64,000 nt of DNA. Origin: Fibrobacteria bacterium (lineage in GTDB: Bacteria; Fibrobacterota; Fibrobacteria; UBA11236). The translations under genes were made by a program, and so were the position numbers. The notes below the pieces were generated by a model. That model was not told where the DNA came from. It saw only the letters and a list, made by a program, of their open reading frames with translations, and did no database searches. Every line of letters begins with the position of its first letter. Within the stretch, counting starts at the first letter, position 1. This document shows positions 1 to 64,000 of the stretch, piece after piece. The stretch spans positions 2,548 to 66,547 of the forward strand of contig JBJHDK010000004.1 of NCBI GenBank assembly GCA_050486505.1, given 5' to 3'.

Positions 1-712
1 GCGCGAGACCATCGGCCGCGTCGCCGCCGGGGCCATCGCGCGCAAGCTGCTGCGCGAAGCCTGCGGCACCGAAATTCTCGCCTACGTCTCGCAGGTCGGC
101 GAAGTCGACGCGACCACCGATCCCCACTCCGCAACACTTGATGCCGTGGAAGCCTCGCTCGTGCGCTGCCCCGATGCGGAGGCATCCGCCCGCATGGAGG
201 CGGCCATCGACGCCGCCCGCAAGGCGCAAGACAGCCTGGGCGGCGTGGTGCAACTCGTGATCAAGACGCCTCCGCGCGGCGTTGGCGAGCCCGTGTTCCA
301 CCGCGTCGAAGCCGAACTCGCCCGTGCCTTCCTCTCGCTCCCGGCCACCAAGGGCTTCGAAATCGGCAGCGGCTTCGCGGGCACGCGCCTGCGCGGCAGC
401 GAGCACAACGACGCGTACGTCCGCAAGAACGACGGCATCGGCACCGAGACGAACCGCTCGGGCGGCGTGCAGGGCGGCATCACCACCGGCGAACCCATCC
501 TCTGTCGGGTCGCCTTCAAGCCCACCGCCACCGTCTCGCAGGAACAGCGCACCGTCAATCGCCGGGGCGAAGCGGCCGTGCTCAAGGCCAAGGGTCGCCA
601 CGATCCCTGCGTACTCCCCCGCGCCGTCGTCCTGGTCGAAACCATGGCCGCACTCGTGCTGGCCGATCTCTTTCTGGAGCAGAGGGCCCGGGCGGGATTG
701 TTCAAGGTTTAG
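1..712 (+). CDS. aroC: Chorismate synthase, 3' portion (5' end lies outside the window)
   Basis: The in-frame ORF 146..712 translates to characteristic chorismate synthase C-terminal motifs (GGVVQLVIKTPPRGVGEPVFHRVEAELARA..., RLRGSEHNDAY, GGVQGGITTGEPI, KPTATV). The reading frame is open back to the window edge. Confidence 0.88.
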   Translation, partial: RETIGRVAAGAIARKLLREACGTEILAYVSQVGEVDATTDPHSATLDAVEASLVRCPDAEASARMEAAIDAARKAQDSLGGVVQLVIKTPPRGVGEPVFHRVEAELARAFLSLPATKGFEIGSGFAGTRLRGSEHNDAYVRKNDGIGTETNRSGGVQGGITTGEPILCRVAFKPTATVSQEQRTVNRRGEAAVLKAKGRHDPCVLPRAVVLVETMAALVLADLFLEQRARAGLFKV

Positions 713-726
713 GGGCCTCTCCGGCA

Positions 727-1263
727 ATGTTCCGCCGACTTGTCTACGCCGCCTTCGCCGTTCTGGTCGTGGTGGTCGCCGTGGTGCTTTTCTCCCTGCC
801 CGAGAAGGATCCGCCTGACGATCCCGAGCTCACCTTCGGCGACGGCATCACCCGCATCGAAGGGTTGCCAGGTCACCCCGGCATCGGGGCCGCGATCGGA
901 GAAGAGCGCCGCCTCGACCCCGGAACCCGCGATCGACTGGTCGAGGCCTTGTCACGGTCTCCCGGCCACGCGGTCAATCTTGGGATGGTCGCGGGAGATG
1001 CCGCGTCGCTGCGGCTCGTCGGTGACTTCAAGCTCGCGCTCGATGCCGCGGAATGGACCACGCTTCTTCTCATCGACATCGGGTTCTCGATCCCGGTGCG
1101 CGGCTACGCCTTGATGCTTTCGGAGAATCCCGATGCGGAAGAGTCGGCCGCGGCGAAAGCCCTCGAGGCGGCCTTCGCCGTCGCCGGACTCAGGATCGAG
1201 CGGCATACCGACCCCAACAAGCCGGTTCCTGGCGTGATCCTGTTGATCGGCGACACGCCGTAA
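727..1263 (+). CDS. Hypothetical protein with N-terminal transmembrane anchor
   Basis: 178-aa ORF with a hydrophobic N-terminus (AAFAVLVVVVAVVLFSL) and GC3-rich codon usage. It sits 15 nt downstream of aroC. No family was recognised. Confidence 0.45.
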   Translation: MFRRLVYAAFAVLVVVVAVVLFSLPEKDPPDDPELTFGDGITRIEGLPGHPGIGAAIGEERRLDPGTRDRLVEALSRSPGHAVNLGMVAGDAASLRLVGDFKLALDAAEWTTLLLIDIGFSIPVRGYALMLSENPDAEESAAAKALEAAFAVAGLRIERHTDPNKPVPGVILLIGDTP

Positions 1264-1314
1264 CGGGACAACACTTCGATACGATCGCCGGGCTCAACGC
1301 GCTTGACGCAACCC

Positions 1315-1349
1315 CGGCCGTAACGGCCGTACAAAAAGCGACCGTCGCT
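1315..1349 (-). terminator. Putative intrinsic terminator downstream of nuoN (end of the nuoJKLMN unit)
   Basis: Read on the minus strand: hairpin AGCGACGGTCGCT (1337-1349, overlapping the nuoN TAG stop) followed by a T-run (plus-strand A-run 1333-1337). A second hairpin CGGCCGT-A-ACGGCCG lies at 1315-1329. Confidence 0.4.
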
Positions 1350-2796
1350 ACGGCAACACGGGAAGACGCAGCATCACGCCCAGCGCCAAGGTCGCGACGG
1401 CGCAGAACGCCAGGACCGACACGGCTTCGGGATGCAGGGCGCGGGGCTCCGCCGAGGGGTGCGGGGCATCGGCAGGAGGGTTCACGAACCACATGGCCCG
1501 GACCATTCCGAAGTAGAAGAAGAACGAGATCAGGCTGAGCACCACCGAGACGAACAACACCGGAAGAAACCACGGCATCGGCTCGAAGCCGGGGGTGAAC
1601 GCCCCGGTGATCACCGCGAACTTGGCCGCGAACCCTGCCGTCAGGGGAACCCCCGCGAGCCCGAAAATCATCCAGGTCAGGAGCGCTGCCACCCACGGGT
1701 TGCGCCGTCCGAGGCCATCGAAGTCGCTGACGGAAGACAGGTCCGCGCCCTTCGTTCCCAGCGCCATGAACCCGGCAATCACGCCGAGCGTGGTCAGGGA
1801 GTACGCGACGAGGTAGAAGAGGAAGGCGCTCGCGGAATCGAGGAACAGCGCCAGCAGCACGAAGCCCCCGTTGCCGACGGAGGAGTAGGCGAGGATGCGC
1901 TTGGCATCCGTCTGCACGATGGTCTGGATGTTTCCGAAAAGTGCGGACGCCAGTGCGACGACCAGAACGACGGGCATCCAGACCTCGCTCAGGTACATGA
2001 ACGGGCCCCAGAGCAAGACGGCCACGGCGGCGAAGAGGGCCACCTTGGCCGGAACGGAGATGAAGGAGAGGGACGCGAGGTTGGTTCCCTGGTAAATATC
2101 CGAGATCCAGAAGTGGAACGGGGCCGCGGCGATCTTGAACATCAGCGCCGCCAGCACGAGCGCCAGCGCCATCTTGGCAAGGATCAACTCCGCGACCGCC
2201 CCCTCAAGCACGAAGCCGCCGATGGCATCGCGCATTCCGGCAAGGTGCAGTTCCCCGGTAACGCCGTACAGGAAGGCGATGCCCAGAAGCAGGAACACGC
2301 TGGCGAACGCGCCGAGGATCAAGTACTTCATCCCGGCTTCGTTGCCGCGCGTGTCACGGAAGTTGAAGCCTGCAAGAACATAGGAGGGAATCGAGACGAG
2401 CTCGAAGGCGATGAACAGGGTCGCGACATCGCCCGCCAAGGGAAGGTGGACGAGGCCGAATGCTTGCGCCAGGGCGACCATGCGGAAATCGATGGAACGC
2501 ACGCGAATTTTCTCGAGATACCCGTTCGCGAGGACAAGGGCGCCCAAGGCAAGGACGAGCGCGGAAACGGCCAGAACCTTGCCGACCACGGTCACCCGGA
2601 TGGCGCCGCCGAAGAACTCGTCACCCGGGTGCAGGTGCATGCCGGTGATCAGGGCCGTCAAGCCAACCGCCGCCAGTGAGATCCAGAGCGAAAGGCGGCG
2701 CGTGGCCGGGCTTCCCTCGGGACGCACGGACGCCAAGATCAGCAGCAGGCAGAATCCGGCGGCGAGTGGGAGTTGCGAATAGAGGTATGCGTTCAT
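1348..2796 (-). CDS. nuoN: NADH-quinone oxidoreductase subunit N
   Basis: 482-aa polytopic membrane protein. The sequence is typical of NuoN/ND2 antiporter-like subunits (…FHFWISDIYQGT…). It is the last gene of the nuoJKLMN block. Confidence 0.93.
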   Translation of the reverse strand: MNAYLYSQLPLAAGFCLLLILASVRPEGSPATRRLSLWISLAAVGLTALITGMHLHPGDEFFGGAIRVTVVGKVLAVSALVLALGALVLANGYLEKIRVRSIDFRMVALAQAFGLVHLPLAGDVATLFIAFELVSIPSYVLAGFNFRDTRGNEAGMKYLILGAFASVFLLLGIAFLYGVTGELHLAGMRDAIGGFVLEGAVAELILAKMALALVLAALMFKIAAAPFHFWISDIYQGTNLASLSFISVPAKVALFAAVAVLLWGPFMYLSEVWMPVVLVVALASALFGNIQTIVQTDAKRILAYSSVGNGGFVLLALFLDSASAFLFYLVAYSLTTLGVIAGFMALGTKGADLSSVSDFDGLGRRNPWVAALLTWMIFGLAGVPLTAGFAAKFAVITGAFTPGFEPMPWFLPVLFVSVVLSLISFFFYFGMVRAMWFVNPPADAPHPSAEPRALHPEAVSVLAFCAVATLALGVMLRLPVLP

Positions 2797-2820
2797 GGCG
2801 ATGCGTTCTTCCCGTGGCGG

Positions 2821-4347
2821 CTATCCGGGCCACCCCACGGAATGAATGAAGGACACGGCTTTCTCCACCGGCCCCAAAAGCAGCATGGGATAGATCCCGA
2901 GCACCACCCACAGGGCGGCCATACCGAGCGCGACCCCCGTCTCGGAACGATCGAGGTCGGGAGCGGCCTCCACCCCGGGCTGCCGGGTCCGTGCCTCTCC
3001 CAGAAACACCTGATGAAAGGCGCGCACCATGGCCGCGGCAGCGAGCACTGCGCCCAGTCCGGCGAAGAATGCAAACCACGGGGAGGCATTGAAGGCGGCG
3101 AAGAAAATCAGCACCTCGCCGGGGAAGTTGTTCAACCCGGGAAGGCTGGCCGAGGCGAAGGCCGCCAGCAACAGGAATGCGAACAGACGGCCTTGCGATG
3201 CGCGCAAGCCGGCCAGCAACCCGCGGTCGGGACTGGCGCCGTCGCGCAAGATGCGCGCGTCGAGCGCGAAGAGGAGCACCATGATCAGGGCGTGATTGAA
3301 TGCGAGCAGAATGGCGCCGGAGAGACCCGAGGTCGCGGCGTCACCCGCCGACACCGACACGAACACACCGAGCGCGATCAGCGAAAGATGGGACAGCGAT
3401 CCGTAGGCAAGCAGGTCGATGAAACGGTTCTGCGACAGCATCAGCACGCCCCCATAAACCGCGCCCGCCACGGCGAGGATTTGCAGGGGGGTCGCGAACC
3501 GCGTCAGCTCTTCCGTGAAGGCGGGGGCGAGGATGAGGATGAGGCCGAAGGCGCCCATTTTCGACATCGCCGCGGAGAGCAGGGCTCGGCATGCCGCTGG
3601 AGCGACGTTGTAGGTGTCGCGCAACCAGCCGTGGAAGCCGAAGAGCGGCAGCTTGACCGCGAAGCCGAGAAAGAAGCCGAGAAACACCCAGGCGCGTGTC
3701 GTGTCGCCAAGGCGCGAGACGGTGGCGGCAAGCCCCTGCAGTCCGGGATCGCGGAAACTCTCGACGCACACCGCGCCGATGGCGAAGAGCATGGGAAGGC
3801 TTCCCGCGAGCGTGAACAGGACGAAGCGCAACAACACGGGGTAGACGGCGTTGCCGCGCACGTCGGGGCGGCCGTGCAGGCCGATCCAGAAGTAAACGGC
3901 CAGCAGGGAGGTTTCCCAGAAGACGAAGAACAGGAGCAGGGAGTCGACGAGGAAGACCCCCGCGAGGCTGAACGCCAGCGTCCACGCGGCGGCGTAGTAG
4001 GACTTCCCGTAACGGCTCTCACGGTCGCGCAGGAAAGTGAACACGACGGGCAGGCAGAGCCCGAGCAGCAGCAGGAACGGGGCCGTGCGCCCGTCAAGGA
4101 ACAGGCGGGGCTGGAATTCGAATCCCGACGTGCCGAGCTGGAACGCCGCGCCGCCTGATACCAGCGGGGCCGAAGCCGACAACGCCGCGCTCCCGGCCAG
4201 CACGGCGAGACCGGCGTAGACCCACGCGAACGCCAGCGACATGCGGGCGAACTTTTCCGGGCGCGCGCCCGCTGGCTGGAAGGCGAAGAGCAACGCAGCC
4301 AGCAGCGGCGTGAACAGGGCGGTCGACAACAGCATCGCGGATGTCAT
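2821..4347 (-). CDS. nuoM: NADH-quinone oxidoreductase subunit M
   Basis: 508-aa antiporter-like subunit (…GFHGWLRDTY…, NuoM/ND4 family), immediately upstream of nuoN. Confidence 0.93.
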   Translation of the reverse strand: MTSAMLLSTALFTPLLAALLFAFQPAGARPEKFARMSLAFAWVYAGLAVLAGSAALSASAPLVSGGAAFQLGTSGFEFQPRLFLDGRTAPFLLLLGLCLPVVFTFLRDRESRYGKSYYAAAWTLAFSLAGVFLVDSLLLFFVFWETSLLAVYFWIGLHGRPDVRGNAVYPVLLRFVLFTLAGSLPMLFAIGAVCVESFRDPGLQGLAATVSRLGDTTRAWVFLGFFLGFAVKLPLFGFHGWLRDTYNVAPAACRALLSAAMSKMGAFGLILILAPAFTEELTRFATPLQILAVAGAVYGGVLMLSQNRFIDLLAYGSLSHLSLIALGVFVSVSAGDAATSGLSGAILLAFNHALIMVLLFALDARILRDGASPDRGLLAGLRASQGRLFAFLLLAAFASASLPGLNNFPGEVLIFFAAFNASPWFAFFAGLGAVLAAAAMVRAFHQVFLGEARTRQPGVEAAPDLDRSETGVALGMAALWVVLGIYPMLLLGPVEKAVSFIHSVGWPG

Positions 4348-6251
4348 TCCATCCCCCAGAGGATGACCCAGGCCGTGAAGGCGAGGAAGAGGAGGCCGAG
4401 CGCGGCGTAGTGGTGCGCGCGACCGCTTTGCAGGCGGCGCACCCAGACGGACAGCAACGTGCCGAAGCGGCCCGTGACCGTCAAGATGCCGGTGAATACG
4501 CTCTCGAACCCGATCCGGAAAAGAAGGGACAGGCGCTGCAGCGGACGCGTCAGCGCGTATTCATACAGCTCGTCGAAGTAGAAGGTGTGGGTGAGCGGCC
4601 CCTTGTTTCCCAGGCGAAGGTGAGACAAGGCCGACAGCACGCGCTCACGTCGCGCAGGCACCGAGAAGACCATGAAGCAGGCGACGGCCAGCGAAATGTT
4701 CACCGCCAGCACCGGCAGCACGTGACCCCAATGCATCGCTTCATGAACAGCCGCGCCCGCCGAAACCCAGGCGGTCAGCAGGGCCGTCGAGCTGAAGAGC
4801 GCGAAGCCCACCGCCGCAACGGAGAGCACGAGCAACACGAAGCGAATGGCCGGGCTGCTCTCGTGGGGAACCTCATGCCCGGCATGCTGGGCATCGGCAG
4901 GCGCGGACAGATATCCGAGCAGGCGGAAGAAGTACAGCGCGGCGAGCGACTCGACAGCGAGCACGATCCAGTACACCACCGCTCCCGAGATCTCCCAGCC
5001 GAAACCCGCGAGCGTCGCGCCGCGGATCGATTCGAGCACGGCTTCCTTGGTGAAGAAGGCGGCGGAGAAATACGGAATGAAGCCGGCACCGCCGATGCAA
5101 CCGATCCACAGGGCCGCGCGCGTCACGGGCATGGTCTTGAGCACGCCGCCCAGCTTGCGGGCATCCTGCTCATGATGCGCGGAGAAGATGACGCTGCCGG
5201 CCCCGAGGAAGAGCAGTGCCTTGAAGAAGGCGTGGCCGAAGAGGTGCAGCAGCGCGGCGTGGGTCGAACCGGCGGCCAGCGCCAGGAACATCATGCCCAG
5301 GTTCGCGACGGTCGAATAGGCGAGGATTTTCTTGATGTCGTACTGGCTCACCGCCATGAACGCACCCACCACCAAGGTCACCAGCGCGCACAGGCCGATG
5401 ATCATGCGAACCTCGGGGAAGGCGGCATACAGCCAATCGAGCTGCATGATCAGGTACACACCCGCCGTGACCATGGTGGCGGCGTGGATGAGCGCGCTCA
5501 CCGGCGTGGGACCGGCCATCGCGTCGGCGAGCCACACGTGGAACGGAGCCTGCGCCGACTTGGCGAAGGCGCCGCCCAGCACGAGCAAGGCTCCCAGCCC
5601 GGCCAGACCTTCGCGTCCCTCGAGCAGCGCGGGACCGTTCTCCGAAAGCGAGGAGAGGGACACCGTGCCGAACGCCGCATAGAGCGTGAACACGCCCAGA
5701 AGGAAGAACAGATCGCCGACGCGATTCACAAAGAAGGCGCGGTAGGCTGCCAGCGGCACGTTCTTCTCGCGCCAGTAATGGCCGACCAGCAGGTACGAGC
5801 ACAGGCCCACGCCTTCCCAGCCGAGGAAGATGAGCACGAGGTTGTCGGCCAGCACGAGCACCAGCATCGCCGACACGAAGAGGTTCAGGCTCGCGAAGAA
5901 ACGGGACTGTTCGACGTCGGGCCGCATGTACCCCACCGAGTACCCCGTGATCAAGGTGCCGAAGAAGGTCACCATCAGGGTCATCGTCAGGCCGGGCGAA
6001 TCGAGGCGCAAGTCCATGCCGGCACGGAAGCCTTCGGTCGCCAGCCATGCGCCCAGATCGAGCGCCACCGCATCGGGGGATCCGAGCACGCCCGACGACA
6101 AGAATCCGAGGGCGACCAGGAACGAAAGGCCAACCGAAGCCGTGGCGAGCACCCCGACCGCGTTGTAGGAAAGACGGCCGCCCCATAGGGCGATCACCAG
6201 CGACGACAGGGCCGGCAATCCGGGAAGCGCAAGCAGCAGCACCGGGTTCAT
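4344..6251 (-). CDS. nuoL: NADH-quinone oxidoreductase subunit L
   Basis: 635-aa protein with NuoL/ND5 motifs (HAATMVTAGVYL, ILAYSTV…). It overlaps nuoM by 4 nt. Confidence 0.93.
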   Translation of the reverse strand: MNPVLLLALPGLPALSSLVIALWGGRLSYNAVGVLATASVGLSFLVALGFLSSGVLGSPDAVALDLGAWLATEGFRAGMDLRLDSPGLTMTLMVTFFGTLITGYSVGYMRPDVEQSRFFASLNLFVSAMLVLVLADNLVLIFLGWEGVGLCSYLLVGHYWREKNVPLAAYRAFFVNRVGDLFFLLGVFTLYAAFGTVSLSSLSENGPALLEGREGLAGLGALLVLGGAFAKSAQAPFHVWLADAMAGPTPVSALIHAATMVTAGVYLIMQLDWLYAAFPEVRMIIGLCALVTLVVGAFMAVSQYDIKKILAYSTVANLGMMFLALAAGSTHAALLHLFGHAFFKALLFLGAGSVIFSAHHEQDARKLGGVLKTMPVTRAALWIGCIGGAGFIPYFSAAFFTKEAVLESIRGATLAGFGWEISGAVVYWIVLAVESLAALYFFRLLGYLSAPADAQHAGHEVPHESSPAIRFVLLVLSVAAVGFALFSSTALLTAWVSAGAAVHEAMHWGHVLPVLAVNISLAVACFMVFSVPARRERVLSALSHLRLGNKGPLTHTFYFDELYEYALTRPLQRLSLLFRIGFESVFTGILTVTGRFGTLLSVWVRRLQSGRAHHYAALGLLFLAFTAWVILWGME

Positions 6252-6580
6252 GCCGATTCTCCGTACGCTTCGCCCAGGCGCGCGATGCGCTCACGGGTGA
6301 TGTCGCGATAATTGCGGAACAGCACGATGATCATCGCCAGGCCGACCGCGGCCTCGACGGCGGCCACGCCGATGGACAGCATGTAGAGATAGTGTCCCGT
6401 CTCCGTGCCGCCCCACAGGAAATAGTTGAAGGAAATGAACACCAGGTTCACCCCGTTCAGCATGATCTCGACGGAGAGCAGCACGAGGATGAGGCTGCGA
6501 CGGCGCAGCACCCCGAAGGCACCGATCAGAACCAGCAGCAGCGCCACCGTCAGGCAATTCTCGAGCGTGAACAGGGTCAT
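6248..6580 (-). CDS. nuoK: NADH-quinone oxidoreductase subunit K
   Basis: 110-aa hydrophobic protein of three helices, NuoK/ND4L-like. It overlaps nuoL by 4 nt. Confidence 0.93.
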   Translation of the reverse strand: MTLFTLENCLTVALLLVLIGAFGVLRRRSLILVLLSVEIMLNGVNLVFISFNYFLWGGTETGHYLYMLSIGVAAVEAAVGLAMIIVLFRNYRDITRERIARLGEAYGESA

Positions 6581-7179
6581 GCTCCCTCCTCACGGTCACG
6601 GTCGCCGGACACCGCACCCTTCGCGGGAACATGCGCGCGACGGCGCGCGAAATTCACGGACGCGACCACCCCCACGAGGATGAGGATGCTGATCAACTCG
6701 AAGGAAATGGTCAGGGGGTTGTTCAACGGATCCACGAACAGATACTGGGCGATCGAGTGGATGCCTCCGAAGCCTTCCTTGGTCACCGGCTGCGTCTCAA
6801 GGCGCGAGGCGGCGTAGTACACCGGCGGAATCAACACCAGCCCGACCCCGGCGAGCAGGAGCAACCAGGTCACCGTCCCCTTGCGGGAGGGGCCCTCGAA
6901 GCCGGCCCCCTCGGGCACCTCGCCCTCGTGCGGGGCGGGGTTGATCATCATGATCACGAAGGTGAACAGCATGAGGATCGCGCCGGCGTAGACCAGGATT
7001 TGCAGGATGCCCGCGAACGAGGCCTGCAACATGATGTAGATGAGGCTGACGGGCAAAAAGGACAGAATGAGGAGCAAGGTCGCCCGCACCGGGTTTTTCG
7101 CGAAAACAACGCTGAGGGAGAAGCCGAGCACCGCCACCACGGCAACGGCGAACAGGGTATCGATCAGGATTGGCGGCAC
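6577..7179 (-). CDS. nuoJ: NADH-quinone oxidoreductase subunit J
   Basis: 200-aa membrane protein, NuoJ/ND6-like. It overlaps nuoK by 4 nt and is the first gene of the downstream nuo block. Confidence 0.88.
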   Translation of the reverse strand: MPPILIDTLFAVAVVAVLGFSLSVVFAKNPVRATLLLILSFLPVSLIYIMLQASFAGILQILVYAGAILMLFTFVIMMINPAPHEGEVPEGAGFEGPSRKGTVTWLLLLAGVGLVLIPPVYYAASRLETQPVTKEGFGGIHSIAQYLFVDPLNNPLTISFELISILILVGVVASVNFARRRAHVPAKGAVSGDRDREEGA

Positions 7180-7264
7180 TGATTTCCCGGCGTTGAAACG
7201 GGCCCTCGAAAGCGGGTTCCGACGGCGATTTTTGCCCGAATTGACGGGCGGTATGTAGCAAAAA

Positions 7265-7304
7265 GGGGGGGGGAAATAAAGGAAGGATTCGGGGGGATCC
7301 CCCG
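7265..7304. promoter_or_regulatory. Unusual leader upstream of nuoJ: G9 homopolymer, AT-rich patch and GGGGGATCCCCC palindrome
   Basis: Between trmL (minus strand, ends 7325) and the nuoJ start (7179), read on the plus strand as aaaaGGGGGGGGGaaataaaggaaggattcGGGGGGATCCCCCgg. Confidence 0.35.
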
Positions 7305-7324
7305 GAAGCCGCTCTTTGTCGGGG

Positions 7325-7786
7325 TCAGGAGCGCGGTCGCATCGCCTCGTACGCGGCCACGGCGACCGCGTTCGACAGGTTCAGGGACCGCCCTTCGGGA
7401 TTCCGCTTCGGAATCGTCACAAGCCGGTCGGCGTAACGGCGGTGCATTTCCCGCGGAAGCCCCGCGGTCTCGCGCCCGAAGACGAGGTACACCGGATCCG
7501 GGTACTCCGCCTCCCAAAAGGATCGCTCCGTATGCGCGGTGAAGAACCACCCCGAGGCCGCAATGCCAGGATGCTTCGCCGCGAAGCCATCCCAATCAGG
7601 GTGGATCTCGACCTGGGCCGCGAAACGGTCCCAATAGTCGATCCCTGCCCTGCGCAGGGAGGCGTCATCCAGCGAGAACCCCAACGGTTCGATCAAGTGA
7701 AGCCGCAGGTTGTTGAGAAAGCACAGCCGGATGATGTTGCCGGTGTTCGCCGGAATCTCGGGCTGGTAGAGGACGATGTGAATCAC
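7325..7786 (-). CDS. trmL: tRNA (cytidine/uridine-2'-O)-methyltransferase, SpoU/TrmL family
   Basis: 153-aa protein with MIHIVLYQPEIPANTGNIIRLC…LHLIEP…SLNLS, diagnostic of SpoU-TrmL. Confidence 0.85.
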   Translation of the reverse strand: MIHIVLYQPEIPANTGNIIRLCFLNNLRLHLIEPLGFSLDDASLRRAGIDYWDRFAAQVEIHPDWDGFAAKHPGIAASGWFFTAHTERSFWEAEYPDPVYLVFGRETAGLPREMHRRYADRLVTIPKRNPEGRSLNLSNAVAVAAYEAMRPRS

Positions 7787-8202
7787 CCCCGCAACATCCG
7801 CCCCAACGACAGGTTGCCGCCGCCGCCGATCAAAAGGGCCGTGAAGCCGATGGCGAAAAGTGCGCCCATTTCGCTGCGCCCGAAGAAGTCCGCGCCCGTG
7901 GCGACGAAGACCACCACGGCCATCGTGAAGAGGATGGGAATCGATGCCAGGCGCGTGAAGATGCCGAGCACGACAAGCGCCGCGCAGAAGACTTCGGCAA
8001 ATACGACGAGCGCGAGGCTGAGGGGAGAGCCGAGGCCGAAGGGGTCATGGAACGTGGCGGCCCGCTCGGAGAAGCTCATCAGTTTAGGGACCCCGTGCCC
8101 GAAGAGCATGAAGAAGCCCATGCCGATGCGGAGAACGAAGAGGCCCCAGCCTGCGGAGCCGGACGCGGAGGAGTCGGAGGCGAGGGTGCGGAGGAGTTTC
8201 AT
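7783..8202 (-). CDS. DoxX family membrane protein
   Basis: 139-aa protein with four predicted TM helices and a DoxX-like pattern (GLFVLRIGMGFFMLFGHGVPKL…). It overlaps trmL by 4 nt. Confidence 0.7.
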   Translation of the reverse strand: MKLLRTLASDSSASGSAGWGLFVLRIGMGFFMLFGHGVPKLMSFSERAATFHDPFGLGSPLSLALVVFAEVFCAALVVLGIFTRLASIPILFTMAVVVFVATGADFFGRSEMGALFAIGFTALLIGGGGNLSLGRMLRG

Positions 8203-8214
8203 AATGCGGTGAAT

Positions 8215-8646
8215 CTACACACTCGAAACCACCCGAAACCCTTCGCGCATCGCTGCGACGGAAAGACGTTTGTCCAGGCAGATGAAATCGAATGCCGCCG
8301 GGTACCCTTCGCAAGCAACAAGCGCGGCGGCAAGTTGAAACGCGTCTCCCGCACGAAGCTCATGCACCCTTAGCAGGCGTTGTGCCTTGATGCGCACTTC
8401 CTCGGTCGCGCCGACTTCTGCCCAATGATTGGCGATACCGTCGAGAATTTCCAGGGCCACGACACTCTGATCGATCCGCAGTTTCTGCTCCAGCCTCTCG
8501 AGCCTCGAAATCGCGGAGACGCATTCAACCTTCGTGCCCCACCAAACCGTCATCAGCGGGTCGGATTTAACGACCTCCTCAACTGCAGTGGACGCAGGTT
8601 GGTCCACAAGCAGCGGAACGATGGCGGAGCTGTCCCAGAATTTCAT
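8215..8646 (-). CDS. vapC: Type II toxin, PIN-domain ribonuclease (VapC family)
   Basis: 143-aa protein. The N-terminus MKFWDSSAIVPLLVDQ is a typical PIN start with the first acidic residue. It is translationally coupled (4-nt overlap) to the upstream antitoxin ORF. Confidence 0.72.
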   Translation of the reverse strand: MKFWDSSAIVPLLVDQPASTAVEEVVKSDPLMTVWWGTKVECVSAISRLERLEQKLRIDQSVVALEILDGIANHWAEVGATEEVRIKAQRLLRVHELRAGDAFQLAAALVACEGYPAAFDFICLDKRLSVAAMREGFRVVSSV

Positions 8647-8954
8647 CGGGATTCCTCACGCTCATCGAGAAGCGCCCTCAGGATATCGCCACCGGGAAGT
8701 GGTTTGGCCCGCGGCATCTTCATCCAGCCCAAGTCCAGCGGCTTGTCCGCCACCCGGATCACACCCGCCTTCTCGAGACGATAAAGCCGTCCCTCATCGT
8801 CGGGGCTCATTCCGGGCCGGGCGGGACGCGCGGCGGATTCAAGGCGGGCGACGGGCACGCCGCGATCGGTAATGATGACGGTTTCCCCGTTTTTCGCCAA
8901 TTCGATGTAATGGCTCAGCCGGTTCTTTGTGTCGGAGATTGTAGCCTGAATCAT
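8643..8954 (-). CDS. Type II antitoxin, Phd/YefM family
   Basis: Internal ATG at 8954 gives a 103-aa protein MIQATISDTKNRLSHYIELAKNGETVIITDRGVPVARLE…, matching the Phd/YefM fold signature. The longer 147-aa ORF N-terminus looks non-coding. It sits immediately upstream of, and overlaps, vapC. Confidence 0.68.
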   Translation of the reverse strand: MIQATISDTKNRLSHYIELAKNGETVIITDRGVPVARLESAARPARPGMSPDDEGRLYRLEKAGVIRVADKPLDLGWMKMPRAKPLPGGDILRALLDEREESR

Positions 8955-9106
8955 CTGGCCAAAATAGCCTTTTCGATACCCTGACGCAAGCGGTTTCCGG
9001 ACGAACATCACGATCCCGGCCCGGGCGCAGCCTCGACTCCCTGCACCCCAAAAGAAAAGGGCGACCTCACGGCCACCCCCCATCATTCCCCTGGCTTCGT
9101 CAACAA

Positions 9107-9679
9107 CTAGTTGTTGAGAAGTTTCTCCCGATCATAGATGAACTCCTGCCGGGTCTGGTACACTTTCGGCACCTTGTTGGTCATCTCGATGGCTTCCTTG
9201 GGGCAGGCCTCCACGCAGTAGCCGCAGTAGATGCACTTCAGCATGTCGATCTCGAACACGCGCGGAATCTTGTCGCGACCTTCCCACTCGGGCGGCGCAG
9301 CCTCGGCCTCGATGGTGATGCAATGCGCGGGGCAGGCGGTGGCGCACATGTAACAGGCCACGCACTTCATGTGTCCTTCGTCGTCCTTCGTCAGGCGATG
9401 CTCCCCGCGGAAGCGCTCGCTCACGCGCGGCTTCTCCTCGGGGTAGTTGAAGGTCACCGGCTTGCGGAAGAACTCGCGGAGCGAAATGAGCATGCCCTTC
9501 GCGATCATCGGCAGGTAGATGCGCGTGATCCACGACATCTTTTCGGTCACCTTGCGCGCGGCCGAAGGAGCGGGAACCTGTTCCGCAGGCTCGCCGCCGT
9601 TCAGGATGACGGGGGGTTCCTTGACATCCATTCCCTGCCAGGGGTTCCGGGGCGTCTGAGAAGAAGCACTACCGGACAT
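9107..9679 (-). CDS. nuoI: NADH-quinone oxidoreductase subunit I (2x[4Fe-4S] ferredoxin-type)
   Basis: Two CxxCxxCxxxCP motifs (CIYCGYCVEACP, CVACYMCATACP). 190 aa. Confidence 0.93.
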   Translation of the reverse strand: MSGSASSQTPRNPWQGMDVKEPPVILNGGEPAEQVPAPSAARKVTEKMSWITRIYLPMIAKGMLISLREFFRKPVTFNYPEEKPRVSERFRGEHRLTKDDEGHMKCVACYMCATACPAHCITIEAEAAPPEWEGRDKIPRVFEIDMLKCIYCGYCVEACPKEAIEMTNKVPKVYQTRQEFIYDREKLLNN

Positions 9680-10742
9680 ACCAGCCTCCGAACTCCATTG
9701 CCAGCGCGACGAAGAGAATGTTGACCAAGGCGATGGGGATGAGCTTCGTCCAGCCGAGCTTCATCAACTGATCCCAACGGAAGCGCGGAAGCGTCCAGCG
9801 CACCCACATGAAGAAGAAGACCATGGCCACGACCTTCGCGAGGAAGATGCCGAAGCTCGCGATGCCCGCGACATACCAAGGGAAGGCCTCGAGCCAGCCG
9901 AGCCACGCTTCGGGAAGCGTCCACCCGCCGAGGAAGAGCGTGACCATCACCGCGCACATGGCCCACAACGCGGCATACTCGCCCAGCATGAACCACGCGT
10001 AGCGCATGCCGGTGTATTCGGTGAAGTAGCCGCCCACGATCTCCTGCTCGGCTTCAGGCAGATCGAAGGGCGCGCGGTTGGTTTCGGCGAAGGCCGCGAT
10101 GAGAAAGAGGATGAAGGTCAGGGGGTTCAGGAACAGGTTCCACGCGGGGAGGACGCTGCCCTGTTGTTGCTGCACGATCTCCGCGAGATTGAGCGTGCCT
10201 GTGGTCATGATCAGCGCGATCACCGAAAGCAACATCACGATCTCGTAGCTGATCAGCTGCGCCGAGGAACGGATGCCGCCGAGAAGACTGTACTGGTTGT
10301 TCGATGCCCAGCCTCCGAACGCAAGGCCGTAGGAAGCGACGGAGGAAATCGCCATCACCACGAGCAAGCCCATCTGCACGTAACTCACCGCCAGCACGCC
10401 GTCGGGTCCGAGGAAGCCCGCGCCCGGGGCCTGCCCCACGGGAATGAGCGCGAAGGCGATCACGCCGGGCAGAAAGGTCATCAGCGGCGCGGCGAGGAAG
10501 AGCACGCGGTCGGTGTTGCGCGGGAAGAAGTCTTCCTTCCACATCAGCTTGAGCGCGTCGGCGGCGGCCTGCAGCAGGCCGAAGGGGCCCACGCGATTCG
10601 GGCCGAGGCGACGCTGGATCCGCGCCGAGATCTTGCGCTCCATCCACACCAGCATGGGCACGGCGCTCAGGACGATGCCGATGGCGACCAGCATCTTGAT
10701 CACCGCGATGGCGAGGGGGTGTTGCAGGGTGGCGGCGATCAT
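9669..10742 (-). CDS. nuoH: NADH-quinone oxidoreductase subunit H
   Basis: 357-aa polytopic NuoH/ND1 protein (…GWASNNQYSLLGGIRSSAQLISYEI…). Confidence 0.93.
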   Translation of the reverse strand: MIAATLQHPLAIAVIKMLVAIGIVLSAVPMLVWMERKISARIQRRLGPNRVGPFGLLQAAADALKLMWKEDFFPRNTDRVLFLAAPLMTFLPGVIAFALIPVGQAPGAGFLGPDGVLAVSYVQMGLLVVMAISSVASYGLAFGGWASNNQYSLLGGIRSSAQLISYEIVMLLSVIALIMTTGTLNLAEIVQQQQGSVLPAWNLFLNPLTFILFLIAAFAETNRAPFDLPEAEQEIVGGYFTEYTGMRYAWFMLGEYAALWAMCAVMVTLFLGGWTLPEAWLGWLEAFPWYVAGIASFGIFLAKVVAMVFFFMWVRWTLPRFRWDQLMKLGWTKLIPIALVNILFVALAMEFGGWYVR

Positions 10743-12214
10743 GCCGGAGTTCCCTGTTGGGGCGAATAATTATTCGCCCTTACATCACCCCGCAACGCCG
10801 CCACGATCTCCGTTTCGGGCATCCCGAAGGTCACCGGTTCCATGACGGGTTCGAAGGTCTGGGCGACGCCGGTGCGGTTGACGAAGGTTCCGGCCTTCTC
10901 GAACGTGGTCAACGTGGGCAGAGCCACGGCCACATTCCCGTAGCGCAGCAGCTCGCCCGATGCGAAGTCGAGAAGCACCACGTTTTCGCTGCGGTCGAGC
11001 ACGGACTTGAGTTCCGGCGTGAGCACGAAGCCGGGGATGTTGTGCACCAGCAACAAGGTGCCGATGCGTCCGGTCTCGGCGGCCAGCGCTCGCAGGGACG
11101 CGGCGGGATCGTCGATGCCCAAGATTTGTTTCAGGCCCGCGGTGTTGGGGTTCTTGTCGCCGCTGATGGTGAAACCGGGGAAGACCTGGTCGGCGACGAC
11201 GGGGTTGCCGTACCCGAAGAGACGGGCATGGGGGGCTGCTTCGGAAAGCACTTCCTTCAGGGACGTCATGGCCTCGTTGGTGTTCCACGCGGAGATCAAC
11301 GCCACCGTGTCGGGGGCCGCGAGCAGGTCGAGCGCGGCACGGCGCGCTTCGCGCCAGGTCGCGTCGCGGCCCTGCACCTTGGGTTTGCCCAGCCGGTCGA
11401 CATGCGCGTAGCCGAAGGAGAGACGGCCGCTGTCGCACATCCATTCCTTGTTGACCGCGTCGTTGCGGCGGGGAACGATGCGCTTGATACGGTCCTTCGC
11501 ATCCATGTCGACGCGCGTGTTGCAACCGACCGAGCAGTCGGCGCACACGGAAGGGTTCGAGTGCAGGTTCCACACGCGCGACTGGAACAGAAAGTCCGAG
11601 GAGACGAGCGCGCCCACGGGACAGATGTCCACGGTGTTCATCGACAGGGGATTGTCGAGGACCCGGCCCGGGAAGGTCGCGATCTCGCTGCGGTCGCCGC
11701 GATAGATGACGCCCAGTTCTCCGGTCCCCGAAACCTCGTCGGTGAAGCGCACGCAGCGGGTGCACACGATGCAGCGGGAACCCCAATACTTGACATGCGG
11801 GCCCATGGTGGCTTTCGACTTGCGCACCTTCTCTTCGCGGAAGCGCCCGTGGTCGCGGCCGTGCTCCACGCTGTAATCCTGCAGCTTGCACTCGCCCGAC
11901 TGATCGCATTCGGGGCAGTCGAGCGGATGGTTGATGAGAAGGAACTCCATCACGCCCTTGCGCGCCTCCACGGCATCGGGAGCCATGGTGGAAACCTCCA
12001 TGCCCTCGGCGACGGGGGTGGCGCAACCCACCACCGGGCGCGGCATGCCCTTCACGTTGACCATGCAGATGCGGCAGTTGCCGGCGATGCTCAAATCGGG
12101 GTGGTAGCAGTAGTGGGGAATGTCGACGTCGTTGGCGTGCGCCGCGCGGATCACGGTCCAGTCCGCGGGAACGGTGACGTCCTTGCCGTCGATTTTGAGG
12201 GAGACTTGTTTCAT
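10739..12214 (-). CDS. nuoG: NADH-quinone oxidoreductase subunit G (short form, about 490 aa)
   Basis: N-terminal 2Fe-2S ferredoxin motifs and 4Fe-4S motifs (CYHPDLSIAGNCRICMV…, HPLDCPECDQSGEC). The ORF extends to 12259, but the start is probably ATG 12214 (MKQVSLKIDG…), which leaves the inverted-repeat element intergenic. Confidence 0.85.
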   Translation of the reverse strand: MKQVSLKIDGKDVTVPADWTVIRAAHANDVDIPHYCYHPDLSIAGNCRICMVNVKGMPRPVVGCATPVAEGMEVSTMAPDAVEARKGVMEFLLINHPLDCPECDQSGECKLQDYSVEHGRDHGRFREEKVRKSKATMGPHVKYWGSRCIVCTRCVRFTDEVSGTGELGVIYRGDRSEIATFPGRVLDNPLSMNTVDICPVGALVSSDFLFQSRVWNLHSNPSVCADCSVGCNTRVDMDAKDRIKRIVPRRNDAVNKEWMCDSGRLSFGYAHVDRLGKPKVQGRDATWREARRAALDLLAAPDTVALISAWNTNEAMTSLKEVLSEAAPHARLFGYGNPVVADQVFPGFTISGDKNPNTAGLKQILGIDDPAASLRALAAETGRIGTLLLVHNIPGFVLTPELKSVLDRSENVVLLDFASGELLRYGNVAVALPTLTTFEKAGTFVNRTGVAQTFEPVMEPVTFGMPETEIVAALRGDVRANNYSPQQGTPA

Positions 12215-12235
12215 CTCGGTGTAGACCCATTCGGA

Positions 12236-12340
12236 CATTGGACAGTGGACAATGGACAATGGACAATGGAAGTCCGTATCGCGAACCCGCCGTAGCCCGC
12301 AACGGGTTGCCCTCTATTCCCCATTGTCCACTGCCCACTG
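12236..12340. repeat. Long inverted repeat with (TGGACAA)x3 tandem heptads between nuoF and nuoG
   Basis: Left arm tggacagtggacaatggacaatggacaatgg. Right arm ccattgtccactgcccactgtcca, which is the near-perfect reverse complement. The arms are separated by about 45 nt that carry their own small palindrome. Confidence 0.6.
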
Positions 12341-12347
12341 TCCATTC

Positions 12348-13736
12348 TCATTTCCTCTCCCCCATTCCCACGCCCATCACGCTGGGGGCGCCGTTGCGGG
12401 CGGCGTCGCGCTTGGCGGCGGGGGTGATCTCGTCACGGGCGGTGCGTTCCCGCATCTTGCTCGCGCCGAGCGAAGTCGAGGCGTCGAACTCGCCGCGGAA
12501 ATGCTGCAGGTAGCTTTGCATGGGCATGGCGGCGGCATCGGCAAGCACGCAGATGGTGCGGCCGCGCATGTTCTTGGCCACCTCGCCGAGCAGGTCGGCG
12601 TCACCGGCGCGCGCATGGTTCTCGTGGAAGCGGTGCGCCAGTTTCTCGAGCCAGCCGGTGCCCTCGCGGCACGGGGTGCATTGGCCGCACGACTCGTGGT
12701 GGTAGAAGCGCATGGTGTTGTACGCCGCCGACATCAGGTCGACGCCGTCGTGCAGCACCGTGATCCCCCCGGATCCCAGCATGGAACCCAAAGACGCGAG
12801 GCTTTCGTAGTCGAGCGTGCATTGCTCCACCATGTCGGGCGTGAGCAGCGGCGCGGAGAGCCCCCCGGGGATGACGGCCTTCAGGGAGCGCCCCTCGACA
12901 AGGCCTCCGCCGTACTGGTCGATGAAGTCGCGCATGCGAATGCCGAGCGGAACCTCGTACACCCCCGGCTTGCGCACCGCGCCCGAGAGGCAGAAGATCT
13001 TGAAGCCCGGGCTCTTTTCCGTGCCCCACTGGCGGTGCCAGGCGGCGCCGTGCTCGAGGATATGCTTCACCGTGGCGATGGTCTCGACGTTGTTGACGAT
13101 GGTCGGGCAACCGAAAAGCCCCGAAACGGCGGGGAAGGGCGGCTTGATCTTGGGATACCCGCGCCCGCCCTCGATCGAGGAGAGCATGCCGGTCTCTTCG
13201 CCGCAGATGTAGGCGCCCGCGCCGCGCACCACGGTGACGGTGAGGTCGAAGTTCGTGCCGAAGATGCCCTTGCCGAGAATTCCCTTCGCCTTCGCCTCGC
13301 GCACCGCGGCTTCGAGCCGTTGGTATCCGAGGACGAACTCGCCGCGCAGGTAGACGAAGGCCTGGTGGCTCTGGATGGCCCAGCAGGTGAGCAGGATGCC
13401 CTCGAGCAACTGGTGCGGATCCTTCTCGATGATGTGGCGGTCCTTGAAGGTCCCCGGCTCGCTCTCGTCGCCGTTGACGGCGAGGTAGGCGGGCTTGCCC
13501 GTACCCTTGGCGAGGAAGCCCCACTTCATTCCCGTGGGAAAGCCCGCGCCGCCGCGGCCGCGCAGGCCCGACTCCTTGACGATGGCGACAAGCGATTCCG
13601 GATCTGCTTGGCCCACCAGTTTGCGGGCGGTCTCGTAGCCGCCGCGCGCCGTGTAATGCTCTAGGGTGTGGGAACCTTCCTCGTGGACATGCTTGAGGAG
13701 GATCGGGGAAAACGGAGTCGCGGAAGTGGCGGTCAT
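12348..13736 (-). CDS. nuoF: NADH-quinone oxidoreductase subunit F (FMN/NADH-binding, 4Fe-4S)
   Basis: Start at ATG 13736 (MTATSATPF…), which overlaps the nuoE stop as ATGA. Classic NuoF motifs are present (GRGGAGFPTG, ESEPGTFKDR, CGQCTPCREG). The 649-aa ORF in the track is an upstream read-through artefact. Confidence 0.93.
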   Translation of the reverse strand: MTATSATPFSPILLKHVHEEGSHTLEHYTARGGYETARKLVGQADPESLVAIVKESGLRGRGGAGFPTGMKWGFLAKGTGKPAYLAVNGDESEPGTFKDRHIIEKDPHQLLEGILLTCWAIQSHQAFVYLRGEFVLGYQRLEAAVREAKAKGILGKGIFGTNFDLTVTVVRGAGAYICGEETGMLSSIEGGRGYPKIKPPFPAVSGLFGCPTIVNNVETIATVKHILEHGAAWHRQWGTEKSPGFKIFCLSGAVRKPGVYEVPLGIRMRDFIDQYGGGLVEGRSLKAVIPGGLSAPLLTPDMVEQCTLDYESLASLGSMLGSGGITVLHDGVDLMSAAYNTMRFYHHESCGQCTPCREGTGWLEKLAHRFHENHARAGDADLLGEVAKNMRGRTICVLADAAAMPMQSYLQHFRGEFDASTSLGASKMRERTARDEITPAAKRDAARNGAPSVMGVGMGERK

Positions 13737-14464
13737 GCGTTCCCCCGTTCGACGGGATCGGAGACCGGCGCAGTCAGGGGCGTCTTCAACGGCGGTGGAA
13801 CGACCGTCGTGCGCGGCGCGGTTCCCGGAGCCAGATAGGGATCTTTGTCGTCGAAGCGGCGTGCGCCGGTTTGCGTTTCGCCCTCGAAGTTGTAGTGGTT
13901 CGGCAGCACCGACACGCGCAGGTCCATGGCGAGGCCCGGCTTGCCCTGATAGTCGGCGACAGATTTGCCCTCGGCCTTGAGAAGCGAGTCGATGTAGTTG
14001 TCGAGCACGACACCCTTCATGGAGCAGAAGTGCTCGGAGTCCTTTTGCACCACGGGCGGCTTGTCGCAGTCGGCAAGGCACTCGACCTTCTCGCAGGAGA
14101 ACAGGCCGTCCGCGGTGCGCTCGCCGGGGCCGATGCCGATCCGCGCGCGGATCTGCCGCAGGGCCTGCGCGGTGTTGCCGTCGAGCGCGCACATCAGCGT
14201 GGCGCACACCATGAAACGGTGCTTGCCGTGCGCGGGGCGCTTGAAGTGGGTGTAGAAGGTGACCATGCCCTGCACGTGGGCGACGCTGACACCGCACAGT
14301 TCCGCGGCGATGAGCATGCCGTCGTCGTCGATGCAGCCGAACTCCTCCTCGACGAGGCGGAGCACCATCATGAGCATGGAGCGCTTGTTGGGGTACTCGT
14401 CGACCCAGTCGTGGAATTGCTTCATCCCCTCGGGGGAGAGGGTTTTCTTCGTGTCGGCACTCAT
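13733..14464 (-). CDS. nuoE: NADH-quinone oxidoreductase subunit E (24 kDa, 2Fe-2S) with Pro-rich C-terminal extension
   Basis: NuoE/thioredoxin-like core (…CATLMCALDG…EKVECLADC…) followed by a Pro/Thr-rich tail of about 70 aa. 243 aa. Confidence 0.88.
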   Translation of the reverse strand: MSADTKKTLSPEGMKQFHDWVDEYPNKRSMLMMVLRLVEEEFGCIDDDGMLIAAELCGVSVAHVQGMVTFYTHFKRPAHGKHRFMVCATLMCALDGNTAQALRQIRARIGIGPGERTADGLFSCEKVECLADCDKPPVVQKDSEHFCSMKGVVLDNYIDSLLKAEGKSVADYQGKPGLAMDLRVSVLPNHYNFEGETQTGARRFDDKDPYLAPGTAPRTTVVPPPLKTPLTAPVSDPVERGNA

Positions 14465-15675
14465 CAGCGATCCAGCTCCCCGGCGATGATGTTGAGCGAA
14501 CCCAGGATCGCCACCACGTCGGCCAGCATCGCCCCCTCCATCAACTTCCCGAAGATCGGGTAGTTGATGAACGAAGGCGGACGCACGCGCACGCGCCAGG
14601 GGTTCGAGCTCCCGTCGGAGACAAGGTGGAAGCCCAGCTCCCCGTTGGGGGACTCCGTGGCGGAATACAGGTCGGTGACCGGAGGATTCAGCCCGTGCTC
14701 CTCGCCCGGCATGATCATCTTGAAATGGTGGATCATCGATTCCATGTCGGTGTAGGTCGACAGCTTGTCGGGCAGGGCGTGCTTCTGGTCGAGCGCAGAG
14801 ATGGGGCCCGGCTCCAGCATCTTCAGCGCCTGGCGCACGATGCGGATGCTCTGGTCCATCTCGTCGAGACGAACCTTGTAGCGCGCCAGGCAGTCGCCCT
14901 CGGTGTACACCGGCACGTCGAAGTCGAGCTCGTTGTAGATCAGGTAGGGGCGATACTTGCGCAGGTCGTATTCCACGCCCGCCGCGCGCGCCAAGGGGCC
15001 GGTGATGCCATAGCTGTCGGCCTCTTCCGCCGTGATGATCCCGATGCCCGCCGTGCGGTCGATGAAGATACGGTTCTTGTAGAAGCTCTCACGCAGCATC
15101 CCGACAGTCTTCTCCATGCTGTCGAGGATCGTCAGCACGCGCTTCTCGAAGTCGGCGGGCAGGTCGAAGGCCACTCCTCCCACGCGGGTGTAACTCGTGG
15201 TGAGGCGCGTGCCCGTCACCGCCTCGAACACGTCGTAGAGCTTCTCGCGCTCGACGAAGGTCCACAACAGCGAGGAAAAGGCGCCGAGGTCCATGGCGAG
15301 CGCGCCCACGCACAGGGAGTGGTCGGCCATGCGCGACAGCTCACACAGGATGGTGCGGATGACCTGGCAGCGCCGCGGCGTCTCGAGCCCGATCAACTCC
15401 TCGACGGCAAGGGCAAAGCCGATATTGTTGTTGAGCGGCGAGAAATAATTGAGCCGGTCGCTCAGCGTGATGAACTGGTTGTAGGTGCGGTATTCGCCCA
15501 GCTTTTCGAAGCCGGTGTGCAGGAACCCGATTTCCTGCTCGGCACGCAGCACGCGCTCGCCGCGCACCTCCATCATCACGCGCAAGGTGCCGTGCATCGC
15601 GGGATGCGAAGGCCCCACGTTCATGCGGACGACGTTGTCGTCGCGCTCGGTGACTTCTTGCTCGTAGGAATACAT
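14464..15675 (-). CDS. nuoD: NADH-quinone oxidoreductase subunit D (49 kDa)
   Basis: Start at ATG 15675 (MYSYEQEVTERDDNVVRMNVGPSHPAMHGTLRV…). Canonical NuoD sequence. The longer ORF N-terminus is not used. Confidence 0.93.
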   Translation of the reverse strand: MYSYEQEVTERDDNVVRMNVGPSHPAMHGTLRVMMEVRGERVLRAEQEIGFLHTGFEKLGEYRTYNQFITLSDRLNYFSPLNNNIGFALAVEELIGLETPRRCQVIRTILCELSRMADHSLCVGALAMDLGAFSSLLWTFVEREKLYDVFEAVTGTRLTTSYTRVGGVAFDLPADFEKRVLTILDSMEKTVGMLRESFYKNRIFIDRTAGIGIITAEEADSYGITGPLARAAGVEYDLRKYRPYLIYNELDFDVPVYTEGDCLARYKVRLDEMDQSIRIVRQALKMLEPGPISALDQKHALPDKLSTYTDMESMIHHFKMIMPGEEHGLNPPVTDLYSATESPNGELGFHLVSDGSSNPWRVRVRPPSFINYPIFGKLMEGAMLADVVAILGSLNIIAGELDR

Positions 15676-15676
15676 G

Positions 15677-16234
15677 TCAGTCGCGCGCCTCCGCGGGTGC
15701 CCTGTGCGCCGGAATCGCATGGTACACCGGGAAGGCACCGCGCTCGCCCCGGCCGCGCAGGGGATAGTCCTTGCGCAGGGGATAACCTTCGTAGTCATCG
15801 GGCATGAGAATGCGCTTCAGGTCGGGATGCCCGGTGAACTCGATTCCGTAGAGGTCGAAGATCTCGCGCTCAGTCCAGTCGCAGCCGGCGAACAGGTCGA
15901 CATTCGAGTCGATGCGGGGCGCGTCCGCGGGCACGAAGGCGCGCACCTGGGCCTTTACTCCGAGTTTGGGGGACAGGAGGGTCGTCACGACCGCAAAGCG
16001 TTCGGGCATGGCCTTGGGGTATTTCAGGTAATCGGCGCCGCAGCAATCGACGAAGCGGGTGAACGCCAACTCGGGGTCTTCCTTGAGAAGGCGCACCAGA
16101 TCGCGGGCATCGGCACCACGCACGGAGAACTGCACGTACTGGGTCTTCTCTTCCTTGCCGAGAAGGCGGTCCCCGAAGGCGGCTTCCACCTTGCCCGCGA
16201 GAACGGAAAGATTCCCCTTGCGGTAGGTCAGCAT
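15677..16234 (-). CDS. nuoC: NADH-quinone oxidoreductase subunit C (30 kDa)
   Basis: 185-aa NuoC-like protein, separate from nuoD (not a fused CD subunit). Confidence 0.88.
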   Translation of the reverse strand: MLTYRKGNLSVLAGKVEAAFGDRLLGKEEKTQYVQFSVRGADARDLVRLLKEDPELAFTRFVDCCGADYLKYPKAMPERFAVVTTLLSPKLGVKAQVRAFVPADAPRIDSNVDLFAGCDWTEREIFDLYGIEFTGHPDLKRILMPDDYEGYPLRKDYPLRGRGERGAFPVYHAIPAHRAPAEARD

Positions 16235-16237
16235 GGA

Positions 16238-16825
16238 TCAGTGCCCCCCGTTTCCCTCTGTCCCGACGCGGGACGACGAGGACGCAAAGGCATCGGGCGA
16301 ACGATAGTTGGGCGACAGCGAGGGGTCGCGCGCGAGGTCGTCGCTGATGAACTCCGTGGACTTGGCCTTGCCCTGTTTCGCCTTTTCCTGCACGGCCATC
16401 AGGGCCTCGATGAAGGCCTCGGGGCGCGGGGGGCAGCCGGGCATGTAGGCGTCCACGGGGATGAACTGGTCGACGCCCTGGATCAGGGTGTAGGTGTCGA
16501 ACACCCCGCCGCTGCTGGCGCAGGCGCCCATCGAAATGCACCACTTGGGTTCGGGCATCTGTTCCCAGATGCGCTGCAGCACCGGCATCATCTTCAGGGA
16601 AATGCGTCCCGAAACGATCAGCAGGTCGGACTGGCGGGGCGTGAACTTGAGCACTTCGGATCCGAAGCGCGCGGCATCGTACTTCGAGCTGAACGTCGCC
16701 ATCATCTCGATGCCGCAGCACGCGGTGCCGAAGGGCATGGGCCACATCGAGTTGCCGCGCGCCCAGTTGATGGCGAAGCCCAGCCGCGTCGTGATGACGT
16801 CGTTGATGCGCTCGTTCAATCCCAT
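16238..16825 (-). CDS. nuoB: NADH-quinone oxidoreductase subunit B (20 kDa, 4Fe-4S N2)
   Basis: Start at ATG 16825 (MGLNERINDV…), overlapping the nuoA stop. Conserved NuoB motifs (GTACCGIEMM, CPPRPE). Confidence 0.93.
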   Translation of the reverse strand: MGLNERINDVITTRLGFAINWARGNSMWPMPFGTACCGIEMMATFSSKYDAARFGSEVLKFTPRQSDLLIVSGRISLKMMPVLQRIWEQMPEPKWCISMGACASSGGVFDTYTLIQGVDQFIPVDAYMPGCPPRPEAFIEALMAVQEKAKQGKAKSTEFISDDLARDPSLSPNYRSPDAFASSSSRVGTEGNGGH

Positions 16826-17178
16826 TCGAGGGCTCCCGTGCGAATGATGTAGAGCAGGCCGAGACCCAGCACGCCCATGAAGACCAGGACGGCGATCAAG
16901 GCGCCGCTGCCGAGCAGGTTCTGGTAATCCGCGGCGAAAGGCAGGAGGAAAATGGTCTCGATGTCGAAGAGGATGAAGAGCAGCGCGAAGACGTAGAACT
17001 TGATGGCGAAGGGGCGGTGCGGGTTCTGCATCTGGTCGACGCCGCACTCGTAGGGCTCGTATTTGACCTTGCTCCAGGTGCGGCGGGGCCCCAACAGGGA
17101 GGACAGGCCGAGACCCGCCACTCCGACAAGGAGGGCAAGCCCGATGAATGCCAGCAGCGGCAAATACTCGCTTAGCAC
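16816..17178 (-). CDS. nuoA: NADH-quinone oxidoreductase subunit A
   Basis: 120-aa NuoA/ND3 protein of three helices (…YECGVD…). It is the first gene of the nuoABCDEFGHI block, with a 350-nt non-coding region upstream. Confidence 0.9.
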   Translation of the reverse strand: MLSEYLPLLAFIGLALLVGVAGLGLSSLLGPRRTWSKVKYEPYECGVDQMQNPHRPFAIKFYVFALLFILFDIETIFLLPFAADYQNLLGSGALIAVLVFMGVLGLGLLYIIRTGALEWD

Positions 17179-17532
17179 CGAAAACGTCCTTTTTTTAGCG
17201 CTTTGGCAGGTTTCGGACTGTCTCCGAACCCCCTGCAGGCGCCCTTCCGGTCTCGAAAATCCGGCGGGCCGCCGGGTTTTAAAAGTGCCGAAATCGCGCG
17301 CGCGGCGCGAAATTTAGGAAACCCCGCGTCGAATCGGAACCGTGAAAATCGATTCCTGCGGCGAATCCCCTGATTTTCCTGCTTCCCCGCCACCCGCGAT
17401 TTCCGCTCTTGCGGACCTGTAACTCACTGTTTGCCGCTCACCGTGCACTGTCCGCCATTCGCTCTTCGTTGCCTGTTCTTTGTTAAATATCGTCGTCCCC
17501 CCCAACAGGGCCAAACGCGAAAGGACTCCGCC

Positions 17533-18348
17533 ATGGGCATCATCGATGGAAAAATCAAGCCGGCACTTCCCACTTGGGCCATGGGCGTCTGCCACGAAGA
17601 AAAGTGGTCGCTCGACAAGCTCTGCCAGGTCGCCAAGCAACTGGGCGTCGAGGCCATCGAGGTCGTGAACCCCGAGGACCTCCCCACTCTCAAGAAATAC
17701 GGTCTCGTCTCCTCGCTGACCGTGTCCCACTGGTTCACCAAGGGCTACGTCCACAAGAACTTCTGGAAAGAATGCGACGAGGCCTACAAGAAGGCCATCG
17801 ATGCCAACGCCGAGCACGGCTTCACCAATGTGGTGGCCTTCTGGGGCTACGGCGACAGCACCGCCGAGGGGGGCGGGGTCGTCTCTCTCGAGGATGCCAA
17901 GAAAAACCTCATCGAGGGGTACAAGAACATCGTCGGATACGCCGAAAAAAAGGGCGTGACCCTCTGCCTCGAACCCTTGAACAGCCGCGATGGCGCCGAC
18001 TGGAAGGGGCACCCCGAGTACCAGGGCTCCAACATGGACGACTGCATGGAAGTCATCAAGGCCGTGGGCTCTCCGGCGTTGAAGCTTCTCTTCGACATGT
18101 ACCACGTCCAGATCATGAACGGCGACCTCATCCGCCGGATCCGCGACAACGCCGAGTACATCGGCTACGTGCAGGCTGCCGGCGTTCCTGGGCGCCATGA
18201 GCTCGACGCCTCGCAGGAAATCAACTTCCCCGCCGTGCTCAAGGCCCTGGTCGACAACGGCTACCGCGGCTACCTCGGCATGGAGTACATCCCCACCAAA
18301 GATCCCATGGACTCGCTCTCCGAGGCCGTGGCGTTTTTCCGGCAATAA
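17533..18348 (+). CDS. Sugar phosphate isomerase/epimerase (xylose isomerase-like TIM barrel), hydroxypyruvate isomerase-like
   Basis: Start at ATG 17533 with an AAGGA ribosome-binding site. The sequence MGIIDGKIKPALPTWAMG…LCLEPLNSRD…LLFDMYHVQIMNGDL is typical of Hyi/OtnI-like TIM-barrel enzymes. The 396-aa antisense ORF 17314..18504 is rejected. Confidence 0.78.
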   Translation: MGIIDGKIKPALPTWAMGVCHEEKWSLDKLCQVAKQLGVEAIEVVNPEDLPTLKKYGLVSSLTVSHWFTKGYVHKNFWKECDEAYKKAIDANAEHGFTNVVAFWGYGDSTAEGGGVVSLEDAKKNLIEGYKNIVGYAEKKGVTLCLEPLNSRDGADWKGHPEYQGSNMDDCMEVIKAVGSPALKLLFDMYHVQIMNGDLIRRIRDNAEYIGYVQAAGVPGRHELDASQEINFPAVLKALVDNGYRGYLGMEYIPTKDPMDSLSEAVAFFRQ

Positions 18349-18372
18349 GCCGGACAGTGGGGGCTCCCCCCG

Positions 18373-19236
18373 ATGCCCCTTCCGAAGCCCCGCATTCGCG
18401 GGGCTTCTTGTTTTGGGGTTTCTTCGCCACCGCCGGGCAAAATACCCCTGACGGCAGGGTCTGCCGGGAAGATTCCCCCAATCTCGGCTGGCGCAAGCCG
18501 CCACCGCGCTGTACTTTGGGAGCTGGAGGTGCCCTTGAGCCCGGACATATTAAGACAGGAAGTGCGCGCCCTGCGCGAAAAATGGCGTGACCAACCGCCC
18601 GCTCCGCTCTACGACGAGCTCTCGGACCTGTTGTTCAAGGCGGGCAAGATCACTGCGGCCATGAACCTGATGGAATCATCGCTTCGGGCGGCCCCCTCCC
18701 CCGATGACGTGGCGACCGATTTGAGCGATGATGGTGCTTGGTGGTTCCGGCGCGGGATGGAATATGCCGATGCCTGCCTTTACGAAGAGGCCTGCGCCTG
18801 CCTGAACCGGGCCCTTGCGGCGGGCGGAGAAAACTTCGAGACGCATTATTGCCTGGCCGGCCTCTACAAGAGCCTGGAGCGGCCCGACAAGGCCGAACAC
18901 CACTGTCGCGTTTCACTGCGCCACAATCCGGGATTCGCGCCGTCTTTCATCCTTCTCGCGTCGATCACGCGCATGACCGGTCGCGTGGAAGAAAGCGCCG
19001 ATGCGGCGCGCATGGCCGTATTGCTTGATCCCGACTGCGCGCCCGCGCACTATGATCTCGCCTGCTATTACGCCCTTTCAGGTGAATGCGACAAGGCCCT
19101 CAAGGCCTTGCGCAGCGCCATGGACAAGGGGTTCTGCGATTTCGAATGGGCCGATCGCGATCCCGATCTCGCCCCGTTGCGCGAGCATGCGGAGTTCCGC
19201 AGGCTGCTCGAAACGTTCGGCGCCGGGGACCGGTAA
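18373..19236 (+). CDS. TPR repeat-containing protein (start uncertain, possibly TTG near 18529)
   Basis: The C-terminal 200 aa carry TPR-like repeats (…ACLNRALAAGGENFETHYCLAGLYKSLERPDKAEHHCRVSLRHNPGFAP…AHYDLACYYALSGECDKALKAL…). The N-terminal part of the ORF is low-complexity. Confidence 0.55.
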   Translation: MPLPKPRIRGASCFGVSSPPPGKIPLTAGSAGKIPPISAGASRHRAVLWELEVPLSPDILRQEVRALREKWRDQPPAPLYDELSDLLFKAGKITAAMNLMESSLRAAPSPDDVATDLSDDGAWWFRRGMEYADACLYEEACACLNRALAAGGENFETHYCLAGLYKSLERPDKAEHHCRVSLRHNPGFAPSFILLASITRMTGRVEESADAARMAVLLDPDCAPAHYDLACYYALSGECDKALKALRSAMDKGFCDFEWADRDPDLAPLREHAEFRRLLETFGAGDR

Positions 19237-19403
19237 CCCAACCGGGAATCGGACGGATCCGCCCGTCGGGGTCGTTCACCACCGACCCCTGTTATTATAT
19301 TGAACCGACTTTTCCCGAAACGGCCTAAGTCGTTGCGCGTCATTCGTTTGGCCCGCGGCCTGGGACGGCGCGGATTTTCCTCGAAAGAATTGAGAAGGGG
19401 CAC

Positions 19404-22037
19404 ATGAAAAGGGATACAGGCCTGCGTAGCGTGATCTTGTTGGCGGTTTTGGTGCTGAGCGCCATCAGCCTTTGGCCGACGATCGCGGTTTTTTCAAAGA
19501 GCAACGACACGAACCTCCCCCTTGAGGAGCGCGAGCGCGAAATCTTCAAGCGCGAAAATCCCAAGATCGCCTCCAAGTCGCTCAACCTCGGGCTCGACCT
19601 CGCGGGCGGCACGCACATCATCGTCGAGATCGACAGGTCCCAGCTCGATGAGGCCGCGAGCCGCGACGTGCTCGATCGCAGCCTTGAAATCATCCGAAAC
19701 CGCGTCGACCAGTACGGCCTCAGCGAGCCCGTCATCACCCGCTCGGGCGACAATCGCATCATCGCGTCTCTGGCCGGCATGGGCGCCGAAGACGCCCGCC
19801 GCCTCATTGGCGCAACTGCCTTGCTCGAGTTCAAGCTTGTCGCCGAGCTCGACGAATTCCGCCCGGTCCTGAACCGCCTCGACAATTTCCTCGCCCGCCA
19901 GCGCGGGCAAGGCTCCGCGACATCCGCTCCCCGCGGGACTTCCGAGGTCGAAAGCGTTTTCGGCCGCGTCGTCCGCGACGACACGGCGGCCACCCTTGCC
20001 GACCCGGATGCGGAAAACGGCGAGCTTGCCGACGCATTCCTCGACGACACCACCGCCATCGACGAGTTCTTCGATCCCGAAGCAAGGCCGTTCAGCGCCA
20101 TGCTCGTGCAAGTCGGCCGCGACATGGGTGTCGCCGCGGAGAACTACGAACGGATGCGCCGCCTCCTTCAGGACCGTGAAATCCAGCAGCTGATCCCGGC
20201 GCGCTACCAGTTCCTCTGGGGCCGCGAAACCGAGCGCCTTGAAGACGGTCGCGAAGTCCGCCGCCTCTACCTGCTGCGCCGCCGCGCCGAAATGACCGGT
20301 TCCACCATCGCAGACGCCACGTTCCAGCACGTGCAGGGCGGTTTGCAGGCGGGTGAGATCGAAGTCGGCCTGACCTTCCGCGGCATCGGCCCCAACGAAT
20401 TCGCCCGTGTGACCGGGGCGAACATCGGCAGGCAGCTCGCCATTGTCCTCGACTCCGTCGTGTACTCGGCCCCGGTGATCCAGGGGCGCATTCCGCACGG
20501 GCGCGCCTCCATCACCGGCATCCGCAGCATCACCGAGGCCAAGCAGCTCGCCGTCGTGCTACGTGCCGGCGCGCTCCCCGCGCCGATGAACATCGTCGAA
20601 CTCCGCTCCGTGGGTCCGACGCTCGGCGAGGAAAATATCCGCAAGGGGATGTATGCGGCCCTGGTGGCCCTTGTCCTTGTCGCGCTCTTCATGGCCGTGT
20701 ATTACCGCGGCGCGGGGCTGATCGCCAACGCCGCGTTGGTCATCAACATGATCGTGATCTTCTCGGTGCTGTCGGCCTTCGGTGCAACGCTGACCCTGCC
20801 AGGCCTGGCGGGCATCGCGCTGACGATCGGCATGGCGGTCGACGCCAATGTGCTGATCTTCGAACGCATCCGAGAAGAGTTGAAGGCCGGAAAGTCGGCG
20901 CGCATCGCGGTCGACACCGGCTACCGCAAGGCCCTGAGCGCCATTCTTGACGCGAACATCACGACCTTCGGCACCGCCGCCATTCTCTACTACATCGGCG
21001 TCGGCCCCATCAAGGGTTTCGGTCTCACCCTCATGATCGGCCTCGCCGCCTCCATGTACACCGCCCTCGTGGTGACGCGCCTGCTGTTCGACTACCGCCT
21101 GCGCAAACCCGAGGTGCGCGACATCAGCATCGGCAACGGCCTCGCCTGGCTCGACAATGCCGATATCAAGCTCATCCCCGGGATGCGCTACTATGTCGGT
21201 TTCGCCCTGCTGATCGCGGCCGTGACAGCCGGCTCCCTGGCCACTCGCGGCGTAAACCTGGGCATCGACTTCACCGGCGGCCATGTCTATCAGGTGCAGT
21301 TCCAGGAGTCGCCCGATGTCGAGGCGCTGCGCTCCAGCGTTGCCGCGGCCGGGTTCAGCCAGCCTCGCGTGCAAAGCTTCGGCCCGCAGTCCGAGAACCG
21401 CGTGCTCGTCTACCTGCAGGACGTGGGCGGCGACACGGCATCCCTTGCGGCCGTGCGCGAAGCGGTGGCTCCGGGCTTCATCGAAAGCGAAGACGCGGTG
21501 GGTGCGTCCGTCGGTCGCGACCTTCGCTGGGCGGCGATCTGGTCCCTCCTCGCGGCGACCCTGCTCATCATCTTCTACATCTGGATCCGCTTCGGACGAA
21601 ACGGCCTCGGCTTCGGCATCGCCGCGGCCCTGGAGTCGCTGGCGGCAAGCATCGCGACAATCGGCTTCTTCTCGCTGTCTGGCATGGAGGTCAACCTCCC
21701 GTTCATCGCCGCCGTGCTGACCGTGATCGGTTACTCGCTCAATGACGCCGTCGTCATTTTCGACCGCATTCGCGAGCAGACAAACCTCACCGGTACGCGG
21801 GACAGCTTCGCGACCCGGGTCGGCAGTGCCGTGAACCAGTGCATGAGCCGCAGTGTGATCACCCATGTCACCACGATCTTCACGTTGCTGACCCTCGTGG
21901 TTCTGGGAGGGAGCTCGATCCGCGACTTCGCGGGTGCCATGCTCGTGGGCATCACCATCGGCGGAATCTTTACATACGCCGTTGCCTGTCCCTTCGTCGT
22001 CTGGTGGGACAGCCGCCGCGTGCGTGTCAAAGCCTGA
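19404..22037 (+). CDS. secDF: Protein translocase subunit SecDF (fused)
   Basis: 877-aa protein whose N-terminal half is SecD-like and C-terminal half SecF-like, with the conserved SecD/SecF membrane signatures. It begins with a single TM helix and a large periplasmic domain. Confidence 0.93.
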   Translation: MKRDTGLRSVILLAVLVLSAISLWPTIAVFSKSNDTNLPLEEREREIFKRENPKIASKSLNLGLDLAGGTHIIVEIDRSQLDEAASRDVLDRSLEIIRNRVDQYGLSEPVITRSGDNRIIASLAGMGAEDARRLIGATALLEFKLVAELDEFRPVLNRLDNFLARQRGQGSATSAPRGTSEVESVFGRVVRDDTAATLADPDAENGELADAFLDDTTAIDEFFDPEARPFSAMLVQVGRDMGVAAENYERMRRLLQDREIQQLIPARYQFLWGRETERLEDGREVRRLYLLRRRAEMTGSTIADATFQHVQGGLQAGEIEVGLTFRGIGPNEFARVTGANIGRQLAIVLDSVVYSAPVIQGRIPHGRASITGIRSITEAKQLAVVLRAGALPAPMNIVELRSVGPTLGEENIRKGMYAALVALVLVALFMAVYYRGAGLIANAALVINMIVIFSVLSAFGATLTLPGLAGIALTIGMAVDANVLIFERIREELKAGKSARIAVDTGYRKALSAILDANITTFGTAAILYYIGVGPIKGFGLTLMIGLAASMYTALVVTRLLFDYRLRKPEVRDISIGNGLAWLDNADIKLIPGMRYYVGFALLIAAVTAGSLATRGVNLGIDFTGGHVYQVQFQESPDVEALRSSVAAAGFSQPRVQSFGPQSENRVLVYLQDVGGDTASLAAVREAVAPGFIESEDAVGASVGRDLRWAAIWSLLAATLLIIFYIWIRFGRNGLGFGIAAALESLAASIATIGFFSLSGMEVNLPFIAAVLTVIGYSLNDAVVIFDRIREQTNLTGTRDSFATRVGSAVNQCMSRSVITHVTTIFTLLTLVVLGGSSIRDFAGAMLVGITIGGIFTYAVACPFVVWWDSRRVRVKA

Positions 22038-22061
22038 CGGCTCCGGAAGATCTCTCCAACG

Positions 22062-22090
22062 AAAAAGCGCCCCTTGCAGGGCGCTTTTTC
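22062..22090. terminator. Bidirectional intrinsic terminator between secDF and the AraC-PAS genes
   Basis: aaaaAGCGCCCcttgcaGGGCGCTtttt: a 7-bp GC stem flanked by an A-run and a T-run, so it reads as a terminator on either strand. Confidence 0.55.
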
Positions 22091-22128
22091 GTTCTCTGCG
22101 GTCGGGAACCCGAAGCCCGGGACCGCCG

Positions 22129-22947
22129 CTACTCGTCGTCGAAAACCGCCGGATCGTAGTGCCCGAGCGAAAAGAATTTTTTCTGGTCGGGCATCTCGCG
22201 AAAGCTGGCGCGGAACTCCTTCGGGGTCATCTTCTTGTACTTCGCGAACTGCTTGGTAAAGAAGCTGTGATCATAGAAGCCGGCCTCCACGGCAATATCC
22301 GCAATGGGCTTGCTCGTGCCAACCAACAGGCGACACGCCACATTCAACCGAACCATGGCCAGGTAGCGCCCGGGCGTCACCTGGAACTCGCGCTTGAAAC
22401 GTCGTGTGAAACGTGAAAGGCTGAGCCCCGCCAACTCCGCGAGTTCTTCGGTGCGCAGCGGTTTGGCATAATGCGCCATGATATGCCTGACAACGGGCTC
22501 CAAGGTGCGGTAGGGGTGCAAGTCCGAATCCGCTGAACGCAAATCCTGCGTGATTCCGATCAGGCCGGCGGCATTGCCGTGCCTCCCCCTGAGGGGGATT
22601 TTTGTGGTCTGATACCAGTCCACCATGCCGTCCGCGGTGGGAATGATCTCGGGTTTGTTGATTTGCGGCACACCCGTGCGCATGACCTCGGCATCATCGT
22701 GACGGTATGCCTCCGCCTGCAACTTCCAGAAGAAATCGTAATCCGTCTTGCCGACGATTTCTTCCGGGCCGTTGAGCCCCATTTTTTCCCAATGGTTGCG
22801 GTTCGACATGATGAACCGGCTCTGCGAGTCCTTGATGAAGATGTGGATGTTGCTGGGGAAATAGTTGAGCAACTTTTCGATCAACTCATCCTCGGGGAGT
22901 TCCCCCAGAAATGCGCGACGGAACTCCTGATGGTCTGCACGTGTCAT
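22129..22947 (-). CDS. PAS domain-containing AraC-family transcriptional regulator (paralog 1)
   Basis: N-terminal PAS-like region (…FIKDSQSRFIMSNRNHWEKMGLNGPEEIVGKTDYDFFW…) and C-terminal AraC helix-turn-helix (…AGFYDHSFFTKQFAKYKKMTPKEFR…). 272 aa. Confidence 0.8.
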   Translation of the reverse strand: MTRADHQEFRRAFLGELPEDELIEKLLNYFPSNIHIFIKDSQSRFIMSNRNHWEKMGLNGPEEIVGKTDYDFFWKLQAEAYRHDDAEVMRTGVPQINKPEIIPTADGMVDWYQTTKIPLRGRHGNAAGLIGITQDLRSADSDLHPYRTLEPVVRHIMAHYAKPLRTEELAELAGLSLSRFTRRFKREFQVTPGRYLAMVRLNVACRLLVGTSKPIADIAVEAGFYDHSFFTKQFAKYKKMTPKEFRASFREMPDQKKFFSLGHYDPAVFDDE

Positions 22948-23819
22948 GGGGTTGCCTTTCTCCGCGACGGAGTCCCGCGGACACCGGCCGATAGTTCGGC
23001 GCTTTCCCTGGCCGAACTCCGCGGCGTCAGATCTCCGAGCGGGAAAAATTTCTTGCGGTCGGGAAGGTCGCGAAACCGGATGCGAAACTCCTTGGGCGTG
23101 AGGCCCTTGTACTTCAGGAACTGTTTGGTGAAAAAACTGTGGTCGTAAAAGCCCGCCTTCAGTGCGACTTCAGAAATCGGCGAAGTGGTGTCAAGCAGCA
23201 GCCTGCATGCTGCATTCAGTCTGACCATGGAAAGGTAGCGGCCCGGTGTCACCCCGAACTCCTGCTTGAAGCGACGGATCAGGTAGCCAGGGCTCAACCC
23301 GGCAACATCGGCCATTTCTTCGAGCCGGAGCGGCTTCGCGTAGTTCGTCATGATGTGGCGAACCACGGGTTCAAGGGTGCGGTAGGCCGACAACGCCGAA
23401 TCCGCGGAGCGCAGGTCGCGGATGATGCCCACAAGACCCTCGATCCCTCCATCCTTGCCGCGCAGGGGGATTTTGGTCGTCTGGTACCAATCCACCATGC
23501 CGTCCGCGGTGGGAATGATCTCGGGCTTGTTGATTTGCGGAGTCCCGGTCCGAAGAACCTCGCCATCGTCATGGCGGTAGGCTTCTGCCTGCAATGACCA
23601 AAAAAAATCATAGTCGGTCTTGCCGATAATCTGCTCCCCGCCCTCCAGGCCCATCTTTGTCCAGAAGCTGCGATTCGCCATCATGAAGCGGCCTTGCGCA
23701 TCCTTGACGAATACATCGACATTATCAGGAAAATGCTCCATGATTCTCTCGGTGATCTCGTTCTCGCGAAGCCTGTCGAGAAACGCGTGCCGAAGATCCT
23801 CCTCGCGACCAAGCGCCAT
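22944..23819 (-). CDS. PAS domain-containing AraC-family transcriptional regulator (paralog 2)
   Basis: Start at ATG 23819 (MALGREEDLRHAF…). It shows high identity to paralog 1 across the PAS and helix-turn-helix regions and carries an extra C-terminal tail. Its stop overlaps the paralog-1 start as ATGA. Confidence 0.8.
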   Translation of the reverse strand: MALGREEDLRHAFLDRLRENEITERIMEHFPDNVDVFVKDAQGRFMMANRSFWTKMGLEGGEQIIGKTDYDFFWSLQAEAYRHDDGEVLRTGTPQINKPEIIPTADGMVDWYQTTKIPLRGKDGGIEGLVGIIRDLRSADSALSAYRTLEPVVRHIMTNYAKPLRLEEMADVAGLSPGYLIRRFKQEFGVTPGRYLSMVRLNAACRLLLDTTSPISEVALKAGFYDHSFFTKQFLKYKGLTPKEFRIRFRDLPDRKKFFPLGDLTPRSSARESAELSAGVRGTPSRRKATP

Positions 23820-23821
23820 GC

Positions 23822-23950
23822 ATCCCCTCCGAAGTACGACTGTCGAAATGATACCAATGTTATGGCGAGCGAGACCCGTAAGTGAGCGAGAATTTCCACG
23901 TGGGCGGCGCGACACCGGTTAAATTCCCTCGTCCCGCAACCGGACGCGAC
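23822..23950 (+). promoter_or_regulatory. Possible degenerate FMN riboswitch (RFN element) in the ribD leader (needs a covariance-model check)
   Basis: The leader contains GCGAGCG, CCGGTTAAATTCC and AACCGGACG, which resemble the conserved RFN blocks (AGCCCGCGAGCG; CCGGUGNAAUUCCGG; AGUCCGGAUG), and its position in front of ribD is the classic one. Overall the match is partial. Confidence 0.25.
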
Positions 23951-23952
23951 TC

Positions 23953-25065
23953 ATGGATACTCGAACACACCACTCGCGACAGGCACTACGCCACATGGAT
24001 GCGGCCTTCGCCGAAGCGTTGGCCGCCAAGGGGCGGACCCTGCCCAACCCGGCGGTGGGCGCAGTGCTGGTCAGGAACGGCCGCGTCGTGGGGCGCGGCG
24101 GGACGCGGCCGGCAGGACAGGCGCACGCCGAAATCGTCGCGTTGGAGCAGGCTCGCGGCGAAGCGCGAGGAGCCACCCTGTACGTGACGCTCGAGCCCTG
24201 CCGGCACTTCGGCAGAACACCGCCCTGCACCCGCGCCATCATCGACGCCGGTGTGACGAGGGTCGTGGCCGCCTGCACCGACCCCAACCCCAAGGTCGCC
24301 GGAAATGGGCTTGCGGATTTGCGGCGCGCCGGCATCGAGGTCGAATGCGGACTGATGCGCGAGCGCGCCGAAACCTTCTACGCGGGCTTCTTCTTCTGGA
24401 TCCGGAACGGGCGCCCACGCATCGTCGTCAAGGTCGCGCAAAGCCTCGACGGGCGCATCAATGCGCGACCGGGCACGGAAACCCCGCTCACCGGCCTTGA
24501 GGCGCACCACTTCGCACATGCCCTCCGCGCGAGCGCCGATGCGATCCTCATCGGGGGTACAACCCTGCGCAGCGACAACCCGGACCTGACCCCGCGGCTT
24601 GTTCCCGGTGCGCCGGCGCCGGATGTGTTGGTCCTCACGCGCGACCGGATCCCAAGTCCCCGTCACAAGGTCTTCGCCCGCAACCGTCCGTCCCGAACCG
24701 TCGTGATTTCACCGGATCCCCCCCTTAACCTGCCTGCCCACGTGGATCTGGTCCGCATCCCCGGCAAAAGACCGCTTGTGCGGGAACTCCTGAACGTCTT
24801 CGCCGATCGCGGGTACCACGAGATTCTTGTGGAGGGGGGGCGTGCGGTGTGGTCTCCTTTCCTGAACGGGGGACTCTGCGACGCGCTGCATCTCGTCACG
24901 GCGCCGGCGCTCCATCCGGGAGGGGAACGCTGGGATGAAGGTCTTCGGGCAGGATGGGTGAAACCCCTTGAATTTCATAGATTTACGCCGCTTGGCCCTG
25001 ATGTTTGGGCCGAATTTCGACGGCGACCGGCCACCGCAACCGCGCGGAGGAGAACCGCGCCTTGA
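23953..25065 (+). CDS. ribD: Bifunctional riboflavin biosynthesis protein RibD (deaminase/reductase)
   Basis: CMP/dCMP deaminase zinc motif (HAEIVAL…TLEPCRHFGRTPPC) followed by a RibD_C reductase domain. The start is possibly the ATG at 23995. Confidence 0.9.
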   Translation: MDTRTHHSRQALRHMDAAFAEALAAKGRTLPNPAVGAVLVRNGRVVGRGGTRPAGQAHAEIVALEQARGEARGATLYVTLEPCRHFGRTPPCTRAIIDAGVTRVVAACTDPNPKVAGNGLADLRRAGIEVECGLMRERAETFYAGFFFWIRNGRPRIVVKVAQSLDGRINARPGTETPLTGLEAHHFAHALRASADAILIGGTTLRSDNPDLTPRLVPGAPAPDVLVLTRDRIPSPRHKVFARNRPSRTVVISPDPPLNLPAHVDLVRIPGKRPLVRELLNVFADRGYHEILVEGGRAVWSPFLNGGLCDALHLVTAPALHPGGERWDEGLRAGWVKPLEFHRFTPLGPDVWAEFRRRPATATARRRTAP

Positions 25066-25095
25066 CGCATTGAGTGAAAGGGCCCGGTACACATC

Positions 25096-25755
25096 ATGTT
25101 TACAGGGATCGTGCAGGAAACCGGTCGTGTCCGCGGGCTCTCTCCCCTTGGCGGAGCCGTGCGCTTTACGATTTCCGCTCCCGGGCTTTCCTCGCGGCTT
25201 GCCGTCGGTGACAGCGTTGCCTGCGACGGTGTCTGCCTGACGGTGGAGCGACTGGAGCGCGACGGATTCACCGTCTGCGCCGTGCCGGAAACGCTCGCGC
25301 GAACGACGTTGGGCCACCTGGCCATGGGCTCGGCGTTGAACCTGGAGTCCGCGTTGACTCCCACGACGCCGATGGGCGGGCATTTCGTCCATGGTCACGT
25401 CGACGGCACATGCGAAGTGATCGAAATCCGCCCCTTGGGCGACGGGGAGGGGCGTGAAGTCACCGTGCGCCTGCCCGGGCCGTTCGCGCGTTACTGCGTG
25501 TACAAAGGCTCGATCTGTTTATCGGGCGTAAGCCTCACGATCGCCGCCGTGGAGGGGAGCTCCGTGCGAGTGGCCCTGATCCCGCACACGCTCTCCGCCA
25601 CCACCTTGGGCAATGCAACGGTGGGGGACCTCCTGAACTTCGAAGTCGACATCCTGGCGAAATACGTGGAGCGTCTCGCGGGACGGGGCACGGGCTCGCA
25701 GCAGGCGTCGCTTGATGAGGCGGCGCTCAGGAAGTGGGGTTATGAAGTTTCATAG
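25096..25755 (+). CDS. ribE: Riboflavin synthase (alpha subunit)
   Basis: MFTGIVQETGRV… with duplicated lumazine-binding halves (…DGVCLTV…, …SICLSGVSLT…). 219 aa. Confidence 0.9.
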   Translation: MFTGIVQETGRVRGLSPLGGAVRFTISAPGLSSRLAVGDSVACDGVCLTVERLERDGFTVCAVPETLARTTLGHLAMGSALNLESALTPTTPMGGHFVHGHVDGTCEVIEIRPLGDGEGREVTVRLPGPFARYCVYKGSICLSGVSLTIAAVEGSSVRVALIPHTLSATTLGNATVGDLLNFEVDILAKYVERLAGRGTGSQQASLDEAALRKWGYEVS

Positions 25756-26920
25756 CATCGCCGAGGCGATTTCGGACCTGAGGCGCGGACGATCCATCGT
25801 GGTGGTGGACGACAAAAACCGCGAGAACGAAGGCGACGTCGTCTTCGCTGCGTCCAAATCGACGCCCGCAAAAATCAATTTTCTCGCGAAGCACGCGCGC
25901 GGCCTGGTGTGCGTGGCGCTTTCGGCGGATCGCGTCGAGGCCCTCGGCCTGCCTCCGATGACCGACCAGAACCGGTCTCGCTACGACACGGCATTTACCG
26001 TGTCCGTCGAAGCGCGCGAGGGCACGACCACGGGAATTTCGGCTTCCGATCGCAGCCTCACCGCACGCTTGCTGGCCGACGAGTCCTCGGGTCCGCGCGA
26101 CTTCATCAGCCCCGGCCATGTGTTTCCAATCAAGGCGCGGCGCGGTGGCGTGCTCGTGCGTGCGGGCCATACCGAGGCCGCCGTGGATCTGGTGCAAATG
26201 GCCGGGCTCGGAAACGCCGGGGTGATCTGCGAGATCATGAAAGAGGACGGGTCCATGGCCCGGCTTCCGGATTGCGCCCGATTTGCGCGCAAGCACGGAC
26301 TGAAAATCATTTCAGTGGAAGACTTGATCCACTACCGCCACATGCGCGAAAAACAGGTGCGCGCCGCCGGTTCCTTCCGTTTGCCCACTCCGCATGGGGA
26401 GTTCGAGGCGCACGCCTTCGAAGATCTTGTTCACGGTCGCATGCATTTGGCCCTCGTGCGCGGAGAGTTGTCCCAGACGCGCGCCGTCCCCGTGCGCGTG
26501 CATTCGGAATGCGCGCTCGGCGACGTGTTCGGGTCCCGGCGGTGCGACTGCGCCGACCTGCTGCAGCAGGGGCTCCGTGCCATTGCCCGGGAAGGCGGCG
26601 TCTTCCTATATATGCGCCAAACCCATTCCGAGGAGGCCTTCGGCCGCACCCTGCAAAAGTACGCCGCCGAGGACGCCCAACCGCGCTCCCGGGAAGCGAA
26701 GGGACGTTCCCAACACGGGGCCCCCATGGACGCCAGAACCTACGGCATCGGCGCGCAAATCCTCTTCGAGTTGGGGATCCGCCGCCTCAGCCTGCTGACC
26801 AACCATCCCAAGCGCATCCAGGGTCTTGAGGGTTACGGCCTCACCATCGTGAGGCAGGCGCCCCTGAGGGACGTAAAACCGGTCCGAACCCCGCGAGTCC
26901 GAAGCAAGGAGACAACATGA
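25742..26920 (+). CDS. ribBA: Bifunctional 3,4-dihydroxy-2-butanone-4-phosphate synthase / GTP cyclohydrolase II
   Basis: Start at ATG 25742 ([10 protein letters not shown]…). DHBP synthase motif ([12 protein letters not shown]) is followed by GTP cyclohydrolase II (…[20 protein letters not shown]…). Confidence 0.9.
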
Positions 26921-27378
26921 ACATCCTCGAAGGCAATCTCAACGCGAACGGAAAATCCTTCGGGATCGTCGTGTCCCGATTCAACACCCTTGTCACGCAA
27001 GAACTGCTCAAGGGTGCGGTCGACTGCCTCGTCCGCCACGGGGCCCGGGAGAAGGATATCACGGTGGCCTGGGTTCCCGGAGCCGGCGAGATCCCGCAAG
27101 TGCTCAGGCGTTTCGCCGCATCGGGCAAGTTCGACGCGGTCATCGCGTTGGGTTGTGTGATTCGCGGCGCCACGCCTCACTTCGACCAGGTCGTGCAGAC
27201 CGCCGTGAAGGGGTTCGGTGGCGTCGCGGACGTCGGCGTCCCCGCCACCTTCGGGGTTCTCACCACCGAGAACCTGGAACAGGCGCTGGAACGGGCAGGC
27301 TCCAAGGCCGGGAACAAGGGCTGGGATGCCGCACTGGCGGCCATCGAACTGACCTCGCTTTGGAGCAAGCTGCCGTGA
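26917..27378 (+). CDS. ribH: 6,7-dimethyl-8-ribityllumazine synthase
   Basis: [23 protein letters not shown]…, the canonical lumazine synthase start. It overlaps ribBA by 4 nt. Confidence 0.9.
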
Positions 27379-27809
27379 TCTCGCGCCGCAAGGGCAGAGA
27401 ATTCGCCATGCAGGCGCTGTATGCGTCCGAAGTCGGGGCAGAGACCCTCGACAAGGCTGCGGAAACCCTCATGCAGGACGATCCCGTTTCTCCCGACATG
27501 CGCGACTACGGCATGCGATTGTGCCGCGTCGTGCGCACCCGCGCCGACGAGATCGACGCTCTCATCGCAGCCTGCGCCGAACGTTGGGATGTCGCGCGCA
27601 TCGCCGTGGTGGACCGCATCATTCTACGCATCTCCGTGGCAGAACTCATGACCGAGCCCGATGTTCCCGCGAAGGTCTGCATCAACGAGGCGGTGGAAAT
27701 CGCCAGAAAGTTCTCAACCGAAAACAGCAGCCGCTTCGTGAACGGCGTCCTTGACGCCGTTTCCCGCAAGCTGGCTGATCTTCACAACGAACCCGCTCCG
27801 AAAAAGTAA
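27375..27809 (+). CDS. nusB: Transcription antitermination factor NusB
   Basis: GTG start at 27375, overlapping the ribH stop (GTGA). The N-terminus [19 protein letters not shown] is the conserved NusB start. The conserved ribH-nusB linkage is preserved. Confidence 0.83.
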
Positions 27810-27818
27810 GGAAGACGC

Positions 27819-30623
27819 ATGCTCAACGAAAAAAAGTTGGACGTCATTCTGGCGCTGACTGTATTCTTCGCCGCATTCTTCGTGTACCTGTCCACGATGG
27901 CACCCACAGTCTCCTGGTGGGACACCGGGGAATGGATCGCCTCGTCGTATGTCCTGGGAAACCCCCACCCCCCGGGGAATCCCCTTTTCACCTTGTTGGG
28001 ACGCGCCTTCGTCGTCGCCATGCCCATCTGGGAGAAAGCGGCGCGGATCAACTTCATCTCCGTGCTTACGATGGCCTTGAGCGCGATGGTCGCCTTCCTG
28101 TTCATCCTGAAGGCGATGCGCCTCATTTTCAACAAGGGAGGACTCAACCGCTTCGCCCTGTATTCGGGCGCCGTCATCGGTGGTTTCCTGGTCGCATTCT
28201 CCGACACGGTCTGGTTCAGCGCGGTGGAAACCGCCGCGTACAGCCCGGCGATGCTGATCGTGATGCTCACTGGCCTCCTGAGCCTGCATTGGTACGCGCG
28301 GCGCGGCACCCCGGCCGCTGACCGGCTTCTCCTTCTCATCGCCTATATCGGCTTTCTGGGCGTCGGCGTGCACATCTTCGCGTTCATCACCATCCCCGTG
28401 ATCGCGCTGTTCGTGCTCCTCGACAAGGAGTCCCGGTCCAACATCCCGCTCATCCTTGCGGGCGTGCTGCTGCTGTCCGTCATTTACGACATCGGCAACT
28501 TCGTCTTCTACGCCGCCGCCTCCCTCGCATTCTGCGTCACGGGGTATCTGGTTGCCCGTGCTCCCGAATGGCGTCGGCGCTGGTCGCTCGCGGGCTGGCT
28601 GAGCCTTGCCGCCATTCTCGGGTTCTCCACCTACATCTATGCCCCGGTCCGTTCCCACACCAATGTGTTGATCGACGAGGGCGCCCCCCGCACATGGCCC
28701 CTGCTGAAGGAGTACCTGGAACGCAAGCAGTACGGTTCCGAATCGATGCTGCGGCGAGCCTTCCATCGCCGCGCCCAGATCGGCCACCAGATCCTGATCC
28801 ACCCCCACATGGGCTACGGGGGCTATATGCTCTCGCAATACTTCCCCTGGAAGGTTGGCGATCGCAGCGAGGAAACCGTGGTCACCACCCGGAACCTCCT
28901 CGGCAAGGAGCTTGTCTTCCCGGAGCTGTACCGCTCGCTGCAGGGGCGAACCGGAACCCAAATCGGGCTTTTCCTGCTTCTGCAGATCCCCTTCATCTGG
29001 GGAGTCCTGCTCGCTTACCGCCGCAACCGAAAAATCGGCGCGTTCATCGGCGCGCTGTACGTCGCGACCAGTTACGGCCTCATCTTCTACCTCAACTTCG
29101 CGGATGGCACGCGCATGGAACTGCGCGACTACCAGTGGTGGAAGAGCACGGGATTCGACCCGAACCAGCAACCTCCCCCGGTTCACATGGAGGTGCGCGA
29201 ACGCGATTACTTCTTCACGCCCGGGTTCATGTACATGGGCATCCTGTTCGGCGTTTCGGCTGTCTTCCTGCTGAACTGGATCGCCTCCCGGCGCAGGTTG
29301 CTGCTGCGCCCGGCCGGCTTTGCCCTGATCGGCCTGGCCTTCGCTCTTCCCGTGTGGTCGAACTACCGTGAGCACGACCGCTCCCGCGACTTCGTGCCTT
29401 ACGACTACGCCTACAACCTGCTGAACTCCTGCCGTCCGAACTCGATCCTGTTCACCAACGGAGACAACGACACGTTCCCGCTCTGGTTCATGCAGCAGGT
29501 CGAGGGGATCCGTACCGACGTGCGCGTCGTGAACCTCTCGCTGGTGAACACCACCTGGTACATGCACCAGCTTTACGAGCACGAGCCGAAACTGAAAATC
29601 GGATTCACGCCCGAGGAGATCGAGAACCTCCGTCCGCAGCCGTGGCGCTTCCGCGGTCCGGTCGAGATCACGATTCCCGGAACGCAGATCCGCTACCAAC
29701 TGGACCCCCTCCCTTACCTTCGCGTTCAGGACATCATGGTGCTGCACATCGTGCAAAACAACTTCCCCGAGCGCCCTGTTCACTTCGCCGTCACCATCGG
29801 CGGCAACAACGCGATGGGCCTTGAGAGATTCACGGTCATGGAAGGCATGGTGTATACCCTCGTCGAAGAGCCGCGCGATCGAGAAATCGACGTCGTCGCC
29901 ACCGCCCGCCTCGTGGACTCTGTCTACCAGTTCCGCGGTCTCGGCGATCCCCGCGTGCACATCGACAAGACCACCGAGGGCTTGCTGACCAACTACTCCG
30001 CGACCAACTTCAGGCTGGCGGGGTGGGCACAGGACAGCCTCGAGAAAGTGATGCGGGAGCTGGAGCGCCTGCGCGGCCGCGATGGTCTGGGACGTGCCGA
30101 AACGGAGCGTCTTGCCGTCCTCGAAGAATCCCGCGAAGAAATGCTGGCCTTCGCCGAGCGCTACCTCGGGCTGAATGCGCGCATCCTCCCGGGTGAATGG
30201 CGCGTCCACTACTACCTGGGCCAGCTTTACCATCTCGCGGGCGAGCCCGGGAAGGCGGAATCGGCCTTCCGCGACGGCATGCGGACCCGCGGACCCGCGG
30301 CGAAGATTTTCGCCCTCAACCTGATGCAGCTCTTCATGGATGCCGGGCGAAGCGACGAGGCCAAGGCCGTGCTTTCCGAAATGACGGTGCGTTTTCCCGA
30401 GGATCTTGAAGTCGCATACCGTCTCGCGGAGATGTACCAGCAGGAAGGCGACTTCACCCGCGCGCGCGACATTCTTTCGAGATGGCTGCGGGCGAATCCC
30501 AATCACGAGTACGCGCGGCCCATCGAACAGCAGCTCCGCCAGCTGGAGTCGATGCCGCAGCGGGAGCTCCCGCCTCCGTCGCACGAGATCGAGGCTGAGA
30601 TTCCCGGCCTCCTTCCGGAGTAA
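27819..30623 (+). CDS. DUF2723 (TMEM260/TMTC-like, GT-C fold) polytopic membrane protein with C-terminal TPR repeats; putative lipid-linked-sugar-dependent (protein) glycosyltransferase
   Basis: 934-aa protein. The N-terminal 500-550 aa carry at least 10 TM helices and the DUF2723 hallmark VSWWDTGEW near the first loop. The C-terminal 300 aa form a TPR array (…YYLGQLYHLAGEPGKAESAFRDGM…AYRLAEMYQQEGDFTRARDIL…). It starts 9 nt after nusB. Confidence 0.75.
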   Translation: MLNEKKLDVILALTVFFAAFFVYLSTMAPTVSWWDTGEWIASSYVLGNPHPPGNPLFTLLGRAFVVAMPIWEKAARINFISVLTMALSAMVAFLFILKAMRLIFNKGGLNRFALYSGAVIGGFLVAFSDTVWFSAVETAAYSPAMLIVMLTGLLSLHWYARRGTPAADRLLLLIAYIGFLGVGVHIFAFITIPVIALFVLLDKESRSNIPLILAGVLLLSVIYDIGNFVFYAAASLAFCVTGYLVARAPEWRRRWSLAGWLSLAAILGFSTYIYAPVRSHTNVLIDEGAPRTWPLLKEYLERKQYGSESMLRRAFHRRAQIGHQILIHPHMGYGGYMLSQYFPWKVGDRSEETVVTTRNLLGKELVFPELYRSLQGRTGTQIGLFLLLQIPFIWGVLLAYRRNRKIGAFIGALYVATSYGLIFYLNFADGTRMELRDYQWWKSTGFDPNQQPPPVHMEVRERDYFFTPGFMYMGILFGVSAVFLLNWIASRRRLLLRPAGFALIGLAFALPVWSNYREHDRSRDFVPYDYAYNLLNSCRPNSILFTNGDNDTFPLWFMQQVEGIRTDVRVVNLSLVNTTWYMHQLYEHEPKLKIGFTPEEIENLRPQPWRFRGPVEITIPGTQIRYQLDPLPYLRVQDIMVLHIVQNNFPERPVHFAVTIGGNNAMGLERFTVMEGMVYTLVEEPRDREIDVVATARLVDSVYQFRGLGDPRVHIDKTTEGLLTNYSATNFRLAGWAQDSLEKVMRELERLRGRDGLGRAETERLAVLEESREEMLAFAERYLGLNARILPGEWRVHYYLGQLYHLAGEPGKAESAFRDGMRTRGPAAKIFALNLMQLFMDAGRSDEAKAVLSEMTVRFPEDLEVAYRLAEMYQQEGDFTRARDILSRWLRANPNHEYARPIEQQLRQLESMPQRELPPPSHEIEAEIPGLLPE

Positions 30624-31762
30624 TGCCCGTGCCGGAGGGGGCAACGCGTCCGCGCGTGCTGATCGTCAACTGGAGGGATATCCGCAACCCCGCGGCGGGC
30701 GGGGCGGAGGTTCACCTCCACGAGACGGCGCGCAGGCTCGTGCACAACGGCTTTGACGTCGTGCAATATGCGCACGCCTTCCCCGGCGGATCCGCCGAAG
30801 ACAATGTCGACGGCGTGGAAATCCACCGGAAGGGGAACGCGTTCCTCTTCAATTACACCGCCCTGCTCAATCTGCGCCGATGGGTGCGCCGCCACCGCAT
30901 CGATGTCGTGATCGACGACTCGAACAAGGTTTGTTTCCTGCTCCCGTTGGTTTCGCCGGTTCCGGTCGTGGCGCGCTTCCATCATCTTTTCGGACGTTCC
31001 ATTTTCCGGGAAGCCGGGTTTTTCCCCGCCCTGTACGTCTATCTCTTCGAGTGCATGATCGGCCCCGTGTATCGACGCACCCGCATCCTGACGGTATCGC
31101 CCAGTACACGCGCCGAATTGGAAGCCAAGGGCCTGCGGCGCATCACGATCGCGCTCAACGGCGTCGACCGCTCCGTGTACCGCGTGATTCCCGGAGCGGA
31201 GAAGATCCCTTTTCGCATCGTCCACATTGGGCGCATCAAGCGCTACAAGAAGCTCGACACCCTTCTTCACGCGCTGGTGCATGTGCGGCACGAGTTCCCG
31301 CAGGCGCATCTGGTGGTCGGAGGCGGGGGGAACGACCTCCCCGCGCTGCGCAGGCTTGCGCTCTCGCTCGGAATCGGGGATGCGGTCGATTTCCGGGGGT
31401 TCGTTTCCGAGGAAGAAAAGGTGCGGCTTTACAACGAGGCCCAGGTGTTCGTGAACGCCTCCCTGAAGGAGGGCTGGGGCCTGACGTCCGTCGAAGCCAA
31501 CGCCTGCGGGACACCCGTGGTCGCCACCGACGCGCCCGGTTTGCGCGACAGCGTGCGCCACGACGTGACCGGCCTGCTCGTGCCTCCCGATTCCCCGGAC
31601 AAGTTCGCTGCCGCAATCGTCAGCCTCCTCCGCGACCCGGAGCGGCTCTCGCGCATGCGGGAAGCGGCCATGGAGTGGGCTGCCGCGCACGATTGGGACC
31701 GCGCCGCCGGGGTTACGCGCGACGTCCTGCTTGAGGCGGTTTCCGGGAGATCCGCGCCATGA
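30623..31762 (+). CDS. Glycosyltransferase family 4 (GT-B, retaining)
   Basis: 379-aa protein with the GT4/EX7E-type C-terminal motif (…KEGWGLTSVEANACGTPVVATD…). Its start codon overlaps the upstream stop. Confidence 0.83.
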   Translation: MPVPEGATRPRVLIVNWRDIRNPAAGGAEVHLHETARRLVHNGFDVVQYAHAFPGGSAEDNVDGVEIHRKGNAFLFNYTALLNLRRWVRRHRIDVVIDDSNKVCFLLPLVSPVPVVARFHHLFGRSIFREAGFFPALYVYLFECMIGPVYRRTRILTVSPSTRAELEAKGLRRITIALNGVDRSVYRVIPGAEKIPFRIVHIGRIKRYKKLDTLLHALVHVRHEFPQAHLVVGGGGNDLPALRRLALSLGIGDAVDFRGFVSEEEKVRLYNEAQVFVNASLKEGWGLTSVEANACGTPVVATDAPGLRDSVRHDVTGLLVPPDSPDKFAAAIVSLLRDPERLSRMREAAMEWAAAHDWDRAAGVTRDVLLEAVSGRSAP

Positions 31763-32802
31763 CCACCGAAACCCCGAAGGAAGGCATGAAGCCGGAAGGG
31801 CGCCCCCCCGTCCCGGGCCGCTTCTGGTTCTGGACACGCGTCCTTGCCGTCATCGGCATCCTGTGGTGGGTGGTCGAGCGCAACGGCGGCGCACGCATCG
31901 CCCACGCGCTTCTCTCTGCTGATCCGCGTTGGGTCGCGGCGGCGGCGGCGGTCTTCTTTCTGTCGATCGTCCTCGCTGCCTGGCAATGGAGCCTGCTTCT
32001 GCGCATCCAGGGCATCCGTTTCGGATTCAAGGCATGTTTCAGGTCTTATTACTCGGGAATGTTCCTCAACAATTTTCTTCCCGGCACCGTCGGGGGAGAC
32101 GCCCTGCGCGTTTGGGACGTACATCGCCACGAAACTTCGCTGGGACGCGCCGCCGCTTCGACCCTGCTTGACCGCCTGATGGGTTTCAGTGCGCTGTCGT
32201 TCTTCTCCCTGATCGCGCTCGCCATCGAATTTCATCGGCAAGATCTCCCGCAGGGGTTGCTGGTGCACTTGTTGCAGGCGGTTGGGGCCGTTGCCGTCGC
32301 CTTTCTGTTTCTTCTTTTGCTGCTGCTCAGCAGGAGATTTTCGGGGGGACTCCACGCGATCATCCGTGCCCTCGGGTTGCAGCGACTCGGCAACATCCAC
32401 GCCAAGGTGCAAGATGCACTGATGGCCTACAAGGCTCGCTGGGGAAGCATCGGCATCGTCTTCCTGGTCGCCTGCACCGTCCAGCTGCTGCGAATCTCCG
32501 TGCACGCCTTTTGCGCCATGGCGCTCGGGCTTTCGCTCGCACCGGTGTTTTTCTTTTCGTTCATCCCCTTGATCGCGCTGACTGCCGTGCTCCCCTTGAA
32601 CGTGGGCGGTTGGGGCGTCCCGCAGGGGCTCGGCGCCTACCTTTACTCCCTGCCCGGAATCCTGGCCGTGTCGACGCTCGACCCGCGCGCCGCTGCGGCG
32701 GCGCTCGCCTTCCTTCCCACCGCCATCGGCATGGTGGTGATGCTCGGCGGGGGTATTTACCTTGTCTTCCGTCCCTCACAACCATCCCGGAAGGCCATGT
32801 GA
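31759..32802 (+). CDS. Flippase-like membrane protein, lysylphosphatidylglycerol-synthase TM-region family (UPF0104)
   Basis: 347-aa polytopic protein with the family's signature segment (…SYYSGMFLNNFLPGTVGGDALRVWD…). It overlaps the upstream GT4 gene by 4 nt. Confidence 0.72.
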   Translation: MTTETPKEGMKPEGRPPVPGRFWFWTRVLAVIGILWWVVERNGGARIAHALLSADPRWVAAAAAVFFLSIVLAAWQWSLLLRIQGIRFGFKACFRSYYSGMFLNNFLPGTVGGDALRVWDVHRHETSLGRAAASTLLDRLMGFSALSFFSLIALAIEFHRQDLPQGLLVHLLQAVGAVAVAFLFLLLLLLSRRFSGGLHAIIRALGLQRLGNIHAKVQDALMAYKARWGSIGIVFLVACTVQLLRISVHAFCAMALGLSLAPVFFFSFIPLIALTAVLPLNVGGWGVPQGLGAYLYSLPGILAVSTLDPRAAAAALAFLPTAIGMVVMLGGGIYLVFRPSQPSRKAM

Positions 32803-33752
32803 CGCGACTCAGTCTTGTTCTTCCCGCCTTCAACGAAGCGGAGAGCCTCCCCATCCTCCTGGAGGAGATCCGCTCGGTGTGCGAATCGGAGGGCATCGCC
32901 TACGAAGCCATCATCGTCGACGACGGCAGCACGGACGGCACCTTCGAGCGCGCCACCGAGGCCGCCTCCCGCGACTCGCGCGTCCATGCCGTGCGCTTCC
33001 GGCGCAACAGCGGCAAGGCGGCGGCGCTTGCCGAAGGGTTCCGGCGCGCGCAGGGCGAGTACGTCATCACCATGGACGCCGACCTGCAGGACAACCCGTC
33101 GGAAATTCCGGAACTGATCCGAATGCTGGAAGCCGGCTCCGACATGGTTTCAGGCTGGAAGAAAGTACGCCACGATCCCTGGCACAAGACTTTGCCCTCG
33201 AAGCTGTTCAACGCGGTCACGGCCATGGCTTCGGGCCTGCCCCTGCACGACTTCAATTGCGGGCTCAAGGCCTATCGCCGCGAGGTGGTGGAAAGCATCG
33301 AGCTCTACGGCGAGTTTCACCGGTACATCCCCGTGCTTGCACACTGGGACGGGTTCCGTGTCGAGGAGAAAGTCGTCGAGCATCGGGCACGGCGTTACGG
33401 AAACTCCAAATACGGTTGGGCGCGCCTGAGCAACGGATTGTTCGACCTGATCACCCTGCTCTTTCTTCACCGCTACACGCGCCGCCCGCTGCACCTGTTC
33501 GGCTTCGTCGGCATGTTGTTCACCGCGCTGGGGGTGGCGATTCTCGCCGGTTTCGGCATCAGCTGGCTCGCAACCGGAGCGCTGCACGTGCGGCCCCTGA
33601 TGCTCGGCGGCGTCGCCTTCATGCTGGTGGGCGTTCAATTCGTTTCGCTCGGACTGCTGGGGGAGCTGGTGAACCAGCGCTTCGCCGCGTCATCCCCCCC
33701 GCCCCCCGTCGCCCGCGAGACCCCTGGAGCGCCGCCGGCCCGGTCCCGATGA
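32799..33752 (+). CDS. GT2 polyprenol-phosphate glycosyltransferase (ArnC/GtrB/DPM1-like) with C-terminal TM anchor
   Basis: GTG start at 32799, overlapping the upstream stop (ATGTGA). The N-terminus VTRLSLVLPAFNEAESL…IIVDDGSTDGT…MDADLQDNP is followed by two C-terminal TM helices, as is typical of ArnC/GtrB. Confidence 0.83.
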   Translation: MTRLSLVLPAFNEAESLPILLEEIRSVCESEGIAYEAIIVDDGSTDGTFERATEAASRDSRVHAVRFRRNSGKAAALAEGFRRAQGEYVITMDADLQDNPSEIPELIRMLEAGSDMVSGWKKVRHDPWHKTLPSKLFNAVTAMASGLPLHDFNCGLKAYRREVVESIELYGEFHRYIPVLAHWDGFRVEEKVVEHRARRYGNSKYGWARLSNGLFDLITLLFLHRYTRRPLHLFGFVGMLFTALGVAILAGFGISWLATGALHVRPLMLGGVAFMLVGVQFVSLGLLGELVNQRFAASSPPPPVARETPGAPPARSR

Positions 33753-34591
33753 AAATCTTGGTCGCGGGCTGCAACGGCCTGCTCGGCCAGAACCTGCTCC
33801 GTTGCGCTCCGGCCGGGACGGAACTTCACGGACTGGCCCGGCATCCCGCGGCCCGGCTTCCGGGTCACCTGGCCTCCTTCCATTCCCGCGACATCACCGC
33901 CCCGGAAACATGGGACTTCGTTCGAGCGACGATCCGTCCCGAGCGGATCCTCAATGTCGCCGCGATCACCGATGTCGATGGCTGCGAACGTGCCCCTGTT
34001 GCATGTTCGCGCGTCAACCATGACGCCGTGAGCCTGATGACCGGAACGGGAATCCCGGTCGTGCAGCTTTCAACCGATTACGTGTTCGACGGAAGCTCCG
34101 GCCCCTACCGGGAGGAGGATGCAACGAATCCCCCCAATGCCTACGGCCGCATCAAGCTCGCCTCGGAGGCTCTTGCACTCGAGGGTTCTCCCGCCGGACT
34201 GGTGGTGCGCACCATGTGGGTTTGGGGCGAAGGAACGGGGACGAAGAAAAGCTTTCCGGCCTTTGTGGAGGAGACCTTGCGGGGTGGCGGCGTCGTGCGC
34301 GCCGTGACGGACCAGACCGGAAACCCGACGTGCGCGGAGGGCCTGGCGCGGGCGATCTGGGCCTTGGTGACGGGGGGGTGCTCCGGCGTCTATCACGTTG
34401 CGGGGAGCACTCTGCTGAGCCGCTTCGACTGGGCCCGGCACATCGCGGAATCGCGAGGGCTCGATGCATCCCGGATCGTTGCCGTAACCACGGCGGAGCT
34501 CGGACTCGCCGCACCACGGCCCTTGCGGTCGGGACTGGTCAGCGACAAGCTGTTCCGCGACACGGGGACCAGGTTGCAGGGCATCGAATAG
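33749..34591 (+). CDS. NAD(P)-dependent reductase, RmlD (dTDP-4-dehydrorhamnose reductase)-like
   Basis: MKILVAGCNGLLGQNL… Rossmann start and a STDYVFDG…Y…K catalytic-region pattern. ATG 33749 overlaps the upstream stop (ATGA). The track's 609-aa ORF is a frame fusion with the antisense strand and is rejected. Confidence 0.72.
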   Translation: MKILVAGCNGLLGQNLLRCAPAGTELHGLARHPAARLPGHLASFHSRDITAPETWDFVRATIRPERILNVAAITDVDGCERAPVACSRVNHDAVSLMTGTGIPVVQLSTDYVFDGSSGPYREEDATNPPNAYGRIKLASEALALEGSPAGLVVRTMWVWGEGTGTKKSFPAFVEETLRGGGVVRAVTDQTGNPTCAEGLARAIWALVTGGCSGVYHVAGSTLLSRFDWARHIAESRGLDASRIVAVTTAELGLAAPRPLRSGLVSDKLFRDTGTRLQGIE

Positions 34592-34690
34592 TCCCGTCGC
34601 CCCCAGTGCCCCCTGGCCGTCGCGGAATCGCGGACGATCCCCATCTTTCGCCTGCTATATTAGGCCCTCACGTCATCAGACCGGACTTCC

Positions 34691-35398
34691 ATGCCCAGAA
34701 CCCTCATCATCATCCCGACCTACAACGAGATCGAGAATCTCCCGCTGATGATTCCCGCTCTGGAGGCGCTTGACCTCGGACTCGAGGTTCTCGTCGTCGA
34801 CGATGGTTCGCCCGACGGCACCGGGGCCTGGGTCAGGGAGCAACAGGCCTCGAAGCCGCACCTGCACCTGATCGAGCGCTCCGGCAAACAGGGGCTCGGA
34901 TCCGCGTACGTCGCGGGGTTCAAATATGCGCTGGAGCGCGATTATGAACTCATCTTTGAAATGGACGCGGATTTCTCGCACGACCCGGCCTACATCAAGG
35001 ATTTTCTCGCTGCGATCCACGACGCGGACCTCGTCATCGGCAGCCGCTACATCAACGGCGTCAATGTCGTGAACTGGCCCATGAGCCGCCTGCTTCTGAG
35101 CTACTTCGCCAACATGTACGCACGGCTGGTGACCGGGCTTCCGGTCCGCGACGCCACGGGCGGATTCAAGTGCTTCCGCGCCGACGCCCTGCGCAAGCTC
35201 GACCTCGACCGCATCAGCTCGGGCGGCTACTCTTTCCAGATCGAAGTGAACTACAAGCTGTGGAAGAAGGGTTGCCGCATCCGCGAAATCCCCATCATCT
35301 TCAAGGACCGCACGTTGGGTGCCTCCAAAATGTCGGGGAAAATCATCAAGGAAGCCCTGTTCCTGCTGGTGAAGCTGCGCCTTGGCGGAGGAAAGTGA
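34691..35398 (+). CDS. Polyprenol monophospho-sugar synthase (dolichol-phosphate mannosyltransferase Dpm1-like, GT2), soluble form
   Basis: MPRTLIIIPTYNEIENL…VVDDGSPDGT…EMDADFSHDP…GGFKCFR. It aligns closely with Dpm1/Ppm1 catalytic domains. 235 aa with no TM segment. Confidence 0.85.
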   Translation: MPRTLIIIPTYNEIENLPLMIPALEALDLGLEVLVVDDGSPDGTGAWVREQQASKPHLHLIERSGKQGLGSAYVAGFKYALERDYELIFEMDADFSHDPAYIKDFLAAIHDADLVIGSRYINGVNVVNWPMSRLLLSYFANMYARLVTGLPVRDATGGFKCFRADALRKLDLDRISSGGYSFQIEVNYKLWKKGCRIREIPIIFKDRTLGASKMSGKIIKEALFLLVKLRLGGGK

Positions 35399-37137
35399 GG
35401 ACGGGGGACCAACCCTTCGACTCCACTTCGGTAAACTCAGTGCGATACCCCCAGGACAAGAGCCAGGATGCGGGAGACGAGGAGGGACAAGGAGCACCCC
35501 CAACCTCTTCCCCCCTGCCTACTGCCTACCCAAGGGGCGTCTCTGTCATCATCGTCTCCTACAACGTCCGCGAATTTCTTGATGCCTGCCTGCAGAGCAT
35601 CCGCCACGCTGCGGCGGGTTTCGACGGAAAAATCGAGGTCATCGTGTTCGACAACGACTCGCACGATGGCACTGTATCGCTGCTGCGGCCACGTTGGCCC
35701 GATGTCACCTGGATCGCTTCGGATCGCAACCTCGGCTTCGGATCAGGGTGCAACCGCGGTGCCGCAGTGGCCACGCAAGACCTGCTGCTGTTTCTCAACC
35801 CCGACACCTTGGTTCGCGAAGACACCTTCCGGGTCATGCGCGACTTTTTCTCGGGACGCGGCGACGTGGGGGCGGCCGGCTGCAAGATCGTGAACCGCGA
35901 CGGCAGCCTGCAGGCCGCAGCGAAGCGCAGTTTCCCCTCCCCGCGCGTAGCGGCCTACAAATTCATGGGCCTCGGCAGTCTTTTCCCGAAAAGCCGTGTT
36001 TTCGGCCGCTACAACCTGACCTATCTCGACGAGAACGAGACTCATGAGGTCGACGCGATCTCGGGTTCCTTCATGTGCATGCGCGCCGAAGTGTTCCGCA
36101 AGGCGGGAGGCTTTGACGAGGACTTTTTCATGTACGGGGAAGATCTGGACCTCTGCTTCCGGATCAAATTGTTGGGGCTGCGCAACTACTACCACCCGGC
36201 CACTCAGGTGGTCCACTTCAAGGGCGAGAGCGCGAAAAGCCGTCCCTTCCGGTCCTTCCTGTATTTCCACGAGGCCATGATCCTCTTCGCCCGCAAGCAT
36301 CTTGAACTGCACGCGCTGCCGGGATTCCTGCTGAATGCCGGCATCATCGTCCTGGCCGCGGCCAATTTCATCTCTTCGCGCTTCCGCAAGTGGAGCCGCT
36401 GGCTCGCCGATCTCGTCGTGGTCAACGGAGTGCTCGCTGCGACAGCCTACGCCTACCACAACATCCTCGACATCCGCCACGTCGCGACAGAGTACCCCGG
36501 CATGTATCTGCTGTCGCATTTACTCGTTTCCCTCGCGGTATTGCTTCCCTTCGCCTACATCGGCGAGTACGGCCGTCGCGTCGCACCTCCGCGCGCGGTT
36601 CTGTTCGCAGCCGCAGGCGGATTTCTTGCCTTCTTTTCCTTGAGCTACTTCCTCCACGAGCACGCCTATTCAAGGGTCGTCTTCGGAGTCACGGGTCTCC
36701 TGAGCGTCGCCCTGCTTTCGGGATGGCGCTGGGTTCGGTCGCACGGAGGCAAGCTTTTCCGAAAGCTCATGGACGGTTCCCGGCGCGTCGCCATTCTCGG
36801 AACCGGGGCGCGGGCCCTCGCGCTCGCGGAACTCATCCACTCGGATCGCGTGGAGGGTTATGAATGCGTCGGCTTCATCCATTTTCCAAAGGGCCCGGCG
36901 CCTCCCGAGGTGCGGGCAAGCGTGATCGGCGAAGTCGATTCCCTGCCGGGGTTGTCGAGAAAACTCGACCTCGCCGGAGTCATTGTTGCATTGGAGGGCG
37001 ACGCATACCCCGCGGCACTCGAAATCCTCGCGCAACAGGGCGCGCGAGCACTTGAGGTCAAGGTGCTGCTGGGGCCTCCGGAACCGGGGAAATTCAGCCT
37101 GATCGACCTTAATTTCGCGGATTCCCCGAAACAGTGA
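35395..37137 (+). CDS. Multidomain protein: N-terminal GT2 glycosyltransferase, central polytopic membrane domain, C-terminal CoA-binding-like domain
   Basis: Probable GTG start at 35395 with a GGAGG site 7 nt upstream, overlapping the Dpm1-like stop. GT2 core (VSVIIVSYNV…FDNDSHDGT…GFGSGCNRG…MYGEDLDLCFR) is followed by 5-6 TM helices, then a VAILGTGARALALAELI…ECVGFI…GV domain resembling the N-terminal CoA-binding/Rossmann domain of polysaccharide-biosynthesis sugar transferases. Confidence 0.65.
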   Translation: MRTGDQPFDSTSVNSVRYPQDKSQDAGDEEGQGAPPTSSPLPTAYPRGVSVIIVSYNVREFLDACLQSIRHAAAGFDGKIEVIVFDNDSHDGTVSLLRPRWPDVTWIASDRNLGFGSGCNRGAAVATQDLLLFLNPDTLVREDTFRVMRDFFSGRGDVGAAGCKIVNRDGSLQAAAKRSFPSPRVAAYKFMGLGSLFPKSRVFGRYNLTYLDENETHEVDAISGSFMCMRAEVFRKAGGFDEDFFMYGEDLDLCFRIKLLGLRNYYHPATQVVHFKGESAKSRPFRSFLYFHEAMILFARKHLELHALPGFLLNAGIIVLAAANFISSRFRKWSRWLADLVVVNGVLAATAYAYHNILDIRHVATEYPGMYLLSHLLVSLAVLLPFAYIGEYGRRVAPPRAVLFAAAGGFLAFFSLSYFLHEHAYSRVVFGVTGLLSVALLSGWRWVRSHGGKLFRKLMDGSRRVAILGTGARALALAELIHSDRVEGYECVGFIHFPKGPAPPEVRASVIGEVDSLPGLSRKLDLAGVIVALEGDAYPAALEILAQQGARALEVKVLLGPPEPGKFSLIDLNFADSPKQ

Positions 37138-37231
37138 ACGGACGCTCCTTGCTGGAGCCCCCTTCGACGACTAGGTTTTGGCCTCGCCGCGCGCGTAAAA
37201 AAGCCGCTCACGGCACAGGAAAGGACAGGAC

Positions 37232-38188
37232 ATGCCCGTACCCAAGGGGCCCCATCTCGAGTTCGAACAGCCGGTGGTCGAGCTGGCGATGAAAATCGAG
37301 GATCTCCTCAAGTCAGGTGAAGTGACAGGGTCCGATGTCAAGGCTCTCCAGGTCAAAAAGGAAGCCCTCCAGAAGAAAATCGCGGCGAAACTCTCGCCCT
37401 GGAACCGGATCGAACTGGCCCGGAGAGCGGGCCGCCCATTCACCCTGGATTACGTTCACAGCATCTTCGCCGACTTCGTCGAACTGCATGGCGATCGCCG
37501 CTTCGGGGATGACCCGGCCATGGTTTGCGGTCTCGCGCGCCTCGGTGAGCAAAGTGTCATGATCATCGGCCAGCAAAAGGGCCGCGACACCAAGGAAAGC
37601 ATCCGTCGCAACTTCGGCATGGCTCACCCCGAGGGATATCGCAAGGCCCTGCGCTGCATGAAGCTCGCGGAGAAATTCCGCATCCCGGTGATATCATTCA
37701 TCGACACTCCCGGGGCCTATCCCGGCCTCGGGGCGGAAGAACGAGGGCAGGGTGAGGCCATCGCCCTCAATCTCATGGAAATGGCCGTGCTTCGCGTCCC
37801 CATCATCGCCGTGGTCATCGGGGAAGGAGCCAGCGGGGGTGCACTCGGGATCGGCGTCGGTGACCGCCTGCTCATGCTTGAGAACGCATGGTACGGCGTC
37901 ATCTCTCCGGAATCGTGCAGCGCCATCCTTTGGGGCGACAGCAGCAAGAAACAGGAACTGAGCGGCACCATGAAAATCACTGCTGGGGACCTCAAGAACC
38001 TCAACGTGATCGATCGCATCATCCCCGAGCCCTTGGGCGGAGCCCACTGGGATCCCGATGCGATGTGCGGCACCTTGAAGCAAGTGCTCACGGAAGAGCT
38101 CTCTCTCCTGCGTGATGCCGACATCGAAGCTCTTGTTGAAAAGCGCGGAGCGAAATATGCCGCCATCGCCCAGTTCGCGGAGAAATAG
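37232..38188 (+). CDS. accA: Acetyl-CoA carboxylase carboxyltransferase subunit alpha
   Basis: Canonical AccA sequence (…LDFEQPVVELAMKIEDL…, …FIDTPGAYPGLGAEERGQGEAIA…). Confidence 0.93.
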   Translation: MPVPKGPHLEFEQPVVELAMKIEDLLKSGEVTGSDVKALQVKKEALQKKIAAKLSPWNRIELARRAGRPFTLDYVHSIFADFVELHGDRRFGDDPAMVCGLARLGEQSVMIIGQQKGRDTKESIRRNFGMAHPEGYRKALRCMKLAEKFRIPVISFIDTPGAYPGLGAEERGQGEAIALNLMEMAVLRVPIIAVVIGEGASGGALGIGVGDRLLMLENAWYGVISPESCSAILWGDSSKKQELSGTMKITAGDLKNLNVIDRIIPEPLGGAHWDPDAMCGTLKQVLTEELSLLRDADIEALVEKRGAKYAAIAQFAEK

Positions 38189-38196
38189 GAGGCGTC

Positions 38197-38445
38197 ATGC
38201 TCGACGGGAAACTTCTTGAAATCCTGTGTTGCCCCGAAACACGGCAAGACCTTGCGGTCGCCGGCGACGAGGTCATTTCAGCGCTCAACGCTCGCGTGGA
38301 CGCCGGAACGCTGACAAACCGCGTGGGCGAGCCTGTCCGCGAAAAACTCGATGGCGGCTTGGTACGCGCCGACGGCAAATTTCTCTACCCCGTCCGCGAA
38401 GACATTCCCGTGATGCTCATCGACGAAGCCATCCCGCTCTCCTGA
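38197..38445 (+). CDS. Trm112 family protein (UPF0434)
   Basis: 82-aa protein with LLEILCCPETRQDL…YPVREDIPVMLIDEA, the Trm112/YcaR zinc-finger-like signature. Confidence 0.72.
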   Translation: MLDGKLLEILCCPETRQDLAVAGDEVISALNARVDAGTLTNRVGEPVREKLDGGLVRADGKFLYPVREDIPVMLIDEAIPLS

Positions 38446-38473
38446 AGCCGGCCACGGCAACGCATCCACAGGC

Positions 38474-39148
38474 ATGACACGTCCAGCATCGACTCCGGAT
38501 CAGCACGAGCCTCCAGGAATGGTGGCAGGGTTCGCCCGCACCGCGGAAGCCCTGCACCTGGACGGCGATACCGATGCCGCGCTGCAGTTGCTTGCGGAGG
38601 GAATCCGCCTGCGGCCCCGCGATGTGACGGGGCGTCTCGTGCTCGCGCGCGTCTGCCTCGACAGCGGACGGCGGGGCGAAGCCGTCGAGTGGCTTGAGAG
38701 TGTGTTGCGTGCTGATCCGGACTGCCCGGCGGCTCTCGTACAATTGGCCGAATTGCGCGCCGATGCGGAAACTGCGAGGTACAGAAAACGGGCCCTTGCG
38801 CGCGAGCCTTGGGACGAATCCGAAAGTCTTTCCACGAACACGCCGAATGTCGACCAGACACCCGCGAGCCCCGAACTCGAGTCGGCTCCCGCACCGATAC
38901 CCCATGTTCTACCCGTGCAAGAGGACGAGGAGCTTCCCGAAGACGAAGATCCCGCAAATCTTCCGCACATTGCCACGGCCACTCTGGCCGAGATATATTT
39001 CCAGCAGGGCCTGAAAGAGCAGGCAGCGCAAATTTACCGCCTGATTTTGGAGCGGCATCCAGGGGACGCTTCCGCGAGGGAACGCCTTGAGGTGATTGAA
39101 ACTTCCATTGAGGGGCCCGCTCCGCGGGCAACGGACGAAAACGGTTAG
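38474..39148 (+). CDS. TPR repeat-containing protein
   Basis: 224-aa protein with TPR-like N-terminal helices and an acidic middle section. It sits between the Trm112-like gene and accB. Confidence 0.55.
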   Translation: MTRPASTPDQHEPPGMVAGFARTAEALHLDGDTDAALQLLAEGIRLRPRDVTGRLVLARVCLDSGRRGEAVEWLESVLRADPDCPAALVQLAELRADAETARYRKRALAREPWDESESLSTNTPNVDQTPASPELESAPAPIPHVLPVQEDEELPEDEDPANLPHIATATLAEIYFQQGLKEQAAQIYRLILERHPGDASARERLEVIETSIEGPAPRATDENG

Positions 39149-39174
39149 CTCCGGTTTCTGAAGGGGATTCCAGC

Positions 39175-39654
39175 ATGCAACTTTCCGATGTATCGAACCT
39201 GGTCAAATTGCTCGACAAGAGCGGACTCGCCGAGCTGAGGTTCAGCGACGGAACGTTCAACCTGGTCCTCAAGAAAGAATCCCGCCACGCCCCCGTTGCC
39301 CAGATCGTTCACGCAGCCGCCCCGGCGGCACCTGCGGCCGCACCGGCCGCCCCCACTGCGACTCCCGTGTCTTCGGCTCCGCCCCCCGCGCCCGAAAAAG
39401 CCTCCGGGCCCGCACTCAAGGAAATCACTTCACCGATGGTCGGCACCTTTTATGCCAGCTCGTCTCCGGGAAGCCCCGCCTTCGCGCAGGTCGGCACGGT
39501 GGTGAAGCCAGGCCAGGTGCTCTGCATCATCGAAGCCATGAAGATCATGAACGAAATCGAATCCGACATCTCGGGCGAAATCGTCGAGGTCTGCGTTTCG
39601 AACGAGACCCCGGTCGAGTACGGCACCGTGCTCTACCGCGTCCGCCCCGCGTAG
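39175..39654 (+). CDS. accB: Acetyl-CoA carboxylase biotin carboxyl carrier protein
   Basis: Ala/Pro-rich linker followed by a biotinyl domain carrying the EAMKIMNEIE motif. Confidence 0.9.
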   Translation: MQLSDVSNLVKLLDKSGLAELRFSDGTFNLVLKKESRHAPVAQIVHAAAPAAPAAAPAAPTATPVSSAPPPAPEKASGPALKEITSPMVGTFYASSSPGSPAFAQVGTVVKPGQVLCIIEAMKIMNEIESDISGEIVEVCVSNETPVEYGTVLYRVRPA

Positions 39655-39666
39655 GGCGATTCATTT

Positions 39667-41058
39667 TTGCCCCGCAAGGGCGCACGCGAACGGAGAATCA
39701 CGTTGTTCAAGAAAATCCTGGTCGCCAATCGCGGCGAGATCGCCCTGCGCGTCATCCGCACCTGCAAGGAGATGGGCATCGCCACGGTGGCCCTGCACTC
39801 CACCGCCGACACGCACTCGATGCACGTGTACCAGGCCGAGGAAGACATCTGCATCGGTCCCCCGAACAGCAAGCAAAGTTATCTGAACATGCGGCAGATC
39901 CTTTCCGCTGCCGAGTTGACCAACGCAGATGCCGTGCACCCGGGCTACGGGTTTCTCTCCGAGAATGCCCGCTTCGCGGAAGTCTGCCGCGACAACAAGC
40001 TGGTGTTCATCGGCCCGACTCCCGAAGTGATCCGCAGCATGGGCGACAAGGCCCAGGCCAAGGCCACCATGCGCAAGGCGAAGGTGCCCGTCATTCCCGG
40101 CTCGCAAGGCCTGGTGAAGTCGCTGGATGATGCTCTCAGCGAGGCATCTAAGGTCGGGTATCCCGTGATCGTGAAAGCTTCGGCCGGCGGCGGCGGGCGT
40201 GGCATGCGCATGGCGCGCAACGCAGAGGAACTGAAAAAGCTTTATCCCGTGGCCGCTTCCGAGGCGCAGGCATGCTTCGGCAATAACGACCTTTACTTGG
40301 AACGCTTCTTCACCGAGCCGCGCCACGTCGAAATCCAGCTCATCGGCGACCAGCACGGCAACATGGTTCACTTGGGTGAGCGCGACTGCTCGGTGCAGCG
40401 CCGCCACCAGAAGCTGATCGAGGAGAGCCCCAGCCCCGCCGTCACGCCCGAGATCCGCAAGCGGATGGGCGAGATCGCCGCCAAGGGCGCGCTCGAAGCG
40501 GGCTACCACAACGCCGGCACCATCGAGTTCCTCTACGATACCGACAACTCGTTCTACTTCATGGAAATGAACACGCGCATCCAGGTCGAGCATCCGGTAA
40601 CCGAGTGCGTCACGGGCATCGACCTCATCCGCGCGCAGGTCATGGTCGCGGCGGGCGAGAAGCTTCCCTTCACGCAGGACGACGTGCGCTTCGACGGGCA
40701 CGCGATCGAGTGCCGCATCAATGCCGAGGATCCGTTCAACGACTTCCGGCCCTCGCCCGGGACCCTGCAAACCTTCCATCTTCCCGGCGGGCCCGGCGTG
40801 CGCGTGGACACCCACTGCTACAGCGGCTATACCGTGCCCCCCCATTACGACAGCATGATCGCCAAGCTGATCGTGCACGCTCCGACCCGCAAGGAGGCGA
40901 TCGCGCGGATGCTGCGCGCGCTCGACGAGTTCGTGATCGAGGGTGTGAAGACCACGATCCCGCTGCACAAGCGCATCCTGAAGCATCCGCAGTTCGCCAA
41001 GGGCGAGTACACGACCAAATTCCTCGAGCTGTTCCCGGAGCTGCTGGTCGGGGAGTGA
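39667..41058 (+). CDS. accC: Acetyl-CoA carboxylase biotin carboxylase subunit
   Basis: ATP-grasp biotin carboxylase (…[23 protein letters not shown]…, …[17 protein letters not shown]…). The true start is probably TTG 39703 ([12 protein letters not shown]). Confidence 0.93.
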
Positions 41059-41114
41059 CCCTACACGGGGAGGCGACGGCGACGAAAACCCCCCGTTTTC
41101 TAGCTTTGCCCTCC

Positions 41115-42089
41115 ATGTCCAACCGCAGCATCTCCACAGCCGCCGAACTCCGCGGCGTGTGGCCCGCCCTCTTCACCCCCCTCAAGAACGACGACCCCAA
41201 GCGGCTGCGCAACTCGATTGATTTCGACAAGGCGAAGTCGATGATCGATGATTTGATCGCAGCCGGAGTCAGCGGTCTCGTTCCGGTTGGCACCACGGGT
41301 CAGAGTCCCACGGTCAGCCCCGAGCAACACCTTGAGATGATCCGGTTCACCGTGGATTATGTGGGGGGCCGCGTTCCGGTCATCGCCGGGGCGGGGTCCA
41401 ATTCGACCCGCGAGTCGGTCGACATGATCCAGCAAATCCAAAAATCCCTGGGTGACATGGCCGTGCTCTGCGTCACCGGCTACTACAACAACCCGCCGCA
41501 AGAGGGGCTCATCGCGCACTTCGAAACGCTCTCGCGCGAGAGCGGGGCGAAAATCGTGGTGTACAACGTGCCCTCGCGCACGGCGAGCTACCTGGAGGCG
41601 GATACCTTGATCCGACTCGCCGCCGACCCGAACATCATCGGCCTCAAGCAGGCGGTCGACTTCCGCAGCGCGGGCAAGTACCGTGAAGACACCATCCGCG
41701 TCATCGCGGAAACAAAGGGGCTCGATTTCACCACGGTGAGCGGCGAAGACGACGGCGTGGCAGCCATCCTCGAGCTTGGCGGCAGCGGTGTCATCACCGC
41801 TTCGGGAAACATCCCCGAGCTGTCCGGACTGTTCCTCAAGATCGTGGCGGCCCACGAAGCTGGCAAGCCCGACGAAGCGAAGCGCCTGCAGGAGGCCTCC
41901 ATGGAGTTCGTGCGGAGGGTGTTCTCCCGCAAGAACCCGATTGTTTTGGGGACGTTGTTCAACTCACCGCTGTTCCTGCCGCTGGTCTCGGTGCGCGAAA
42001 CGGTGGATGGGGAGGCGCTGGAAAAGGAACTGCTGCAGTTCATCCGCGACAAGGCGCCGTCGCTCAAGAAGTACCACACCGGAATGTAG
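41115..42089 (+). CDS. Dihydrodipicolinate synthase family protein (DapA/NanA-like class I aldolase)
   Basis: Start at ATG 41115 (MSNRSISTAAELRGVWPALFTPL…GLVPVGTTGQSPTVS…VIAGAGSNSTRESV…). The track's 494-aa ORF is an upstream frame artefact. Confidence 0.8.
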   Translation: MSNRSISTAAELRGVWPALFTPLKNDDPKRLRNSIDFDKAKSMIDDLIAAGVSGLVPVGTTGQSPTVSPEQHLEMIRFTVDYVGGRVPVIAGAGSNSTRESVDMIQQIQKSLGDMAVLCVTGYYNNPPQEGLIAHFETLSRESGAKIVVYNVPSRTASYLEADTLIRLAADPNIIGLKQAVDFRSAGKYREDTIRVIAETKGLDFTTVSGEDDGVAAILELGGSGVITASGNIPELSGLFLKIVAAHEAGKPDEAKRLQEASMEFVRRVFSRKNPIVLGTLFNSPLFLPLVSVRETVDGEALEKELLQFIRDKAPSLKKYHTGM

Positions 42090-42148
42090 GGCGAGCCTCC
42101 CGGTCTTCGCCGGGATGACGAGCTCGCCCGGACGGCGCCCGTCCCCTT

Positions 42149-42340
42149 CTAATCATCCTCCCGCGACACATCGACGCGGGGATTCCCCCGCTCATCCACC
42201 CTCACGGCGAACTCGATCGGACGACAGCACACCTGGCAGTCTTCGACATACTCCTGCCTCTCCACCGAGAGATCGATTTCGATGCGGATGGTTTCCCCGC
42301 AATAGGGGCAACCGACGGGAACCATTTTCAATCCGTCCAT
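42149..42340 (-). CDS. CPXCG motif-containing cysteine-rich small protein (zinc ribbon)
   Basis: MDGLKMVPVGCPYCGETIRIEIDL…EDCQVCCRPIEF: two CxxC pairs in a 63-aa protein. It is convergent with the DapA-like gene. Confidence 0.55.
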   Translation of the reverse strand: MDGLKMVPVGCPYCGETIRIEIDLSVERQEYVEDCQVCCRPIEFAVRVDERGNPRVDVSREDD

Positions 42341-42390
42341 ACGGATCAACGTAAAAAGCCGCGGCGCGATAGCGCCAAGACGCCAAGCCG

Positions 42391-43179
42391 CTACACCCCC
42401 ACGATCGTCCCGGCATTCAACGCGCCGGTGATCTGGTCCTCCAGCGCCTGCGCGTCGGAGAATCCGCAGATGTGAACCTCGCCCACACCTGCTTCCACGG
42501 CAGCAAGACACGACCGCACCTTCGGAATCATCCCCCCGGCAATCACGCCATCACGGATCAACGCTTCGGCGGACTCGCGGTTCAGGTGCGGCACGATTTG
42601 TTTGGATCCATCGAGCACGCCGGGCACATCGGAAACGAACACAAGCTTTGCCGCTTTCATTCCCGTCGCGATGGCTGCCGCCGCATCATCGGCATTGACG
42701 TTGTAATGCAACCCGGCCACGTCCGCCGAGACCGGGGACAACACGGGCAAAAAGCGCGCGGCGATCAGCGCCTCGACAAGCGCGGGCCGTGCCTGCGCGA
42801 TCGTGCCGACGCGGCCGAGCTCGGGATCGAGCGGCCGACACACCAAGGTGGAACCGTCGACACCGCTGAGCCCGCACGCCCGTGCGCCCGAGGATTGCAG
42901 CAGCGACACCAGCCGCTTGTTCACCAAGCCGCTCAACGTCATCTCCACCACATCAATCGCGGCCTCGGAAGTGACGCGCAACCCGTTCTTGAAGTGCGGC
43001 TCCTCACCGAGCCACTGCAAGTGACGATTGATGTCCTTGCCGCCGCCGTGAGCAAGTACCAGCGGCATGCCCGCGGTCCAAAGCTCCGCGAGCGCCTTGG
43101 CCAAGCCGCCCAGGGCCTCCGGGCTCTCCATCATGGAACCGCCGATTTTGATGACGACGGGGAGATTCGAAGAAGTCAT
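42391..43179 (-). CDS. argB: Acetylglutamate kinase
   Basis: Start at ATG 43179 (MTSSNLPVVIKIGGSMM…LVLAHGGG…). Amino-acid-kinase family, 262 aa. Confidence 0.9.
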   Translation of the reverse strand: MTSSNLPVVIKIGGSMMESPEALGGLAKALAELWTAGMPLVLAHGGGKDINRHLQWLGEEPHFKNGLRVTSEAAIDVVEMTLSGLVNKRLVSLLQSSGARACGLSGVDGSTLVCRPLDPELGRVGTIAQARPALVEALIAARFLPVLSPVSADVAGLHYNVNADDAAAAIATGMKAAKLVFVSDVPGVLDGSKQIVPHLNRESAEALIRDGVIAGGMIPKVRSCLAAVEAGVGEVHICGFSDAQALEDQITGALNAGTIVGV

Positions 43180-43398
43180 GGGGCGAAAAGGTAGGTAGGG
43201 AACATCAAGAGGAAACAGAGGCCGAGCAAACAGGGGCGCCGGAGCTCCGGGCGAGCGAGAGCAGGAGGACCGAGGGAGCCGTACCGGATGTACGGCGACC
43301 GATGGCCGACGCACGATCGCGACGCCCGCAGCCCGGCGAAACGGCAGCGTGCTCGCCCTTCCGTATTTTTGTCGCCGAACTTTTCCGCACGCTTTGCG

Positions 43399-44430
43399 TT
43401 AAATCAGTCCTGCAGTCTCTTCCATCCCGAACATGATGTTCAGGTTCTGCACCGCCTGCCCCGACGCCCCCTTCACCATGTTGTCGATCACCGACACGAT
43501 GATGATGCGGTTCGTGTTCGCGGGCTGGTACACCTTGAAGCGGCACTCGTTCGACCGCGTCACGTCTCCGGTGCGGGGATAATCCTTCGCCGGCCGCACG
43601 AAGGGCATGTTGCCGTAGGTCTTGTTCCACACGTTCTCGACATCGGCGGCGGACTTGCCTTCGGCAAGCTCGGCGTAAATCGTCGACAGGATCCCCCGCT
43701 CCATGGGCACGAGATGGGGCGTGAACAGGGGCGACACGGAGCCCCCCGCCGCGAGGGACAATTGCTCCGCGATCTCGGGGAGATGCCGGTGTTGGTCCCC
43801 CACCTTGTACGCGGAAAAATTTTCGTTCACGAAAAAGAAATGCGTGCCTTCCGTGGCCTTGCGCCCCGCGCCGGACACACCCGACTTGGAGTCCGCGATG
43901 ATGCCTTCCCGCCGGATCACGCCGTCGTGCAGCAAAGGCACGAGCGGCAGCAGGATCGATGTCGGGTAGCAGCCGGGGTTCGCCACCAGCCTGGCACCAG
44001 TGATGTGCCGCCGATTGATCTCGGAGAGGCCGTACACCGCCTCCTTGAGCCGCGCGGGATGGGGGTGGGCATGGGCGTAGGTCTTGCCGTAGACCTCGGC
44101 ATCTGAAAGCCGGTAATCGGCGGACAGGTCGACGACCCGGGTTTTGCCGTTGGCGAGAAACGGTTCGATGGCTTCCGCGGAGGCAGCGTGCGGGAGGCAG
44201 GAAAAGACTGCATCGGGCGACGTCTTCCAGGCGTCCTGCATCGAAATCAGCCGCTCGGCCGTTTCCGGAAGCCTGCCGGCGAATTGGGGGTATACGCCTG
44301 CATACTCCGCGCCTGCCTGGGACTCGGACGACATCCACGCGATCTTGACCCCCGGGTGCCGCAACAGCAACCGGACCAGCTCGGCCCCGGTCAACCCGGT
44401 GGCACCCAGAATTCCCACGGTAAGTTTCAT
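43399..44430 (-). CDS. argC: N-acetyl-gamma-glutamyl-phosphate reductase
   Basis: MKLTVGILGATGLTGAELVRLL… and the catalytic Cys region (…ANPGCYPTS…). 343 aa. Confidence 0.93.
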   Translation of the reverse strand: MKLTVGILGATGLTGAELVRLLLRHPGVKIAWMSSESQAGAEYAGVYPQFAGRLPETAERLISMQDAWKTSPDAVFSCLPHAASAEAIEPFLANGKTRVVDLSADYRLSDAEVYGKTYAHAHPHPARLKEAVYGLSEINRRHITGARLVANPGCYPTSILLPLVPLLHDGVIRREGIIADSKSGVSGAGRKATEGTHFFFVNENFSAYKVGDQHRHLPEIAEQLSLAAGGSVSPLFTPHLVPMERGILSTIYAELAEGKSAADVENVWNKTYGNMPFVRPAKDYPRTGDVTRSNECRFKVYQPANTNRIIIVSVIDNMVKGASGQAVQNLNIMFGMEETAGLI

Positions 44431-44651
44431 GGGGGCAAATTTAGCACCCGCGGCATCGGATCCGGCCTTTTACAAGATTTTACGCGGATTGCAGCGCACT
44501 CCAAGTTGCATCGGCGTTCCGTTTCAAGTAATTTTACCCCTTAGAAACGGGACGAAAAATACGGGGTTTTGCGCCTTTACGGCAGTCGGTAAACGTTTCC
44601 CGCAATCAGACAACGCACAAGCAAGCGCGCAAAATCCAAGGAGAAGAGAGA

Positions 44652-44882
44652 ATGGCAACCGTTACCAAGGTCTGGCTGGATGAGTCCGAGAACGAGTGCA
44701 CCATGTGTGGTGCCTGCGAGGCGACTTGCCCCGAAGTCTTCGAAGTTCCCGAGAAGATGATTGTCGTCGACGGAGCCGACCTGTCGCTCACCGATCAAAT
44801 CGTCGAGTCGGCCGAAGGCTGCCCCGTCGGTACCATCGCGATCGAGTACGACAACAGCGGCAAGCGCGACAATCCGATGTAA
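44652..44882 (+). CDS. Ferredoxin-like small iron-sulfur protein
   Basis: 76-aa protein with CTMCGACEATCP…EGCPVG. A strong AAGGAG ribosome-binding site lies 6 nt upstream. Confidence 0.68.
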   Translation: MATVTKVWLDESENECTMCGACEATCPEVFEVPEKMIVVDGADLSLTDQIVESAEGCPVGTIAIEYDNSGKRDNPM

Positions 44883-44885
44883 GAC

Positions 44886-44956
44886 ACCGCGCACGACGCG
44901 CGGTTCCGATCAGACAGACAAAGCCGGTTCCGACAAGGGGCCGGTTTTTTGTTTGC
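44886..44956. terminator. Putative bidirectional terminator region (two hairpins plus a T-tract)
   Basis: accgcgc-acgac-gcgcggt hairpin (44886-44904), then a weaker gccgg…ccgg hairpin followed by ttttttgtttg (44941-44951). It lies between convergent genes. Confidence 0.35.
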
Positions 44957-44968
44957 GTGAAGACGGAT

Positions 44969-45817
44969 CTATTTCGTTCCCACTCCAAGCCACGCCTGGC
45001 CGCTCGACTCGATCGCGCCCGGCCCGTAGGTCGAGATCAGGTAGGCATGCACGCCTTCGGCAACGGCTTCCCAGCGCTCTTCGCCGAGCTTGTTCCGCAA
45101 CAACACCAACGGGGCCACCGTGCGTTGCGCCGCTTCCCAGAACTCCACAAGCGTGTCGAAGCGGTGCGTGTGACGCGCTTCATGGATCTTCACATCCTGG
45201 AACCCCGCGGCGCGCATCTCCTCCGCGAACTCTTCCACCTCACCGAGCGGGGCCTTGCCCTTGCCGAACGGAAGATCCGGCATTTGTGCCTTGATCCCCT
45301 CGATCGCGGTGCCGAACGGACCCGGCAAGGGCGCCCAGCTTGAGATCACCGCGCGACCACCGGGCTTCAGCACGCGCAAGAGTTCGCGAAACCCCGCGCC
45401 GCGATCGGGAAAGAACATGAGACCGAACATCGAGAAGGCCCCGTCGTAGGTCGCATCGGGCCATGGCAACTTTTGCCCGTCGCCCTCGTGGATCGTGATG
45501 CCCTCAATGACGGAGGCCTGGAGCCGTTTCCGGAACTGCGCCAGCATGTCGGGCGAGAAGTCGAGCGCATCGACCCGGGCGCCGATCGCGGGGTCACCCG
45601 CCGCCAACAGGGACAGCGTTCCCGGCCCGCATGCCACGTCGGCGATGCGCGCGCCCGGAGGAAGCTTCGCGAGCTTCAGCGCCTCGCGGGAGTAGTGCTC
45701 GAAGAACGGAAGCAACTCCGCGGTGTAGTCGCCGGAGACGAGGTTCCAGGGTTGTGGCGTCGCAAGGGGAGACGGCGGCGGGGTGGTGGTCATGGGGTCA
45801 ATATTAGCCGGTCGCAA
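44969..45817 (-). CDS. Class I SAM-dependent methyltransferase (Methyltransf_11-like)
   Basis: Motif I (ARIADVACGPGTLS) and post-I/II motifs (…LKPGGRAVISSW…). 282 aa. Confidence 0.83.
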   Translation of the reverse strand: MRPANIDPMTTTPPPSPLATPQPWNLVSGDYTAELLPFFEHYSREALKLAKLPPGARIADVACGPGTLSLLAAGDPAIGARVDALDFSPDMLAQFRKRLQASVIEGITIHEGDGQKLPWPDATYDGAFSMFGLMFFPDRGAGFRELLRVLKPGGRAVISSWAPLPGPFGTAIEGIKAQMPDLPFGKGKAPLGEVEEFAEEMRAAGFQDVKIHEARHTHRFDTLVEFWEAAQRTVAPLVLLRNKLGEERWEAVAEGVHAYLISTYGPGAIESSGQAWLGVGTK

Positions 45818-45848
45818 TGTAGGGGCAAATGATTATTTGCCCCTACAT
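45815..45848. repeat. Perfect 15-bp inverted repeat AATGTAGGGGCAAAT-gatt-ATTTGCCCCTACATT in the divergent methyltransferase/recF control region
   Basis: Read directly from the sequence. It is a member of a GTAGGGGC-type palindromic repeat family that recurs at 47350-47430 and 52945-52994. Confidence 0.7.
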
Positions 45849-45939
45849 TCCCTTACAGGGACCCACCACCACCCCGCCGTCCCGCGCCCCATCCACCGGA
45901 TCGCCCGCGCAGCGTACCCCCCAACTACCTTTCACCTCC

Positions 45940-47037
45940 GTGCACATCGACCGACTGACGCTTCACCATTTCCGCAATCTTCACGGCCTCGACGTGCGAC
46001 CCGCCCCGGGCCTTAACCTCATCGCCGGGCCCAACGGCCACGGCAAATCGAACCTCCTCGAAAGCGTCCATTACCTCGCGCTGGCCCACTCGGGCCGCAC
46101 CCGCAAGGACAAGGACCTGATCGCTTGGGACGCGCCCGCCGACGCGGGTTTCGTGGTCAGGGCGGAAGCCACGATCGGTGCGCGTGACCATGTGCAGTCG
46201 GTGGAATACACGGAACACGGAACGCGGGTAAAGGTGGAGGGGCTGGAGAGCAAGCGCCTCGGCGACCTGCTGGGGCATTTGCTGCTGGTGGCGTTTTCGC
46301 CCGAAGACCTGGATTTGCTCCGGGGGGGGCCGCAGGAGCGGCGCCGGTTCCTGGACGTGCTTCTGTGCCAACTCGACCCCGGCGCGCTGGACGTGCTGCG
46401 GCGCTACAGGCAGGCCCTGCGCCAGCGCAACGCAGTGCTCCGCTGGAACCCCGGCAAGGAGGAGGAGGCCCTCCTGGAGGCCTACGAGGCGACCCTCGCG
46501 GAGGCCGGCGCCGACATCGCCCGAAGGCGTCTCGACTGGGTCGAAAAACTGGCTCCGATGGCAGCCGGATTTTACCGGGAAATCAGCGGCAACGGAGAGC
46601 CCCTGACCCTGCGCGTGACCTCCGCCGCCGGAGCCTCCGAAGACCCGTCTTTATTGGCCGAAACGCTGCTCGCGAAGCTTCGTGAAAAGCGAGCCCAGGA
46701 CCGCGAAACAGGGCTCACTTCGGTCGGCCCGCACAGGGACGATTTGCTAGCTTTTCTGGCCGGAAAAACGGTGCGGGACTTCGCCTCCCAAGGGCAAAAA
46801 AGGTCCGTGGCGCTGGCCCTCAAGCTGGCCGCCGCGGGACTGCTCGAAGAGACGGCGGGCCTCCCTCCCATCCTGATTCTGGACGACGTGTTCGCCGAAC
46901 TCGACCCCGGACGCCGCGAGCGTTTCGGCGCCCTGATTGCCGGGCGCGGTCAGGCGTTCATCGCCACTCCCCGGCGCGAGGACCTCCCCTTCGCCGTGGA
47001 GTCCGTCGTGCAACTGGAGAAGGGAAAGGCGGCCTGA
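45940..47037 (+). CDS. recF: DNA replication and repair protein RecF
   Basis: Probable GTG start at 45940 (VHIDRLTLHHFRNLHGLDVRPAPGLNLIAGPNGHGKSNLLES…, containing the Walker A motif), with the signature region …GQKRSVALALKLA… and Walker B ILILDDVFAELD. Confidence 0.9.
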   Translation: MHIDRLTLHHFRNLHGLDVRPAPGLNLIAGPNGHGKSNLLESVHYLALAHSGRTRKDKDLIAWDAPADAGFVVRAEATIGARDHVQSVEYTEHGTRVKVEGLESKRLGDLLGHLLLVAFSPEDLDLLRGGPQERRRFLDVLLCQLDPGALDVLRRYRQALRQRNAVLRWNPGKEEEALLEAYEATLAEAGADIARRRLDWVEKLAPMAAGFYREISGNGEPLTLRVTSAAGASEDPSLLAETLLAKLREKRAQDRETGLTSVGPHRDDLLAFLAGKTVRDFASQGQKRSVALALKLAAAGLLEETAGLPPILILDDVFAELDPGRRERFGALIAGRGQAFIATPRREDLPFAVESVVQLEKGKAA

Positions 47038-47038
47038 C

Positions 47039-50251
<3,213 letters not shown>

Positions 50252-50388
50252 GTCACAAAGTTACAGAATCCATCCCGGTCCGCCCCGGAACCATCGCCGA
50301 CCGCAAAGGAAACCCCACGACTTCCGAACATTTCTCTACGACCCCGCGCTCTTGTACATTGCGCAAACTCTTCCGCAAAGGAGCTCTC

Positions 50389-51099
50389 ATGTCGCGTTCT
50401 TCGTTCCTCCCGCTTGCCCTGACCTTCCTCGCCTTCGCCGGAGCGCCCGGAATCCACGCCTCCGGCTCCGCGCCGGAGCCCCGCGTCTCCGTCCACGGCA
50501 CGGGCGAGATCCGCGTCGCGCCCGACATGGCCGTGCTGACGGTGGAGGCAACCTACAGCCACAAAACCCCGTCCGAGGCCTCGGCCGAAGTCGGCAAGGC
50601 CATGGCGGAGATCCTCCGTGCCGCGCGCAAGACCGTGCGCGACACCGCCGACCTGCGCACCGCGCGCATCCAGCTCAATCCGGAATACGATTGGGTGGAC
50701 GGGAAACGCAGATTCAGGGGGTACTCCGCCAGTCAAACCCTTGAGGTCACGGTGCGGGAGTTGGCCCGCCTGGAGGGGTTGCTGGAAGACCTGTTCAAAA
50801 CTCCGCTCACGGGCTTGAACGGGCCCGACTTTCGGCATTCGAAGGCCGACAGCCTGACGCGGGCGGCACACGCTCTGGCCGTGCGGGATGCCGCGCTCAA
50901 CGCGAAGACCCTGTGCGAGGCGGCGGAACGCACGTGCGACCAACTCGTCAGCCTGCGGATGTCCGGCGGCGGAGGCGGCCCGGTGTACCCGATGGCGGAG
51001 TCGCGGATGATGATGGCGGACGCCAAGGCCGGCATGCCGGTGCAGCCGGGGCTGCTGACCTTCACCGCGACAGTGACGGCGGAGTATCGGTTGGAGTAG
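50389..51099 (+). CDS. SIMPL domain-containing protein (DUF541), secreted
   Basis: Start at ATG 50389 with an AAGGAG site. Signal peptide (MSRSSFLPLALTFLAFAGA) followed by a SIMPL-like sequence (…VSVHGTGEIRVAPDMAVLTVEA…). Confidence 0.72.
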   Translation: MSRSSFLPLALTFLAFAGAPGIHASGSAPEPRVSVHGTGEIRVAPDMAVLTVEATYSHKTPSEASAEVGKAMAEILRAARKTVRDTADLRTARIQLNPEYDWVDGKRRFRGYSASQTLEVTVRELARLEGLLEDLFKTPLTGLNGPDFRHSKADSLTRAAHALAVRDAALNAKTLCEAAERTCDQLVSLRMSGGGGGPVYPMAESRMMMADAKAGMPVQPGLLTFTATVTAEYRLE

Positions 51100-51181
51100 G
51101 ACGGAAAACGGGAACGCTCGTCCGCCCGAAACCCCTCCACCGCATCGCTTCCGGAGAAAACCCCACCGCTCAAACGAAAAA

Positions 51182-51200
51182 GGGACGCTTACGCGTCCCG
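51182..51200. terminator. Bidirectional intrinsic terminator between the SIMPL gene and atpC
   Basis: aaaaaGGGACGCttacGCGTCCCgaattcattt. On the minus strand the hairpin is followed by tttttcgttt, so it terminates the atp operon. Confidence 0.5.
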
Positions 51201-51242
51201 AATTCATTTCCTTCGCTCTCCCCCCTTTGGGGGACTGGGGGG

Positions 51243-51491
51243 TTACGCTTTCTCCGCCGAATCGACCAGCACCACGCCATTGTCGTGGCTGAACTCGAAA
51301 AAGCCCGCGCTGACCTTGAACAGCAATTCCTTCTTGTCCGCGATCACGCGCACCTCGCCCGGAACCAGGCCCGAGAGAATCGGCACGTGACCCTTCAACA
51401 CTTCGAAGGAACCCTCGGCACCGGGAACACGCACGCTCTCGGCCTCGGCGTCGAAGACGGTCTTCTCGGGAGTGAGGATCTGAACCTTCAT
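51243..51491 (-). CDS. atpC: ATP synthase epsilon chain, short form (N-terminal beta-sandwich only)
   Basis: 82-aa protein MKVQILTPEKTVFDAEAESVRVPGAEGSFEVLKGHVPILSGL… that stops after the beta-sandwich. The C-terminal helical hairpin present in the 135-140-aa epsilons is absent. Confidence 0.85.
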   Translation of the reverse strand: MKVQILTPEKTVFDAEAESVRVPGAEGSFEVLKGHVPILSGLVPGEVRVIADKKELLFKVSAGFFEFSHDNGVVLVDSAEKA

Positions 51492-51493
51492 TT

Positions 51494-52927
<1,434 letters not shown>

Positions 52928-52944
52928 TTAATTCATTGCCGAGG

Positions 52945-52994
52945 CGTAGGGGCAAATGATGGGGCGCAAGCGCCTGGCACAATTTGCCCCTACG
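52945..52994. repeat. Inverted repeat CGTAGGGGCAAAT…ATTTGCCCCTACG with a nested GGCGC-aa-GCGCC hairpin, in the atpG-atpD intergenic region
   Basis: 13-bp arms separated by 24 nt. It belongs to the same GTAGGGGCAAAT palindrome family as the element at 45815-45848. Confidence 0.6.
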
Positions 52995-52997
52995 TCG

Positions 52998-53897
52998 TTA
53001 TCCCTTCAGCGCTTCCGCGCCCGAGACGATCTCGATCAGCTCGCGGGTGATCGCGGCCTGGCGCGCGCGGTTCATGGTCAGGGTCATCGACCCGATCAAA
53101 TCCTTCGTGTTCTTGGTCGCGTTGTCCATCGCGGTCATGCGTGCGCTATGCTCGCCCACCGCATTCTCCAGCAGCGCGCGGAACACCTGCAGCGTGACGA
53201 GGCGCGGCACCAGCTCGGCGAACAGGCTTTCCTGGTCAGGCTCGAACGCGTACACATCCTTCATCCCGCCATTCTTTTCGGAGGAGAGGGGGGGTTCCGT
53301 TCCGGTTTTCACTTCGGAAGGGGACGGCTCGGCGGGCGTCATCGGCAGGATCGGCACGAACACGGGAACCTGCGAAAGCACGCTGCGGAACTGGTTGTAT
53401 ACCAGCACCACGCGGTCGCACTTGCCGGCGAGATAGTCACGCGTCAATGCTTCGGCGATGGCAGAGGCATTCGCGTAGGTCGGCGCGTTGGTGTGCTCCG
53501 TCGCGAGCGTCTCGACTTTTTCCGAGCGCGCGATGAAGTCGCGGGCGCGGCGACCGAGGCCCATCGCCTCCGCAGGAACGGTGTCGGCAGGGCGGCGCGA
53601 GAACGTGCGGAAGAGGTTGTTGTTGAACGCGCCGGCCAGCCCGCGATCCGAGGACACGATCACGTAACGGATTCGGCCCGCGCTCCGCGTCTGCAGCAGG
53701 GGATGCTCCGGGGATTCCATGGCGGAGAGTACCCGACCGAACATTTCCTCCATGCGATCTGCATAAGGCTTGGAGCGCGCGTGCGCGTCTTGCGCCCGCT
53801 TCAGCTTGGCCGCAGAGACCATTTTCATGGCCGCCGTGATCTTGCTGGTGTTCTTCAGCGCCTTGATGCGGAGGCGCAGTTCCTTGATTCCCGCCAT
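52998..53897 (-). CDS. atpG: ATP synthase subunit gamma
   Basis: MAGIKELRLRIKALKNTSKITAAMKMVSAAKL… canonical N-terminus and C-terminal helix. Confidence 0.95.
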   Translation of the reverse strand: MAGIKELRLRIKALKNTSKITAAMKMVSAAKLKRAQDAHARSKPYADRMEEMFGRVLSAMESPEHPLLQTRSAGRIRYVIVSSDRGLAGAFNNNLFRTFSRRPADTVPAEAMGLGRRARDFIARSEKVETLATEHTNAPTYANASAIAEALTRDYLAGKCDRVVLVYNQFRSVLSQVPVFVPILPMTPAEPSPSEVKTGTEPPLSSEKNGGMKDVYAFEPDQESLFAELVPRLVTLQVFRALLENAVGEHSARMTAMDNATKNTKDLIGSMTLTMNRARQAAITRELIEIVSGAEALKG

Positions 53898-53910
53898 CGG
53901 TTCTTCCCGC

Positions 53911-55440
<1,530 letters not shown>

Positions 55441-55457
55441 GATGTTTTCCTGTTTTC

Positions 55458-56003
55458 CTACGCGGCCGCAAGCCGCTGCCTGAGTCCGTCAAGTTTGTGT
55501 CGCAGGCTTGCGTCGGTGACGTAGCCCTCCTCTTCGACGCGGAAGCCCGCGATCAAGGAGTCGTCCACTTCGTTGTGGAGGGTGAATTCGGCGCCGGCCC
55601 GAAGCTTCGAGAGGACGCCGGACAGGGTATCGAGTTGCCCCGCGGTCATGGGCTTCGCGCTCACGATCCGCGCGCGCCGGATGTTCCGTGCGTCTTCGTC
55701 GAGGCGGAGAAAGGTCGCGATGATGTCGGGAAACAAGGCGAGCCGGCCTTTCGCCTCAAGCAGTGCCAGCAAGCGACGCACGGTTTCCGTCGCCTTCTCC
55801 GAGATCGGCCGCACGATGATCGCGCGCTTCTCCTCGGAGAGGCCGACAAGGGTCAACGCACGAACCAGCGAGGGGTTCGCGGAGAACGTCCGCTCCAGGG
55901 CGATGAAATCATCGCGCACCCCCTCCACGCTCCCTTGGGAGGCCGCGTATTCGAGGAGGGTCCTGGCGTACACCGCCGCCGCTTTGTGAAAATGCCGCGC
56001 CAT
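55458..56003 (-). CDS. atpH: ATP synthase subunit delta (OSCP)
   Basis: Start at ATG 56003 ([20 protein letters not shown]…). OSCP-like protein of 181 aa. The longer ORF N-terminus would overlap atpF. Confidence 0.83.
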
Positions 56004-56004
56004 G

Positions 56005-56583
56005 TTATGCCTTCGGGGAAACCTCGTTGATGAGCTCGTCAACCAGCTTGCGCGTCTTTGCCTCGTCGAGGTTCGTGCGAATCAACTTTTCCGCGATGCT
56101 CACGGAAAGCTCCGCCGTCACCTTGCGCAGTTCGGCGACCGCGGCGGTTTTCTCGGCTTCGATCTCGCGACGCGCGGCCTCGAGAATGCGCTGCTTCTCC
56201 TGGTGCGCCGTCTCTTCAACCTTCTTCTTCAGCGCCTCGCCCGACTCGCGCGCGGTCTGCAACACGGAAGCGGCCTGGGCACGCGACTCCGCGAGGATAC
56301 GCGCCTGCTCTTCCGCAAGCCTGGCGCTCTCCGATTGGATCCGCGACGCCTGCTCAAGACTTTCGCGGACCGTTTTTTCACGGGCATCAAGCGCGTCGAT
56401 AATGGGGTTCCACGCGAATTTGCGCAGCAGCAGCATCAGGAGAATGAAGACGACGAGCGCCCACACCCCGACGCCGGGATCGAAGCGAAGTAACGGTGAT
56501 CCTTCGCCCTGCGCCGCAAGTGCGGGGGTCGCGCCCGCAAGCAGCATCACGGCAGGGATCAATCCGTGGAGGGATCGGTTCAT
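56005..56583 (-). CDS. atpF: ATP synthase subunit b
   Basis: Start at ATG 56583 with an AAGGAAG ribosome-binding site. N-terminal hydrophobic anchor followed by a long charged coiled-coil region (…ARLAEEQARILAESRAQAASVLQ…). Confidence 0.83.
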   Translation of the reverse strand: MNRSLHGLIPAVMLLAGATPALAAQGEGSPLLRFDPGVGVWALVVFILLMLLLRKFAWNPIIDALDAREKTVRESLEQASRIQSESARLAEEQARILAESRAQAASVLQTARESGEALKKKVEETAHQEKQRILEAARREIEAEKTAAVAELRKVTAELSVSIAEKLIRTNLDEAKTRKLVDELINEVSPKA

Positions 56584-56615
56584 GCGAACTTCCTTTTCAC
56601 CGCTTGCGCGGGATG

Positions 56616-57719
<1,104 letters not shown>

Positions 57720-57723
<4 letters not shown>

Positions 57724-58091
57724 TTTGCCATCAATCCGGGATTGCGAAGAATATGGCGTATCTCGACGACTTGATAGATGAGGTAACCCGCCATTCCGGT
57801 GAACACGAAGGAATACAACGAGGGGCCATGTCCCAAGCCCCGGATCACCAGAAGCATGATCGCCGCGAGGAACAGCAGTCGCGCCATCATCGAGATGAAA
57901 ATCAGCCGGATTGGATCCATTTGGGAACGAAGACCGAGGATCCAGATGGCTGCGAATGCGTTGACGGCCATGAGAGCGAGGCCTGCCCAAGCGTAAAAGA
58001 GGTGCATTTCGGGCCAAAATCCGGACAGAATCGCAGCGGCGCCGAAAAGCGCCAGTGTGGTCATGCCCAAGGATTTCAGAAAGGCGTTCAA
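57720..58091 (-). CDS. atpI: ATP synthase protein I-like small hydrophobic protein
   Basis: 123-aa protein of four helices, encoded directly upstream of atpB and overlapping it by 4 nt, the classic atpI position. Confidence 0.6.
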
Positions 58092-58218
58092 AGGGTTTCC
58101 CGAGAAAGCGCGGACTCACGAGCCGCATGCAGAACGGGCCGCAATGTTAGAAAGAAGCCGCTTCGATTTAAAGGCGAAATGTGCCGCAAGTGGCTGTTCG
58201 GCACTGATTTCCAGCCGC

Positions 58219-58452
58219 TCAGGGTGGCCCTCCGTGACGGTTCGCCCGATCAAGACCCTTGACCACGCGATAGACCGTATAGCCGGCCCCCAAAAGCCCC
58301 GCCGAGGTTCCTCCAAAGGCCCCCCATGGATGCCACCCCCAGGTGTTGTCGATCCACTTCCCCAGCAGCATTCCGCCGGCAATCCAGACTGCGAGCGTCC
58401 AACCCAGGGTCAGCAACAGGGCCAAATCTGGAGAAATCTTGGGGCCCGGCAT
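58219..58452 (-). CDS. AtpZ/AtpR-like putative F0F1-ATPase-associated small membrane protein
   Basis: Start at ATG 58452, giving a 77-aa protein MPGPKISPDLALLLTLGWTLAVWIAGGMLLGKWIDNTWGWHPWGAFGGT… with two TM helices that resembles the 'ATP synthase gene 1' family. The longer 127-aa ORF overlaps bactofilin and is rejected. Confidence 0.55.
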   Translation of the reverse strand: MPGPKISPDLALLLTLGWTLAVWIAGGMLLGKWIDNTWGWHPWGAFGGTSAGLLGAGYTVYRVVKGLDRANRHGGPP

Positions 58453-58474
58453 GGGAGTTCCCGTGCGTTGCGGG

Positions 58475-58816
58475 TCAGTCGCGGGCGGCGTCCATCGAGC
58501 AATTGCCCTGAAAAATCGCGCCCTCTTGCACCACAAGCTCACGCGCGTGCAGATCGCCCACCAGCACGGACTTGTCTTCGAGCACGAGCTTCTCCTGTAC
58601 ATGGATGTTTCCCGTCAAGCGTCCGGCCAGCGTCGCGGATCGGCTGGTGACGTCGCCTTCGACGGTTCCTGTCAGGCTGAGAACCAGATTTCCGCCCACG
58701 GAAATCGACCCCTTGACCGCGCCCTCGACGCGCAAGTCGTGTTCCACCGCCATGTCGCCGGTGATGCGGGTGCCTTCGCCGATGAAGGTCATGCTGGTTG
58801 CGGCGTTTTTCGACAT
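58475..58816 (-). CDS. Bactofilin family cytoskeletal protein (CcmA-like)
   Basis: 113-aa beta-helix repeat pattern (…ITGDMAVEHDLRVEGAVKGSISVGGNLVLSLTGTVEGDVTSRSATLAGRLTGNIHVQEKLVLEDKSVLVGDLHARELVVQEGA…), which is the DUF583/bactofilin signature. Confidence 0.8.
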   Translation of the reverse strand: MSKNAATSMTFIGEGTRITGDMAVEHDLRVEGAVKGSISVGGNLVLSLTGTVEGDVTSRSATLAGRLTGNIHVQEKLVLEDKSVLVGDLHARELVVQEGAIFQGNCSMDAARD

Positions 58817-58828
58817 GCTCGTTCCTCG

Positions 58829-59647
58829 TTATTCCAGATAGGTAAGTGGGTCGACCGGCTGCCCCCGGAAGATAATTTCGAAATGCAAATGGGGCCCAAG
58901 GCTGCGACCGGTACTCCCCACGATTCCGAGCGGGCTGCCTTTGCCGAGCTGGTCTCCGGGCTTCACGAATACCCGGGCAAGGTGTCCGTACAGCGTTTCC
59001 ACGCCGAAGTCGTGGTTGACGCGCACATACAGCCCCAGATCATTGTCCCAGCCCTGCTCCGTCACCATGCCGCGCGCCGCGCTCACCACGACGGCATTTT
59101 CCTCGGTCAGGATATCGATGCCGTCGTGCCGCGGCTCGGTGGAGCTTCCCGGCGAAAAGCGCTGGCTGATGATGCCCTTCACCGGCCAGATGTTCGGGTT
59201 TCTCTCACGGGCAAGTGAGGCATCGCGCTCCTCGAGTTGCCGGTCGATGGCGCGCAAATTCTCAAACAAGCCGGTCATGTCGCGACCTGTCCACGATGGA
59301 ACCGCGGCAACGCGCGCAGGATCGGGCGCGTCCGACAAGAACGCCTGCAAGATGTTCCTGATCGATCGCTCCCGCTCGGCCATCATGGCCAGCTCACGCT
59401 CGATCTGGAACATCTTGCGCTGTTGGGCCTGCAATTCCTGGTTGCGTTCGGCCATGTGGCTGGCCAACAGAACCTTCCCCTGGATCTGCGTCAGTTTCAC
59501 TGCGGCGAAACCAGCAGCGAACAGCGCCAGAACAAAGGCGTAAAAAAGGAACTCAAAGAACGGCCGTCGCAGCCGGAACGTCCAGGCCTCACCCGAGCCT
59601 TCGGGGAGAATCTGGATGGTCACGAAGCTTTTTTTGCGCGGGGGCAT
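58829..59647 (-). CDS. M23 family metallopeptidase (LytM/Csd1-like) with N-terminal TM anchor and coiled coil
   Basis: TM helix, a coiled-coil region, and a C-terminal M23 domain with the HxxxD…HLHFE motif (…LYGHLARVFVKPGDQLGKGSPLGIVGSTGRSLGPHLHFEIIFRGQPVDP…). Confidence 0.85.
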   Translation of the reverse strand: MPPRKKSFVTIQILPEGSGEAWTFRLRRPFFEFLFYAFVLALFAAGFAAVKLTQIQGKVLLASHMAERNQELQAQQRKMFQIERELAMMAERERSIRNILQAFLSDAPDPARVAAVPSWTGRDMTGLFENLRAIDRQLEERDASLARERNPNIWPVKGIISQRFSPGSSTEPRHDGIDILTEENAVVVSAARGMVTEQGWDNDLGLYVRVNHDFGVETLYGHLARVFVKPGDQLGKGSPLGIVGSTGRSLGPHLHFEIIFRGQPVDPLTYLE

Positions 59648-59748
59648 CGGGTCAAATTAGGAAGTCTTGGGATACGGAAAAAATCAGGGGGGACTCCCCG
59701 AGGACAACCCTCCGCCTCGGTCCTGACGAAGGCCGCACAGGAAAACCC

Positions 59749-60603
59749 TCAGGCCGTGCGTCCGCGCCGCAGGACGTCGACCATATTGTTTAATTCGTCA
59801 CTGTTCTTGTAATGAATTTCGAGCACTCCCTTGCGGGCGCCGCCACGCAGCGAAACCTTCATGCCCACAAGCGACTTCACCTCGTCGAGGAACGCGCGTG
59901 TATTCGCATCCAGAACCGCGCCCTTCCCGGCCTTCCGCGAAGGGCCAGCCTTTTCGGCATCGCGAACATTCAGGGAAGCTTCCAGGATCGCGCGTGCACG
60001 CTGGATCTGTTTCGCCCCCTGGTATTGTAGCAGCGCCCGGCCGTGTCCGGCCGTCAGCTTGCCCTCTCGCAACCAGGCCTGAACCTGCGGTTCCAGCCTC
60101 AGCAAGCGCAGGGTATTGGTCACCGCGGCGCGACTGCGCCCTACGCGCACGGCGATTTCCTCGTGGGTCATTCCGCAGGCTCCGGCCAGTTGCTCGTAGG
60201 CCTGCGCTTCTTCGACCGCATTGAGCTGCACCCGCTGGATGTTCTCAACAAGCGCGAGCTCGCGCATGTCGCGGTCGGACACCTGCTCGCGAACCAACGC
60301 GGGAATGTGCGTCCGGTTCAGGCTCTGGAATGCCCGAAAACGTCTCTCGCCGGAAACAATCTGATAGCCATCTCCGTGCTTGCGCAGGAAGATCGGCTGG
60401 ATCAGGCCGCTTTGTGCGATCGAGTCTGCAAGTTCCTGCAACTCCTCTTTCGAAAAATCCTGCCGGGGCTGGAAAGGGTTCGGTAAAATCAGCGAGAGTT
60501 CGATCTCATGCACCGCTGACCCCGTTTGAGGATCCTTGACCTCCGTCCCGAGGTTCGCGAAGATCGCGTCGAGCCCCTTGCCAAGCGCGCGCCGGGAGCT
60601 CAT
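59749..60603 (-). CDS. parB: Chromosome partitioning protein ParB (Spo0J)
   Basis: ParB box GLIQPIFLRKHGDGYQIVSGERRFRA and helix-turn-helix. 284 aa. Confidence 0.95.
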   Translation of the reverse strand: MSSRRALGKGLDAIFANLGTEVKDPQTGSAVHEIELSLILPNPFQPRQDFSKEELQELADSIAQSGLIQPIFLRKHGDGYQIVSGERRFRAFQSLNRTHIPALVREQVSDRDMRELALVENIQRVQLNAVEEAQAYEQLAGACGMTHEEIAVRVGRSRAAVTNTLRLLRLEPQVQAWLREGKLTAGHGRALLQYQGAKQIQRARAILEASLNVRDAEKAGPSRKAGKGAVLDANTRAFLDEVKSLVGMKVSLRGGARKGVLEIHYKNSDELNNMVDVLRRGRTA

Positions 60604-61373
60604 TTCTCCAGAATCTCCCTGGCGAGCTCCATGTAGCGCACCGCTCCCACCGAAACCACGTCGTAAAGAATCACGGGCTTGCCGAACGATGGCGCCTCCG
60701 AGAGCTTCACGCTGCGGGGAATAATGGTTTTGAAGACCTTCTCCGAGAACGTGTTCTGCACATCCTCCGCCACCTGCTTCGAGAGATTGAGGCGACTATC
60801 GTACATCGTCAGCAACGCGCCCTCGATCGCCAGCTTGGGATTCGTGCTCTGTTGCACCAGACGAATCGTGTTCAGCAGTTCTGCCAGTCCCTGCAATGCA
60901 TAGTACTCGCACTGGATGGGAATCAACACCGAATCCGCCGCAGTCAGAACATTCAGGGTGAGAATGTTGAGGCTCGGCGGCGAGTCGATCAAAATGAAAT
61001 CGTAGTCCGCACGCACCGCCTCCAGCACACGCGCCAGCCGTCGTTCGCGCTTGGACTCCTGCAGCAGCTTGACCTCGAGACCTGCAAGGGAGCGCGAGCA
61101 TGGAAAGACGTCGAGATACGCCATGCCCGTCTTTTTAATGAAACCTTTGACGCGATCCTTCGTGACCTGTTCTTCGGGCAGCAGGAGGGCGTCGTAAACA
61201 TCCTCCTCGAAATCTTCGTCGAAGCCCAGTCCCTGCGTCGAGTTCGCCTGCGGATCCATATCCACCAGCAAGACGCGCTTCTCCATGGCCGCCAAAGCAG
61301 CTGAAAGATTCACGCAGGTGGTGGTCTTTCCCACCCCGCCCTTCTGGTTGCATGCGGCGATGATCCTGCTCAC
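60600..61373 (-). CDS. parA: Chromosome partitioning ATPase ParA (Soj)
   Basis: Probable GTG start at or near 61373 (VSRIIAACNQKGGVGKTTT…, the deviant Walker A), overlapping the rsmG stop. My hand indexing was off by one in this stretch, so the coordinate is good to ±1 nt. The 374-aa ORF N-terminus is an artefact. Confidence 0.88.
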   Translation of the reverse strand: MSRIIAACNQKGGVGKTTTCVNLSAALAAMEKRVLLVDMDPQANSTQGLGFDEDFEEDVYDALLLPEEQVTKDRVKGFIKKTGMAYLDVFPCSRSLAGLEVKLLQESKRERRLARVLEAVRADYDFILIDSPPSLNILTLNVLTAADSVLIPIQCEYYALQGLAELLNTIRLVQQSTNPKLAIEGALLTMYDSRLNLSKQVAEDVQNTFSEKVFKTIIPRSVKLSEAPSFGKPVILYDVVSVGAVRYMELAREILEK

Positions 61374-61969
61374 GTTTCTCCCGCCTTCGAAGTCACGACG
61401 ACATAATACGTTCTGGCAATGCCCGGGAGCACATAGGGATGGTTTTCCACATCCTCGTAACCCGGCGGCACATCGTGGCACATCTCCGCCTTGAATGTCA
61501 TGAACTGGCCTTGCGGCTTCAGCATCTTGTAGGCCAGCTTTGCGTCGCGCGTGAACTCTCCGAAAGCACGGCAGCAGACCACGTCCATGTGGGAGAGGTA
61601 CACGCGTTCCACGCGCTCGGCAAGAATATGGAAGTTCGGGATGCGAACCTCGCGAATGATCTCCTGCATCAGGGCGCACTTTTTCTGATTGGGCTCGATG
61701 GCGAAGAAATCGATGTCGGGGCATGCGATCGCCAATGGCAACGAAGGAAGACCCGGGCCCGCACCCATGTCTGCAAGCTTGTTCACCTCGTTGAAGAACG
61801 GGATCAACTGCAGCGAGTCAACGATGTGGCGCTCCCAGATCAGCGCCTCATCCTGCTGGCTGACAAGGTTCAGGTTCCTGTTCCAGCGTTTGTAAATCCC
61901 TTCAAGCGTCCGGAGTTTCTTCTGGATTTTGGCATCAAGCGTGGAGGGATCAAACAGGAGACCATTCAT
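61370..61969 (-). CDS. rsmG: 16S rRNA (guanine527-N7)-methyltransferase RsmG (GidB)
   Basis: 199-aa GidB family protein (…LADMGAGPGLPSLPLAIA…) in the classic rsmG-parA-parB arrangement. Confidence 0.9.
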   Translation of the reverse strand: MNGLLFDPSTLDAKIQKKLRTLEGIYKRWNRNLNLVSQQDEALIWERHIVDSLQLIPFFNEVNKLADMGAGPGLPSLPLAIACPDIDFFAIEPNQKKCALMQEIIREVRIPNFHILAERVERVYLSHMDVVCCRAFGEFTRDAKLAYKMLKPQGQFMTFKAEMCHDVPPGYEDVENHPYVLPGIARTYYVVVTSKAGET

Positions 61970-62067
61970 AGTCCGCTAAATTTACCACAAGGTTTTGCGC
62001 TTTCAAGGAAAATGTAAGCGCGGGCCGCCACCCCCGACTCCTGATGGTCGCGCAGGATTCCCGGACA

Positions 62068-62083
62068 TGTTTCACGTGAAACA
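62068..62083. other. parS: parS centromere site 1 (TGTTTCACGTGAAACA)
   Basis: Exact match to the 16-bp parS consensus palindrome, embedded in ACATGTTTCACGTGAAACATGG. It lies in the rsmG-parAB upstream region. Confidence 0.8.
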
Positions 62084-62137
62084 TGGGGTTAATCCGGACG
62101 CCTCGATGACGTACTGTTTTGCTGGTACCCCGGTCGA

Positions 62138-62153
62138 TGTTTCACGTGAAACA
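62138..62153. other. parS: parS centromere site 2 (TGTTTCACGTGAAACA within a 28-bp perfect palindrome GGTCGATGTTTCACGTGAAACATCGACC)
   Basis: Second exact consensus parS, 70 bp from the first and flanked by extended dyad symmetry. Confidence 0.8.
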
Positions 62154-62172
62154 TCGACCGGAAGCGGGCAGG

Positions 62173-63978
62173 TTATTCCTTGTCCATCGACAAAACCGCC
62201 AAAAACGCCTCTTGGGGGATTTCCACCGTTCCCACGGCCTTCATCCGCTTTTTGCCCTCTTTCTGCTTTTCGAGGAGCTTCCGTTTGCGGGTGATGTCAC
62301 CGCCATAGCACTTCGCGGTGACGTTTTTGCGCAGGGCCTTGACCATGCTTCTGGAAATGACGCGGCCGCCAATCGCGGCCTGGATCGCGACTTCGAACAT
62401 CTGCTGCGGGATCAGCTCCTTAAGCTTGGAACACAAGGCATTTCCCCAGGTATACGCCTTGTCCCGGTGGATGATGACCGAGAACGCGTCGACGGGCTCG
62501 CCGTTCAGGAGAATATCCAGTTTGACCAGATTCCCCTTGCGGTACCCCATGGGTTCATAGTCGAACGAAGCGTACCCCTTGCTCACGGACTTAAGCTTGT
62601 CGAAAAAATCGAACATGATTTCGCCCAGGGGGAACTCGTAGGAAAGCGTCACCTTGTCGGGAGTCAGATACTCCATGTGGACATAGACCCCGCGCTTTTC
62701 CTCTGCCAGCTGCATCACACCGCCCACATACTCCTTGGGGAGGATGATCTGCGATTTAACGAATGGCTCCTCGATGCTGTCATAGCGGCCGGAATCAGGG
62801 AGTTTACTGGGGTTCTCGATCGTGATCGCCTCTCCGCCGGGGAGATTGACGTGGTACTCCACGTTGGGGACCGTGGAAATCACGTTCATGTCGAACTCGC
62901 GGTCGAGGCGCTCCCGGACCACTTCCATGTGCAGCAGCCCGAGAAATCCGACACGGTACCCGAAGCCAAGGGCCTGCGAGGTTTCGGGCTGCCACGAAAG
63001 GGCCGAGTCGTTCAGGGCGAGCTTCTCCAACGCATCGCGCAAGTCTTCGAAATCGTTCGAATCCACGGGATAGATCCCCGCAAACACCATCGGTTTGATT
63101 TCCTTGTATCCCTTCCAGGGCGCTGCAGGCGGACGGGCAGGATCGAACACCGTGTCCCCGATTTTGGTGTCCTTAACATTCTTGATGTTCGCGATGAGGT
63201 AGCCGACCTCGCCGGCCGCCAATGAATCTGTCGGAACCCGCTCCATCGTCAGGTAGCCGATGTCGGTGGCGTCGTATTCCTTGCCGGTGGCCCACATCTT
63301 GATCGCGGCCTTGTGCTTCAGGATCCCTTCGAAAACCCGGATAAAAGCGATGGCTCCCCGGTATGAGTCGAATTTCGAGTCGAAAATCAGGGCGCGCAGG
63401 GGAAGATTTCGCTCGCCTTTCGGCGGGGGGATGTCCTCGACCACGCGATCCAGCAACTCCGCGACCCCGATCCCTTCCTTGGCGGAAACCCGCGGGATCC
63501 TGTCGGGATCATATCCCAACAGCTCCCCCAGGCTTTCCGCGATATCGTCCGGATGCGCGGAGGGAAGGTCGATTTTATTCAAAATCGGCAGAACGGTCAA
63601 ATTATTGTCAATTGCTAGGTAGAGGTTGCTGAGGGTTTGCGCTTCGATCCCCTGGGTCGCATCAACAACCAGGATTGCCCCCTCACAAGCGGCAAGGCTG
63701 CGGGACACCTCGTAGGTGAAATCCACGTGCCCTGGGGTATCGATGAGGTTCAGGAAGTAGTCCTGCCCTTGGTACTGGTGCCGCATGCGGATTGCATGCG
63801 ACTTGATCGTGATGCCCCGTTCGCGCTCCAGTTCCATGTCATCGAGCACCTGTGCCTGCATTTTTTGACGGGTGATCGTCCCTGTGGCTTCGAGCATGCG
63901 GTCGGCGAGCGTGGACTTACCGTGGTCGATGTGCGCGATGATGCAGAAGTTGCGGATTTTGTCGGCGTCAGGGCGCAT
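62173..63978 (-). CDS. lepA: Elongation factor 4 (LepA)
   Basis: G-domain motifs ([23 protein letters not shown]) and the LepA-specific C-terminal domain. 601 aa. Confidence 0.95.
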
Positions 63979-64000
63979 GGGCTTCCCGGGAAAAGGCGAA

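Follow-up and report, generated by a model that had tools for sequence, protein, structure and literature searches.

Two probable transcription units and a changeable, probably layered cargo in a split Complex I locus of Fibrobacteria

The 14 nuo genes described here, all on the minus strand of a 64,000-nt stretch of Fibrobacteria DNA (the window) and all supported by Pfam matches, appear to form two co-directional transcription units separated by a changeable spacer, whose cargo would have arrived in layers. We give this reading, built from sequence comparison, a probability of roughly 0.72. The first unit, nuoA-I, would end at a GC-rich hairpin and T-run, and the second, nuoJ-N, would start from its own promoter at a conserved motif. 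The DNA between terminator and promoter would then be an inter-operon spacer that tolerates cargo and is filled differently by different sub-lineages (Table 1). The case is one of tidy, fairly ordinary operon splitting; that nuo clusters are commonly split was known before.

Table 1. Positions of the Complex I genes, cargo genes and candidate control elements in the window
Feature	Position	Strand	Basis or detail
TTTCCTAAATTT box, candidate -10/-7 element of nuoA promoter	17310-17321	-	~130 nt upstream of nuoA
nuoA-I, upstream unit	9107-17178	-	Pfam match per subunit; start codons are the likely ones
nuoA	16816-17178	-	Pfam
nuoB	16238-~16825	-	Pfam
nuoC	15677-16234	-	Pfam
nuoD	14464-~15675	-	Pfam
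nuoE	13733-14464	-	Pfam
nuoF	12348-13736	-	Pfam
nuoG	10739-~12214	-	Pfam
nuoH	9669-10742	-	Pfam
nuoI	9107-9679	-	Pfam
Terminator-like hairpin after nuoI	9046-9081	-	GGGGGGTGGCC-GTGA-GGTCGCCCTTTT, then CTTTT; 26 nt past nuoI stop
Candidate promoter of phd-vapC(-doxX-trmL), TTGCGT-N17-TATTTT	8961-8989	-	read by eye; 6 nt before phd ATG
phd/yefM-family antitoxin	8643-8954	-	103 aa from ATG at 8954
PIN-domain VapC-family toxin	8215-8646	-	143 aa; stop 12 nt before doxX start
DoxX-family small membrane protein	7783-8202	-	139 aa; PF07681 46.4 bits
SpoU-family TrmL-like tRNA 2'-O-methyltransferase	7325-7786	-	153 aa; PF00588 93.6 bits
Non-coding stretch before nuoJ	7180-7324	-	145 nt
Palindrome GGGGGATCCCCCC	7291-7303	-	after trmL; weak hairpin
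Conserved promoter-like motif	7252-7282	-	CCTTTA 7277-7282, spacer including C9 7265-7273, then GCTACATA, which contains -10-like box TACATA 7252-7257
Presumed nuoJ 5' leader	7180-7251	-	block GCCCGTCAATTCGGGC (7234-7249); CCGGGAA just before GTG start
nuoJ-K-L-M-N, downstream membrane-arm unit	1348-7179	-	Pfam; orthologues in relatives
nuoJ	6577-7179	-	Pfam; GTG start
nuoK	6248-6580	-	Pfam
nuoL	4344-6251	-	Pfam
nuoM	2821-4347	-	Pfam
nuoN	1348-2796	-	Pfam

The gap between nuoI and nuoJ (7180-9106, 1,927 nt) holds four genes on the same strand, phd/yefM, a PIN/VapC gene, doxX and a trmL-like gene, just as the first-pass annotation had described; its placing of all 14 nuo genes on one strand, and of a non-coding stretch with a G9 tract and a palindrome before nuoJ, is likewise borne out. 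The antitoxin matches PF02604 (32.6 bits, cutoff 29.8) and TIGR01552 (32.1 bits, cutoff 20.8). Its partner reaches 20.8 bits with PF01850, under the cutoff of 23.6; a PIN match is found in 19 of the 22 members of its family, in which an acidic quartet is conserved, with D5, E41 and D125 never varying and D101 almost never, and several of its 2,120 homologues are named VapC in their sources. For the trmL-like product the top NCBIfam model is TrmL (TIGR00185, 158.9 bits, under the equivalog cutoff of 190.6). Packing is tight, with a 4-nt overlap of phd and vapC (ATGA), a 12-nt gap before doxX and another 4-nt overlap of doxX and trmL (GTGA). The four genes are probably a small operon in themselves, which would be transcribed from the 152 nt that follow the nuoI terminator, by read-through of that terminator, or in both ways. 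The candidate phd-vapC promoter in Table 1 is weak and speculative: the strict sigma-70 scan missed it and no conservation was seen in relatives.

Composition separates these genes. GC3 is 0.81-0.90 in the nuo genes and 0.82-0.87 in trmL and doxX, with doxX, at 0.87, native-like; in phd (0.70) and vapC (0.66) the codon composition is foreign against that of nuo. For the toxin-antitoxin (TA) module, the nearest homologue (71% identity) lies between rpsG and an EF-G-like gene.

Synteny was compared across 80 loci fetched with NuoI, against which the window's proteins were searched by tblastn; orthologues of all nine nuoA-I genes occur in 20+ Fibrobacteria loci. Across 25 related Fibrobacteria loci the nuoI-nuoJ junction spans from 15 nt to ~9 kb, or nuoJ is missing from the downstream DNA fetched. 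The two genes are 15-33 nt apart in L007 and L026 and 256 gene-free nt apart in L005, and in non-Fibrobacteria loci with a full nuo cluster nuoJ lies within a few hundred nt of nuoI. Other junctions carry trmL alone (L001), doxX-trmL (L006, L136/137), doxX followed by the contig end (L002, L004), or an opposite-strand response regulator (L020 and L022, the latter also with a histidine-kinase fragment). Eight loci have spacers of 6.6-9 kb with genes on both strands, among them two DUF4423 genes and one for a CHB_HEX_C protein (Pfam was run with L018 as representative of this group), and in L018 also a HATPase_c histidine-kinase-like protein. Six more show no nuoJ within the 1-10 kb available downstream.

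The cargo of the window is shared to different depths. Orthologues of doxX keep their position and strand in L002, L004, L006, L135 and L136/137, and those of trmL stand immediately upstream of nuoJ in L001, L006, L135 and L136/137; outside the window's clade, trmL adjoins Hpt or response-regulator-GGDEF genes in the two non-A1 relatives examined. Only two loci have phd-vapC at the junction, the window and its closest relative L135, whose phd retains the C-terminal 47 aa and lacks the N-terminal half. Identity between these two is 88-97% for Nuo subunits (94-97% for NuoK/L), 84% for TrmL, 66% for DoxX and 58% for VapC. In a neighbour-joining tree of NuoF+G+H+I (1,390 columns), the window, L001, L004, L006, L003 and L023 form one clade with 100% bootstrap, the contigs of L003 and L023 stopping at nuoI, and every tree locus with doxX or trmL beside nuoI falls in it; the sister clade (L005, L007, L026) is without cargo. 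The deeper nodes, which decide between an ancestral and a recurrent split, have 56-73% support.

From this distribution we infer an order of events. The boundary between nuoI and nuoJ is probably old, and it would have come first, together with the promoter; doxX-trmL would then have entered in the lineage ancestral to the window's clade, and a horizontally acquired phd-vapC would have landed last, 12 nt upstream of doxX. The first-pass annotation had seen a single 1.9-kb insertion. The insert is real, but one event is too simple, with doxX-trmL at the level of the clade and phd-vapC youngest, and a recent arrival of the whole gives way to genes that came at different times. The comparison it had proposed does find nuoI and nuoJ close together in L007 and L026, but other relatives have varied spacers, and the opposite picture, four genes anciently conserved within nuo, is contradicted by the same variation in content.

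A two-part 29-nt motif, CCTTTR-N16-TT(T/G)CTA(A/C)AT, precedes nuoJ by 40-140 nt. The window has it, as does every one of the 15 relatives with both a spacer and a nuoJ in view. Aligned over 14 of 14 split loci it has 12 invariant columns and a fixed geometry of 29 nt (30 nt in L020 and L022), and in the window it reads CCTTTA-N19-TACATA, ~75 nt before the GTG that opens nuoJ. A sequence-only model of it, R1, matches loci outside the training set (L135, E = 1.3e-5; L136, E = 3.5e-4) and finds no match in the fused-gene relatives L007 and L026 or in the six outgroup loci scanned. TACATA and CCTTTA fit the E. coli hexamers poorly, and in the literature searchable we found no promoter consensus or experimental promoter data for Fibrobacteres. 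Judged by its conservation and position, the motif very probably gives nuoJ-N a conserved promoter of its own. Genes on the opposite strand occupy the spacers of clades B and C, so nuoJ-N must be transcribed independently there; the earlier alternative, that transcription reads through into nuoJ-N, thus cannot apply in several relatives.

Upstream of the spacer, the hairpin after nuoI has 11 pairs, 6 of them G-C, followed by a T-run (terminator scan), and folds at -25.9 kcal/mol; L005 and L135 carry different GC-hairpin and T-run sequences at the equivalent place. We infer that it ends nuoA-I transcription, at a z-score of only -1.95, and some read-through from nuoA to nuoN may occur, since such terminators are often leaky. 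A candidate element of the nuoA promoter is a box related to the -10-like box of the nuoJ motif; relatives keep a box of the same type, TTTTCCTA[A/G]nTTT, ahead of their nuoA. It could be argued that all 18 genes form one transcript from the nuoA promoter, with the cargo read through and the motif no promoter at all: the genes share one strand with tight spacing, no promoter in 6500-9800 was called by the strict sigma-70 scan, and the fused nuoI-nuoJ of L007 and L026 shows a single unit to be viable. We consider this unlikely in view of the terminator-like hairpin and of a motif that keeps its spacing where nuoJ needs a promoter, even where the spacer has genes on the opposite strand or is 7-9 kb of unrelated sequence, and that is missing exactly in the fused-gene loci.

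Alternatively, a regulator may bind the element, which would then overlap a promoter or stand in place of one. In ~850 kb searched, the motif recurs only ahead of the atp F0 genes of the window and of its closest atp relative, L132. The one other full-length R1 site in the window, at 58137-58178, has the PF09527 atp gene (here called atpZ) on one side and a small gene before atpB on the other; L132 has the same site, and in both leaders GCCCGT follows soon after the -10-like box. It is tempting to see here a transcription-factor operator, or an RNA leader or attenuator, coordinating expression of the membrane-sector genes of Complex I and ATP synthase. Against this, two other Fibrobacteria atp loci (L133, L134) have in this place a promoter of ordinary type, TTGAAT/GTGAAT-N16-TATTAT/TATCGT, and L134 belongs to the genome of L005, a locus with the motif ahead of nuoJ. 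No conserved RNA structure or Rfam match was found, and the -35/-10-like layout with 17-nt spacing has the appearance of a promoter. Shared control of this kind seems to us distinctly improbable.

The first-pass annotation had offered either a promoter or an attenuator for the downstream half, and it is the promoter that agrees with the motif in every split relative with a visible nuoJ. The attenuator finds no support: the stretch before nuoJ has no Rfam match, the leader folds with a z-score of -0.55, and its alignment reveals neither conserved secondary structure nor compensatory pairs, at a consensus energy of -1.7 kcal/mol; the block GCCCGTCAATTCGGGC is conserved within clade A. The G9 tract and the palindrome are neither above chance nor conserved. 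G9, which is C9 on the coding strand and forms the spacer of the window's motif, is the sole homopolymer of at least 9 nt in the 64 kb, where chance predicts ~1.2-1.5 such runs for each base type. In the closest relative it is interrupted (CCACCCCCC) at the same total length. The palindrome (fold z = -0.3), at most a weak terminator, is conserved in neither L001 nor L006.

Rather than neutral cargo, doxX and possibly trmL might be functional partners of Complex I; DoxX could, for instance, be a quinone-related accessory protein of the membrane, expressed together with the membrane-arm genes. Five related loci keep doxX in the position and strand that it has in the window, and the DoxX Pfam family is named for DoxD-like quinol-oxidase subunits. 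We strongly doubt such a role: at the junction doxX is lacking from one clade member, L001, and from every other clade, its sequence diverges much faster than those of the Nuo subunits, and it lies upstream, not downstream, of the putative nuoJ promoter. Mis-assembly of two half-operons through unrelated DNA can be set aside. The source is evidently a metagenome-assembled genome (MAG), as are all its close relatives, and the window's proteins map to one 73-kb NCBI contig; but L140, an independent Logan assembly, matches the window at 100% identity along 2,264 nt, from vapC through doxX, trmL and nuoJ into nuoK, with the same G9 length, and L135, L136/137, L006 and L001 independently have cargo contiguous to nuoI and/or nuoJ.

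Compared with the canonical nuo operon (E. coli nuoA-N, Thermus nqo1-14), the window has the same 14 subunits in the same order on a single strand. In those model operons nuoI and nuoJ are adjacent, whereas here 1.9 kb of unrelated genes follows nuoI, flanked by the terminator-like hairpin and the conserved promoter-like motif. The nqo cluster of Paracoccus denitrificans and the nuo cluster of Rhodobacter capsulatus reportedly contain unidentified reading frames between nuo genes, also, it is said, between nqo9 (nuoI) and nqo10 (nuoJ). Most Complex I clades mix split and single-cluster arrangements, according to a 2025 survey that mentions Fibrobacteres 0 times (PMC12361115). What differs from other split clusters is one break point common to the Fibrobacteria radiation, with a conserved promoter motif on the downstream side and cargo that varies by sub-lineage.

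The putative TA pair resembles VapBC-type type II systems with a Phd/YefM antitoxin in being an antitoxin-first two-gene cassette with a 4-nt overlap, a Phd/YefM N-terminal domain and a D-E-D-D PIN quartet, patchy in distribution and atypical in composition; it differs in being lodged within a respiratory gene cluster and in a toxin just below the Pfam PIN cutoff. Homopolymeric spacer tracts are known from phase-variable promoters such as the poly-C promoters of Bordetella fim. The C9 of the window likewise sits between -35-like and -10-like boxes, but it is short, at chance level and interrupted in a relative, and no length variation was seen in the closest relative or the independent assembly. 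Fibrobacteres, like Bacteroidetes, belong to the FCB group. The nuoJ motif, TTT(G/A)-N19-TAnnT with a T-rich stretch before TAnnT, is similar to the sigma-ABfr promoter of Bacteroidetes, TTTG(-33)/TAnnTTTG(-7) (PMC7366714). To its TAnnTTTG element the nuoA boxes TAAATTTC and TAGCTTTG fit well, while the nuoJ -7 box of the window, TACATACC, shares TAnnT only.

On the most economical reading, the Complex I genes of this Fibrobacteria group would be divided between two or more expression units, one covering nuoA-I and another nuoJ-N. A complete minus-strand cluster within the first 17 kb of the window supplies all 14 core subunits, NuoA-N, the NADH-oxidising module NuoE, F and G included, as in a proton-pumping NADH:quinone oxidoreductase. 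The genes do not form a single uninterrupted operon, as 1,927 nt with four unrelated genes separate nuoI (end 9107) from nuoJ (start 7179); an uninterrupted operon is a trait of model operons, not of the enzyme family. Pfam and NCBIfam bear out the gene order given in the first-pass annotation, with all nuo genes on one strand and four co-directional genes between nuoI and nuoJ, and the G9 tract and palindrome that it reported in the 145-nt non-coding stretch before nuoJ are both present. These cargo genes are tightly packed: phd and vapC overlap by 4 nt, 12 nt separate the end of vapC from doxX, and doxX and trmL again overlap by 4 nt. The arrangement is not a mis-join: over 2,264 nt reaching from vapC into nuoK, the window and an independent public assembly of its organism (L140) agree at 100% identity. 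The organism occurs in run SRR31311414. Elsewhere in the cluster, NuoI carries ~45-55 extra residues at its N terminus, which align poorly with relatives or fail to align. NuoG, at ~491-506 aa, is short and keeps just a trace of the molybdopterin-oxidoreductase domain. A 396-aa ORF lies directly upstream of nuoA.

Features of the window and of related loci (handles beginning with L denote other loci or contigs, mostly Fibrobacteria relatives; Nuo families from Pfam)
Feature	Locus	Positions	Strand	Family or remark
NuoA	window		minus	PF00507
NuoB	window		minus	PF01058
NuoC	window		minus	PF00329
NuoD	window		minus	PF00346
NuoE	window		minus	PF01257
NuoF	window		minus	PF01512+PF10589
NuoG	window	10739-12259	minus	PF13510+PF10588+PF22117
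NuoH	window		minus	PF00146
NuoI	window	9107-9679	minus	Fer4 pair
NuoJ	window		minus	PF00499
NuoK	window		minus	PF00420
NuoL, M, N	window		minus	PF00361 three times plus PF00662
ORF upstream of nuoA	window	17314-18504	minus	no Pfam match
Related box ahead of nuoA	window	17310-17321		TTTCCTAAATTT
Predicted hairpin after nuoI	window	9081-9056
Candidate cargo promoter	window	8961-8989		TTGCGT-N17-TATTTT
Antitoxin	window	8643-8954	minus	Phd/YefM
Toxin	window	8215-8646	minus	PIN/VapC
Membrane protein	window	7783-8202	minus	DoxX
Methyltransferase	window	7325-7786	minus	SpoU family, TrmL-like
Palindrome before nuoJ	window	7291-7303		GGGGGATCCCCCC
Motif box CCTTTA	window	7277-7282
G9 tract	window	7265-7273		C9 on coding strand
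Motif box TACATA	window	7252-7257
Gene row parB to atpA	window	~56000-59650	minus
atpZ (so called)	window	58219-58602		PF09527
Motif in atp operon	window	58137-58178	minus	CCTTTAAATCGAAGCGGCTTCTTTCTAACAT
123-aa ORF	window	57720-58091
atpB	window	56872-57723
Motif in atp operon	L132	2049-2088
nuoI|nuoJ junction	L026, L007			15-33 nt, spacer-less
nuoI|nuoJ junction	L005			256 nt, gene-free
nuoI|nuoJ junction	L001			trmL alone
nuoI|nuoJ junction	L006, L136/L137			doxX-trmL
nuoI|nuoJ junction	L002			doxX up to contig end
nuoI|nuoJ junction	L004			doxX and trmL fragment up to contig end
nuoI|nuoJ junction	L020, L022			opposite-strand response regulator (kinase fragment too in L022)
nuoI|nuoJ junction	L008, L009, L011, L016, L017, L018, L019, L025			6.6-9 kb, genes on both strands
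nuoI|nuoJ junction	L010, L012, L014, L015, L021, L024			nuoJ not in the available 1-10 kb of downstream DNA
TrmL-like fragment	L004	9305-9376		24 aa, 88% identity
ORF after fragment	L004	9407-9952	opposite	weak PadR match, then contig end
Inverted repeat before doxX	L006	~7440-7520
Inverted repeat before doxX	L002	~2745-2830
vapC and antitoxin remnant	L135	1-1013		identity to window falls from 97% (NuoK) to 58% (VapC) across 3 kb
trmL site	L138	5001-5471		also beside 121-123-aa opposite-strand gene, function not known
trmL site	L139	5001-5486		as in L138
71% VapC homologue site	L081	3270-4069
nuoD|nuoE, B12-binding radical-SAM/DUF4070	L001	3468-5093	minus
nuoD|nuoE, B12-binding radical-SAM/DUF4070	L026	3232-4854	minus
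nuoD|nuoE, B12-binding radical-SAM/DUF4070	L004	1542-3284	minus
nuoD|nuoE, short-chain dehydrogenase	L006	937-1737	minus
Partial motif match before nuoE	L004	3451-3473

The gap had been described as a 1.9-kb insertion into the cluster. That intervening genes split nuo is upheld; synteny, further relatives and GC3 composition argue for three layers rather than one insertion, and the content of the junction differs between relatives. We compared the window's 18 proteins by tblastn with 80 fetched loci, calling gap genes by a codon-usage score and identifying representatives with Pfam and NCBIfam; the collection comprises one genome per species, without the window's exact species. The closest relatives by NuoI (best identity 74% across the whole protein, and up to 91% in its conserved C-terminal part) are all metagenome-assembled Fibrobacterota of the class Fibrobacteria. 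Their junctions run from spacer-less to 6.6-9 kb, the longest encoding, in the representative L018, two DUF4423 proteins, a CHB_HEX_C protein and a HATPase_c histidine-kinase-like protein (Pfam). Full clusters outside Fibrobacteria (Leptospirales-, Myxococcota- and Desulfomonile-type, and others) have nuoJ within a few hundred nt of nuoI. In a neighbour-joining tree of concatenated NuoF+G+H+I (1,390 columns, 100 bootstraps), every locus with doxX or trmL falls into one clade with 100% support (the window, L001, L004, L006), which also takes in two loci whose contigs end at nuoI (L003, L023); its sister clade (L005, L007, L026; 100%) is cargo-free.

Further relatives came from a protein search with TrmL and from contig look-ups. 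The closest one seen, L135 (NuoK 97%, NuoL 94%, NuoJ 88% identity), has the order [phd remnant]-vapC-doxX-trmL-nuoJ-K-L, and its identity to the window drops steadily toward the nuoI side (TrmL 84%, DoxX 66%, VapC 58%). Of its Phd, no more than the C-terminal 47 aa can be recognised, with no in-frame start codon visible, and its VapC is intact at 145 aa with the acidic residues present; the lack of an obvious complete antitoxin suggests a decaying cassette or an inactive toxin. Two other relatives, L136 and L137, read nuoF-G-H-I-doxX-trmL-nuoJ-N and lack the toxin-antitoxin (TA) pair. Composition separates the same genes: GC3 is 0.81-0.90 for nuo (the nuoD value excluded), 0.87 for doxX and 0.82 for trmL, versus 0.70 for phd and 0.66 for vapC. 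In two Fibrobacteria loci outside the clade, L138 (which shares its MAG with L021) and L139, trmL lies far from nuo and adjoins Hpt, response-regulator-GGDEF and M23-peptidase genes, which is probably its ancestral location.

We propose a model where the stretch from the putative nuoI terminator to the putative nuoJ promoter would serve as a permissive spacer that collects different cargo in each lineage. An old boundary at nuoI|nuoJ would be the first layer. The ancestor of the window's clade would then have gained doxX-trmL, with doxX later lost in L001, and horizontal transfer would have brought phd-vapC into the shallow lineage that unites the window with L135; in L135 itself the cassette would be decaying already. 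Parsimony and the shared motif upstream of nuoJ lead us to favour a single ancestral split, with the fused loci L007 and L026 having re-fused, over a repeated origin, the relevant nodes having only 56-73% support. In L004, the basal-most locus of the doxX/trmL clade, doxX is followed by just a TrmL-like fragment, and the spacer may have been rearranged there. The intergenic DNA from nuoI to the first cargo gene gave no alignment between relatives. Between nuoI and doxX, L006 and L002 have a long imperfect inverted repeat of CATCACAGCATCACAGC-type units, absent from the window, where phd-vapC holds that position.

The phd and vapC genes have the layout of a type II TA module, being small, adjacent and co-directional with the antitoxin upstream and an ATGA overlap. 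Across 22 VapC homologues the acidic quartet of the PIN domain is retained (D5, E41 and D125 invariant, D101 at least 90% conserved), and 19 of the 22 match PF01850, whose cutoff of 23.6 bits is not reached by the window protein on its own (20.8 bits); neither VapC nor its family profile retrieved any sequence from PDB. The Phd/YefM N-terminal DNA-binding domain is found in the antitoxin (PF02604, 32.6, cutoff 29.8; TIGR01552, 32.1, cutoff 20.8), and by family the pair is predicted to be a growth-arresting toxin and its neutralising antitoxin. The VapC family is large and spread across many phyla (2,120 matches in a protein search). Next after the window's own sequence comes a homologue at 71% identity on an unrelated contig, flanked by rpsG and an EF-G-like gene, a second conserved operon that this TA family interrupts; it has a Phd antitoxin upstream, and a TPR protein and two proteins resembling outer-membrane beta-barrels are encoded alongside.

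The methyltransferase matches PF00588 over its full length (93.6 bits) and, as its best NCBIfam family, TIGR00185 (158.9 bits, E = 8e-47), under the curated equivalog cutoff of 190.6; its identity as TrmL is probable, and JGI names the homologues tRNA (cytidine/uridine-2'-O-)-methyltransferase. DoxX is assigned by PF07681 (46.4 bits, cutoff 23.6, residues 20-101). A tentative candidate for a cargo promoter ends 6 nt before the phd ATG. A mobile-element signature for the cargo was rejected: no notable flanking repeats, direct or inverted, turned up in a search of 6900-9300, and Pfam found no integrase or transposase among the four genes.

A boundary between the two units is suggested on both sides of the cargo. 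Located 26 nt past the nuoI stop codon, a predicted hairpin (GGGGGGTGGCC-GTGA-GGTCGCCC, then TTTTCTTTT) has 11 pairs, 6 of them G-C, around a 4-nt loop and folds at -25.9 kcal/mol (z = -1.95); with its GC-rich stem-loop, U-run and position it resembles an intrinsic terminator. Upstream of nuoJ, the motif CCTTTR-N16-TT(T/G)CTA(A/C)AT occurs in the window and in 13 of 13 genome-collection relatives with a spacer and a visible nuoJ (230 nt upstream compared). It is placed 40-140 nt ahead of nuoJ. Its C-to-T length is 29 nt in every locus but L020 and L022, which have 30 nt, and 12 columns are invariant among the 14 aligned sequences. A sequence-only covariance model built from this alignment (R1), with which ~850 kb were searched in all, matches two loci outside its training set, L135 (E = 1.3e-5) and L136 (E = 3.5e-4), and found nothing in the fused loci or the six outgroup loci scanned. 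The motif precedes nuoJ-N in 16 of 16 split loci examined; the only other convincing matches in the ~850 kb are two upstream of atp F0 genes, in the window and in L132. In L005, whose spacer is cargo-free, a GC-palindrome with a T-run follows nuoI and the motif precedes nuoJ, and this junction thus looks like the bare boundary, a terminator and a promoter with nothing between.

Two boxes at fixed spacing, conserved across 14 orthologous and two independent loci, are what is expected of a promoter. From such sequence features we infer promoter function for the motif and terminator function for the hairpin. A separate promoter for nuoJ-N, raised as an option at first pass, gains support from the motif's presence in split loci and absence from fused ones, its role there being putative. 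The window copy can be read as CCTTTA-N19-TACATA or, equivalently, as a TTTATT-like -35 box separated by 17 nt from a TAAATT/TACATA-like -10 box. Ahead of nuoA stands a related box, which is conserved there in relatives. A strict E. coli-type scan of 6500-9800 found 0 sites with the E. coli sigma-70 hexamer consensus, and our literature searches found no published promoter consensus for Fibrobacteres and nothing usable on internal nuo promoters. Fibrobacteres are relatives of Bacteroidetes within the FCB group. The layout of the window motif, TTT(G/A)-N19-TAnnT, recalls the Bacteroidetes promoter, which has TTTG at -33 and TAnnTTTG at -7 (PMC7366714).

If termination is leaky, some transcripts from nuoI could continue through the cargo as far as nuoJ. 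Such read-through cannot be what nuoJ-N relies on in clades B and C, where the spacer contains opposite-strand genes or 7-9 kb of unrelated DNA, and the argument for two units rests on these spacers as well, not on the motif alone.

The sole other full-length motif match in the window lies inside the ATP synthase F0 operon, between atpZ and the 123-aa ORF that precedes atpB. The closest atp relative, L132, has the same motif; at that spot two others, L133 and L134, have an ordinary TTGAAT/GTGAAT-N16-TATTAT/TATCGT promoter, leaving the motif present in 1/3 and absent in 2/3 of the atp relatives examined by protein search and contig look-ups. A metagenome scan with AtpB reached only distant homologues (loci at ≤52% identity), with no motif matches. 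The gene row there, parB - M23 peptidase - bactofilin - atpZ - 114-123-aa membrane-like protein - atpB-E-F-H-A, is conserved in all three relatives, and M23 peptidase, atpZ, atpB and atpF were confirmed in the window. The motif could be a dedicated, lineage-specific control element that tunes expression of the respiratory membrane sectors (nuoJ-N, the proton-pumping arm of Complex I, and atp F0) independently of their soluble partners, a reading we consider improbable; since two of the three atp relatives lack it, a shared type of strong promoter is favoured. It would be still more speculative that the C9 run in the motif spacer makes nuoJ-N phase-variable in this strain. This run is the spacer of the motif in the window, where relatives carry TTCCCGGGG, AATCGGCCCC and similar sequences and L135 has CCACCCCCC, of the same total length as the window. 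The G9 tract was rejected as a special feature, its frequency being no higher than expected and the tract not conserved.

The attenuator suggested ahead of nuoJ finds no support, nor does a riboswitch or leader RNA: an Rfam scan of 1-20000 (E ≤ 1) gave three chance-level matches, none in the gap, shuffled sequences fold as well as the nuoJ leader does (z = -0.55), and a six-sequence RNAalifold consensus reaches -1.7 kcal/mol with 0 compensatory pairs. The window's GCCCG/CGGGC hairpin does not keep its register in relatives, and the palindrome that follows trmL lacks conservation and is weak (z = -0.3).

A second break is found at nuoD|nuoE, where opposite-strand genes intervene in several close relatives; in the window nuoD and nuoE are adjacent. 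The break in L026 contains a methyltransferase in addition. In L004 a partial R1 match lies just upstream of nuoE, and together with the breaks it indicates that the cluster is generally modular in this group.

Our knowledge of Complex I itself is unchanged. The case would illustrate the break-up of a large respiratory operon: a terminator/promoter boundary arises at a single junction, and this boundary then offers a safe site at which housekeeping and signalling genes and a selfish TA cassette can accumulate with the enzyme unharmed. To our knowledge, the Fibrobacteria phylum is poorly known, with almost no cultured aerobic members, and the motif offers a concrete candidate promoter, useful to annotation and to the design of genetic tools. 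Nuo clusters that are split or interspersed are common, in Paracoccus the nqo cluster contains unidentified ORFs among its nuo genes, and the landing of TA cassettes in intergenic spacers is routine. According to a 2025 survey, split and single-cluster forms occur side by side in most Complex I clades (PMC12361115). Compared with known split nuo clusters, the present case differs in having one junction common to a Fibrobacteria radiation, marked by a deeply conserved promoter-like motif, and a clear layered history of its cargo.

Follow-up and report, generated by a model that had tools for sequence, protein, structure and literature searches.

A TMEM260-like GT-C gene cluster in Fibrobacterota as a candidate pathway for periplasmic protein O-glycosylation

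Eukaryotes and actinobacteria are known to O-mannosylate proteins with GT-C enzymes, and a related glycosylation route exists in streptococci. In the actinobacteria Ppm1/Pmt is a proven case of protein O-glycosylation by a polyprenyl-phosphate sugar and a GT-C enzyme. The same combination is proven in streptococci for GtrB/PgtC2 and PgfS/PgfM1 (10.1101/2024.05.05.592596; PMC5856776). Human TMEM260 (CAZy GT117) is a proven protein O-mannosyltransferase, which acts in the ER on IPT domains (PMC10214176). Its residues D52, H67, Y267 and R355 engage mannose, R264 contacts the phosphate and D441 is the catalytic base, and substitutions at each of these six residues abolish or lower activity (10.64898/2026.03.17.711096). 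General O-glycosylation in Bacteroidota places a core of hexose (mannose) and deoxyhexose on D-(S/T)-x sites; its core enzymes, flippase and transferase are unidentified, and homologues of eukaryotic O-mannosylation have been suggested as the place to look (PMC12871550). A literature search found no paper on any bacterial member of the TMEM260 family and no described Gram-negative TMEM260-family system, in agreement with the preliminary description of the present DNA, according to which no bacterial DUF2723-TPR system had been described.

The window, the whole 64,000-nucleotide stretch analysed here, comes from an uncultured Fibrobacterota bacterium and holds a cluster of seven genes, all on the + strand at 27819-37137, close-packed after riboflavin and nusB genes. 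The features are:

23953-25065, + strand, ribD (Pfam RibD_C and deaminase)
25096-25755, + strand, ribE (Pfam Lum_binding)
25712-26920 (ORF), + strand, ribBA (Pfam DHBP_synthase and GTP_cyclohydro2)
26917-27378, + strand, ribH (Pfam DMRL_synthase)
27375-27809, + strand, nusB, 144 aa (Pfam NusB, 119 bits)
27819-30623, + strand, G1, TMEM260-like (GT117) GT-C glycosyltransferase, 934 aa (Pfam PF11028)
30623-31762, + strand, G2, GT4 glycosyltransferase, 379 aa (Pfam Glycos_transf_1 and Glyco_transf_4)
31759-32802, + strand, G3, LPG_synthase_TM family membrane protein, 347 aa (Pfam PF03706)
32799-33752, + strand, G4, ArnC/GtrB-type GT2, 317 aa, GTG start (Pfam Glycos_transf_2)
33749-34591, + strand, G5, RmlD-like reductase, 280 aa (Pfam RmlD_sub_bind)
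34691-35398, + strand, G6, Dpm1/DPMS-like GT2, 235 aa (Pfam Glycos_transf_2)
35395-37137, + strand, G7, GT2-membrane-CoA_binding_3 fusion, 580 aa, GTG start (Pfam Glycos_transf_2 and CoA_binding_3)
37232..38188, + strand, accA, downstream boundary of the cluster (Pfam ACCA, 444 bits)

Junction sequences, Pfam and NCBIfam bore out the seven co-directional genes of the preliminary description with their coordinates, overlaps and all seven domain assignments. The genes ribD, ribE, ribBA and ribH (23953..27378) are the upstream part of one close-packed array with the cluster; the GTG start of nusB overlaps the ribH stop (GTGA), and the nusB TAA is followed after 9 nt by the G1 ATG. Within the cluster the junctions read TAATG (G1/G2), ATGA (G2/G3), GTGA (G3/G4), ATGA (G4/G5) and GTGA (G6/G7), with gaps of 99 nt between G5 and G6 and 94 nt between G7 and accA. 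A consensus scan of the nusB/G1, G5/G6 and G7/accA gaps, which carries little weight in this phylum, gave no terminator-like or promoter-like site, and the whole window contained no Rfam family and no tRNA. On the 3′ side accA is followed by a TPR protein, accB and accC, and the flanking genes are nuo, secDF, AraC regulators, rib, nusB, accABC, argBC, recF, gyrB and atp. The GC content of the cluster equals that of its flanks, indicating native composition. A long antisense ORF at 27714-30644 was rejected as a high-GC artefact, the coding GC3 pattern belonging to G1.

The assignment of the 934-aa protein G1 to the GT-C/DUF2723 group held in profile searches and in a fold search. PF11028 (TMEM260-like) scored 128 bits against a cut-off of 24.2 over residues 35-205, and G1 homologues carry the precomputed PF28495 (TMEM260_2). 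Against PDB 9rql (TMEM260) the E-value was 4e-17 with the single sequence and 3.6e-29 with a profile; this comparison rests on sequence and profiles, 9rql lying outside the fold libraries searched. A profile of 86 bacterial relatives aligned by hhalign with TMEM260 residues 30-485 at a probability of 100% (E 3.5e-43, 440 columns), and the homology reaches past the N-terminal domain to the C-terminal membrane module and the luminal domain, since a second HMMER stretch matches profile positions 385-599 with TMEM260 193-485. In the profile alignment the TMEM260 residues D52, H67, R264, Y267, R355 and D441 correspond to D35, H50, R302, Y305, R462 and D549 of G1, and the six positions are kept in 82-84 of the 86 relatives, from at least 12 lineages. 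The stretch with R302/Y305 is aligned by the profile method only and is missed by plain pairwise alignment, and its loop is a low-confidence region of the AF2 model (pLDDT 79.8, pTM 0.77 for the whole protein). G1 has about 11-13 membrane helices and, in the periplasm, an alpha/beta domain of Rossmann-like type (about 540-700), which a helical linker joins to the TPR repeats of 795-911 (Pfam hits at 795-899), so that in the model a GT-C core, an extracytoplasmic alpha/beta domain and a TPR region follow the same three-part plan as in TMEM260. Fold searches with the model returned GT-C enzymes, the nearest solved structures being those of the yeast Dol-P-Man protein O-mannosyltransferases Pmt4 and Pmt2, followed by STT3B and PglB; each of the four glycosylates proteins. 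From these alignments G1 is a true TMEM260 homologue with the catalytic residues conserved.

Two of the partner enzymes resemble synthases of polyprenyl-phosphate sugars. G6, whose best PDB match is the Pyrococcus Dol-P-Man synthase 5mlz (E 2.4e-31, against 1.8e-10 for ArnC) and which shows 55-76% identity across phyla, is a soluble Dpm1/DPMS-like GT2 and a candidate polyprenyl-phosphate mannose synthase. G4 matches ArnC (E 1.6e-54) and GtrB sll0501 (E 2.7e-31) in the PDB, and in NCBIfam ArnC, its best model there, with 203 bits (equivalog cut-off 529) and PgfS with 140 bits, both under the cut-offs; membrane segments at 236-290, near the C-terminus, are as expected of a GT2 that makes polyprenyl-phosphate sugars. 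G2 (Glycos_transf_1, 142 bits, and Glyco_transf_4) has no hydrophobic segments, as for a soluble GT4 of GT-B fold. G5 scored 191 bits for RmlD_sub_bind and 196.4 bits for NCBIfam rmlD, below the equivalog cut-off of 224.05, yet its domain, the GxxGxxG and YxxxK motifs in the translation and its best PDB matches, dTDP-4-dehydrorhamnose reductases, are clearly of RmlD type, and it is therefore called RmlD-like, a putative NAD(P)H-dependent 4-keto-6-deoxyhexose reductase with a putative substrate. G3 is polytopic with about seven hydrophobic segments and scored 129 bits for PF03706 and 72.5 bits, above cut-off, for the NCBIfam TIGR00374 'flippase-like domain', while a sequence comparison with solved structures found no relative. 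The LPG_synthase_TM/MprF flippase-domain family, to which it belongs, is known for flipping phospholipid and not polyprenol. No GtrA or ArnE/F (SMR-like) small flippase occurs among the seven genes or their neighbours, and G3 is the only candidate flippase within the cluster, a role that is a family-level guess.

G7 begins with a GT2 of GT-A fold (about 46-330) and ends in a Rossmann-like CoA_binding_3 domain, with four membrane helices between the two. The description of G7 as a GT2-membrane-CoA-binding fusion was correct in its domains, but the 'CoA-binding' part is better read as the N-terminal membrane and Rossmann-like module of WbaP/WcaJ, since positions 2-221 of the 445 in TIGR03025 (NCBIfam) match residues 338-558 and the membrane and CoA_binding_3 parts correspond to the N-terminal half of phosphoglycosyltransferases of this type. 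By Pfam and NCBIfam G7 lacks the catalytic Bac_transf domain. More distant homologues (37-42% identity) retain part of it, which hints at a diphosphate-linked oligosaccharide in the ancestral pathway. The AF2 model of G7 has a pLDDT of 76.9, with Foldseek matches to generic GT-A enzymes only. Some database sources name G7 homologues 'O-antigen biosynthesis protein'.

The linkage to the riboflavin and nusB genes had been called odd, but it is not peculiar to this genome and reflects synteny conserved across several phyla, recurring in Fibrobacterota, Zixibacteria, Latescibacterota, Eisenbacteria and Ignavibacteria. The same rib gene order is also seen at related loci. Of 80 such loci, 17 have nusB immediately before the GT117 gene, and at locus L082 the two are likewise adjacent, with a 10-nt spacer. 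The neighbourhood comparison proposed earlier showed the core retained across phyla: cluster gene order is kept at 56% protein identity, the order G5-G6-G7-accA recurs in other phyla, and G2, the commonest neighbour of GT117 genes across phyla, adjoins G1 homologues in 24 of 80 loci. In the other 56 loci the G1 homologue had no detected partner gene in its vicinity. In the genus Fibrobacter the cluster is reduced to G1, G4, G6 and G7, so that G2, G3 and G5 are accessory, and the Fibrobacter G1 homologues give no Pfam TPR hit. The G1 family comprises 2,748 clusters at 50% identity (E <= 1e-30). Tandem GT117 pairs occur in some lineages. A profile of Bacteroidota-labelled members matched only MAG proteins without informative names.

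The cluster probably encodes a pathway of periplasmic protein O-glycosylation with a polyprenyl-phosphate-linked sugar as donor, and the modification is most likely O-mannosylation. This reading draws on the homology of G1 to TMEM260, its Pmt4/Pmt2-like fold, the donor enzymes G6 and G4, the absence of export and polymerase genes and the native composition; the persistence of G1, G4, G6 and G7 together even in the reduced Fibrobacter cluster also counts for it. G6 would convert GDP-mannose to polyprenyl-phosphate-beta-mannose at the cytoplasmic face and G4 would make a second polyprenyl-phosphate monosaccharide. The lipid-linked sugar would then be flipped, with G3 the only in-cluster candidate, and be bound by the membrane domain of G1 for transfer to Ser/Thr in extended segments of exported proteins. 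The alpha/beta and TPR domains in the periplasm would hold these segments, and D549 would act as general base like D441 of TMEM260. Further sugars, possibly a deoxyhexose, are probably provided or attached on a lipid-linked intermediate by G7, G2 and the dTDP-rhamnose-type reductase G5. Counted against this pathway are the phospholipid-flipping family of G3, the Bac_transf remnants in G7 homologues, the lack of a Pfam TPR hit in Fibrobacter G1, the low-confidence loop with R302/Y305 and the 56 partnerless loci. A simple pathway for one sugar moreover has no need of G4, G5, G2 and G7, and the sugar specificity of GT2 and GT-C enzymes is not reliably readable from sequence.

The same machinery could serve a non-protein acceptor, G1 adding mannose or another sugar in the periplasm to a lipoglycan or other glycolipid, to LPS core/lipid A or to a glycan of the cell wall, which we consider unlikely. 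The mycobacterial PIM/LM pathway combines cytoplasmic GT4 steps, flipping and GT-C extension from polyprenyl-phosphate-mannose, and a GT4 and a phospholipid-flippase-family protein (G2, G3) beside a GT-C enzyme and a Ppm1-like synthase may by analogy mirror PimA/PimB, PimE and Ppm1. ArnC as the closest match of G4 would likewise offer ArnT/GtrC-type modification as a model, but ArnA/B/D and GT83 are absent. By sequence G1 falls in the only GT-C family with a characterised member that has peptides as acceptors, it retains the luminal-domain base (D549 = D441) and a peptide-binding TPR module, and its best structural neighbours are protein glycosyltransferases, all of which argues for protein as acceptor.

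Rather improbable is that G1 is an oligosaccharyltransferase, a short lipid-linked glycan (e.g. hexose and deoxyhexose) being built cytoplasmically by G6, G7, G2 and G5, with G3 as its flippase and G1 passing it en bloc to proteins. Such a route would give a place to G7, a GT2 on a polyprenol-binding scaffold derived from a phosphoglycosyltransferase with relatives that keep part of the catalytic domain, to the RmlD-like G5 beside it, and to cytoplasmic GT4 and GT2 enzymes, which need a lipid-linked acceptor to feed a periplasmic product; the core glycan of Bacteroidota is modelled as transferred en bloc (PMC12871550). TMEM260 on the other hand moves a single mannose and its mannose-contact residues are all conserved in G1, and the cluster is without an intact initiating phosphoglycosyltransferase. 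To our knowledge, the GT-C enzymes known to use monophosphate donors are single-sugar transferases.

The reading of the cluster as an ordinary locus for O-antigen, capsule or exopolysaccharide, variable between strains and placed after nusB by chance, was rejected as highly improbable: several glycosyltransferases, an RmlD-like gene and the O-antigen label on some G7 homologues speak for it, but the export locus that the preliminary description had named as a contrary outcome did not appear, the roughly 15 kb on either side being free of Wzx, Wzy, Wza/Wzc, ABC exporters and any intact initiating transferase, and a GC content like the flanks, an order kept at 56% protein identity and a core shared across phyla are the opposite of a variable locus. 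Arn-type lipid A modification was also rejected, as the ArnC-like GT2 stands alone without ArnT, ArnA, ArnB or ArnD and the GT-C enzyme is GT117-like, not GT83.

Within the favoured protein O-mannosylation pathway, the cluster can be set beside the general O-glycosylation of Bacteroidota, which belong to the same superphylum as Fibrobacterota and for which the published model is en bloc transfer. A core of O-mannose and deoxyhexose would need a protein transferase of mannose type, a synthase for polyprenyl-phosphate-mannose, a reductase for 6-deoxyhexose and a flippase, and the cluster has a candidate for each. No protein glycan of mannose and deoxyhexose is documented for Fibrobacterota in the literature searched, and the Fibrobacter glycoprotein search gave nothing usable. 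It is tentatively suggested, with considerable doubt, that throughout the Fibrobacterota-Chlorobiota-Bacteroidota (FCB) superphylum GT117 and its partners form the general system for O-mannosylation of proteins, that Bacteroidota orthologues are the missing transferase and core-glycan machinery for mannose and deoxyhexose, and that tandem GT117 pairs add the two core sugars successively in the periplasm. The G1 family spans at least a dozen FCB lineages with the full catalytic set of a human disease enzyme and is a tractable model for the TMEM260 mechanism. For the glycosylation of envelope proteins in Fibrobacterota and related bacteria the cluster is a concrete candidate, and it is a testable one for the core enzymes still missing from O-glycosylation in Bacteroidota, which matter for gut and oral bacteria.

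Compared with GtrA/GtrB/GtrC and ArnC/ArnE-F/ArnT, whose acceptors are O-antigen or lipid A, the arrangement of GT2 synthase, flippase and GT-C enzyme is the same and G4 is most ArnC-like, but GtrA and ArnE/F are lacking and the GT-C enzyme is neither of GT83 nor of GtrC type. In the streptococcal GtrB/PgtC2 and PgfS-PgfE-PgfM1/M2 systems a GtrB-type GT2 makes an undecaprenyl-phosphate sugar that a GT-C enzyme moves to Ser/Thr outside the membrane (10.1101/2024.05.05.592596; PMC5856776). A sugar-nucleotide-modifying enzyme stands alongside in both, PgfE there and G5 here, and G4 reaches 140 bits on the PgfS model, whereas the streptococcal GT-C enzymes are of the YfhO family and not GT117, and transfer Glc or GalNAc in Gram-positive hosts. 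From Pmt/POMT (GT39) with Ppm1/Dpm1 of fungi and actinobacteria, G1 differs in its GT family, with about 9% identity in structural alignment, and has no MIR domains, its acceptor-binding module being alpha/beta plus TPR. The closest system is human TMEM260, to which G1 is homologous throughout the GT-C core and into the first part of the luminal domain, with the six tested residues kept and the domain plan shared. G1 differs in being bacterial and periplasmic, in its length of 934 aa against about 707 aa with large insertions in the R302/Y305 loop, and in a lipid carrier that would be undecaprenyl- or another bacterial polyprenyl-phosphate; it is embedded among six other glycosylation genes, and the Dol-P-Man-synthase-like gene (G6) lies in its own cluster.

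The cluster downstream of nusB consists of seven forward-strand genes at the positions given in the preliminary description, whose domain calls were likewise all recovered by Pfam and NCBIfam:

27819-30623, + strand, G1, TMEM260-like (GT117/DUF2723) GT-C protein, 934 aa
30623-31762, + strand, G2, GT4 glycosyltransferase
31759-32802, + strand, G3, LPG_synthase_TM flippase-like protein
32799-33752, + strand, G4, ArnC/GtrB-like GT2, GTG start
33749-34591, + strand, G5, RmlD-like protein
34691-35398, + strand, G6, Dpm1-like GT2
35395-37137, + strand, G7, GT2-CoA_binding_3 fusion, GTG start

Within the cluster, neighbouring genes overlap at five of six junctions (in order TAATG, ATGA, GTGA, ATGA and GTGA), and the sole gapped junction is G5/G6 with 99 nt. 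The nusB gene (27375-27809) shares a GTGA overlap with ribH, and the 9 nt reported between its stop and the G1 start were confirmed in the junction sequence. This spacer is the only exception among the printed junctions from ribD to G5, which are otherwise all overlaps, and ribD and ribE lie about 30 nt apart by ORF coordinates. The GC content of the cluster, 0.61-0.66, is the same as that of the remaining window. No terminator-like sites were seen in the nusB/G1, G5/G6 or G7/accA gaps by a consensus scan, which is weak evidence for this phylum.

G1 matched the structure of the human protein O-mannosyltransferase TMEM260 (9rql) with E 4e-17 by sequence and E 3.6e-29 once a profile of 16 sequences was used; the two matched regions span the GT-C core and the first part of the luminal domain. 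When 86 bacterial relatives were combined into a profile and aligned to TMEM260 residues 30-485, as rebuilt from the 9rql search output, the alignment had a probability of 100%, E 3.5e-43 and 440 aligned columns. In TMEM260, mannose is engaged by D52, H67, Y267 and R355, the phosphate is contacted by R264, and the catalytic base, D441, sits in the luminal Rossmann-like domain; activity is abolished by D52A, H67A, R264A, Y267A and D441A and lowered by R355A (10.64898/2026.03.17.711096). In the profile alignment D52, H67, R264, Y267, R355 and D441 correspond to D35, H50, R302, Y305, R462 and D549 of G1, which are conserved in 82-84 of the 86 relatives. The stretch holding R264 and Y267 is aligned by the profile method only, being missed by plain pairwise alignment, and its G1 counterpart is a low-confidence loop in the predicted model. 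We regard the GT-C fold of G1 as established, together with the homology, the catalytic residues and the co-location of the genes.

Among the partner proteins, G6 is nearest to the Pyrococcus Dol-P-Man synthase (E 2.4e-31; ArnC E 1.8e-10) and is 55-76% identical across phyla, while G4 is ArnC/GtrB-like with membrane helices at its C-terminus and is also similar to streptococcal PgfS. G5 has intact cofactor and catalytic motifs and scores under the equivalog cut-off of its RmlD-like family, G3 is a member of the MprF flippase-domain family, and G2 a soluble GT4 of generic type. In G7 a GT-A GT2 is followed by four membrane helices and then a Rossmann-like domain, the latter two matching the N-terminal half of WbaP/WcaJ-type phosphoglycosyltransferases. 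G7 homologues of other lineages (37-42% identity, 656-731 aa; P0333-P0360, L025:10417-12495 and L016:10315-12405) carry GT2, CoA_binding_3 and the C-terminal half only of Bac_transf, and may be degenerate or unusual bifunctional enzymes. From the phosphoglycosyltransferase match and the Bac_transf remnant it follows that the G7 scaffold was originally that of a polyprenyl-phosphate enzyme, and G7 probably uses an acceptor that is lipid-linked; its predicted structure and fold comparison gave nothing more specific.

The earlier interpretation as lipid-linked glycosylation is supported in silico, as is the more specific reading of the pathway as a new bacterial variant of lipid-linked protein O-glycosylation. 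For the sugar, the class of acceptor, the flippase and the parts played by G2, G5 and G7 we infer the following. G6 would form polyprenyl-phosphate-mannose and G4 another polyprenyl-phosphate sugar; the lipid-linked sugar would be flipped, with G3 as the sole candidate within the cluster; G1 would transfer it in the periplasm to Ser/Thr of exported proteins by the TMEM260 mechanism; and the glycan would be extended or diversified by G5, G7 and G2, possibly with a 6-deoxyhexose. In the main alternative, considered unlikely, the same machinery would modify a glycolipid or glycan with the sugar, after the manner of the PIM/LM or Arn/Gtr pathways; that G1 instead moves a short lipid-linked oligosaccharide en bloc is less probable still. 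The reading as an ordinary O-antigen/EPS locus can be all but dismissed; Wzx, Wzy or ABC export nearby, named beforehand as the mark of such a locus, was looked for, and neither these nor an intact initiating phosphoglycosyltransferase were found among the window genes. The protein O-glycosylation pathway is directly testable, and the cluster is of clear interest for glycobiologists.

The closest relatives of G1 are Fibrobacterota MAG proteins of up to 79% identity, and a 56%-identity relative on a 3.75-Mb contig lies in the order ribD-E-BA-H, nusB, 10-nt spacer, G1 to G7, DUF6515 gene and accA. In a scan of one genome per species, the 80 best loci with G1 homologues came from Fibrobacterota, Zixibacteria, Latescibacterota, Eisenbacteria, Ignavibacteria, Chlorobi, Gemmatimonadota, KSB1, Calditrichota, Marinimicrobia, Cloacimonadota, Rhodothermales, Balneolales and Bacteroidota-labelled MAGs. 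Counting partners on the same strand and at most 10 kb away, nusB was found upstream in at least 17 of the 80 loci, GT4 in at least 24, G3-, G4- and G6-like genes in at least 13 each, G7-like in at least 10, and G5-like and accA in at least 7 each, the figures being minima, since many of the contigs are short. The nusB linkage, thought odd in the preliminary description, is no local peculiarity; it is common to five phylum-level groups and is therefore an old synteny, not a local fusion. The G1 family comprises 2,748 clusters at 50% identity (E <= 1e-30).

The genus Fibrobacter retains only nusB-G1-G4-G6-G7, so that G1 and G7, together with the two lipid-sugar synthases, make up the core. Its G1 homologues (L029:4089-7211, L032:9965-13087) are longer, 1040 aa, with no Pfam TPR match, and downstream of the reduced cluster lie the gene of a large TPR protein and one that is PilT-like, labels that come from reading N-terminal sequences and not from a family search. 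Two tandem GT117/DUF2723 genes occur in L014 (9998-12679 and 12743-15391) and likewise in L019 and L025, the lineages being a Cytophagia-labelled MAG, KSB1 and an unlabelled MAG; this arrangement would fit two successive sugar additions in the periplasm. Outside Fibrobacterota, a conserved DUF4837 lipoprotein gene, an unannotated signal-peptide protein gene and purE separate the GT117 gene from the RmlD-like/Dpm1-like/G7/accA block (L033:15783-16829, L025:8030-9109, L014:16684-17841, L038:14997-15995, L048:13598-14629); none of the three has a homologue in the window. L011 (9164-9901), L007 (5279-5824), L031 (6296-7021) and L047 (6306-7031), of which L011 and L007 are Latescibacterota and an unlabelled MAG, each have an ORF of about 240 aa after nusB and ahead of the glycosylation genes, and the N-termini of these ORFs are similar; the L011 ORF was identified by Pfam as a calcineurin-like metallophosphoesterase. 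L002, labelled 'uncultured Bifidobacteriales', holds a Fibrobacterota-like GT117 gene of 50% identity to G1, and its contig is probably mis-binned.

The window covers housekeeping DNA from near the replication origin. Ahead of the cluster come the nuo operon, a secDF fusion, two AraC-PAS regulators, ribDE(BA)H and nusB, with accA, a TPR protein, accB, accC, argB, argC, recF and gyrB beyond it, and the atp operon, parAB and lepA are also present. No Rfam family, and thus no FMN riboswitch, and no tRNA was matched across the whole window. The tandem AraC-type regulators with PAS domains (22129-22947 and 22944-23915, - strand, region 22129-23952) diverge from ribD with 37 nt between. SecD and SecF are joined in a single 877-aa protein (19404-22037, +), and a 649-aa NuoF-like protein (12348-14297, -) may be a NuoE-NuoF fusion, since its Pfam matches begin only at residue 240. 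Candidate ORFs 49385-50251 (-) and 50227-51537 (-), between gyrB and the atp operon, had no Pfam match, and their coding status is uncertain because a GC3-based gene picker passed over both and picked 50359-51099 (+) there instead.

Within the library searched, DUF2723 is mentioned in a single paper, the one that reported the discovery of TMEM260, which speaks of 'distant homologs in bacteria' and says nothing further on them (PMC10214176). Literature searches on DUF2723, GT117, bacterial TMEM260 and GT-C in Bacteroidota O-glycosylation found no bacterial study, in line with the initial statement that no bacterial DUF2723-TPR system is known to have been described functionally. Actinobacteria offer a proven case of this logic, with GT39 enzymes. 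Streptococci offer another, in which the GT-C enzyme is of the YfhO type (10.1101/2024.05.05.592596; PMC5856776) whereas that of the window cluster is GT117-like. Given both precedents, the cluster is not a new category. A 2025 review describes the conserved core of Bacteroidota O-glycosylation as a hexose (mannose) plus a deoxyhexose, for which the enzymes, the flippase and the transferase have yet to be found, and recommends looking for homologues of eukaryotic O-mannosylation (PMC12871550). The window cluster offers candidates for this enzyme set in sister phyla, and on this hypothesis its orthologues might be the missing Bacteroidota core enzymes.

What the first reader, a model, noticed from the sequence alone, without database searches (positions are those of the whole stretch)
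27819..30623. 934-aa DUF2723 + TPR protein: candidate bacterial TMTC/TMEM260-type protein O-glycosyltransferase
The protein begins with a TM helix followed by the VSWWDTGEW motif, where the acidic pair matches the catalytic DD/DE position in GT-C enzymes. It has at least 10 TM segments, then a soluble C-terminal TPR array of about 300 aa. That is the same architecture as metazoan TMTC1-4, which are cadherin O-mannosyltransferases, and it resembles TMEM260. A Dpm1-like donor synthase is encoded 4 kb downstream in the same transcription unit.
Basis: partly seen in the sequence, partly recalled or inferred. Interest (0 to 1): 0.8.

Follow-up and report, generated by a model that had tools for sequence, protein, structure and literature searches.

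The report
Bacterial TMEM260-type membrane glycosyltransferase operon
This gene encodes a bacterial relative of the human protein O-mannosyltransferase TMEM260 that keeps every residue the human enzyme needs and sits next to genes that could make and flip its lipid-linked sugar donor, but what it glycosylates has not been tested in any bacterium.

Summary

All six residues shown by mutagenesis to be needed for full TMEM260 activity are present here: D35, H50, R302, Y305, R462 and the catalytic base D549. All six are invariant in 34 homologues sampled across the FCB superphylum.

Stop and start codons overlap in a chain from the gene through a GT4, a flippase-like protein, an ArnC/GtrB-type polyprenol-P-sugar synthase and an RmlD-like reductase. 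The cluster recurs, sometimes rearranged, in Fibrobacterota, Eisenbacteria and Latescibacterota.

Three details need correcting: the TPR is about 115 aa, not 300; the likely base is D549, not the D35/E38 pair; and TMTC resemblance is architectural only. The acceptor (protein or envelope glycan/lipid) is unresolved. This is an uncharacterised bacterial member of a known family, of moderate interest.

The parts
27819..30623 (+). TMEM260-family (GT117, ex-DUF2723) GT-C glycosyltransferase, 934 aa
27819..29375 (+). Membrane core, aa 1-519: 13 TM helices, N-terminus in, C-terminus out
   Evidence: Hydropathy, AF2 helices, K/R-rich cytoplasmic loops RRGT, RAPEWRRRW, YRRNRK, SRRR. About 360-416 residues superpose on STT3B, ALG12, ArnT and Pmt4.
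27909..27935 (+). First periplasmic loop motif VSWWD35TGE38W; D35 aligns with TMEM260 D52 (donor positioning). H50 (nt 27966-27968) aligns with H67.
   Evidence: Alignments. D35, E38 and H50 are invariant in the FCB-wide alignment A2. Roles come from bioRxiv 10.64898/2026.03.17.711096.
28722..28736 (+). R302-K-Q-Y305-G306, aligning with the TMEM260 donor-loading-loop residues R264 (phosphate) and Y267 (mannose)
   Evidence: hhalign probability 97.5% pairs R302/R264, Y305/Y267 and G306/G268. R302, Q304 and Y305 are invariant.
29190..29213 (+). E458-V-R-E-R462-D-Y-F at the periplasmic end of TM12; R462 aligns with TMEM260 R355 (mannose contact)
   Evidence: hmmsearch and hhalign alignments. R460, R462 and Y464 are invariant.
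29376..29966 (+). Periplasmic alpha/beta 'palm' domain, aa ~520-716 (Pfam PF28495 TMEM260_2 in newer Pfam)
29454..29486 (+). Invariant motif T-N-G-D549-N-D-T-F-P-L-W; D549 aligns with the TMEM260 catalytic base D441
   Evidence: Offset alignment R439-G440-D441 with N547-G548-D549. G548, D549, N550, D551, T552 and F553 are invariant in 34 FCB-wide sequences. D441A abolishes activity in the human enzyme.
29967..30551 (+). Helical hairpin (aa 717-789) followed by about three TPR pairs plus a capping helix (aa 795-911)
   Evidence: Pfam TPR hits only at aa ~791-900. AF2 helices. Many homologues have no Pfam TPR hit.
30623..31762 (+). GT4 (GT-B) cytoplasmic glycosyltransferase, 379 aa; its start overlaps the target's stop by 1 nt
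   Evidence: PF00534 E=1.5e-41 and PF13439. Junction TAATG. Found beside family members in 19 of 53 well-flanked loci.
31759..32802 (+). LPG_synthase_TM / 'flippase-like' polytopic membrane protein, 347 aa; ATGA overlap with GT4
   Evidence: PF03706 E=2.5e-37. TIGR00374 'flippase-like domain', 72.5 bits against a cutoff of 43.2. Junction.
32799..33752 (+). ArnC/GtrB-type polyprenol-phosphate glycosyltransferase, 317 aa, GTG start; GTGA overlap with the flippase-like gene
   Evidence: NCBIfam ArnC profile positions 4-296 of 316, E=3.5e-60. PDB: ArnC 9hwj E=8.9e-55 full length, GtrB 5eke E=2.3e-31. Junction.
33749..34591 (+). RmlD-like SDR reductase, 280 aa; ATGA overlap with the ArnC-like gene
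   Evidence: PF04321 E=2.3e-55. TIGR01214 193 bits, below the 224 cutoff. Junction.
34691..35398 (+).
   Evidence: PDB: Pyrococcus DPMS 5mlz E=2.4e-31, aa 5-229 against 26-246. Weak NCBIfam hits to AglJ, PpgS and Dol-P-hexose transferase. 50-75% identical copies lie near family members in several phyla.
35395..37137 (+). Large GT2 (580 aa, GTG start) with a C-terminal membrane / CoA_binding_3-like region; GTGA overlap with the DPMS-like gene
   Evidence: PF00535, PF13641 and PF13727. TIGR03025 positions 2-221. Junction.
27375..27809 (+). nusB, the last gene of the ribD-E-BA-H-nusB array; its stop is 9 nt before the target ATG (start at 27375 GTG or 27408 ATG)
   Evidence: PF01029 E=7.7e-34. 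nusB sits immediately upstream of the homologue at 34-56% identity.

Best explanation
The gene encodes an inner-membrane, inverting GT-C glycosyltransferase of the TMEM260 family (CAZy GT117) from an uncultured member of the Fibrobacterota.

Proposed mechanism:
1. A cytoplasmic-face GT2 charges undecaprenyl phosphate with a single hexose. The candidates are the translationally chained ArnC/GtrB-like enzyme and the nearby DPMS-like enzyme.
2. The lipid-linked sugar is moved to the periplasmic leaflet, plausibly by the adjacent flippase-like LPG_synthase_TM protein.
3. The 13-helix core binds the donor through D35 and H50 (first periplasmic loop), R302 and Y305 (loading loop) and R462.
4. The periplasmic palm domain presents the acceptor hydroxyl to D549, which acts as general base.
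5. The TPR cap helps recruit the acceptor.

By homology with TMEM260 the acceptor is most likely Ser/Thr of an unfolded, Sec-exported envelope protein, and the sugar is possibly mannose.

Shown here: family membership, fold, topology, conservation of all functional residues, and the operon structure and its recurrence.

Inferred: donor identity, the flippase role, and above all the nature of the acceptor.
For: Family and fold:
- PF11028 E=4.4e-37. Homologues carry PF11028 TMEM260_N plus PF28495 TMEM260_2.
- Human TMEM260 (9rql/9rqm/9rqn) is the only PDB hit of a TPR-less family profile, E=1.1e-41, in two stretches covering the TM core and the palm. The single-sequence search gives E=4e-17.
- AF2 model: pLDDT 91.3, pTM 0.88.
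- Foldseek top hits are PglB, ArnT, Pmt4, AglB and ALG12.

Residue mapping:
- D52=D35, H67=H50, R264=R302, Y267=Y305, R355=R462, D441=D549. All six are strictly invariant in 34 sequences at 31-58% identity from about 12 phyla or candidate phyla.
- In the human enzyme D52A, H67A, R264A, Y267A and D441A abolish activity, and R355A reduces it to about 20%.
- All six residues fall on the predicted periplasmic side.

Operon:
- Stop/start overlaps of 1-4 nt link target-GT4-flippase-like-ArnC-like-RmlD-like. There is no convincing terminator between the genes.
- ArnC-like: E=8.9e-55 to solved ArnC, full length. DPMS-like: E=2.4e-31 to Pyrococcus DPMS.
- Synteny persists at 34-56% identity.
- In Eisenbacteria the order is rearranged to GT4-flippase-like-DUF2723-ArnC-like while the same genes stay together.
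- 17 of 53 well-flanked GTDB loci have one of the two synthase types on the same strand within 7 kb.

The three-component logic (lipid-P-sugar synthase, flippase, GT-C) is established for Gtr-type systems (PMC11127046).

Protein acceptor:
- The only characterised family member is a protein O-mannosyltransferase acting on extended peptides.
- TfpW is a bacterial GT-C with periplasmic TPRs and glycosylates pilin.
Against: - No bacterial member of the family has been characterised in the searched literature.
- TMEM260 residues that contact the acceptor peptide are not conserved: R439 corresponds to N547, P443 to D551 and E466 to S574. The TPR region has essentially no Asn ladder (a single Asn, N833, read from the sequence). 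The acceptor-binding mode therefore differs.
- The acceptor-side motif TNGDNDTFPLW is almost invariant across phyla. That would also fit a single conserved non-protein acceptor.
- Many family members have no Pfam TPR hit.
- The cluster holds further GTs (GT4, a large GT2) and an RmlD-like reductase, which is typical of glycan or glycolipid pathways.
- Two different lipid-sugar synthases sit beside a single GT-C, so the cognate donor is ambiguous.
- Linkage to a synthase was not detected in Chlorobi, Zixibacteria or Marinimicrobia at the sensitivity used.
- I found no precedent for an MprF-like flippase domain acting on polyprenol-P-sugars.
- The fold libraries did not return TMEM260 and AFDB50 was unavailable. 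No direct 3D superposition of the active sites was possible.
Confidence: 0.6

Rival explanations
1. The enzyme chemistry is the same (TMEM260-family GT-C using a flipped Und-P-monosaccharide), but the acceptor is not a protein. It could be a conserved envelope glycan or lipid, such as LPS/lipid A core, a glycolipid made by the adjacent GT4, a peptidoglycan-linked or Und-PP-linked polymer. The cluster would then be a Gtr/Arn-type three-component modification system.
For: - The gene set matches the three-component logic, and most such bacterial systems act on glycans or lipids (PMC11127046).
- The closest relatives of the chained synthase are ArnC (lipid A modification) and GtrB (O-antigen glucosylation).
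- The cluster holds extra GT4 and GT2 genes and an RmlD-like gene.
- It lies in a housekeeping context next to acc genes.
- The acceptor-side motif is near-invariant across phyla.
- TMEM260's peptide-contacting residues are not conserved.
- Many family members have no Pfam TPR hit.
Against: - The only characterised member of this family modifies protein Ser/Thr, and the palm domain that holds the peptide and the base is conserved.
- The TPR cap in this protein, and the TfpW precedent, point to protein recognition.
- Known glycan- or lipid-modifying GT-Cs (ArnT, Gtr, Emb/Aft) show only fold-level similarity.
Confidence: 0.3
2. The protein is an oligosaccharyltransferase that transfers a pre-assembled Und-PP-linked glycan en bloc to proteins, in the manner of PglB, PglL or STT3. 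The neighbouring GT4 and GT2 genes would build that glycan.
For: - PglB, AglB and STT3B are among the best structural matches.
- Several cytoplasmic GTs sit in the cluster.
- The O-OTase of the Bacteroidota general O-glycosylation system was reported as still unidentified (PMC8729774).
Against: - Fold matches to monosaccharide-P users (ArnT, Pmt, ALG12) are equally strong.
- The donor-binding residues are those that hold the single phosphate and the mannose of Dol-P-Man in TMEM260.
- No WWDxG-type OST motif or OST/PglL Pfam family was detected.
- No initiating phosphoglycosyltransferase catalytic domain and no Wzx were found in the cluster.
- Two polyprenol-monophosphate sugar synthases are adjacent.
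Confidence: 0.06
3. The protein is a catalytically inactive scaffold or chaperone that keeps the GT-C shape and uses its TPR domain to organise envelope assembly.
For: Some sources annotate homologues only as TPR or TadD-like proteins. Standalone TPR proteins are abundant nearby.
Against: All six functional residues are strictly invariant over deep divergence. The most conserved stretches are the active-site motifs, not the TPR. The gene is translationally chained to donor-pathway genes.
Confidence: 0.03

Closest known systems
Human TMEM260 (CAZy GT117; PDB 9RQL, 9RQM, 9RQN), the ER protein O-mannosyltransferase for IPT domains
   Same: - Sequence-level homology in both the GT-C core and the luminal palm (E=1.1e-41).
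- The same domain order: GT-C core, alpha/beta palm, TPR.
- D52, H67, R264, Y267, R355 and D441 are all conserved, as D35, H50, R302, Y305, R462 and D549.
- The D-[ST]-G-E and R-x-x-Y-G motifs are shared.
   Different: - 934 aa against 707 aa, and 13 TM helices against 11.
- A periplasmic loop of about 100 aa (aa 280-377, with a beta-hairpin) and a loop of about 40 aa (424-462) are enlarged.
- A long helical hairpin precedes the TPRs.
- Peptide-contact residues differ (R439/P443/E466 correspond to N547/D551/S574), and the TPR has no Asn ladder.
- The lipid carrier must be a bacterial polyprenol, not dolichol.
- Donor sugar and acceptor are unknown.
- The gene is operon-encoded together with donor-pathway genes.
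Metazoan TMTC1-4 (GT105), the cadherin O-mannosyltransferases
   Same: GT-C membrane core followed by extracytoplasmic TPRs, using a Dol-P-Man-type donor.
   Different: There is no sequence-level relationship: no PF08409 or other TMTC signal at E<=1. TMTCs have long TPR arrays and, from my own knowledge (not tested here), no TMEM260-type palm. Here the TPR is short (about 115 aa).
Actinobacterial/fungal PMT (GT39) protein O-mannosyltransferases
   Same: - An Asp in the first extracytoplasmic loop.
- A polyprenol-P-mannose donor.
- Action on Sec-exported proteins (established knowledge for Pmt).
   Different: No PMT or PMT_2 Pfam match. There is no MIR domain. In the TMEM260 family the proposed base sits in a separate soluble palm domain.
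Three-component periplasmic glycosylation systems (GtrA/GtrB/Gtr*, ArnC/ArnT, CsbB/GtcA/YfhO; PMC11127046)
   Same: A GT2 polyprenol-P-sugar synthase, a putative flippase and a GT-C encoded together. The synthase here is a full-length ArnC/GtrB homologue.
   Different: - The GT-C belongs to GT117, not to the Gtr, ArnT or YfhO families.
- The putative flippase is an LPG_synthase_TM (MprF-like) protein, not a GtrA, SMR or MATE type.
- The cluster holds a second, DPMS-like synthase plus an RmlD-like SDR.
- It is embedded in core genes (rib-nusB ... accA) and not in a glycan locus or a prophage.
Pseudomonas aeruginosa TfpW (pilin D-Araf O-glycosyltransferase)
   Same: A bacterial GT-C with a periplasmic C-terminal TPR domain that modifies a protein using polyprenol-P-linked sugar.
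   Different: TfpW was not compared directly. It is described as Emb/ArnT-like, with a DDX motif, and is encoded next to pilA. Here there is no pilin gene, and the motifs are those of the TMEM260 family.

Membership tests
TMEM260 family (Pfam PF11028 + PF28495; CAZy GT117) | Significant match to the N-terminal family model PF11028 | tested here: met
   E=4.4e-37, 128 bits against a cutoff of 24.2, aa 35-205 on profile positions 1-176 of 179.
TMEM260 family (Pfam PF11028 + PF28495; CAZy GT117) | Second family domain (PF28495 TMEM260_2; luminal/periplasmic palm) | tested here: met
   [not shown]
TMEM260 family (Pfam PF11028 + PF28495; CAZy GT117) | GT-C fold of the membrane domain | tested here: met
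   [not shown]
TMEM260 family (Pfam PF11028 + PF28495; CAZy GT117) | Donor-binding residues D52, H67 (first loop), R264, Y267 (loading loop) and R355 | tested here: met
   D35, H50, R302, Y305 and R462 are the aligned residues. All are invariant in alignment A2.
TMEM260 family (Pfam PF11028 + PF28495; CAZy GT117) | Catalytic base D441 in the palm (R-G-D motif) | tested here: met
   N547-G548-D549 aligns with R439-G440-D441. G548 and D549 are invariant.
TMEM260 family (Pfam PF11028 + PF28495; CAZy GT117) | C-terminal TPR 'fingers' with an Asn ladder that binds the acceptor peptide | tested here: inconclusive
   TPRs are present at aa ~795-911. The TPR region here contains a single Asn (N833, read from the sequence). 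Many bacterial homologues have no Pfam TPR hit.
TMEM260 family (Pfam PF11028 + PF28495; CAZy GT117) | Activity: transfer of mannose from polyprenol-P-Man to protein Ser/Thr | not testable with these tools
   This needs biochemistry or glycoproteomics. Only context evidence is available: the DPMS-like and ArnC-like synthases nearby.
TMTC1-4 (GT105) | TMTC-specific membrane-domain signature (Pfam PF08409 / DUF1736) | tested here: not met
   No such hit among the 19 families listed at E<=1.
TMTC1-4 (GT105) | GT-C core followed by a long extracytoplasmic TPR array | tested here: inconclusive
   GT-C plus TPR is present, but the TPR is only about 115 aa and is separated from the core by a 200-aa palm and a helical hairpin.
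PMT / POMT (GT39) | PMT or PMT_2 Pfam domain and MIR domains | tested here: not met
   No PF02366, PF13231 or MIR hit at E<=1. Similarity is at fold level only.
Oligosaccharyltransferases (STT3/PglB/AglB, GT66) | STT3 family domain and WWDxG motif in a periplasmic domain | tested here: not met
   No STT3 Pfam hit. The periplasmic domain is a TMEM260-type palm. Similarity is at fold level only.
Three-component periplasmic glycosylation system (functional class) | Polyprenol-P-sugar synthase encoded with the GT-C | tested here: met
   ArnC/GtrB-like GT2 at 32799-33752 (E=8.9e-55), chained to the target by overlapping stop and start codons. DPMS-like GT2 at 34691-35398.
Three-component periplasmic glycosylation system (functional class) | Dedicated flippase for the lipid-linked monosaccharide | tested here: inconclusive
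   An LPG_synthase_TM / TIGR00374 'flippase-like' protein is encoded between the GT4 and the synthase. It is not of the GtrA, SMR or MATE types used in known systems. I found no precedent for this role.

The most novel reading that the evidence does not exclude
This FCB-superphylum-wide, housekeeping-embedded TMEM260-type enzyme could be the long-sought transferase that attaches sugar to protein in the general O-glycosylation systems of Bacteroidota and their relatives. The O-oligosaccharyltransferase and the core glycosyltransferases of those systems were reported as unidentified (PMC8729774). More broadly, it could define an ancient, previously unrecognised protein O-mannosylation pathway in Gram-negative bacteria from which metazoan TMEM260 descends.
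Probability: 0.1. Interest if true: 0.85.

Novelty: new member of a known kind. Interest (0 to 1): 0.5.

Why it matters
TMEM260 was recognised as a protein O-mannosyltransferase only in 2023, and its structure and mechanism were reported in 2026. Its bacterial relatives are mentioned only as "distant homologs".

This locus shows three things:
- The bacterial family keeps the complete catalytic apparatus.
- It is very large and spans the FCB superphylum.
- In several phyla it is encoded alongside the genes needed to make a lipid-linked monosaccharide, plus a candidate flippase.

Together these give a concrete, testable model for a periplasmic glycosylation pathway in poorly studied Gram-negative lineages. 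They also supply a prokaryotic system for studying GT117 mechanism and a plausible evolutionary origin for the human disease gene. If the acceptor is protein, Pmt-like O-mannosylation would extend beyond Actinobacteria. If it is an envelope lipid or glycan, GT117 chemistry is not restricted to proteins.

Tried and rejected
- **AFDB50 Foldseek:** the library was unavailable, so there is no direct structural ranking of the TMEM260 and TMTC AlphaFold models.
- **PDB fold libraries:** neither returned the 9RQL-9RQN entries, so no 3D superposition of active sites was possible. I relied on sequence and profile alignments instead.
- **Full-length family profile against the PDB:** the search was swamped by designed TPR proteins. 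I rebuilt a TPR-less profile.
- **HMMER placement of the loading loop:** HMMER placed it differently. hhalign resolved it to R302/Y305.
- **Structure prediction from locus-derived sequences:** I redid it with database homologues.
- **Regex search for the human TMEM260 IPT sequon:** zero full matches in the window and in 1.29 Mb of related loci. This is uninformative, because acceptor-contact residues differ.
- **Literature searches for any characterised bacterial DUF2723/TMEM260-like protein, or a link to Bacteroidota O-glycosylation:** nothing found.
- **Rejected readings:**
  - TMTC or PMT membership: no family signal.
  - The antisense 976-aa ORF as a gene: no hits.
  - A mobile or defence island: the window is core chromosome.

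Full report
**Observation.** The window carries an ATG-initiated ORF of 934 codons at 27819..30623 on the + strand. AAGGA lies 7 nt upstream of the ATG, and the ATG is 9 nt after the nusB stop codon. DNA with 63% G+C produces long spurious ORFs, and a 976-aa ORF does run antisense at 27714..30644. That antisense ORF has no family match. The + strand product has a strong Pfam hit. It also has 1629 homologues at E<=1e-10 in the word-indexed search, the best 79% identical. The exhaustive search found 956 representative clusters at E<=1e-30. The motif VSWWDTGEW is at aa 31-39, directly after the first hydrophobic helix. The described object is therefore real.

**Anatomy.** An AlphaFold2 model built on 71 sequences is confident (mean pLDDT 91.3, pTM 0.88). 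It has four parts:
- 13 transmembrane helices between aa 2 and 519;
- an alpha/beta domain at about aa 520-716;
- a long helical hairpin at aa 717-789;
- about three TPR pairs plus a capping helix at aa 795-911.

The short cytoplasmic loops are rich in Arg and Lys (RRGT, RAPEWRRRW, YRRNRK, SRRR), whereas the short periplasmic loops are acidic. This gives an N-in, C-out topology. The first loop, the 98-aa loop after TM9, the loop before TM12 and the whole C-terminal region all face the periplasm. Pfam finds TPRs only at aa ~791-900.

**Family.**
- PF11028, the former DUF2723, matches at E=4.4e-37 and is now named "Protein O-mannosyl-transferase TMEM260-like". Homologues also carry a newer second domain, PF28495 TMEM260_2.
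- By sequence, solved human TMEM260 (9RQL, 9RQM, 9RQN) is the best PDB match of the single protein (E=4e-17, in two stretches). The other hits are weak, TPR-only matches.
- TMEM260 is the only PDB hit of a TPR-less profile built from 34 homologues across the FCB superphylum (E=1.1e-41).
- No TMTC (PF08409), PMT/PMT_2 or STT3 model matches even at E<=1.
- TMEM260 is CAZy GT117 and the TMTCs are GT105 (PMC11292533).

The protein is thus a member of the TMEM260 family. It resembles the TMTCs only in overall architecture.

- It describes a GT-C "wrist", a Rossmann-like "palm" (416-564) and TPR "fingers" (565-706).
- D52 and H67 (first luminal loop), Y267 (loading loop) and R355 (TMH10) contact the mannose, and R264 contacts the phosphate.
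- D441 in the palm is the general base next to the acceptor Thr.
- D52A, H67A, R264A, Y267A and D441A abolish activity. R355A leaves about 20%.

The phmmer, hmmsearch and hhalign alignments (hhalign probability 97.5%) pair these residues with D35, H50, R302, Y305, R462 and D549 of the window protein. The shared motifs are D-[ST]-G-E, H-P-P-G, R-x-x-Y-G and G-D. All six positions are strictly invariant in the 34-sequence alignment at 31-58% identity, and all lie on the predicted periplasmic side.

According to the preprint, however, the equivalent D52 positions the donor, and the base is the palm Asp, here D549 within the invariant motif TNGDNDTFPLW.

Residues that touch the acceptor peptide in the human enzyme are different here, though conserved among bacteria: R439, P443 and E466 correspond to N547, D551 and S574. 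The TPR region has a single Asn. The acceptor is therefore bound differently.

**Neighbourhood.** Upstream lie ribD, ribE, ribBA, ribH and nusB. Downstream, the genes on the same strand are:

| Gene | Coordinates | Junction with the preceding gene |
|---|---|---|
| GT4 | 30623-31762 | start overlaps the target stop by 1 nt |
| LPG_synthase_TM "flippase-like" protein | 31759-32802 | ATGA overlap |
| ArnC/GtrB-type GT2 | 32799-33752 | GTGA overlap |
| RmlD-like SDR | 33749-34591 | ATGA overlap |
| TM-less GT2, 235 aa | 34691-35398 | 99-nt gap |
| GT2 with a C-terminal membrane region | 35395-37137 | GTGA overlap |
| accA | 37232-38188 | 94-nt gap |

(Family assignments.)

- The ArnC/GtrB-type GT2 matches solved ArnC full length (E=8.9e-55) and GtrB (E=2.3e-31).
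- The best solved relative of the 235-aa GT2 is Pyrococcus dolichol-phosphate-mannose synthase (E=2.4e-31, catalytic domain).
- No convincing terminator interrupts the array.

The synthase physically chained to the target, however, is the ArnC-like gene, and co-transcription across the 99-nt gap is unproven.

The rest of the window is core chromosome: complex I, secDF, acc genes, argB/C, recF, gyrB, ATP synthase, parAB and lepA. There is no paralogue in the window.

**Distribution and linkage.**
- The closest homologues are annotated as uncultured Fibrobacteria or Fibrobacterota.
The best 80 loci come from Fibrobacterota, Zixibacteria, Ignavibacteria, Gemmatimonadota, Latescibacterota, Marinimicrobia, KSB1, Eisenbacteria, Chlorobi (including cultured Prosthecochloris ethylica), Bacteroidota, Cloacimonadota and Calditrichota.
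- The full array rib-nusB-GT117-GT4-flippase-like-ArnC-like-RmlD-like-DPMS-like-GT2-accA is syntenic at 56% identity.
- Reduced versions (nusB-GT117-ArnC-like-[RmlD-like]-DPMS-like-GT2) persist at 34-37% identity.
- In Eisenbacteria the order becomes GT4-flippase-like-GT117-ArnC-like. The same genes kept together in a different order argues for functional coupling and not merely inherited synteny.
- Of 53 loci with at least 3 kb on both sides, 17 have one of the two synthase types on the same strand within 7 kb, and 26 have a synthase or the GT4. By phylum the synthase is present in 3/3 Fibrobacterota, 4/5 Eisenbacteria and 2/4 Latescibacterota.
- No synthase linkage was seen in Chlorobi, Zixibacteria or Marinimicrobia at this tblastn sensitivity.

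**Mechanism proposed.** The gene set matches the established three-component logic for periplasmic glycosylation: a GT2 makes Und-P-sugar, a flippase exports it, and a GT-C transfers it (PMC11127046). I propose the following:
1. Und-P-hexose is made by the ArnC-like and/or the DPMS-like enzyme.
2. It is translocated, possibly by the flippase-like protein. This step is an inference, and I found no precedent for the role.
3. It is bound by D35, H50, R302, Y305 and R462.
4. D549 deprotonates the acceptor hydroxyl for an inverting transfer.

Conservation of all mannose-contacting residues, together with a DPMS-like neighbour, makes mannose a reasonable guess for the sugar. The ArnC-like/RmlD-like pair could instead supply a different or modified sugar.

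The acceptor is the main unknown. Homology to TMEM260, which acts on extended peptides, the TPR cap, and the TfpW precedent of a bacterial GT-C with periplasmic TPRs that glycosylates pilin all favour Ser/Thr of exported proteins. Several observations keep a non-protein envelope acceptor as a serious rival:
- the extra GTs in the cluster;
- the Arn/Gtr-type synthase;
- the housekeeping context;
- the near-invariant acceptor-side motif;
- the lack of conservation of the human peptide-contact residues;
- the absence of Pfam TPR hits in many homologues.

**Comparison and novelty.** The literature held here mentions bacterial relatives of TMEM260 only as "distant homologs in bacteria" (PMC10214176). 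No search found a characterised bacterial member or a link to the Bacteroidota general O-glycosylation system, whose O-oligosaccharyltransferase was reported as unidentified in 2022.

Pfam already labels the family TMEM260-like, so a specialist would not be surprised by the assignment. What this analysis adds:
- the residue-by-residue match to the 2026 mechanism;
- the 13-TM bacterial variant with enlarged periplasmic loops;
- the translationally chained donor-pathway operon and its recurrence;
- the FCB-wide, core-genome distribution.

I rate it a new, uncharacterised member of a known kind, with interest 0.5.

The most novel reading not excluded is that this family is the missing protein-glycosylating enzyme of FCB bacteria, or an ancient Gram-negative O-mannosylation pathway ancestral to metazoan TMEM260. 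I give this about 10%. The donor-binding residues are those that hold a monophosphate-linked donor in TMEM260, whereas an oligosaccharyltransferase-based system would be expected to use a diphosphate-linked oligosaccharide donor.

**Limits.**
- AFDB50 was unavailable and the PDB fold libraries did not return the TMEM260 entries. Active-site equivalence therefore rests on sequence and profile alignment plus predicted topology, not on 3D superposition.
- The TMEM260 TPR region could not be aligned.
- Donor, flippase role and acceptor are all inferences.

Noticed in passing
window 27714-30644 (-): A 976-aa ORF runs antisense over the whole target gene. It has no Pfam match and looks like a shadow ORF typical of GC-rich DNA.
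   Followed up: yes
window 32799-33752 and 34691-35398: One cluster holds two different polyprenol-phosphate sugar synthase-type GT2s: an ArnC/GtrB-like enzyme with C-terminal TM helices and a TM-less DPMS-like enzyme. There is only one GT-C in the 64-kb window. Which one feeds the GT117 enzyme, and what the other serves, is open.
   Followed up: partly
window 33749-34591: An RmlD-like SDR (193 bits, below the 224 equivalog cutoff) is translationally coupled to the ArnC-like synthase, with no rmlA/B/C nearby. It may act on the lipid-linked sugar, by analogy with DprE2-type steps in other three-component systems. This is speculation.
   Followed up: no
window 35395-37137: A 580-aa protein has a GT2 domain followed by a membrane / CoA_binding_3 region. 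That region resembles the N-terminal, non-catalytic part of polyprenyl glycosylphosphotransferases (TIGR03025 positions 2-221). It is coupled to the DPMS-like gene and conserved with it and accA in several phyla.
   Followed up: partly
window 31759-32802: An MprF-type LPG_synthase_TM 'flippase-like' protein is encoded between a GT4 and a polyprenol-P-sugar synthase. The same trio recurs, rearranged, in Eisenbacteria and Latescibacterota loci such as L039, L054, L067 and L078. I found no literature precedent for such a protein flipping Und-P-sugars.
   Followed up: partly
window 22129-27378: The riboflavin operon ribD-E-BA-H has no Rfam FMN riboswitch at the gathering threshold; there was no Rfam hit anywhere in the window. 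Two tandem PAS-AraC regulator genes lie immediately upstream on the opposite strand.
   Followed up: partly
window 37232-41058; L001, L003, L004: The acc genes are interrupted: accA, a TPR protein (224 aa here, 700-1580 aa in relatives), accB, then accC. In some relatives a T2SS-E-type ATPase lies between accB and accC.
   Followed up: no
window 45829-49388 and 59749-61724: recF, gyrB and parB/parA are present, a gene set often found near a chromosomal origin. Cumulative GC skew changes direction near 18 kb. dnaA and dnaN were not looked for.
   Followed up: no
window 7316-8212, 15870-16745, 17314-18504, 49385-51537, 58343-59218: Several ORFs of 290-436 aa have no Pfam match at the thresholds used. 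Some may be shadow ORFs on the wrong strand.
   Followed up: no

Follow-up and report, generated by a model that had tools for sequence, protein, structure and literature searches.

A conserved seven-gene operon of Fibrobacterota with two distinct predicted polyprenyl-phosphate glycosyltransferases flanking an RmlD-like reductase

The closest described relatives of the locus reported here come from several pathways that use lipid-linked sugars. ArnC is the undecaprenyl-phosphate 4-deoxy-4-formamido-L-arabinose transferase of the Arn pathway, GtrB (Synechocystis sll0501) is the Und-P-glucose synthase of Gtr-type three-component systems, and PfDPMS (5MLZ) is the dolichyl-phosphate-mannose synthase of Pyrococcus. 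The CsbB/GtcA/YfhO and GacI/GacL three-component systems, which glycosylate envelope polymers, follow a common logic, in which the action of a cytoplasmic polyprenyl-phosphate glycosyltransferase is followed by transbilayer movement and transfer by an extracytoplasmic GT-C, and human TMEM260 is a Dol-P-Man-dependent protein O-mannosyltransferase with a GT-C plus TPR layout (PMC10214176). Judged from its sequence, the run at 27819-37137 (+) of the window, by which we mean the whole 64-kb (64,000-nucleotide) stretch of Fibrobacteria DNA that was analyzed, is a seven-gene predicted envelope-glycosylation operon conserved in Fibrobacterota, with the three genes under study at its middle. We judge it a real and conserved variant of glycosylation systems already known to combine polyprenyl-phosphate sugars with a GT-C, with the following gene order:

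27819..30623, + strand: TMEM260-like GT-C/TPR protein, 934 aa, polytopic, with an N-terminal TMEM260-like (DUF2723) GT-C module and C-terminal TPR repeats
30623..31762, + strand: GT4 (GT-B fold), cytoplasmic glycosyltransferase (Glycos_transf_1, E=1.5e-41; Glyco_transf_4, E=2.3e-18)
31759..32802, + strand: LPG_synthase_TM or "flippase-like domain" membrane protein, 347 aa (PF03706, E=2.5e-37)
32799-33752, + strand: GT2-A, GTG start, TGA stop, 317 aa (Pfam Glycos_transf_2, E=3.4e-33)
33749-34591, + strand: RmlD-like SDR, ATG start, 280 aa (RmlD_sub_bind, E=2.4e-56)
34691-35398, + strand: GT2-B, ATG start, 235 aa (Glycos_transf_2, E=1e-28)
35395..37137, + strand: GT2-C, a third GT2 in fusion with TM helices and a CoA_binding_3-like domain (Pfam and NCBIfam)

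A first-pass annotation had described the three central genes as a cluster, and all three open reading frames were confirmed at their original coordinates and strand; identical sequences are also called in an independent public assembly (L001), and a third-position GC of 0.76-0.83 fits coding sequence. That annotation had missed the larger unit, with its TMEM260-like GT-C, GT4, LPG_synthase_TM protein and third GT2. The seven genes are flanked by ribH-nusB and accA. Overlaps of 1-4 nt join the first five genes, GT4 starting 1 nt inside the end of the GT-C, GT2-A overlapping the stop of the LPG_synthase_TM gene (GTGA) and the reductase overlapping the stop of GT2-A (ATGA), and a separate overlap joins GT2-B to GT2-C. 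The 99-nt gap between the reductase and GT2-B holds no terminator-like site. The probable start of GT2-C is the GTG at 35395, overlapping the stop of GT2-B, as indicated by the L001 gene call and by 4-nt overlaps in L084 and L086; the alternative is a GTG at 35440. No GDP-mannose genes were found within the 64-kb window.

Among solved relatives, GT2-A scores highest against ArnC (188 bits, E=1.6e-54, 35-36% identity), ahead of GtrB (112 bits, 31% identity) and DPMS (84 bits). Like ArnC it has a GT-A domain, a DADLQx motif and a topology of two juxtamembrane and two TM helices, its C-terminal anchor consisting of two hydrophobic helices (residues ~236-290), and with GtrB it shares the architecture, the DADLQD hexapeptide that forms its DXD motif and the RNxGK loop, which reads RNSGK here and is common to the UDP-using ArnC and GtrB. 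K121/K130/S134/R198 of GT2-A align with ArnC R128/R137/S141/R205, so that the Ser and the Arg matching R205 are kept and two acceptor-phosphate positions hold Lys rather than Arg. From GtrB, GT2-A differs in having Gly for Asp157 and Ser for an Ala, and no GtrA- or GtrC-type neighbors were seen. Since ArnC provides both the top solved structure and the top NCBIfam model, GT2-A could be taken for an ArnC orthologue and the locus for an Arn-type system that modifies lipid A with aminoarabinose. We regard this as highly improbable and effectively refuted, as GT2-A reaches 203 bits against an equivalog cutoff of 529, carries Gly instead of the ArnC-family Met at a discriminating position, has no arnA/B/D/T/E/F neighbors (homologues of arnA/B/D/T were not found anywhere in the 64-kb window) and lies next to a GT-C that is TMEM260-like, not ArnT. 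A neighbor-joining tree puts it in a subclade of its own (bootstrap 85) inside the ArnC/GtrB clade, together with orthologues from L106 and cyanobacteria, and it is therefore an orthologue of neither ArnC nor GtrB. GT2-A, which is 70-86% identical across Fibrobacterota, is best described as a predicted polyprenyl-phosphate glycosyltransferase with a membrane anchor, belonging to the ArnC/GtrB clade.

GT2-B has different affinities. Its nearest solved relative is PfDPMS (5mlz, 112 bits, E=2.4e-31), with ArnC next at 44 bits; it groups with the Pyrococcus enzyme in a DPMS clade with a bootstrap of 99 (neighbor-joining tree) and is 36-41% identical to its catalytic domain. Kept from PfDPMS are Y10, E12, D39, the guanine-stacking G68-L69, D89 and D91 of the DAD motif, the mannose-contacting H94 and R117, the acceptor residues R131, S135 and R202, and the juxtamembrane helices, whereas Q93 and K178 are both replaced by Ser and the four-TM domain is absent. 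GT2-B has no TM helix, its sole borderline hydrophobic window (residues 18-36) being a Rossmann beta-strand, and neither a DPM3- nor a Ppm2-like anchor was identified for it. In lacking a TM domain of its own it is like eukaryotic DPM1 and the mycobacterial Ppm1 catalytic domain, which it may also resemble in sequence. Peripheral describes GT2-B better than the earlier term soluble, since an amphipathic helix at its C-terminal end aligns with the PfDPMS juxtamembrane helix. The protein is 70-91% identical within Fibrobacterota and 50-60% identical in other phyla, and several sources annotate it as a polyprenol monophosphomannose synthase. We consider it a candidate polyprenyl-phosphate mannose synthase of the DPM1/Ppm1 type, with a mannose specificity that sequence alone cannot prove.

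Phylogenetic placement of the two GT2s, which the first-pass annotation had suggested as a check, bears out its view of two distinct polyprenyl-phosphate glycosyltransferases flanking the reductase: they fall into separate orthologous groups and into separate clades (bootstraps 93 and 99, neighbor-joining tree), and are only 25-27% identical. Their nucleotide-pocket motifs differ as well, RNxGK in GT2-A and KxGLxSA in GT2-B, which fits the proposal of two different lipid-linked donors. A recent duplication that left both copies with the same job has next to no chance of being correct. The two proteins do have a Glycos_transf_2 match and a DAD motif in common, but their different orthologous groups exclude duplication, the tree and identity values refute it, their nearest relatives differ, one has two TM helices where the other has none, and each is conserved separately across Fibrobacterota at about 70-90%.

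The first gene of the operon (TMEM260-like Pfam match, E=4.4e-37, plus TPR families) encodes ~11 hydrophobic segments, finds its nearest solved structure in TMEM260 (9rql, E=4e-17) and carries a first-loop motif W-D35-x-G-E38 and a PHPPG motif that are invariant in the 5 orthologues compared; it is a candidate periplasmic transferase that would use up lipid-linked sugars. As in TMEM260/PMT-type O-mannosylation, a DPMS-type synthase is paired here with a protein that has a TMEM260-matching N terminus and C-terminal TPRs. In contrast to the eukaryotic pathway, the system here is bacterial, and its second polyprenyl-phosphate glycosyltransferase, GT4, GT2-C, RmlD-like and LPG_synthase_TM proteins have no counterpart there. 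The LPG_synthase_TM protein (7 hydrophobic segments; TIGR00374, 72.5 bits, above the cutoff of 43.2) may act on lipid-linked sugars as a flippase or membrane partner, although to our knowledge no polyprenyl-phosphate-sugar flippase activity has been demonstrated for this family. In L097 it comes immediately after DUF2723, and L008 carries an orthologue with 45% identity. The predicted pathway shares its logic with CsbB/GtcA/YfhO and GacI/GacL, and the operon differs from them in having this flippase candidate rather than GtrA/GtcA, two predicted lipid donors against only one GT-C, and a diderm housekeeping context. In other lineages, a GT2-A-like protein, a GT4, a large GT-C and GT2-B recur with a GT-C of a different kind: relatives of the operon in L012 and L106 carry a YfhO-like GT-C at the same position, followed by GT2-C in L106, and in L105 and L108 a YfhO-like protein lies in the gap as well.

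The reductase shares with RmlD/GacA the RmlD_sub_bind fold, the GxxGxxG cofactor motif, a C-terminal Arg-Pro phosphate motif and the Thr-Tyr-Lys triad (T109/Y132/K136, corresponding to T104/Y128/K132 of SeRmlD; PMC4832382). It differs in scoring 196.4 bits against TIGR01214, under the NCBI cutoff of 224.05, in having no rmlABC nearby, in belonging to a distinct and divergent clade of Fibrobacterota and allied (FCB) phyla (bootstrap 71), and in carrying Arg225 in place of a near-invariant Trp (E. coli 223), a position at which 16/16 FCB-clade members have Arg. We read it as a probable NAD(P)H-dependent 4-ketoreductase of the RmlD family, 49-64% identical among Fibrobacterota loci. The suggestion that it makes a modified sugar for one of the two GT2s could not be established; no rmlA/B/C genes were found within the 64-kb window, so the origin of its substrate is not seen there.

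It is possible, if rather doubtful, that the reductase is simply the housekeeping dTDP-4-dehydrorhamnose reductase of the lineage, with rmlABC elsewhere and no donor tie to either polyprenyl-phosphate glycosyltransferase, its product being used by ordinary rhamnosyltransferases of the cytoplasm, which might be GT2-C or be encoded outside the operon. The enzyme has indeed retained the catalytic core as well as most columns conserved in canonical RmlD, its sisters straddle the equivalog cutoff of 224 (L012 230, L005 208, window 196), in a Melioribacteraceae locus (L004) rmlC lies 2 kb upstream of the FCB-clade RmlD, and no GT2-B lies near the clade's Ignavibacteria members. The arrangement recurs in every Fibrobacterota locus examined, so that the absence of linkage in other genomes, which the first-pass annotation had named as a refutation, does not apply. 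The operon run is syntenic in these loci, the entire block being so in L003, L084 and L086 and, up to the contig end, in L002; this block also carries the functionally unrelated housekeeping genes accA and purE, so adjacency may reflect inherited gene order rather than function. Against a mere bystander, the clade is separate from the RmlDs that are linked to rmlBC in other Bacteroidota, its Trp-to-Arg change is clade-wide and falls in the substrate-binding domain, and overlaps or gaps of <=26 nt between reductase and GT2-B persist in loci of five phyla (Fibrobacterota, Bacteroidota, Calditrichota, Marinimicrobia, Latescibacterota).

Counter to a pairing with GT2-A, synteny in other phyla places the reductase with GT2-B. 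In Bacteroidia, Calditrichaceae, Marinimicrobia and Latescibacterota it is tightly coupled to GT2-B and not to a GT2-A, often with overlapping stop and start, and in L008 and L097 no other glycosyltransferase lies near it. An ancestral FCB core of TMEM260-like GT-C, LPG_synthase_TM, reductase and GT2-B might on this basis make and use a polyprenyl-phosphate 6-deoxyhexose, GT2-B being no mannose synthase. We think this very unlikely, given the guanine-stacking Gly-Leu, His94 and Arg117, the catalytic-domain identity and the annotations described above; moreover, the reductase is upstream of GT2-B in only 6/80 GT2-B-anchored loci, and its lack in the other 74 would also suit a bystander.

The most likely user of the reductase product in Fibrobacterota is GT2-A, with the cytoplasmic GT2-C or GT4 as the alternative. 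GT2-A is favored by the translational coupling at the ATGA, which ties the two genes in this operon, by an independent association in Oscillatoriales (rmlC-rmlD-11TM protein-GT2-A-like, 45-51% identity) and by another sugar-nucleotide SDR directly upstream of the GT2-A orthologue in L106; the coupling and the single cyanobacterial association, both of which also speak against a bystander, make this feed plausible rather than established.

As a whole, the locus is best explained as an operon with two polyprenyl-phosphate-sugar synthases, a flippase candidate, a GT-C and a reductase that supplies a 6-deoxyhexose nucleotide, an explanation that we hold about as likely to be right as wrong and whose substrates, acceptor and flipping step we infer from the observed gene structure, family placement, motif conservation and synteny. 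Points that weigh against it are the two Lys residues of GT2-A, the two Ser replacements in GT2-B, the single GT-C for two lipid donors, the lack of rmlA/B/C, arnA/B/D/T and GDP-mannose genes in the 64-kb window, and the pairing of the reductase with GT2-B in other phyla. GT2-B would convert GDP-mannose to polyprenyl-phosphate mannose at the cytoplasmic face, and GT2-A would load a second monosaccharide, taken from a pyrimidine-nucleotide sugar (UDP or dTDP), onto polyprenyl phosphate. The reductase, presumably an active NDP-4-keto-6-deoxyhexose 4-reductase of divergent RmlD type, would provide the pathway with a 6-deoxyhexose nucleotide such as dTDP-L-rhamnose. The LPG_synthase_TM protein may help to present or flip the lipid-linked sugars, and the GT-C, with its TPR domain in the periplasm, would transfer a sugar to an acceptor in the periplasm. 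If TMEM260 and PMT are a guide, that sugar would most likely be mannose, attached to protein Ser/Thr, with an envelope glycan as a possible alternative acceptor. GT4, which is conserved in Fibrobacterota loci and has no TM segment by hydrophobicity, and GT2-C may act in the same pathway on the cytoplasmic side. GT2-C has no close relative among solved structures; it is similar to the N-terminal, non-catalytic half of polyprenyl glycosylphosphotransferases, and in at least 14 metagenome loci it lies directly after GT2-B.

All three open reading frames claimed in the first-pass annotation, two polyprenol-phosphate glycosyltransferases flanking an RmlD-like reductase, are present on the + strand with exactly the boundaries it had claimed, as established by ORF reading and Pfam matches, and identical proteins are called in an independent public assembly. 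Within the window (GC ~64%), they lie in the following run of genes.

27819-30623, + strand: TMEM260-like (DUF2723) GT-C glycosyltransferase with C-terminal TPRs, 934 aa, polytopic (the GT-C)
30623-31762, + strand: GT4 glycosyltransferase, part of the same tightly packed run
31759-32802, + strand: LPG_synthase_TM or "flippase-like" membrane protein, following the GT4
32799 (GTG) to 33752, + strand: GT2-A, the anchored GT2 glycosyltransferase, 317 aa
33749 (ATG) to 34591, + strand: RmlD-like reductase, 280 aa
34691 (ATG) to 35398, + strand: GT2-B, the second GT2 glycosyltransferase, 235 aa
35395-37137, + strand: GT2-C, the third GT2, a fusion with TM helices and a CoA_binding_3-like domain

Overlaps of 1-4 nt join the GT-C to the GT4, the GT4 to the flippase-like gene, the latter to GT2-A and GT2-A to the reductase gene, and GT2-B overlaps GT2-C by 4 nt if the latter starts at GTG 35395, as indicated by the public gene call and by orthologues. 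The sole sizeable gap (99 nt) is just before GT2-B, and held no terminator-like site in a promoter/terminator scan that is ill-suited to a high-GC, non-sigma-70-type host. The GT-C starts 9 nt past nusB, at the end of a housekeeping upstream flank (ribD-ribE-ribBA-ribH-nusB), and the run is followed by accA, accB, accC, dapA and argBC, with secDF, recF, gyrB and ATP synthase genes farther out; the locus therefore occupies a housekeeping setting and is no variable polysaccharide island. No Rfam families at gathering thresholds and no tRNAs were found in the whole 64 kb, and the same Rfam scan placed no FMN riboswitch upstream of ribD (23500-23953) despite the complete ribD-E-BA-H operon.

The two GT2 proteins share only 25-27% identity, have different best relatives and motifs, and fall into separate clades of a neighbor-joining (NJ) tree of catalytic domains, GT2-A inside the ArnC/GtrB clade (bootstrap 93) and GT2-B inside the clade of dolichyl-phosphate-mannose synthases (DPMS; bootstrap 99), so a simple duplication is rejected. 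The proposal that the cluster supplies two different lipid-linked donors is thereby well supported at the sequence level, by relatives, clades and motifs alike.

GT2-A matches Glycos_transf_2 (PF00535; E=3.4e-33) and carries a C-terminal TM hairpin (segments 236-254 and 261-290 in a hydropathy scan), through which its alignment with ArnC and GtrB extends. Ranked against solved structures it is nearest to ArnC (188 bits, E=1.6e-54), followed by GtrB sll0501 (112 bits) and the Pyrococcus enzyme PfDPMS (84 bits). Judged by the features set out in the ArnC structure paper, its DXD hexapeptide, DADLQD, fits the family pattern DADLQ[D/N/H] and is that of GtrB (DADLQN in ArnC) and its RNxGK nucleotide loop is as in the UDP-using ArnC and GtrB, while K121, K130, S134 and R198 stand at ArnC positions R128, R137, S141 and R205; two of these four are conservative Lys for Arg replacements, the one at R137 being found in GtrB as well. 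Where ArnC has Met and GtrB its catalytic Asp157, GT2-A has Gly. The protein forms a subclade of its own (bootstrap 85) with an orthologue from metagenome locus L106 (50-55% identity) and proteins from Oscillatoriales (45-51%), and going by its sequence GT2-A is neither an ArnC nor a GtrB orthologue. An Arn pathway was rejected for this locus: GT2-A scores 203.3 bits against the NCBIfam PRK10714 cutoff of 529 for the ArnC equivalog, has Gly instead of the ArnC-family Met, and is without pathway partners, as tblastn of the E. coli proteins against the window returned no ArnA, ArnB, ArnD or ArnT homologue at E<=1e-8. A Gtr system was likewise rejected, since the discriminating residues of GtrB are missing (Gly for Asp157, Ser for Ala at the ArnC-S141 position), and GtrB scores lower against GT2-A (112 bits) than ArnC does (188).

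GT2-B (Glycos_transf_2, E=1e-28) has no TM helix in the hydropathy scan and ranks closest to PfDPMS (112 bits, E=2.4e-31), well ahead of ArnC (44 bits), and several sources annotate it as a polyprenol monophosphomannose synthase. Its DXD motif is DADFSH. In the alignment with the PfDPMS structure (5mlz), read by the features of the PfDPMS paper, R117, R131, S135 and the A-loop R202 are all kept, as are Y10 and E12. That paper assigns guanine stacking to G68-L69, mannose binding to H94, R117 and K178, metal binding to Q93 and acceptor contacts to R131 and S135; among the GDP-mannose contacts, D39, G68, L69, H94 and R117 are kept in GT2-B, and Q93 (metal) and K178 (mannose) are both Ser. The translationally coupled GT2-C could serve as a membrane anchor for the TM-less GT2-B. 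Its CoA_binding_3-like domain matches only the noncatalytic N-terminal half of polyprenyl glycosylphosphotransferases, the fusion aligning with positions 2-221 of the models and missing the catalytic domain, and no close solved relative of GT2-C was found.

The nearest solved structure to the GT-C is TMEM260 (E=4e-17), a Dol-P-Man-dependent protein O-mannosyltransferase with a GT-C plus TPR layout (PMC10214176) that the window protein shares, and the first-loop W-D35-x-G-E38 and PHPPG motifs of the GT-C are invariant in five orthologues. In the literature we searched, the TMEM260/DUF2723 domain is mentioned only in that study of human TMEM260, which notes "distant homologs in bacteria" without studying them (PMC10214176). 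Two polyprenyl-phosphate glycosyltransferases and an extracytoplasmic-type GT-C thus occur in one run, here as in three further Fibrobacterota loci (L003, L084 and L086), and follow the same logic as the Gtr, Arn, CsbB/YfhO and Ppm1/PMT three-component systems. In contrast to these known systems, the GT-C is of TMEM260 type, the two donors come from different subfamilies, a divergent RmlD is embedded, and the position is a housekeeping one conserved across the phylum. No small ORF of GtrA/ArnEF/GtcA type is present in the cluster, and whereas other systems use a GtrA or ArnEF flippase, the LPG_synthase_TM protein occupies the place of a dedicated flippase. Every protein of the locus is a recognizable member of a known superfamily. 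We propose a pathway, all of whose substrates and acceptor are inferred, in which GT2-B would make polyprenyl-P-mannose and GT2-A a second polyprenyl-P-sugar, the LPG_synthase_TM protein would assist translocation, and the TMEM260-like GT-C would glycosylate a periplasmic acceptor; the GT4 and GT2-C would act on the cytoplasmic side, and the reductase may supply a 6-deoxyhexose nucleotide.

Named homologues of GT2-A, the reductase and GT2-B come from Fibrobacterota/Fibrobacteria MAGs, and the block ribH-nusB-GT-C-GT4-flippase-like-GT2-A-RmlD-like-GT2-B-GT2-C-accA is syntenic in L003 (a Fibrobacterota MAG), L084 (a complete 3.75-Mb genome, ERZ25039538 contig_2699) and L086 (a 1.14-Mb contig), with the same order kept up to the contig edge in L002. 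Identity among homologues falls from GT2-B (70-91%) through GT2-A (60-86%) to the reductase (45-64%), the latter reaching just 49-64% in the four loci L002, L003, L084 and L086. The combination of a GT2-A-like protein, GT4, large GT-C and GT2-B also occurs in other lineages, where the GT-C is YfhO-like, and is joined by GT2-C in loci of the L106 and L012 (Latescibacterota) types; recurrence of the gene set with a different GT-C family argues that the genes belong to a single pathway and have not clustered by chance. Beyond this set, the LPG_synthase_TM gene immediately follows DUF2723 in L097, an orthologue of its product is present in L008 (Calditrichaceae), and L005 (Bacteroidia) carries an additional PMT_2 GT-C. 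The accA-accB interval holds a short TPR protein of 224 aa in the window (38474-39148, +); in the corresponding regions of the relatives (L084 15357-19520, L086 14565-18584) the TPR protein there has 760-840 aa, and a T2SSE-type ATPase, absent from the window, lies between accB and accC.

The reductase matches RmlD_sub_bind (PF04321; E=2.4e-56) and has its GxxGxxG motif at G7/G10/G13; T109, Y132 and K136 align with E. coli positions 104, 128 and 132 and with the SeRmlD triad, T104/Y128/K132 (PMC4832382), and the STDYVFDG block and C-terminal Arg-Pro motif are kept. It is probably an active NDP-4-keto-6-deoxyhexose reductase, though atypical in four respects. Its TIGR01214 score (196.4) is below the equivalog cutoff of 224.05, with clade mates in L005 and L012 scoring 208 and 230. 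Most canonical RmlD loci retrieved have rmlA, rmlB or rmlC adjoining, and no RmlA, RmlB or RmlC homologue was found in the 64-kb window or the Fibrobacterota loci. An NJ tree built with capped gamma-Poisson distances placed the protein inside a clade (bootstrap 71) of Fibrobacterota and allied phyla (FCB), comprising Fibrobacterota, Bacteroidia, Ignavibacteria/Melioribacteraceae, Calditrichaceae, Marinimicrobia and Latescibacterota; those RmlDs from other Bacteroidota that are linked to rmlBC fall outside it. The clade is defined by a Trp to Arg change in the substrate-binding domain (residue 225 of the window protein, E. coli position 223), with Arg in 16/16 members (the window protein, L002-L012, L014, L015, L084 and L086) and Trp in 27 of 28 canonical RmlDs. 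Two other roles were rejected: DprE1/E2-like epimerization of a lipid-linked sugar, as the FAD oxidase is absent and the nucleotide-phosphate Arg-Pro motif is retained, and a MAT2B-like regulatory role, as the catalytic triad is intact.

Evidence on which transferase would use the reductase product is split. Pointing to GT2-A are the ATGA overlap between the two genes, in the window and in L084, its pyrimidine-type nucleotide loop, the Oscillatoriales gene row rmlC-rmlD, 11-TM protein, GT2-A orthologue, and L106, in which a different sugar-nucleotide SDR immediately precedes the GT2-A orthologue and GT4, YfhO-like GT-C, GT2-B and GT2-C come after it. The Oscillatoriales cluster (L081 7564-18311, and L052) consists of an SDR, a methyltransferase, rmlC, rmlD, an 11-TM protein without a Pfam match and the GT2-A orthologue (45-51%), with two further polytopic proteins, one with DUF6798, on the opposite strand; its layout resembles a three-component system linked to rhamnose. 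As for GT2-B, it immediately follows the reductase in L005, L008, L010 (Marinimicrobia) and L012, where the two genes overlap by up to 8 nt or lie up to 11 nt apart, and is the only glycosyltransferase nearby in L008 and L097, but only 6 of 80 GT2-B-anchored metagenome loci have the reductase upstream, at least 14 of the same 80 have GT2-C directly downstream, and the motifs of GT2-B are of GDP-mannose type.

A Bacteroidota/Calditrichaceae block, seen at L005 1310-12605, L097 10-7193 and L008, runs DUF2723, (GT2s, PMT_2 GT-C), LPG_synthase_TM, DUF4837, purE, RmlD-like, GT2-B and accA, suggesting that the FCB phyla share an ancient stretch of synteny in which glycosylation genes are mixed with unrelated housekeeping ones. 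The presence of accA and purE in the same block counts against any functional reading of adjacency. A reductase that is a syntenic bystander, or whose product is used in the cytoplasm, is a serious rival. Given this and the split evidence, we take the link from the reductase to GT2-A as most likely but unproven.

Extending this link, GT2-A and its orthologues (Fibrobacterota, L106 and the rmlCD-linked Oscillatoriales) might form a new reductase-fed polyprenyl-phosphate 6-deoxyhexose (L-rhamnose-type) synthase, a proposal we consider improbable as a whole. The coupled RmlD-like protein would make a dTDP-sugar, GT2-A would attach the sugar to polyprenyl phosphate, and a GT-C would consume it on the extracytoplasmic side. 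With GT2-B and the TMEM260-like enzyme, the locus would then be a bacterial housekeeping equivalent of O-mannosylation by eukaryotic TMEM260, extended by a deoxyhexose branch. In a full-text literature search no paper named a lipid-linked rhamnose donor (Und-P-rhamnose), and nothing usable emerged on Fibrobacter envelope sugars or glycoproteins or on Bacteroidota polyprenol-P-mannose synthases. Should the reductase feed GT2-A, the resulting lipid-linked donor of a 6-deoxyhexose would be biochemically new. If it does not, a useful annotation correction remains, in that GT2-A should not be labeled ArnC and the "rmlD" lies outside any rml operon. The analysis marks out an ArnC/GtrB-like subclade that recurs beside sugar-nucleotide reductases or dehydratases, along with a divergent group of RmlDs confined to Fibrobacterota and allied phyla. 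With a TMEM260-like enzyme adjoining the probable supplier of its mannose lipid, at a housekeeping site that the phylum conserves, the operon offers a concrete, testable bacterial model for TMEM260-type glycosylation.

Elsewhere in the window, GC is 0.57-0.60 at 56649-58475 and 60001-64000 against ~0.64 in the remainder, and no ORF passed the coding filter over a stretch of ~1.8 kb there. A long same-strand ORF run at 1348-16234 (-), including ORFs of 482, 508, 635, 110 and 200 aa among others, resembles by size pattern alone a nuo (NADH:quinone oxidoreductase) operon.
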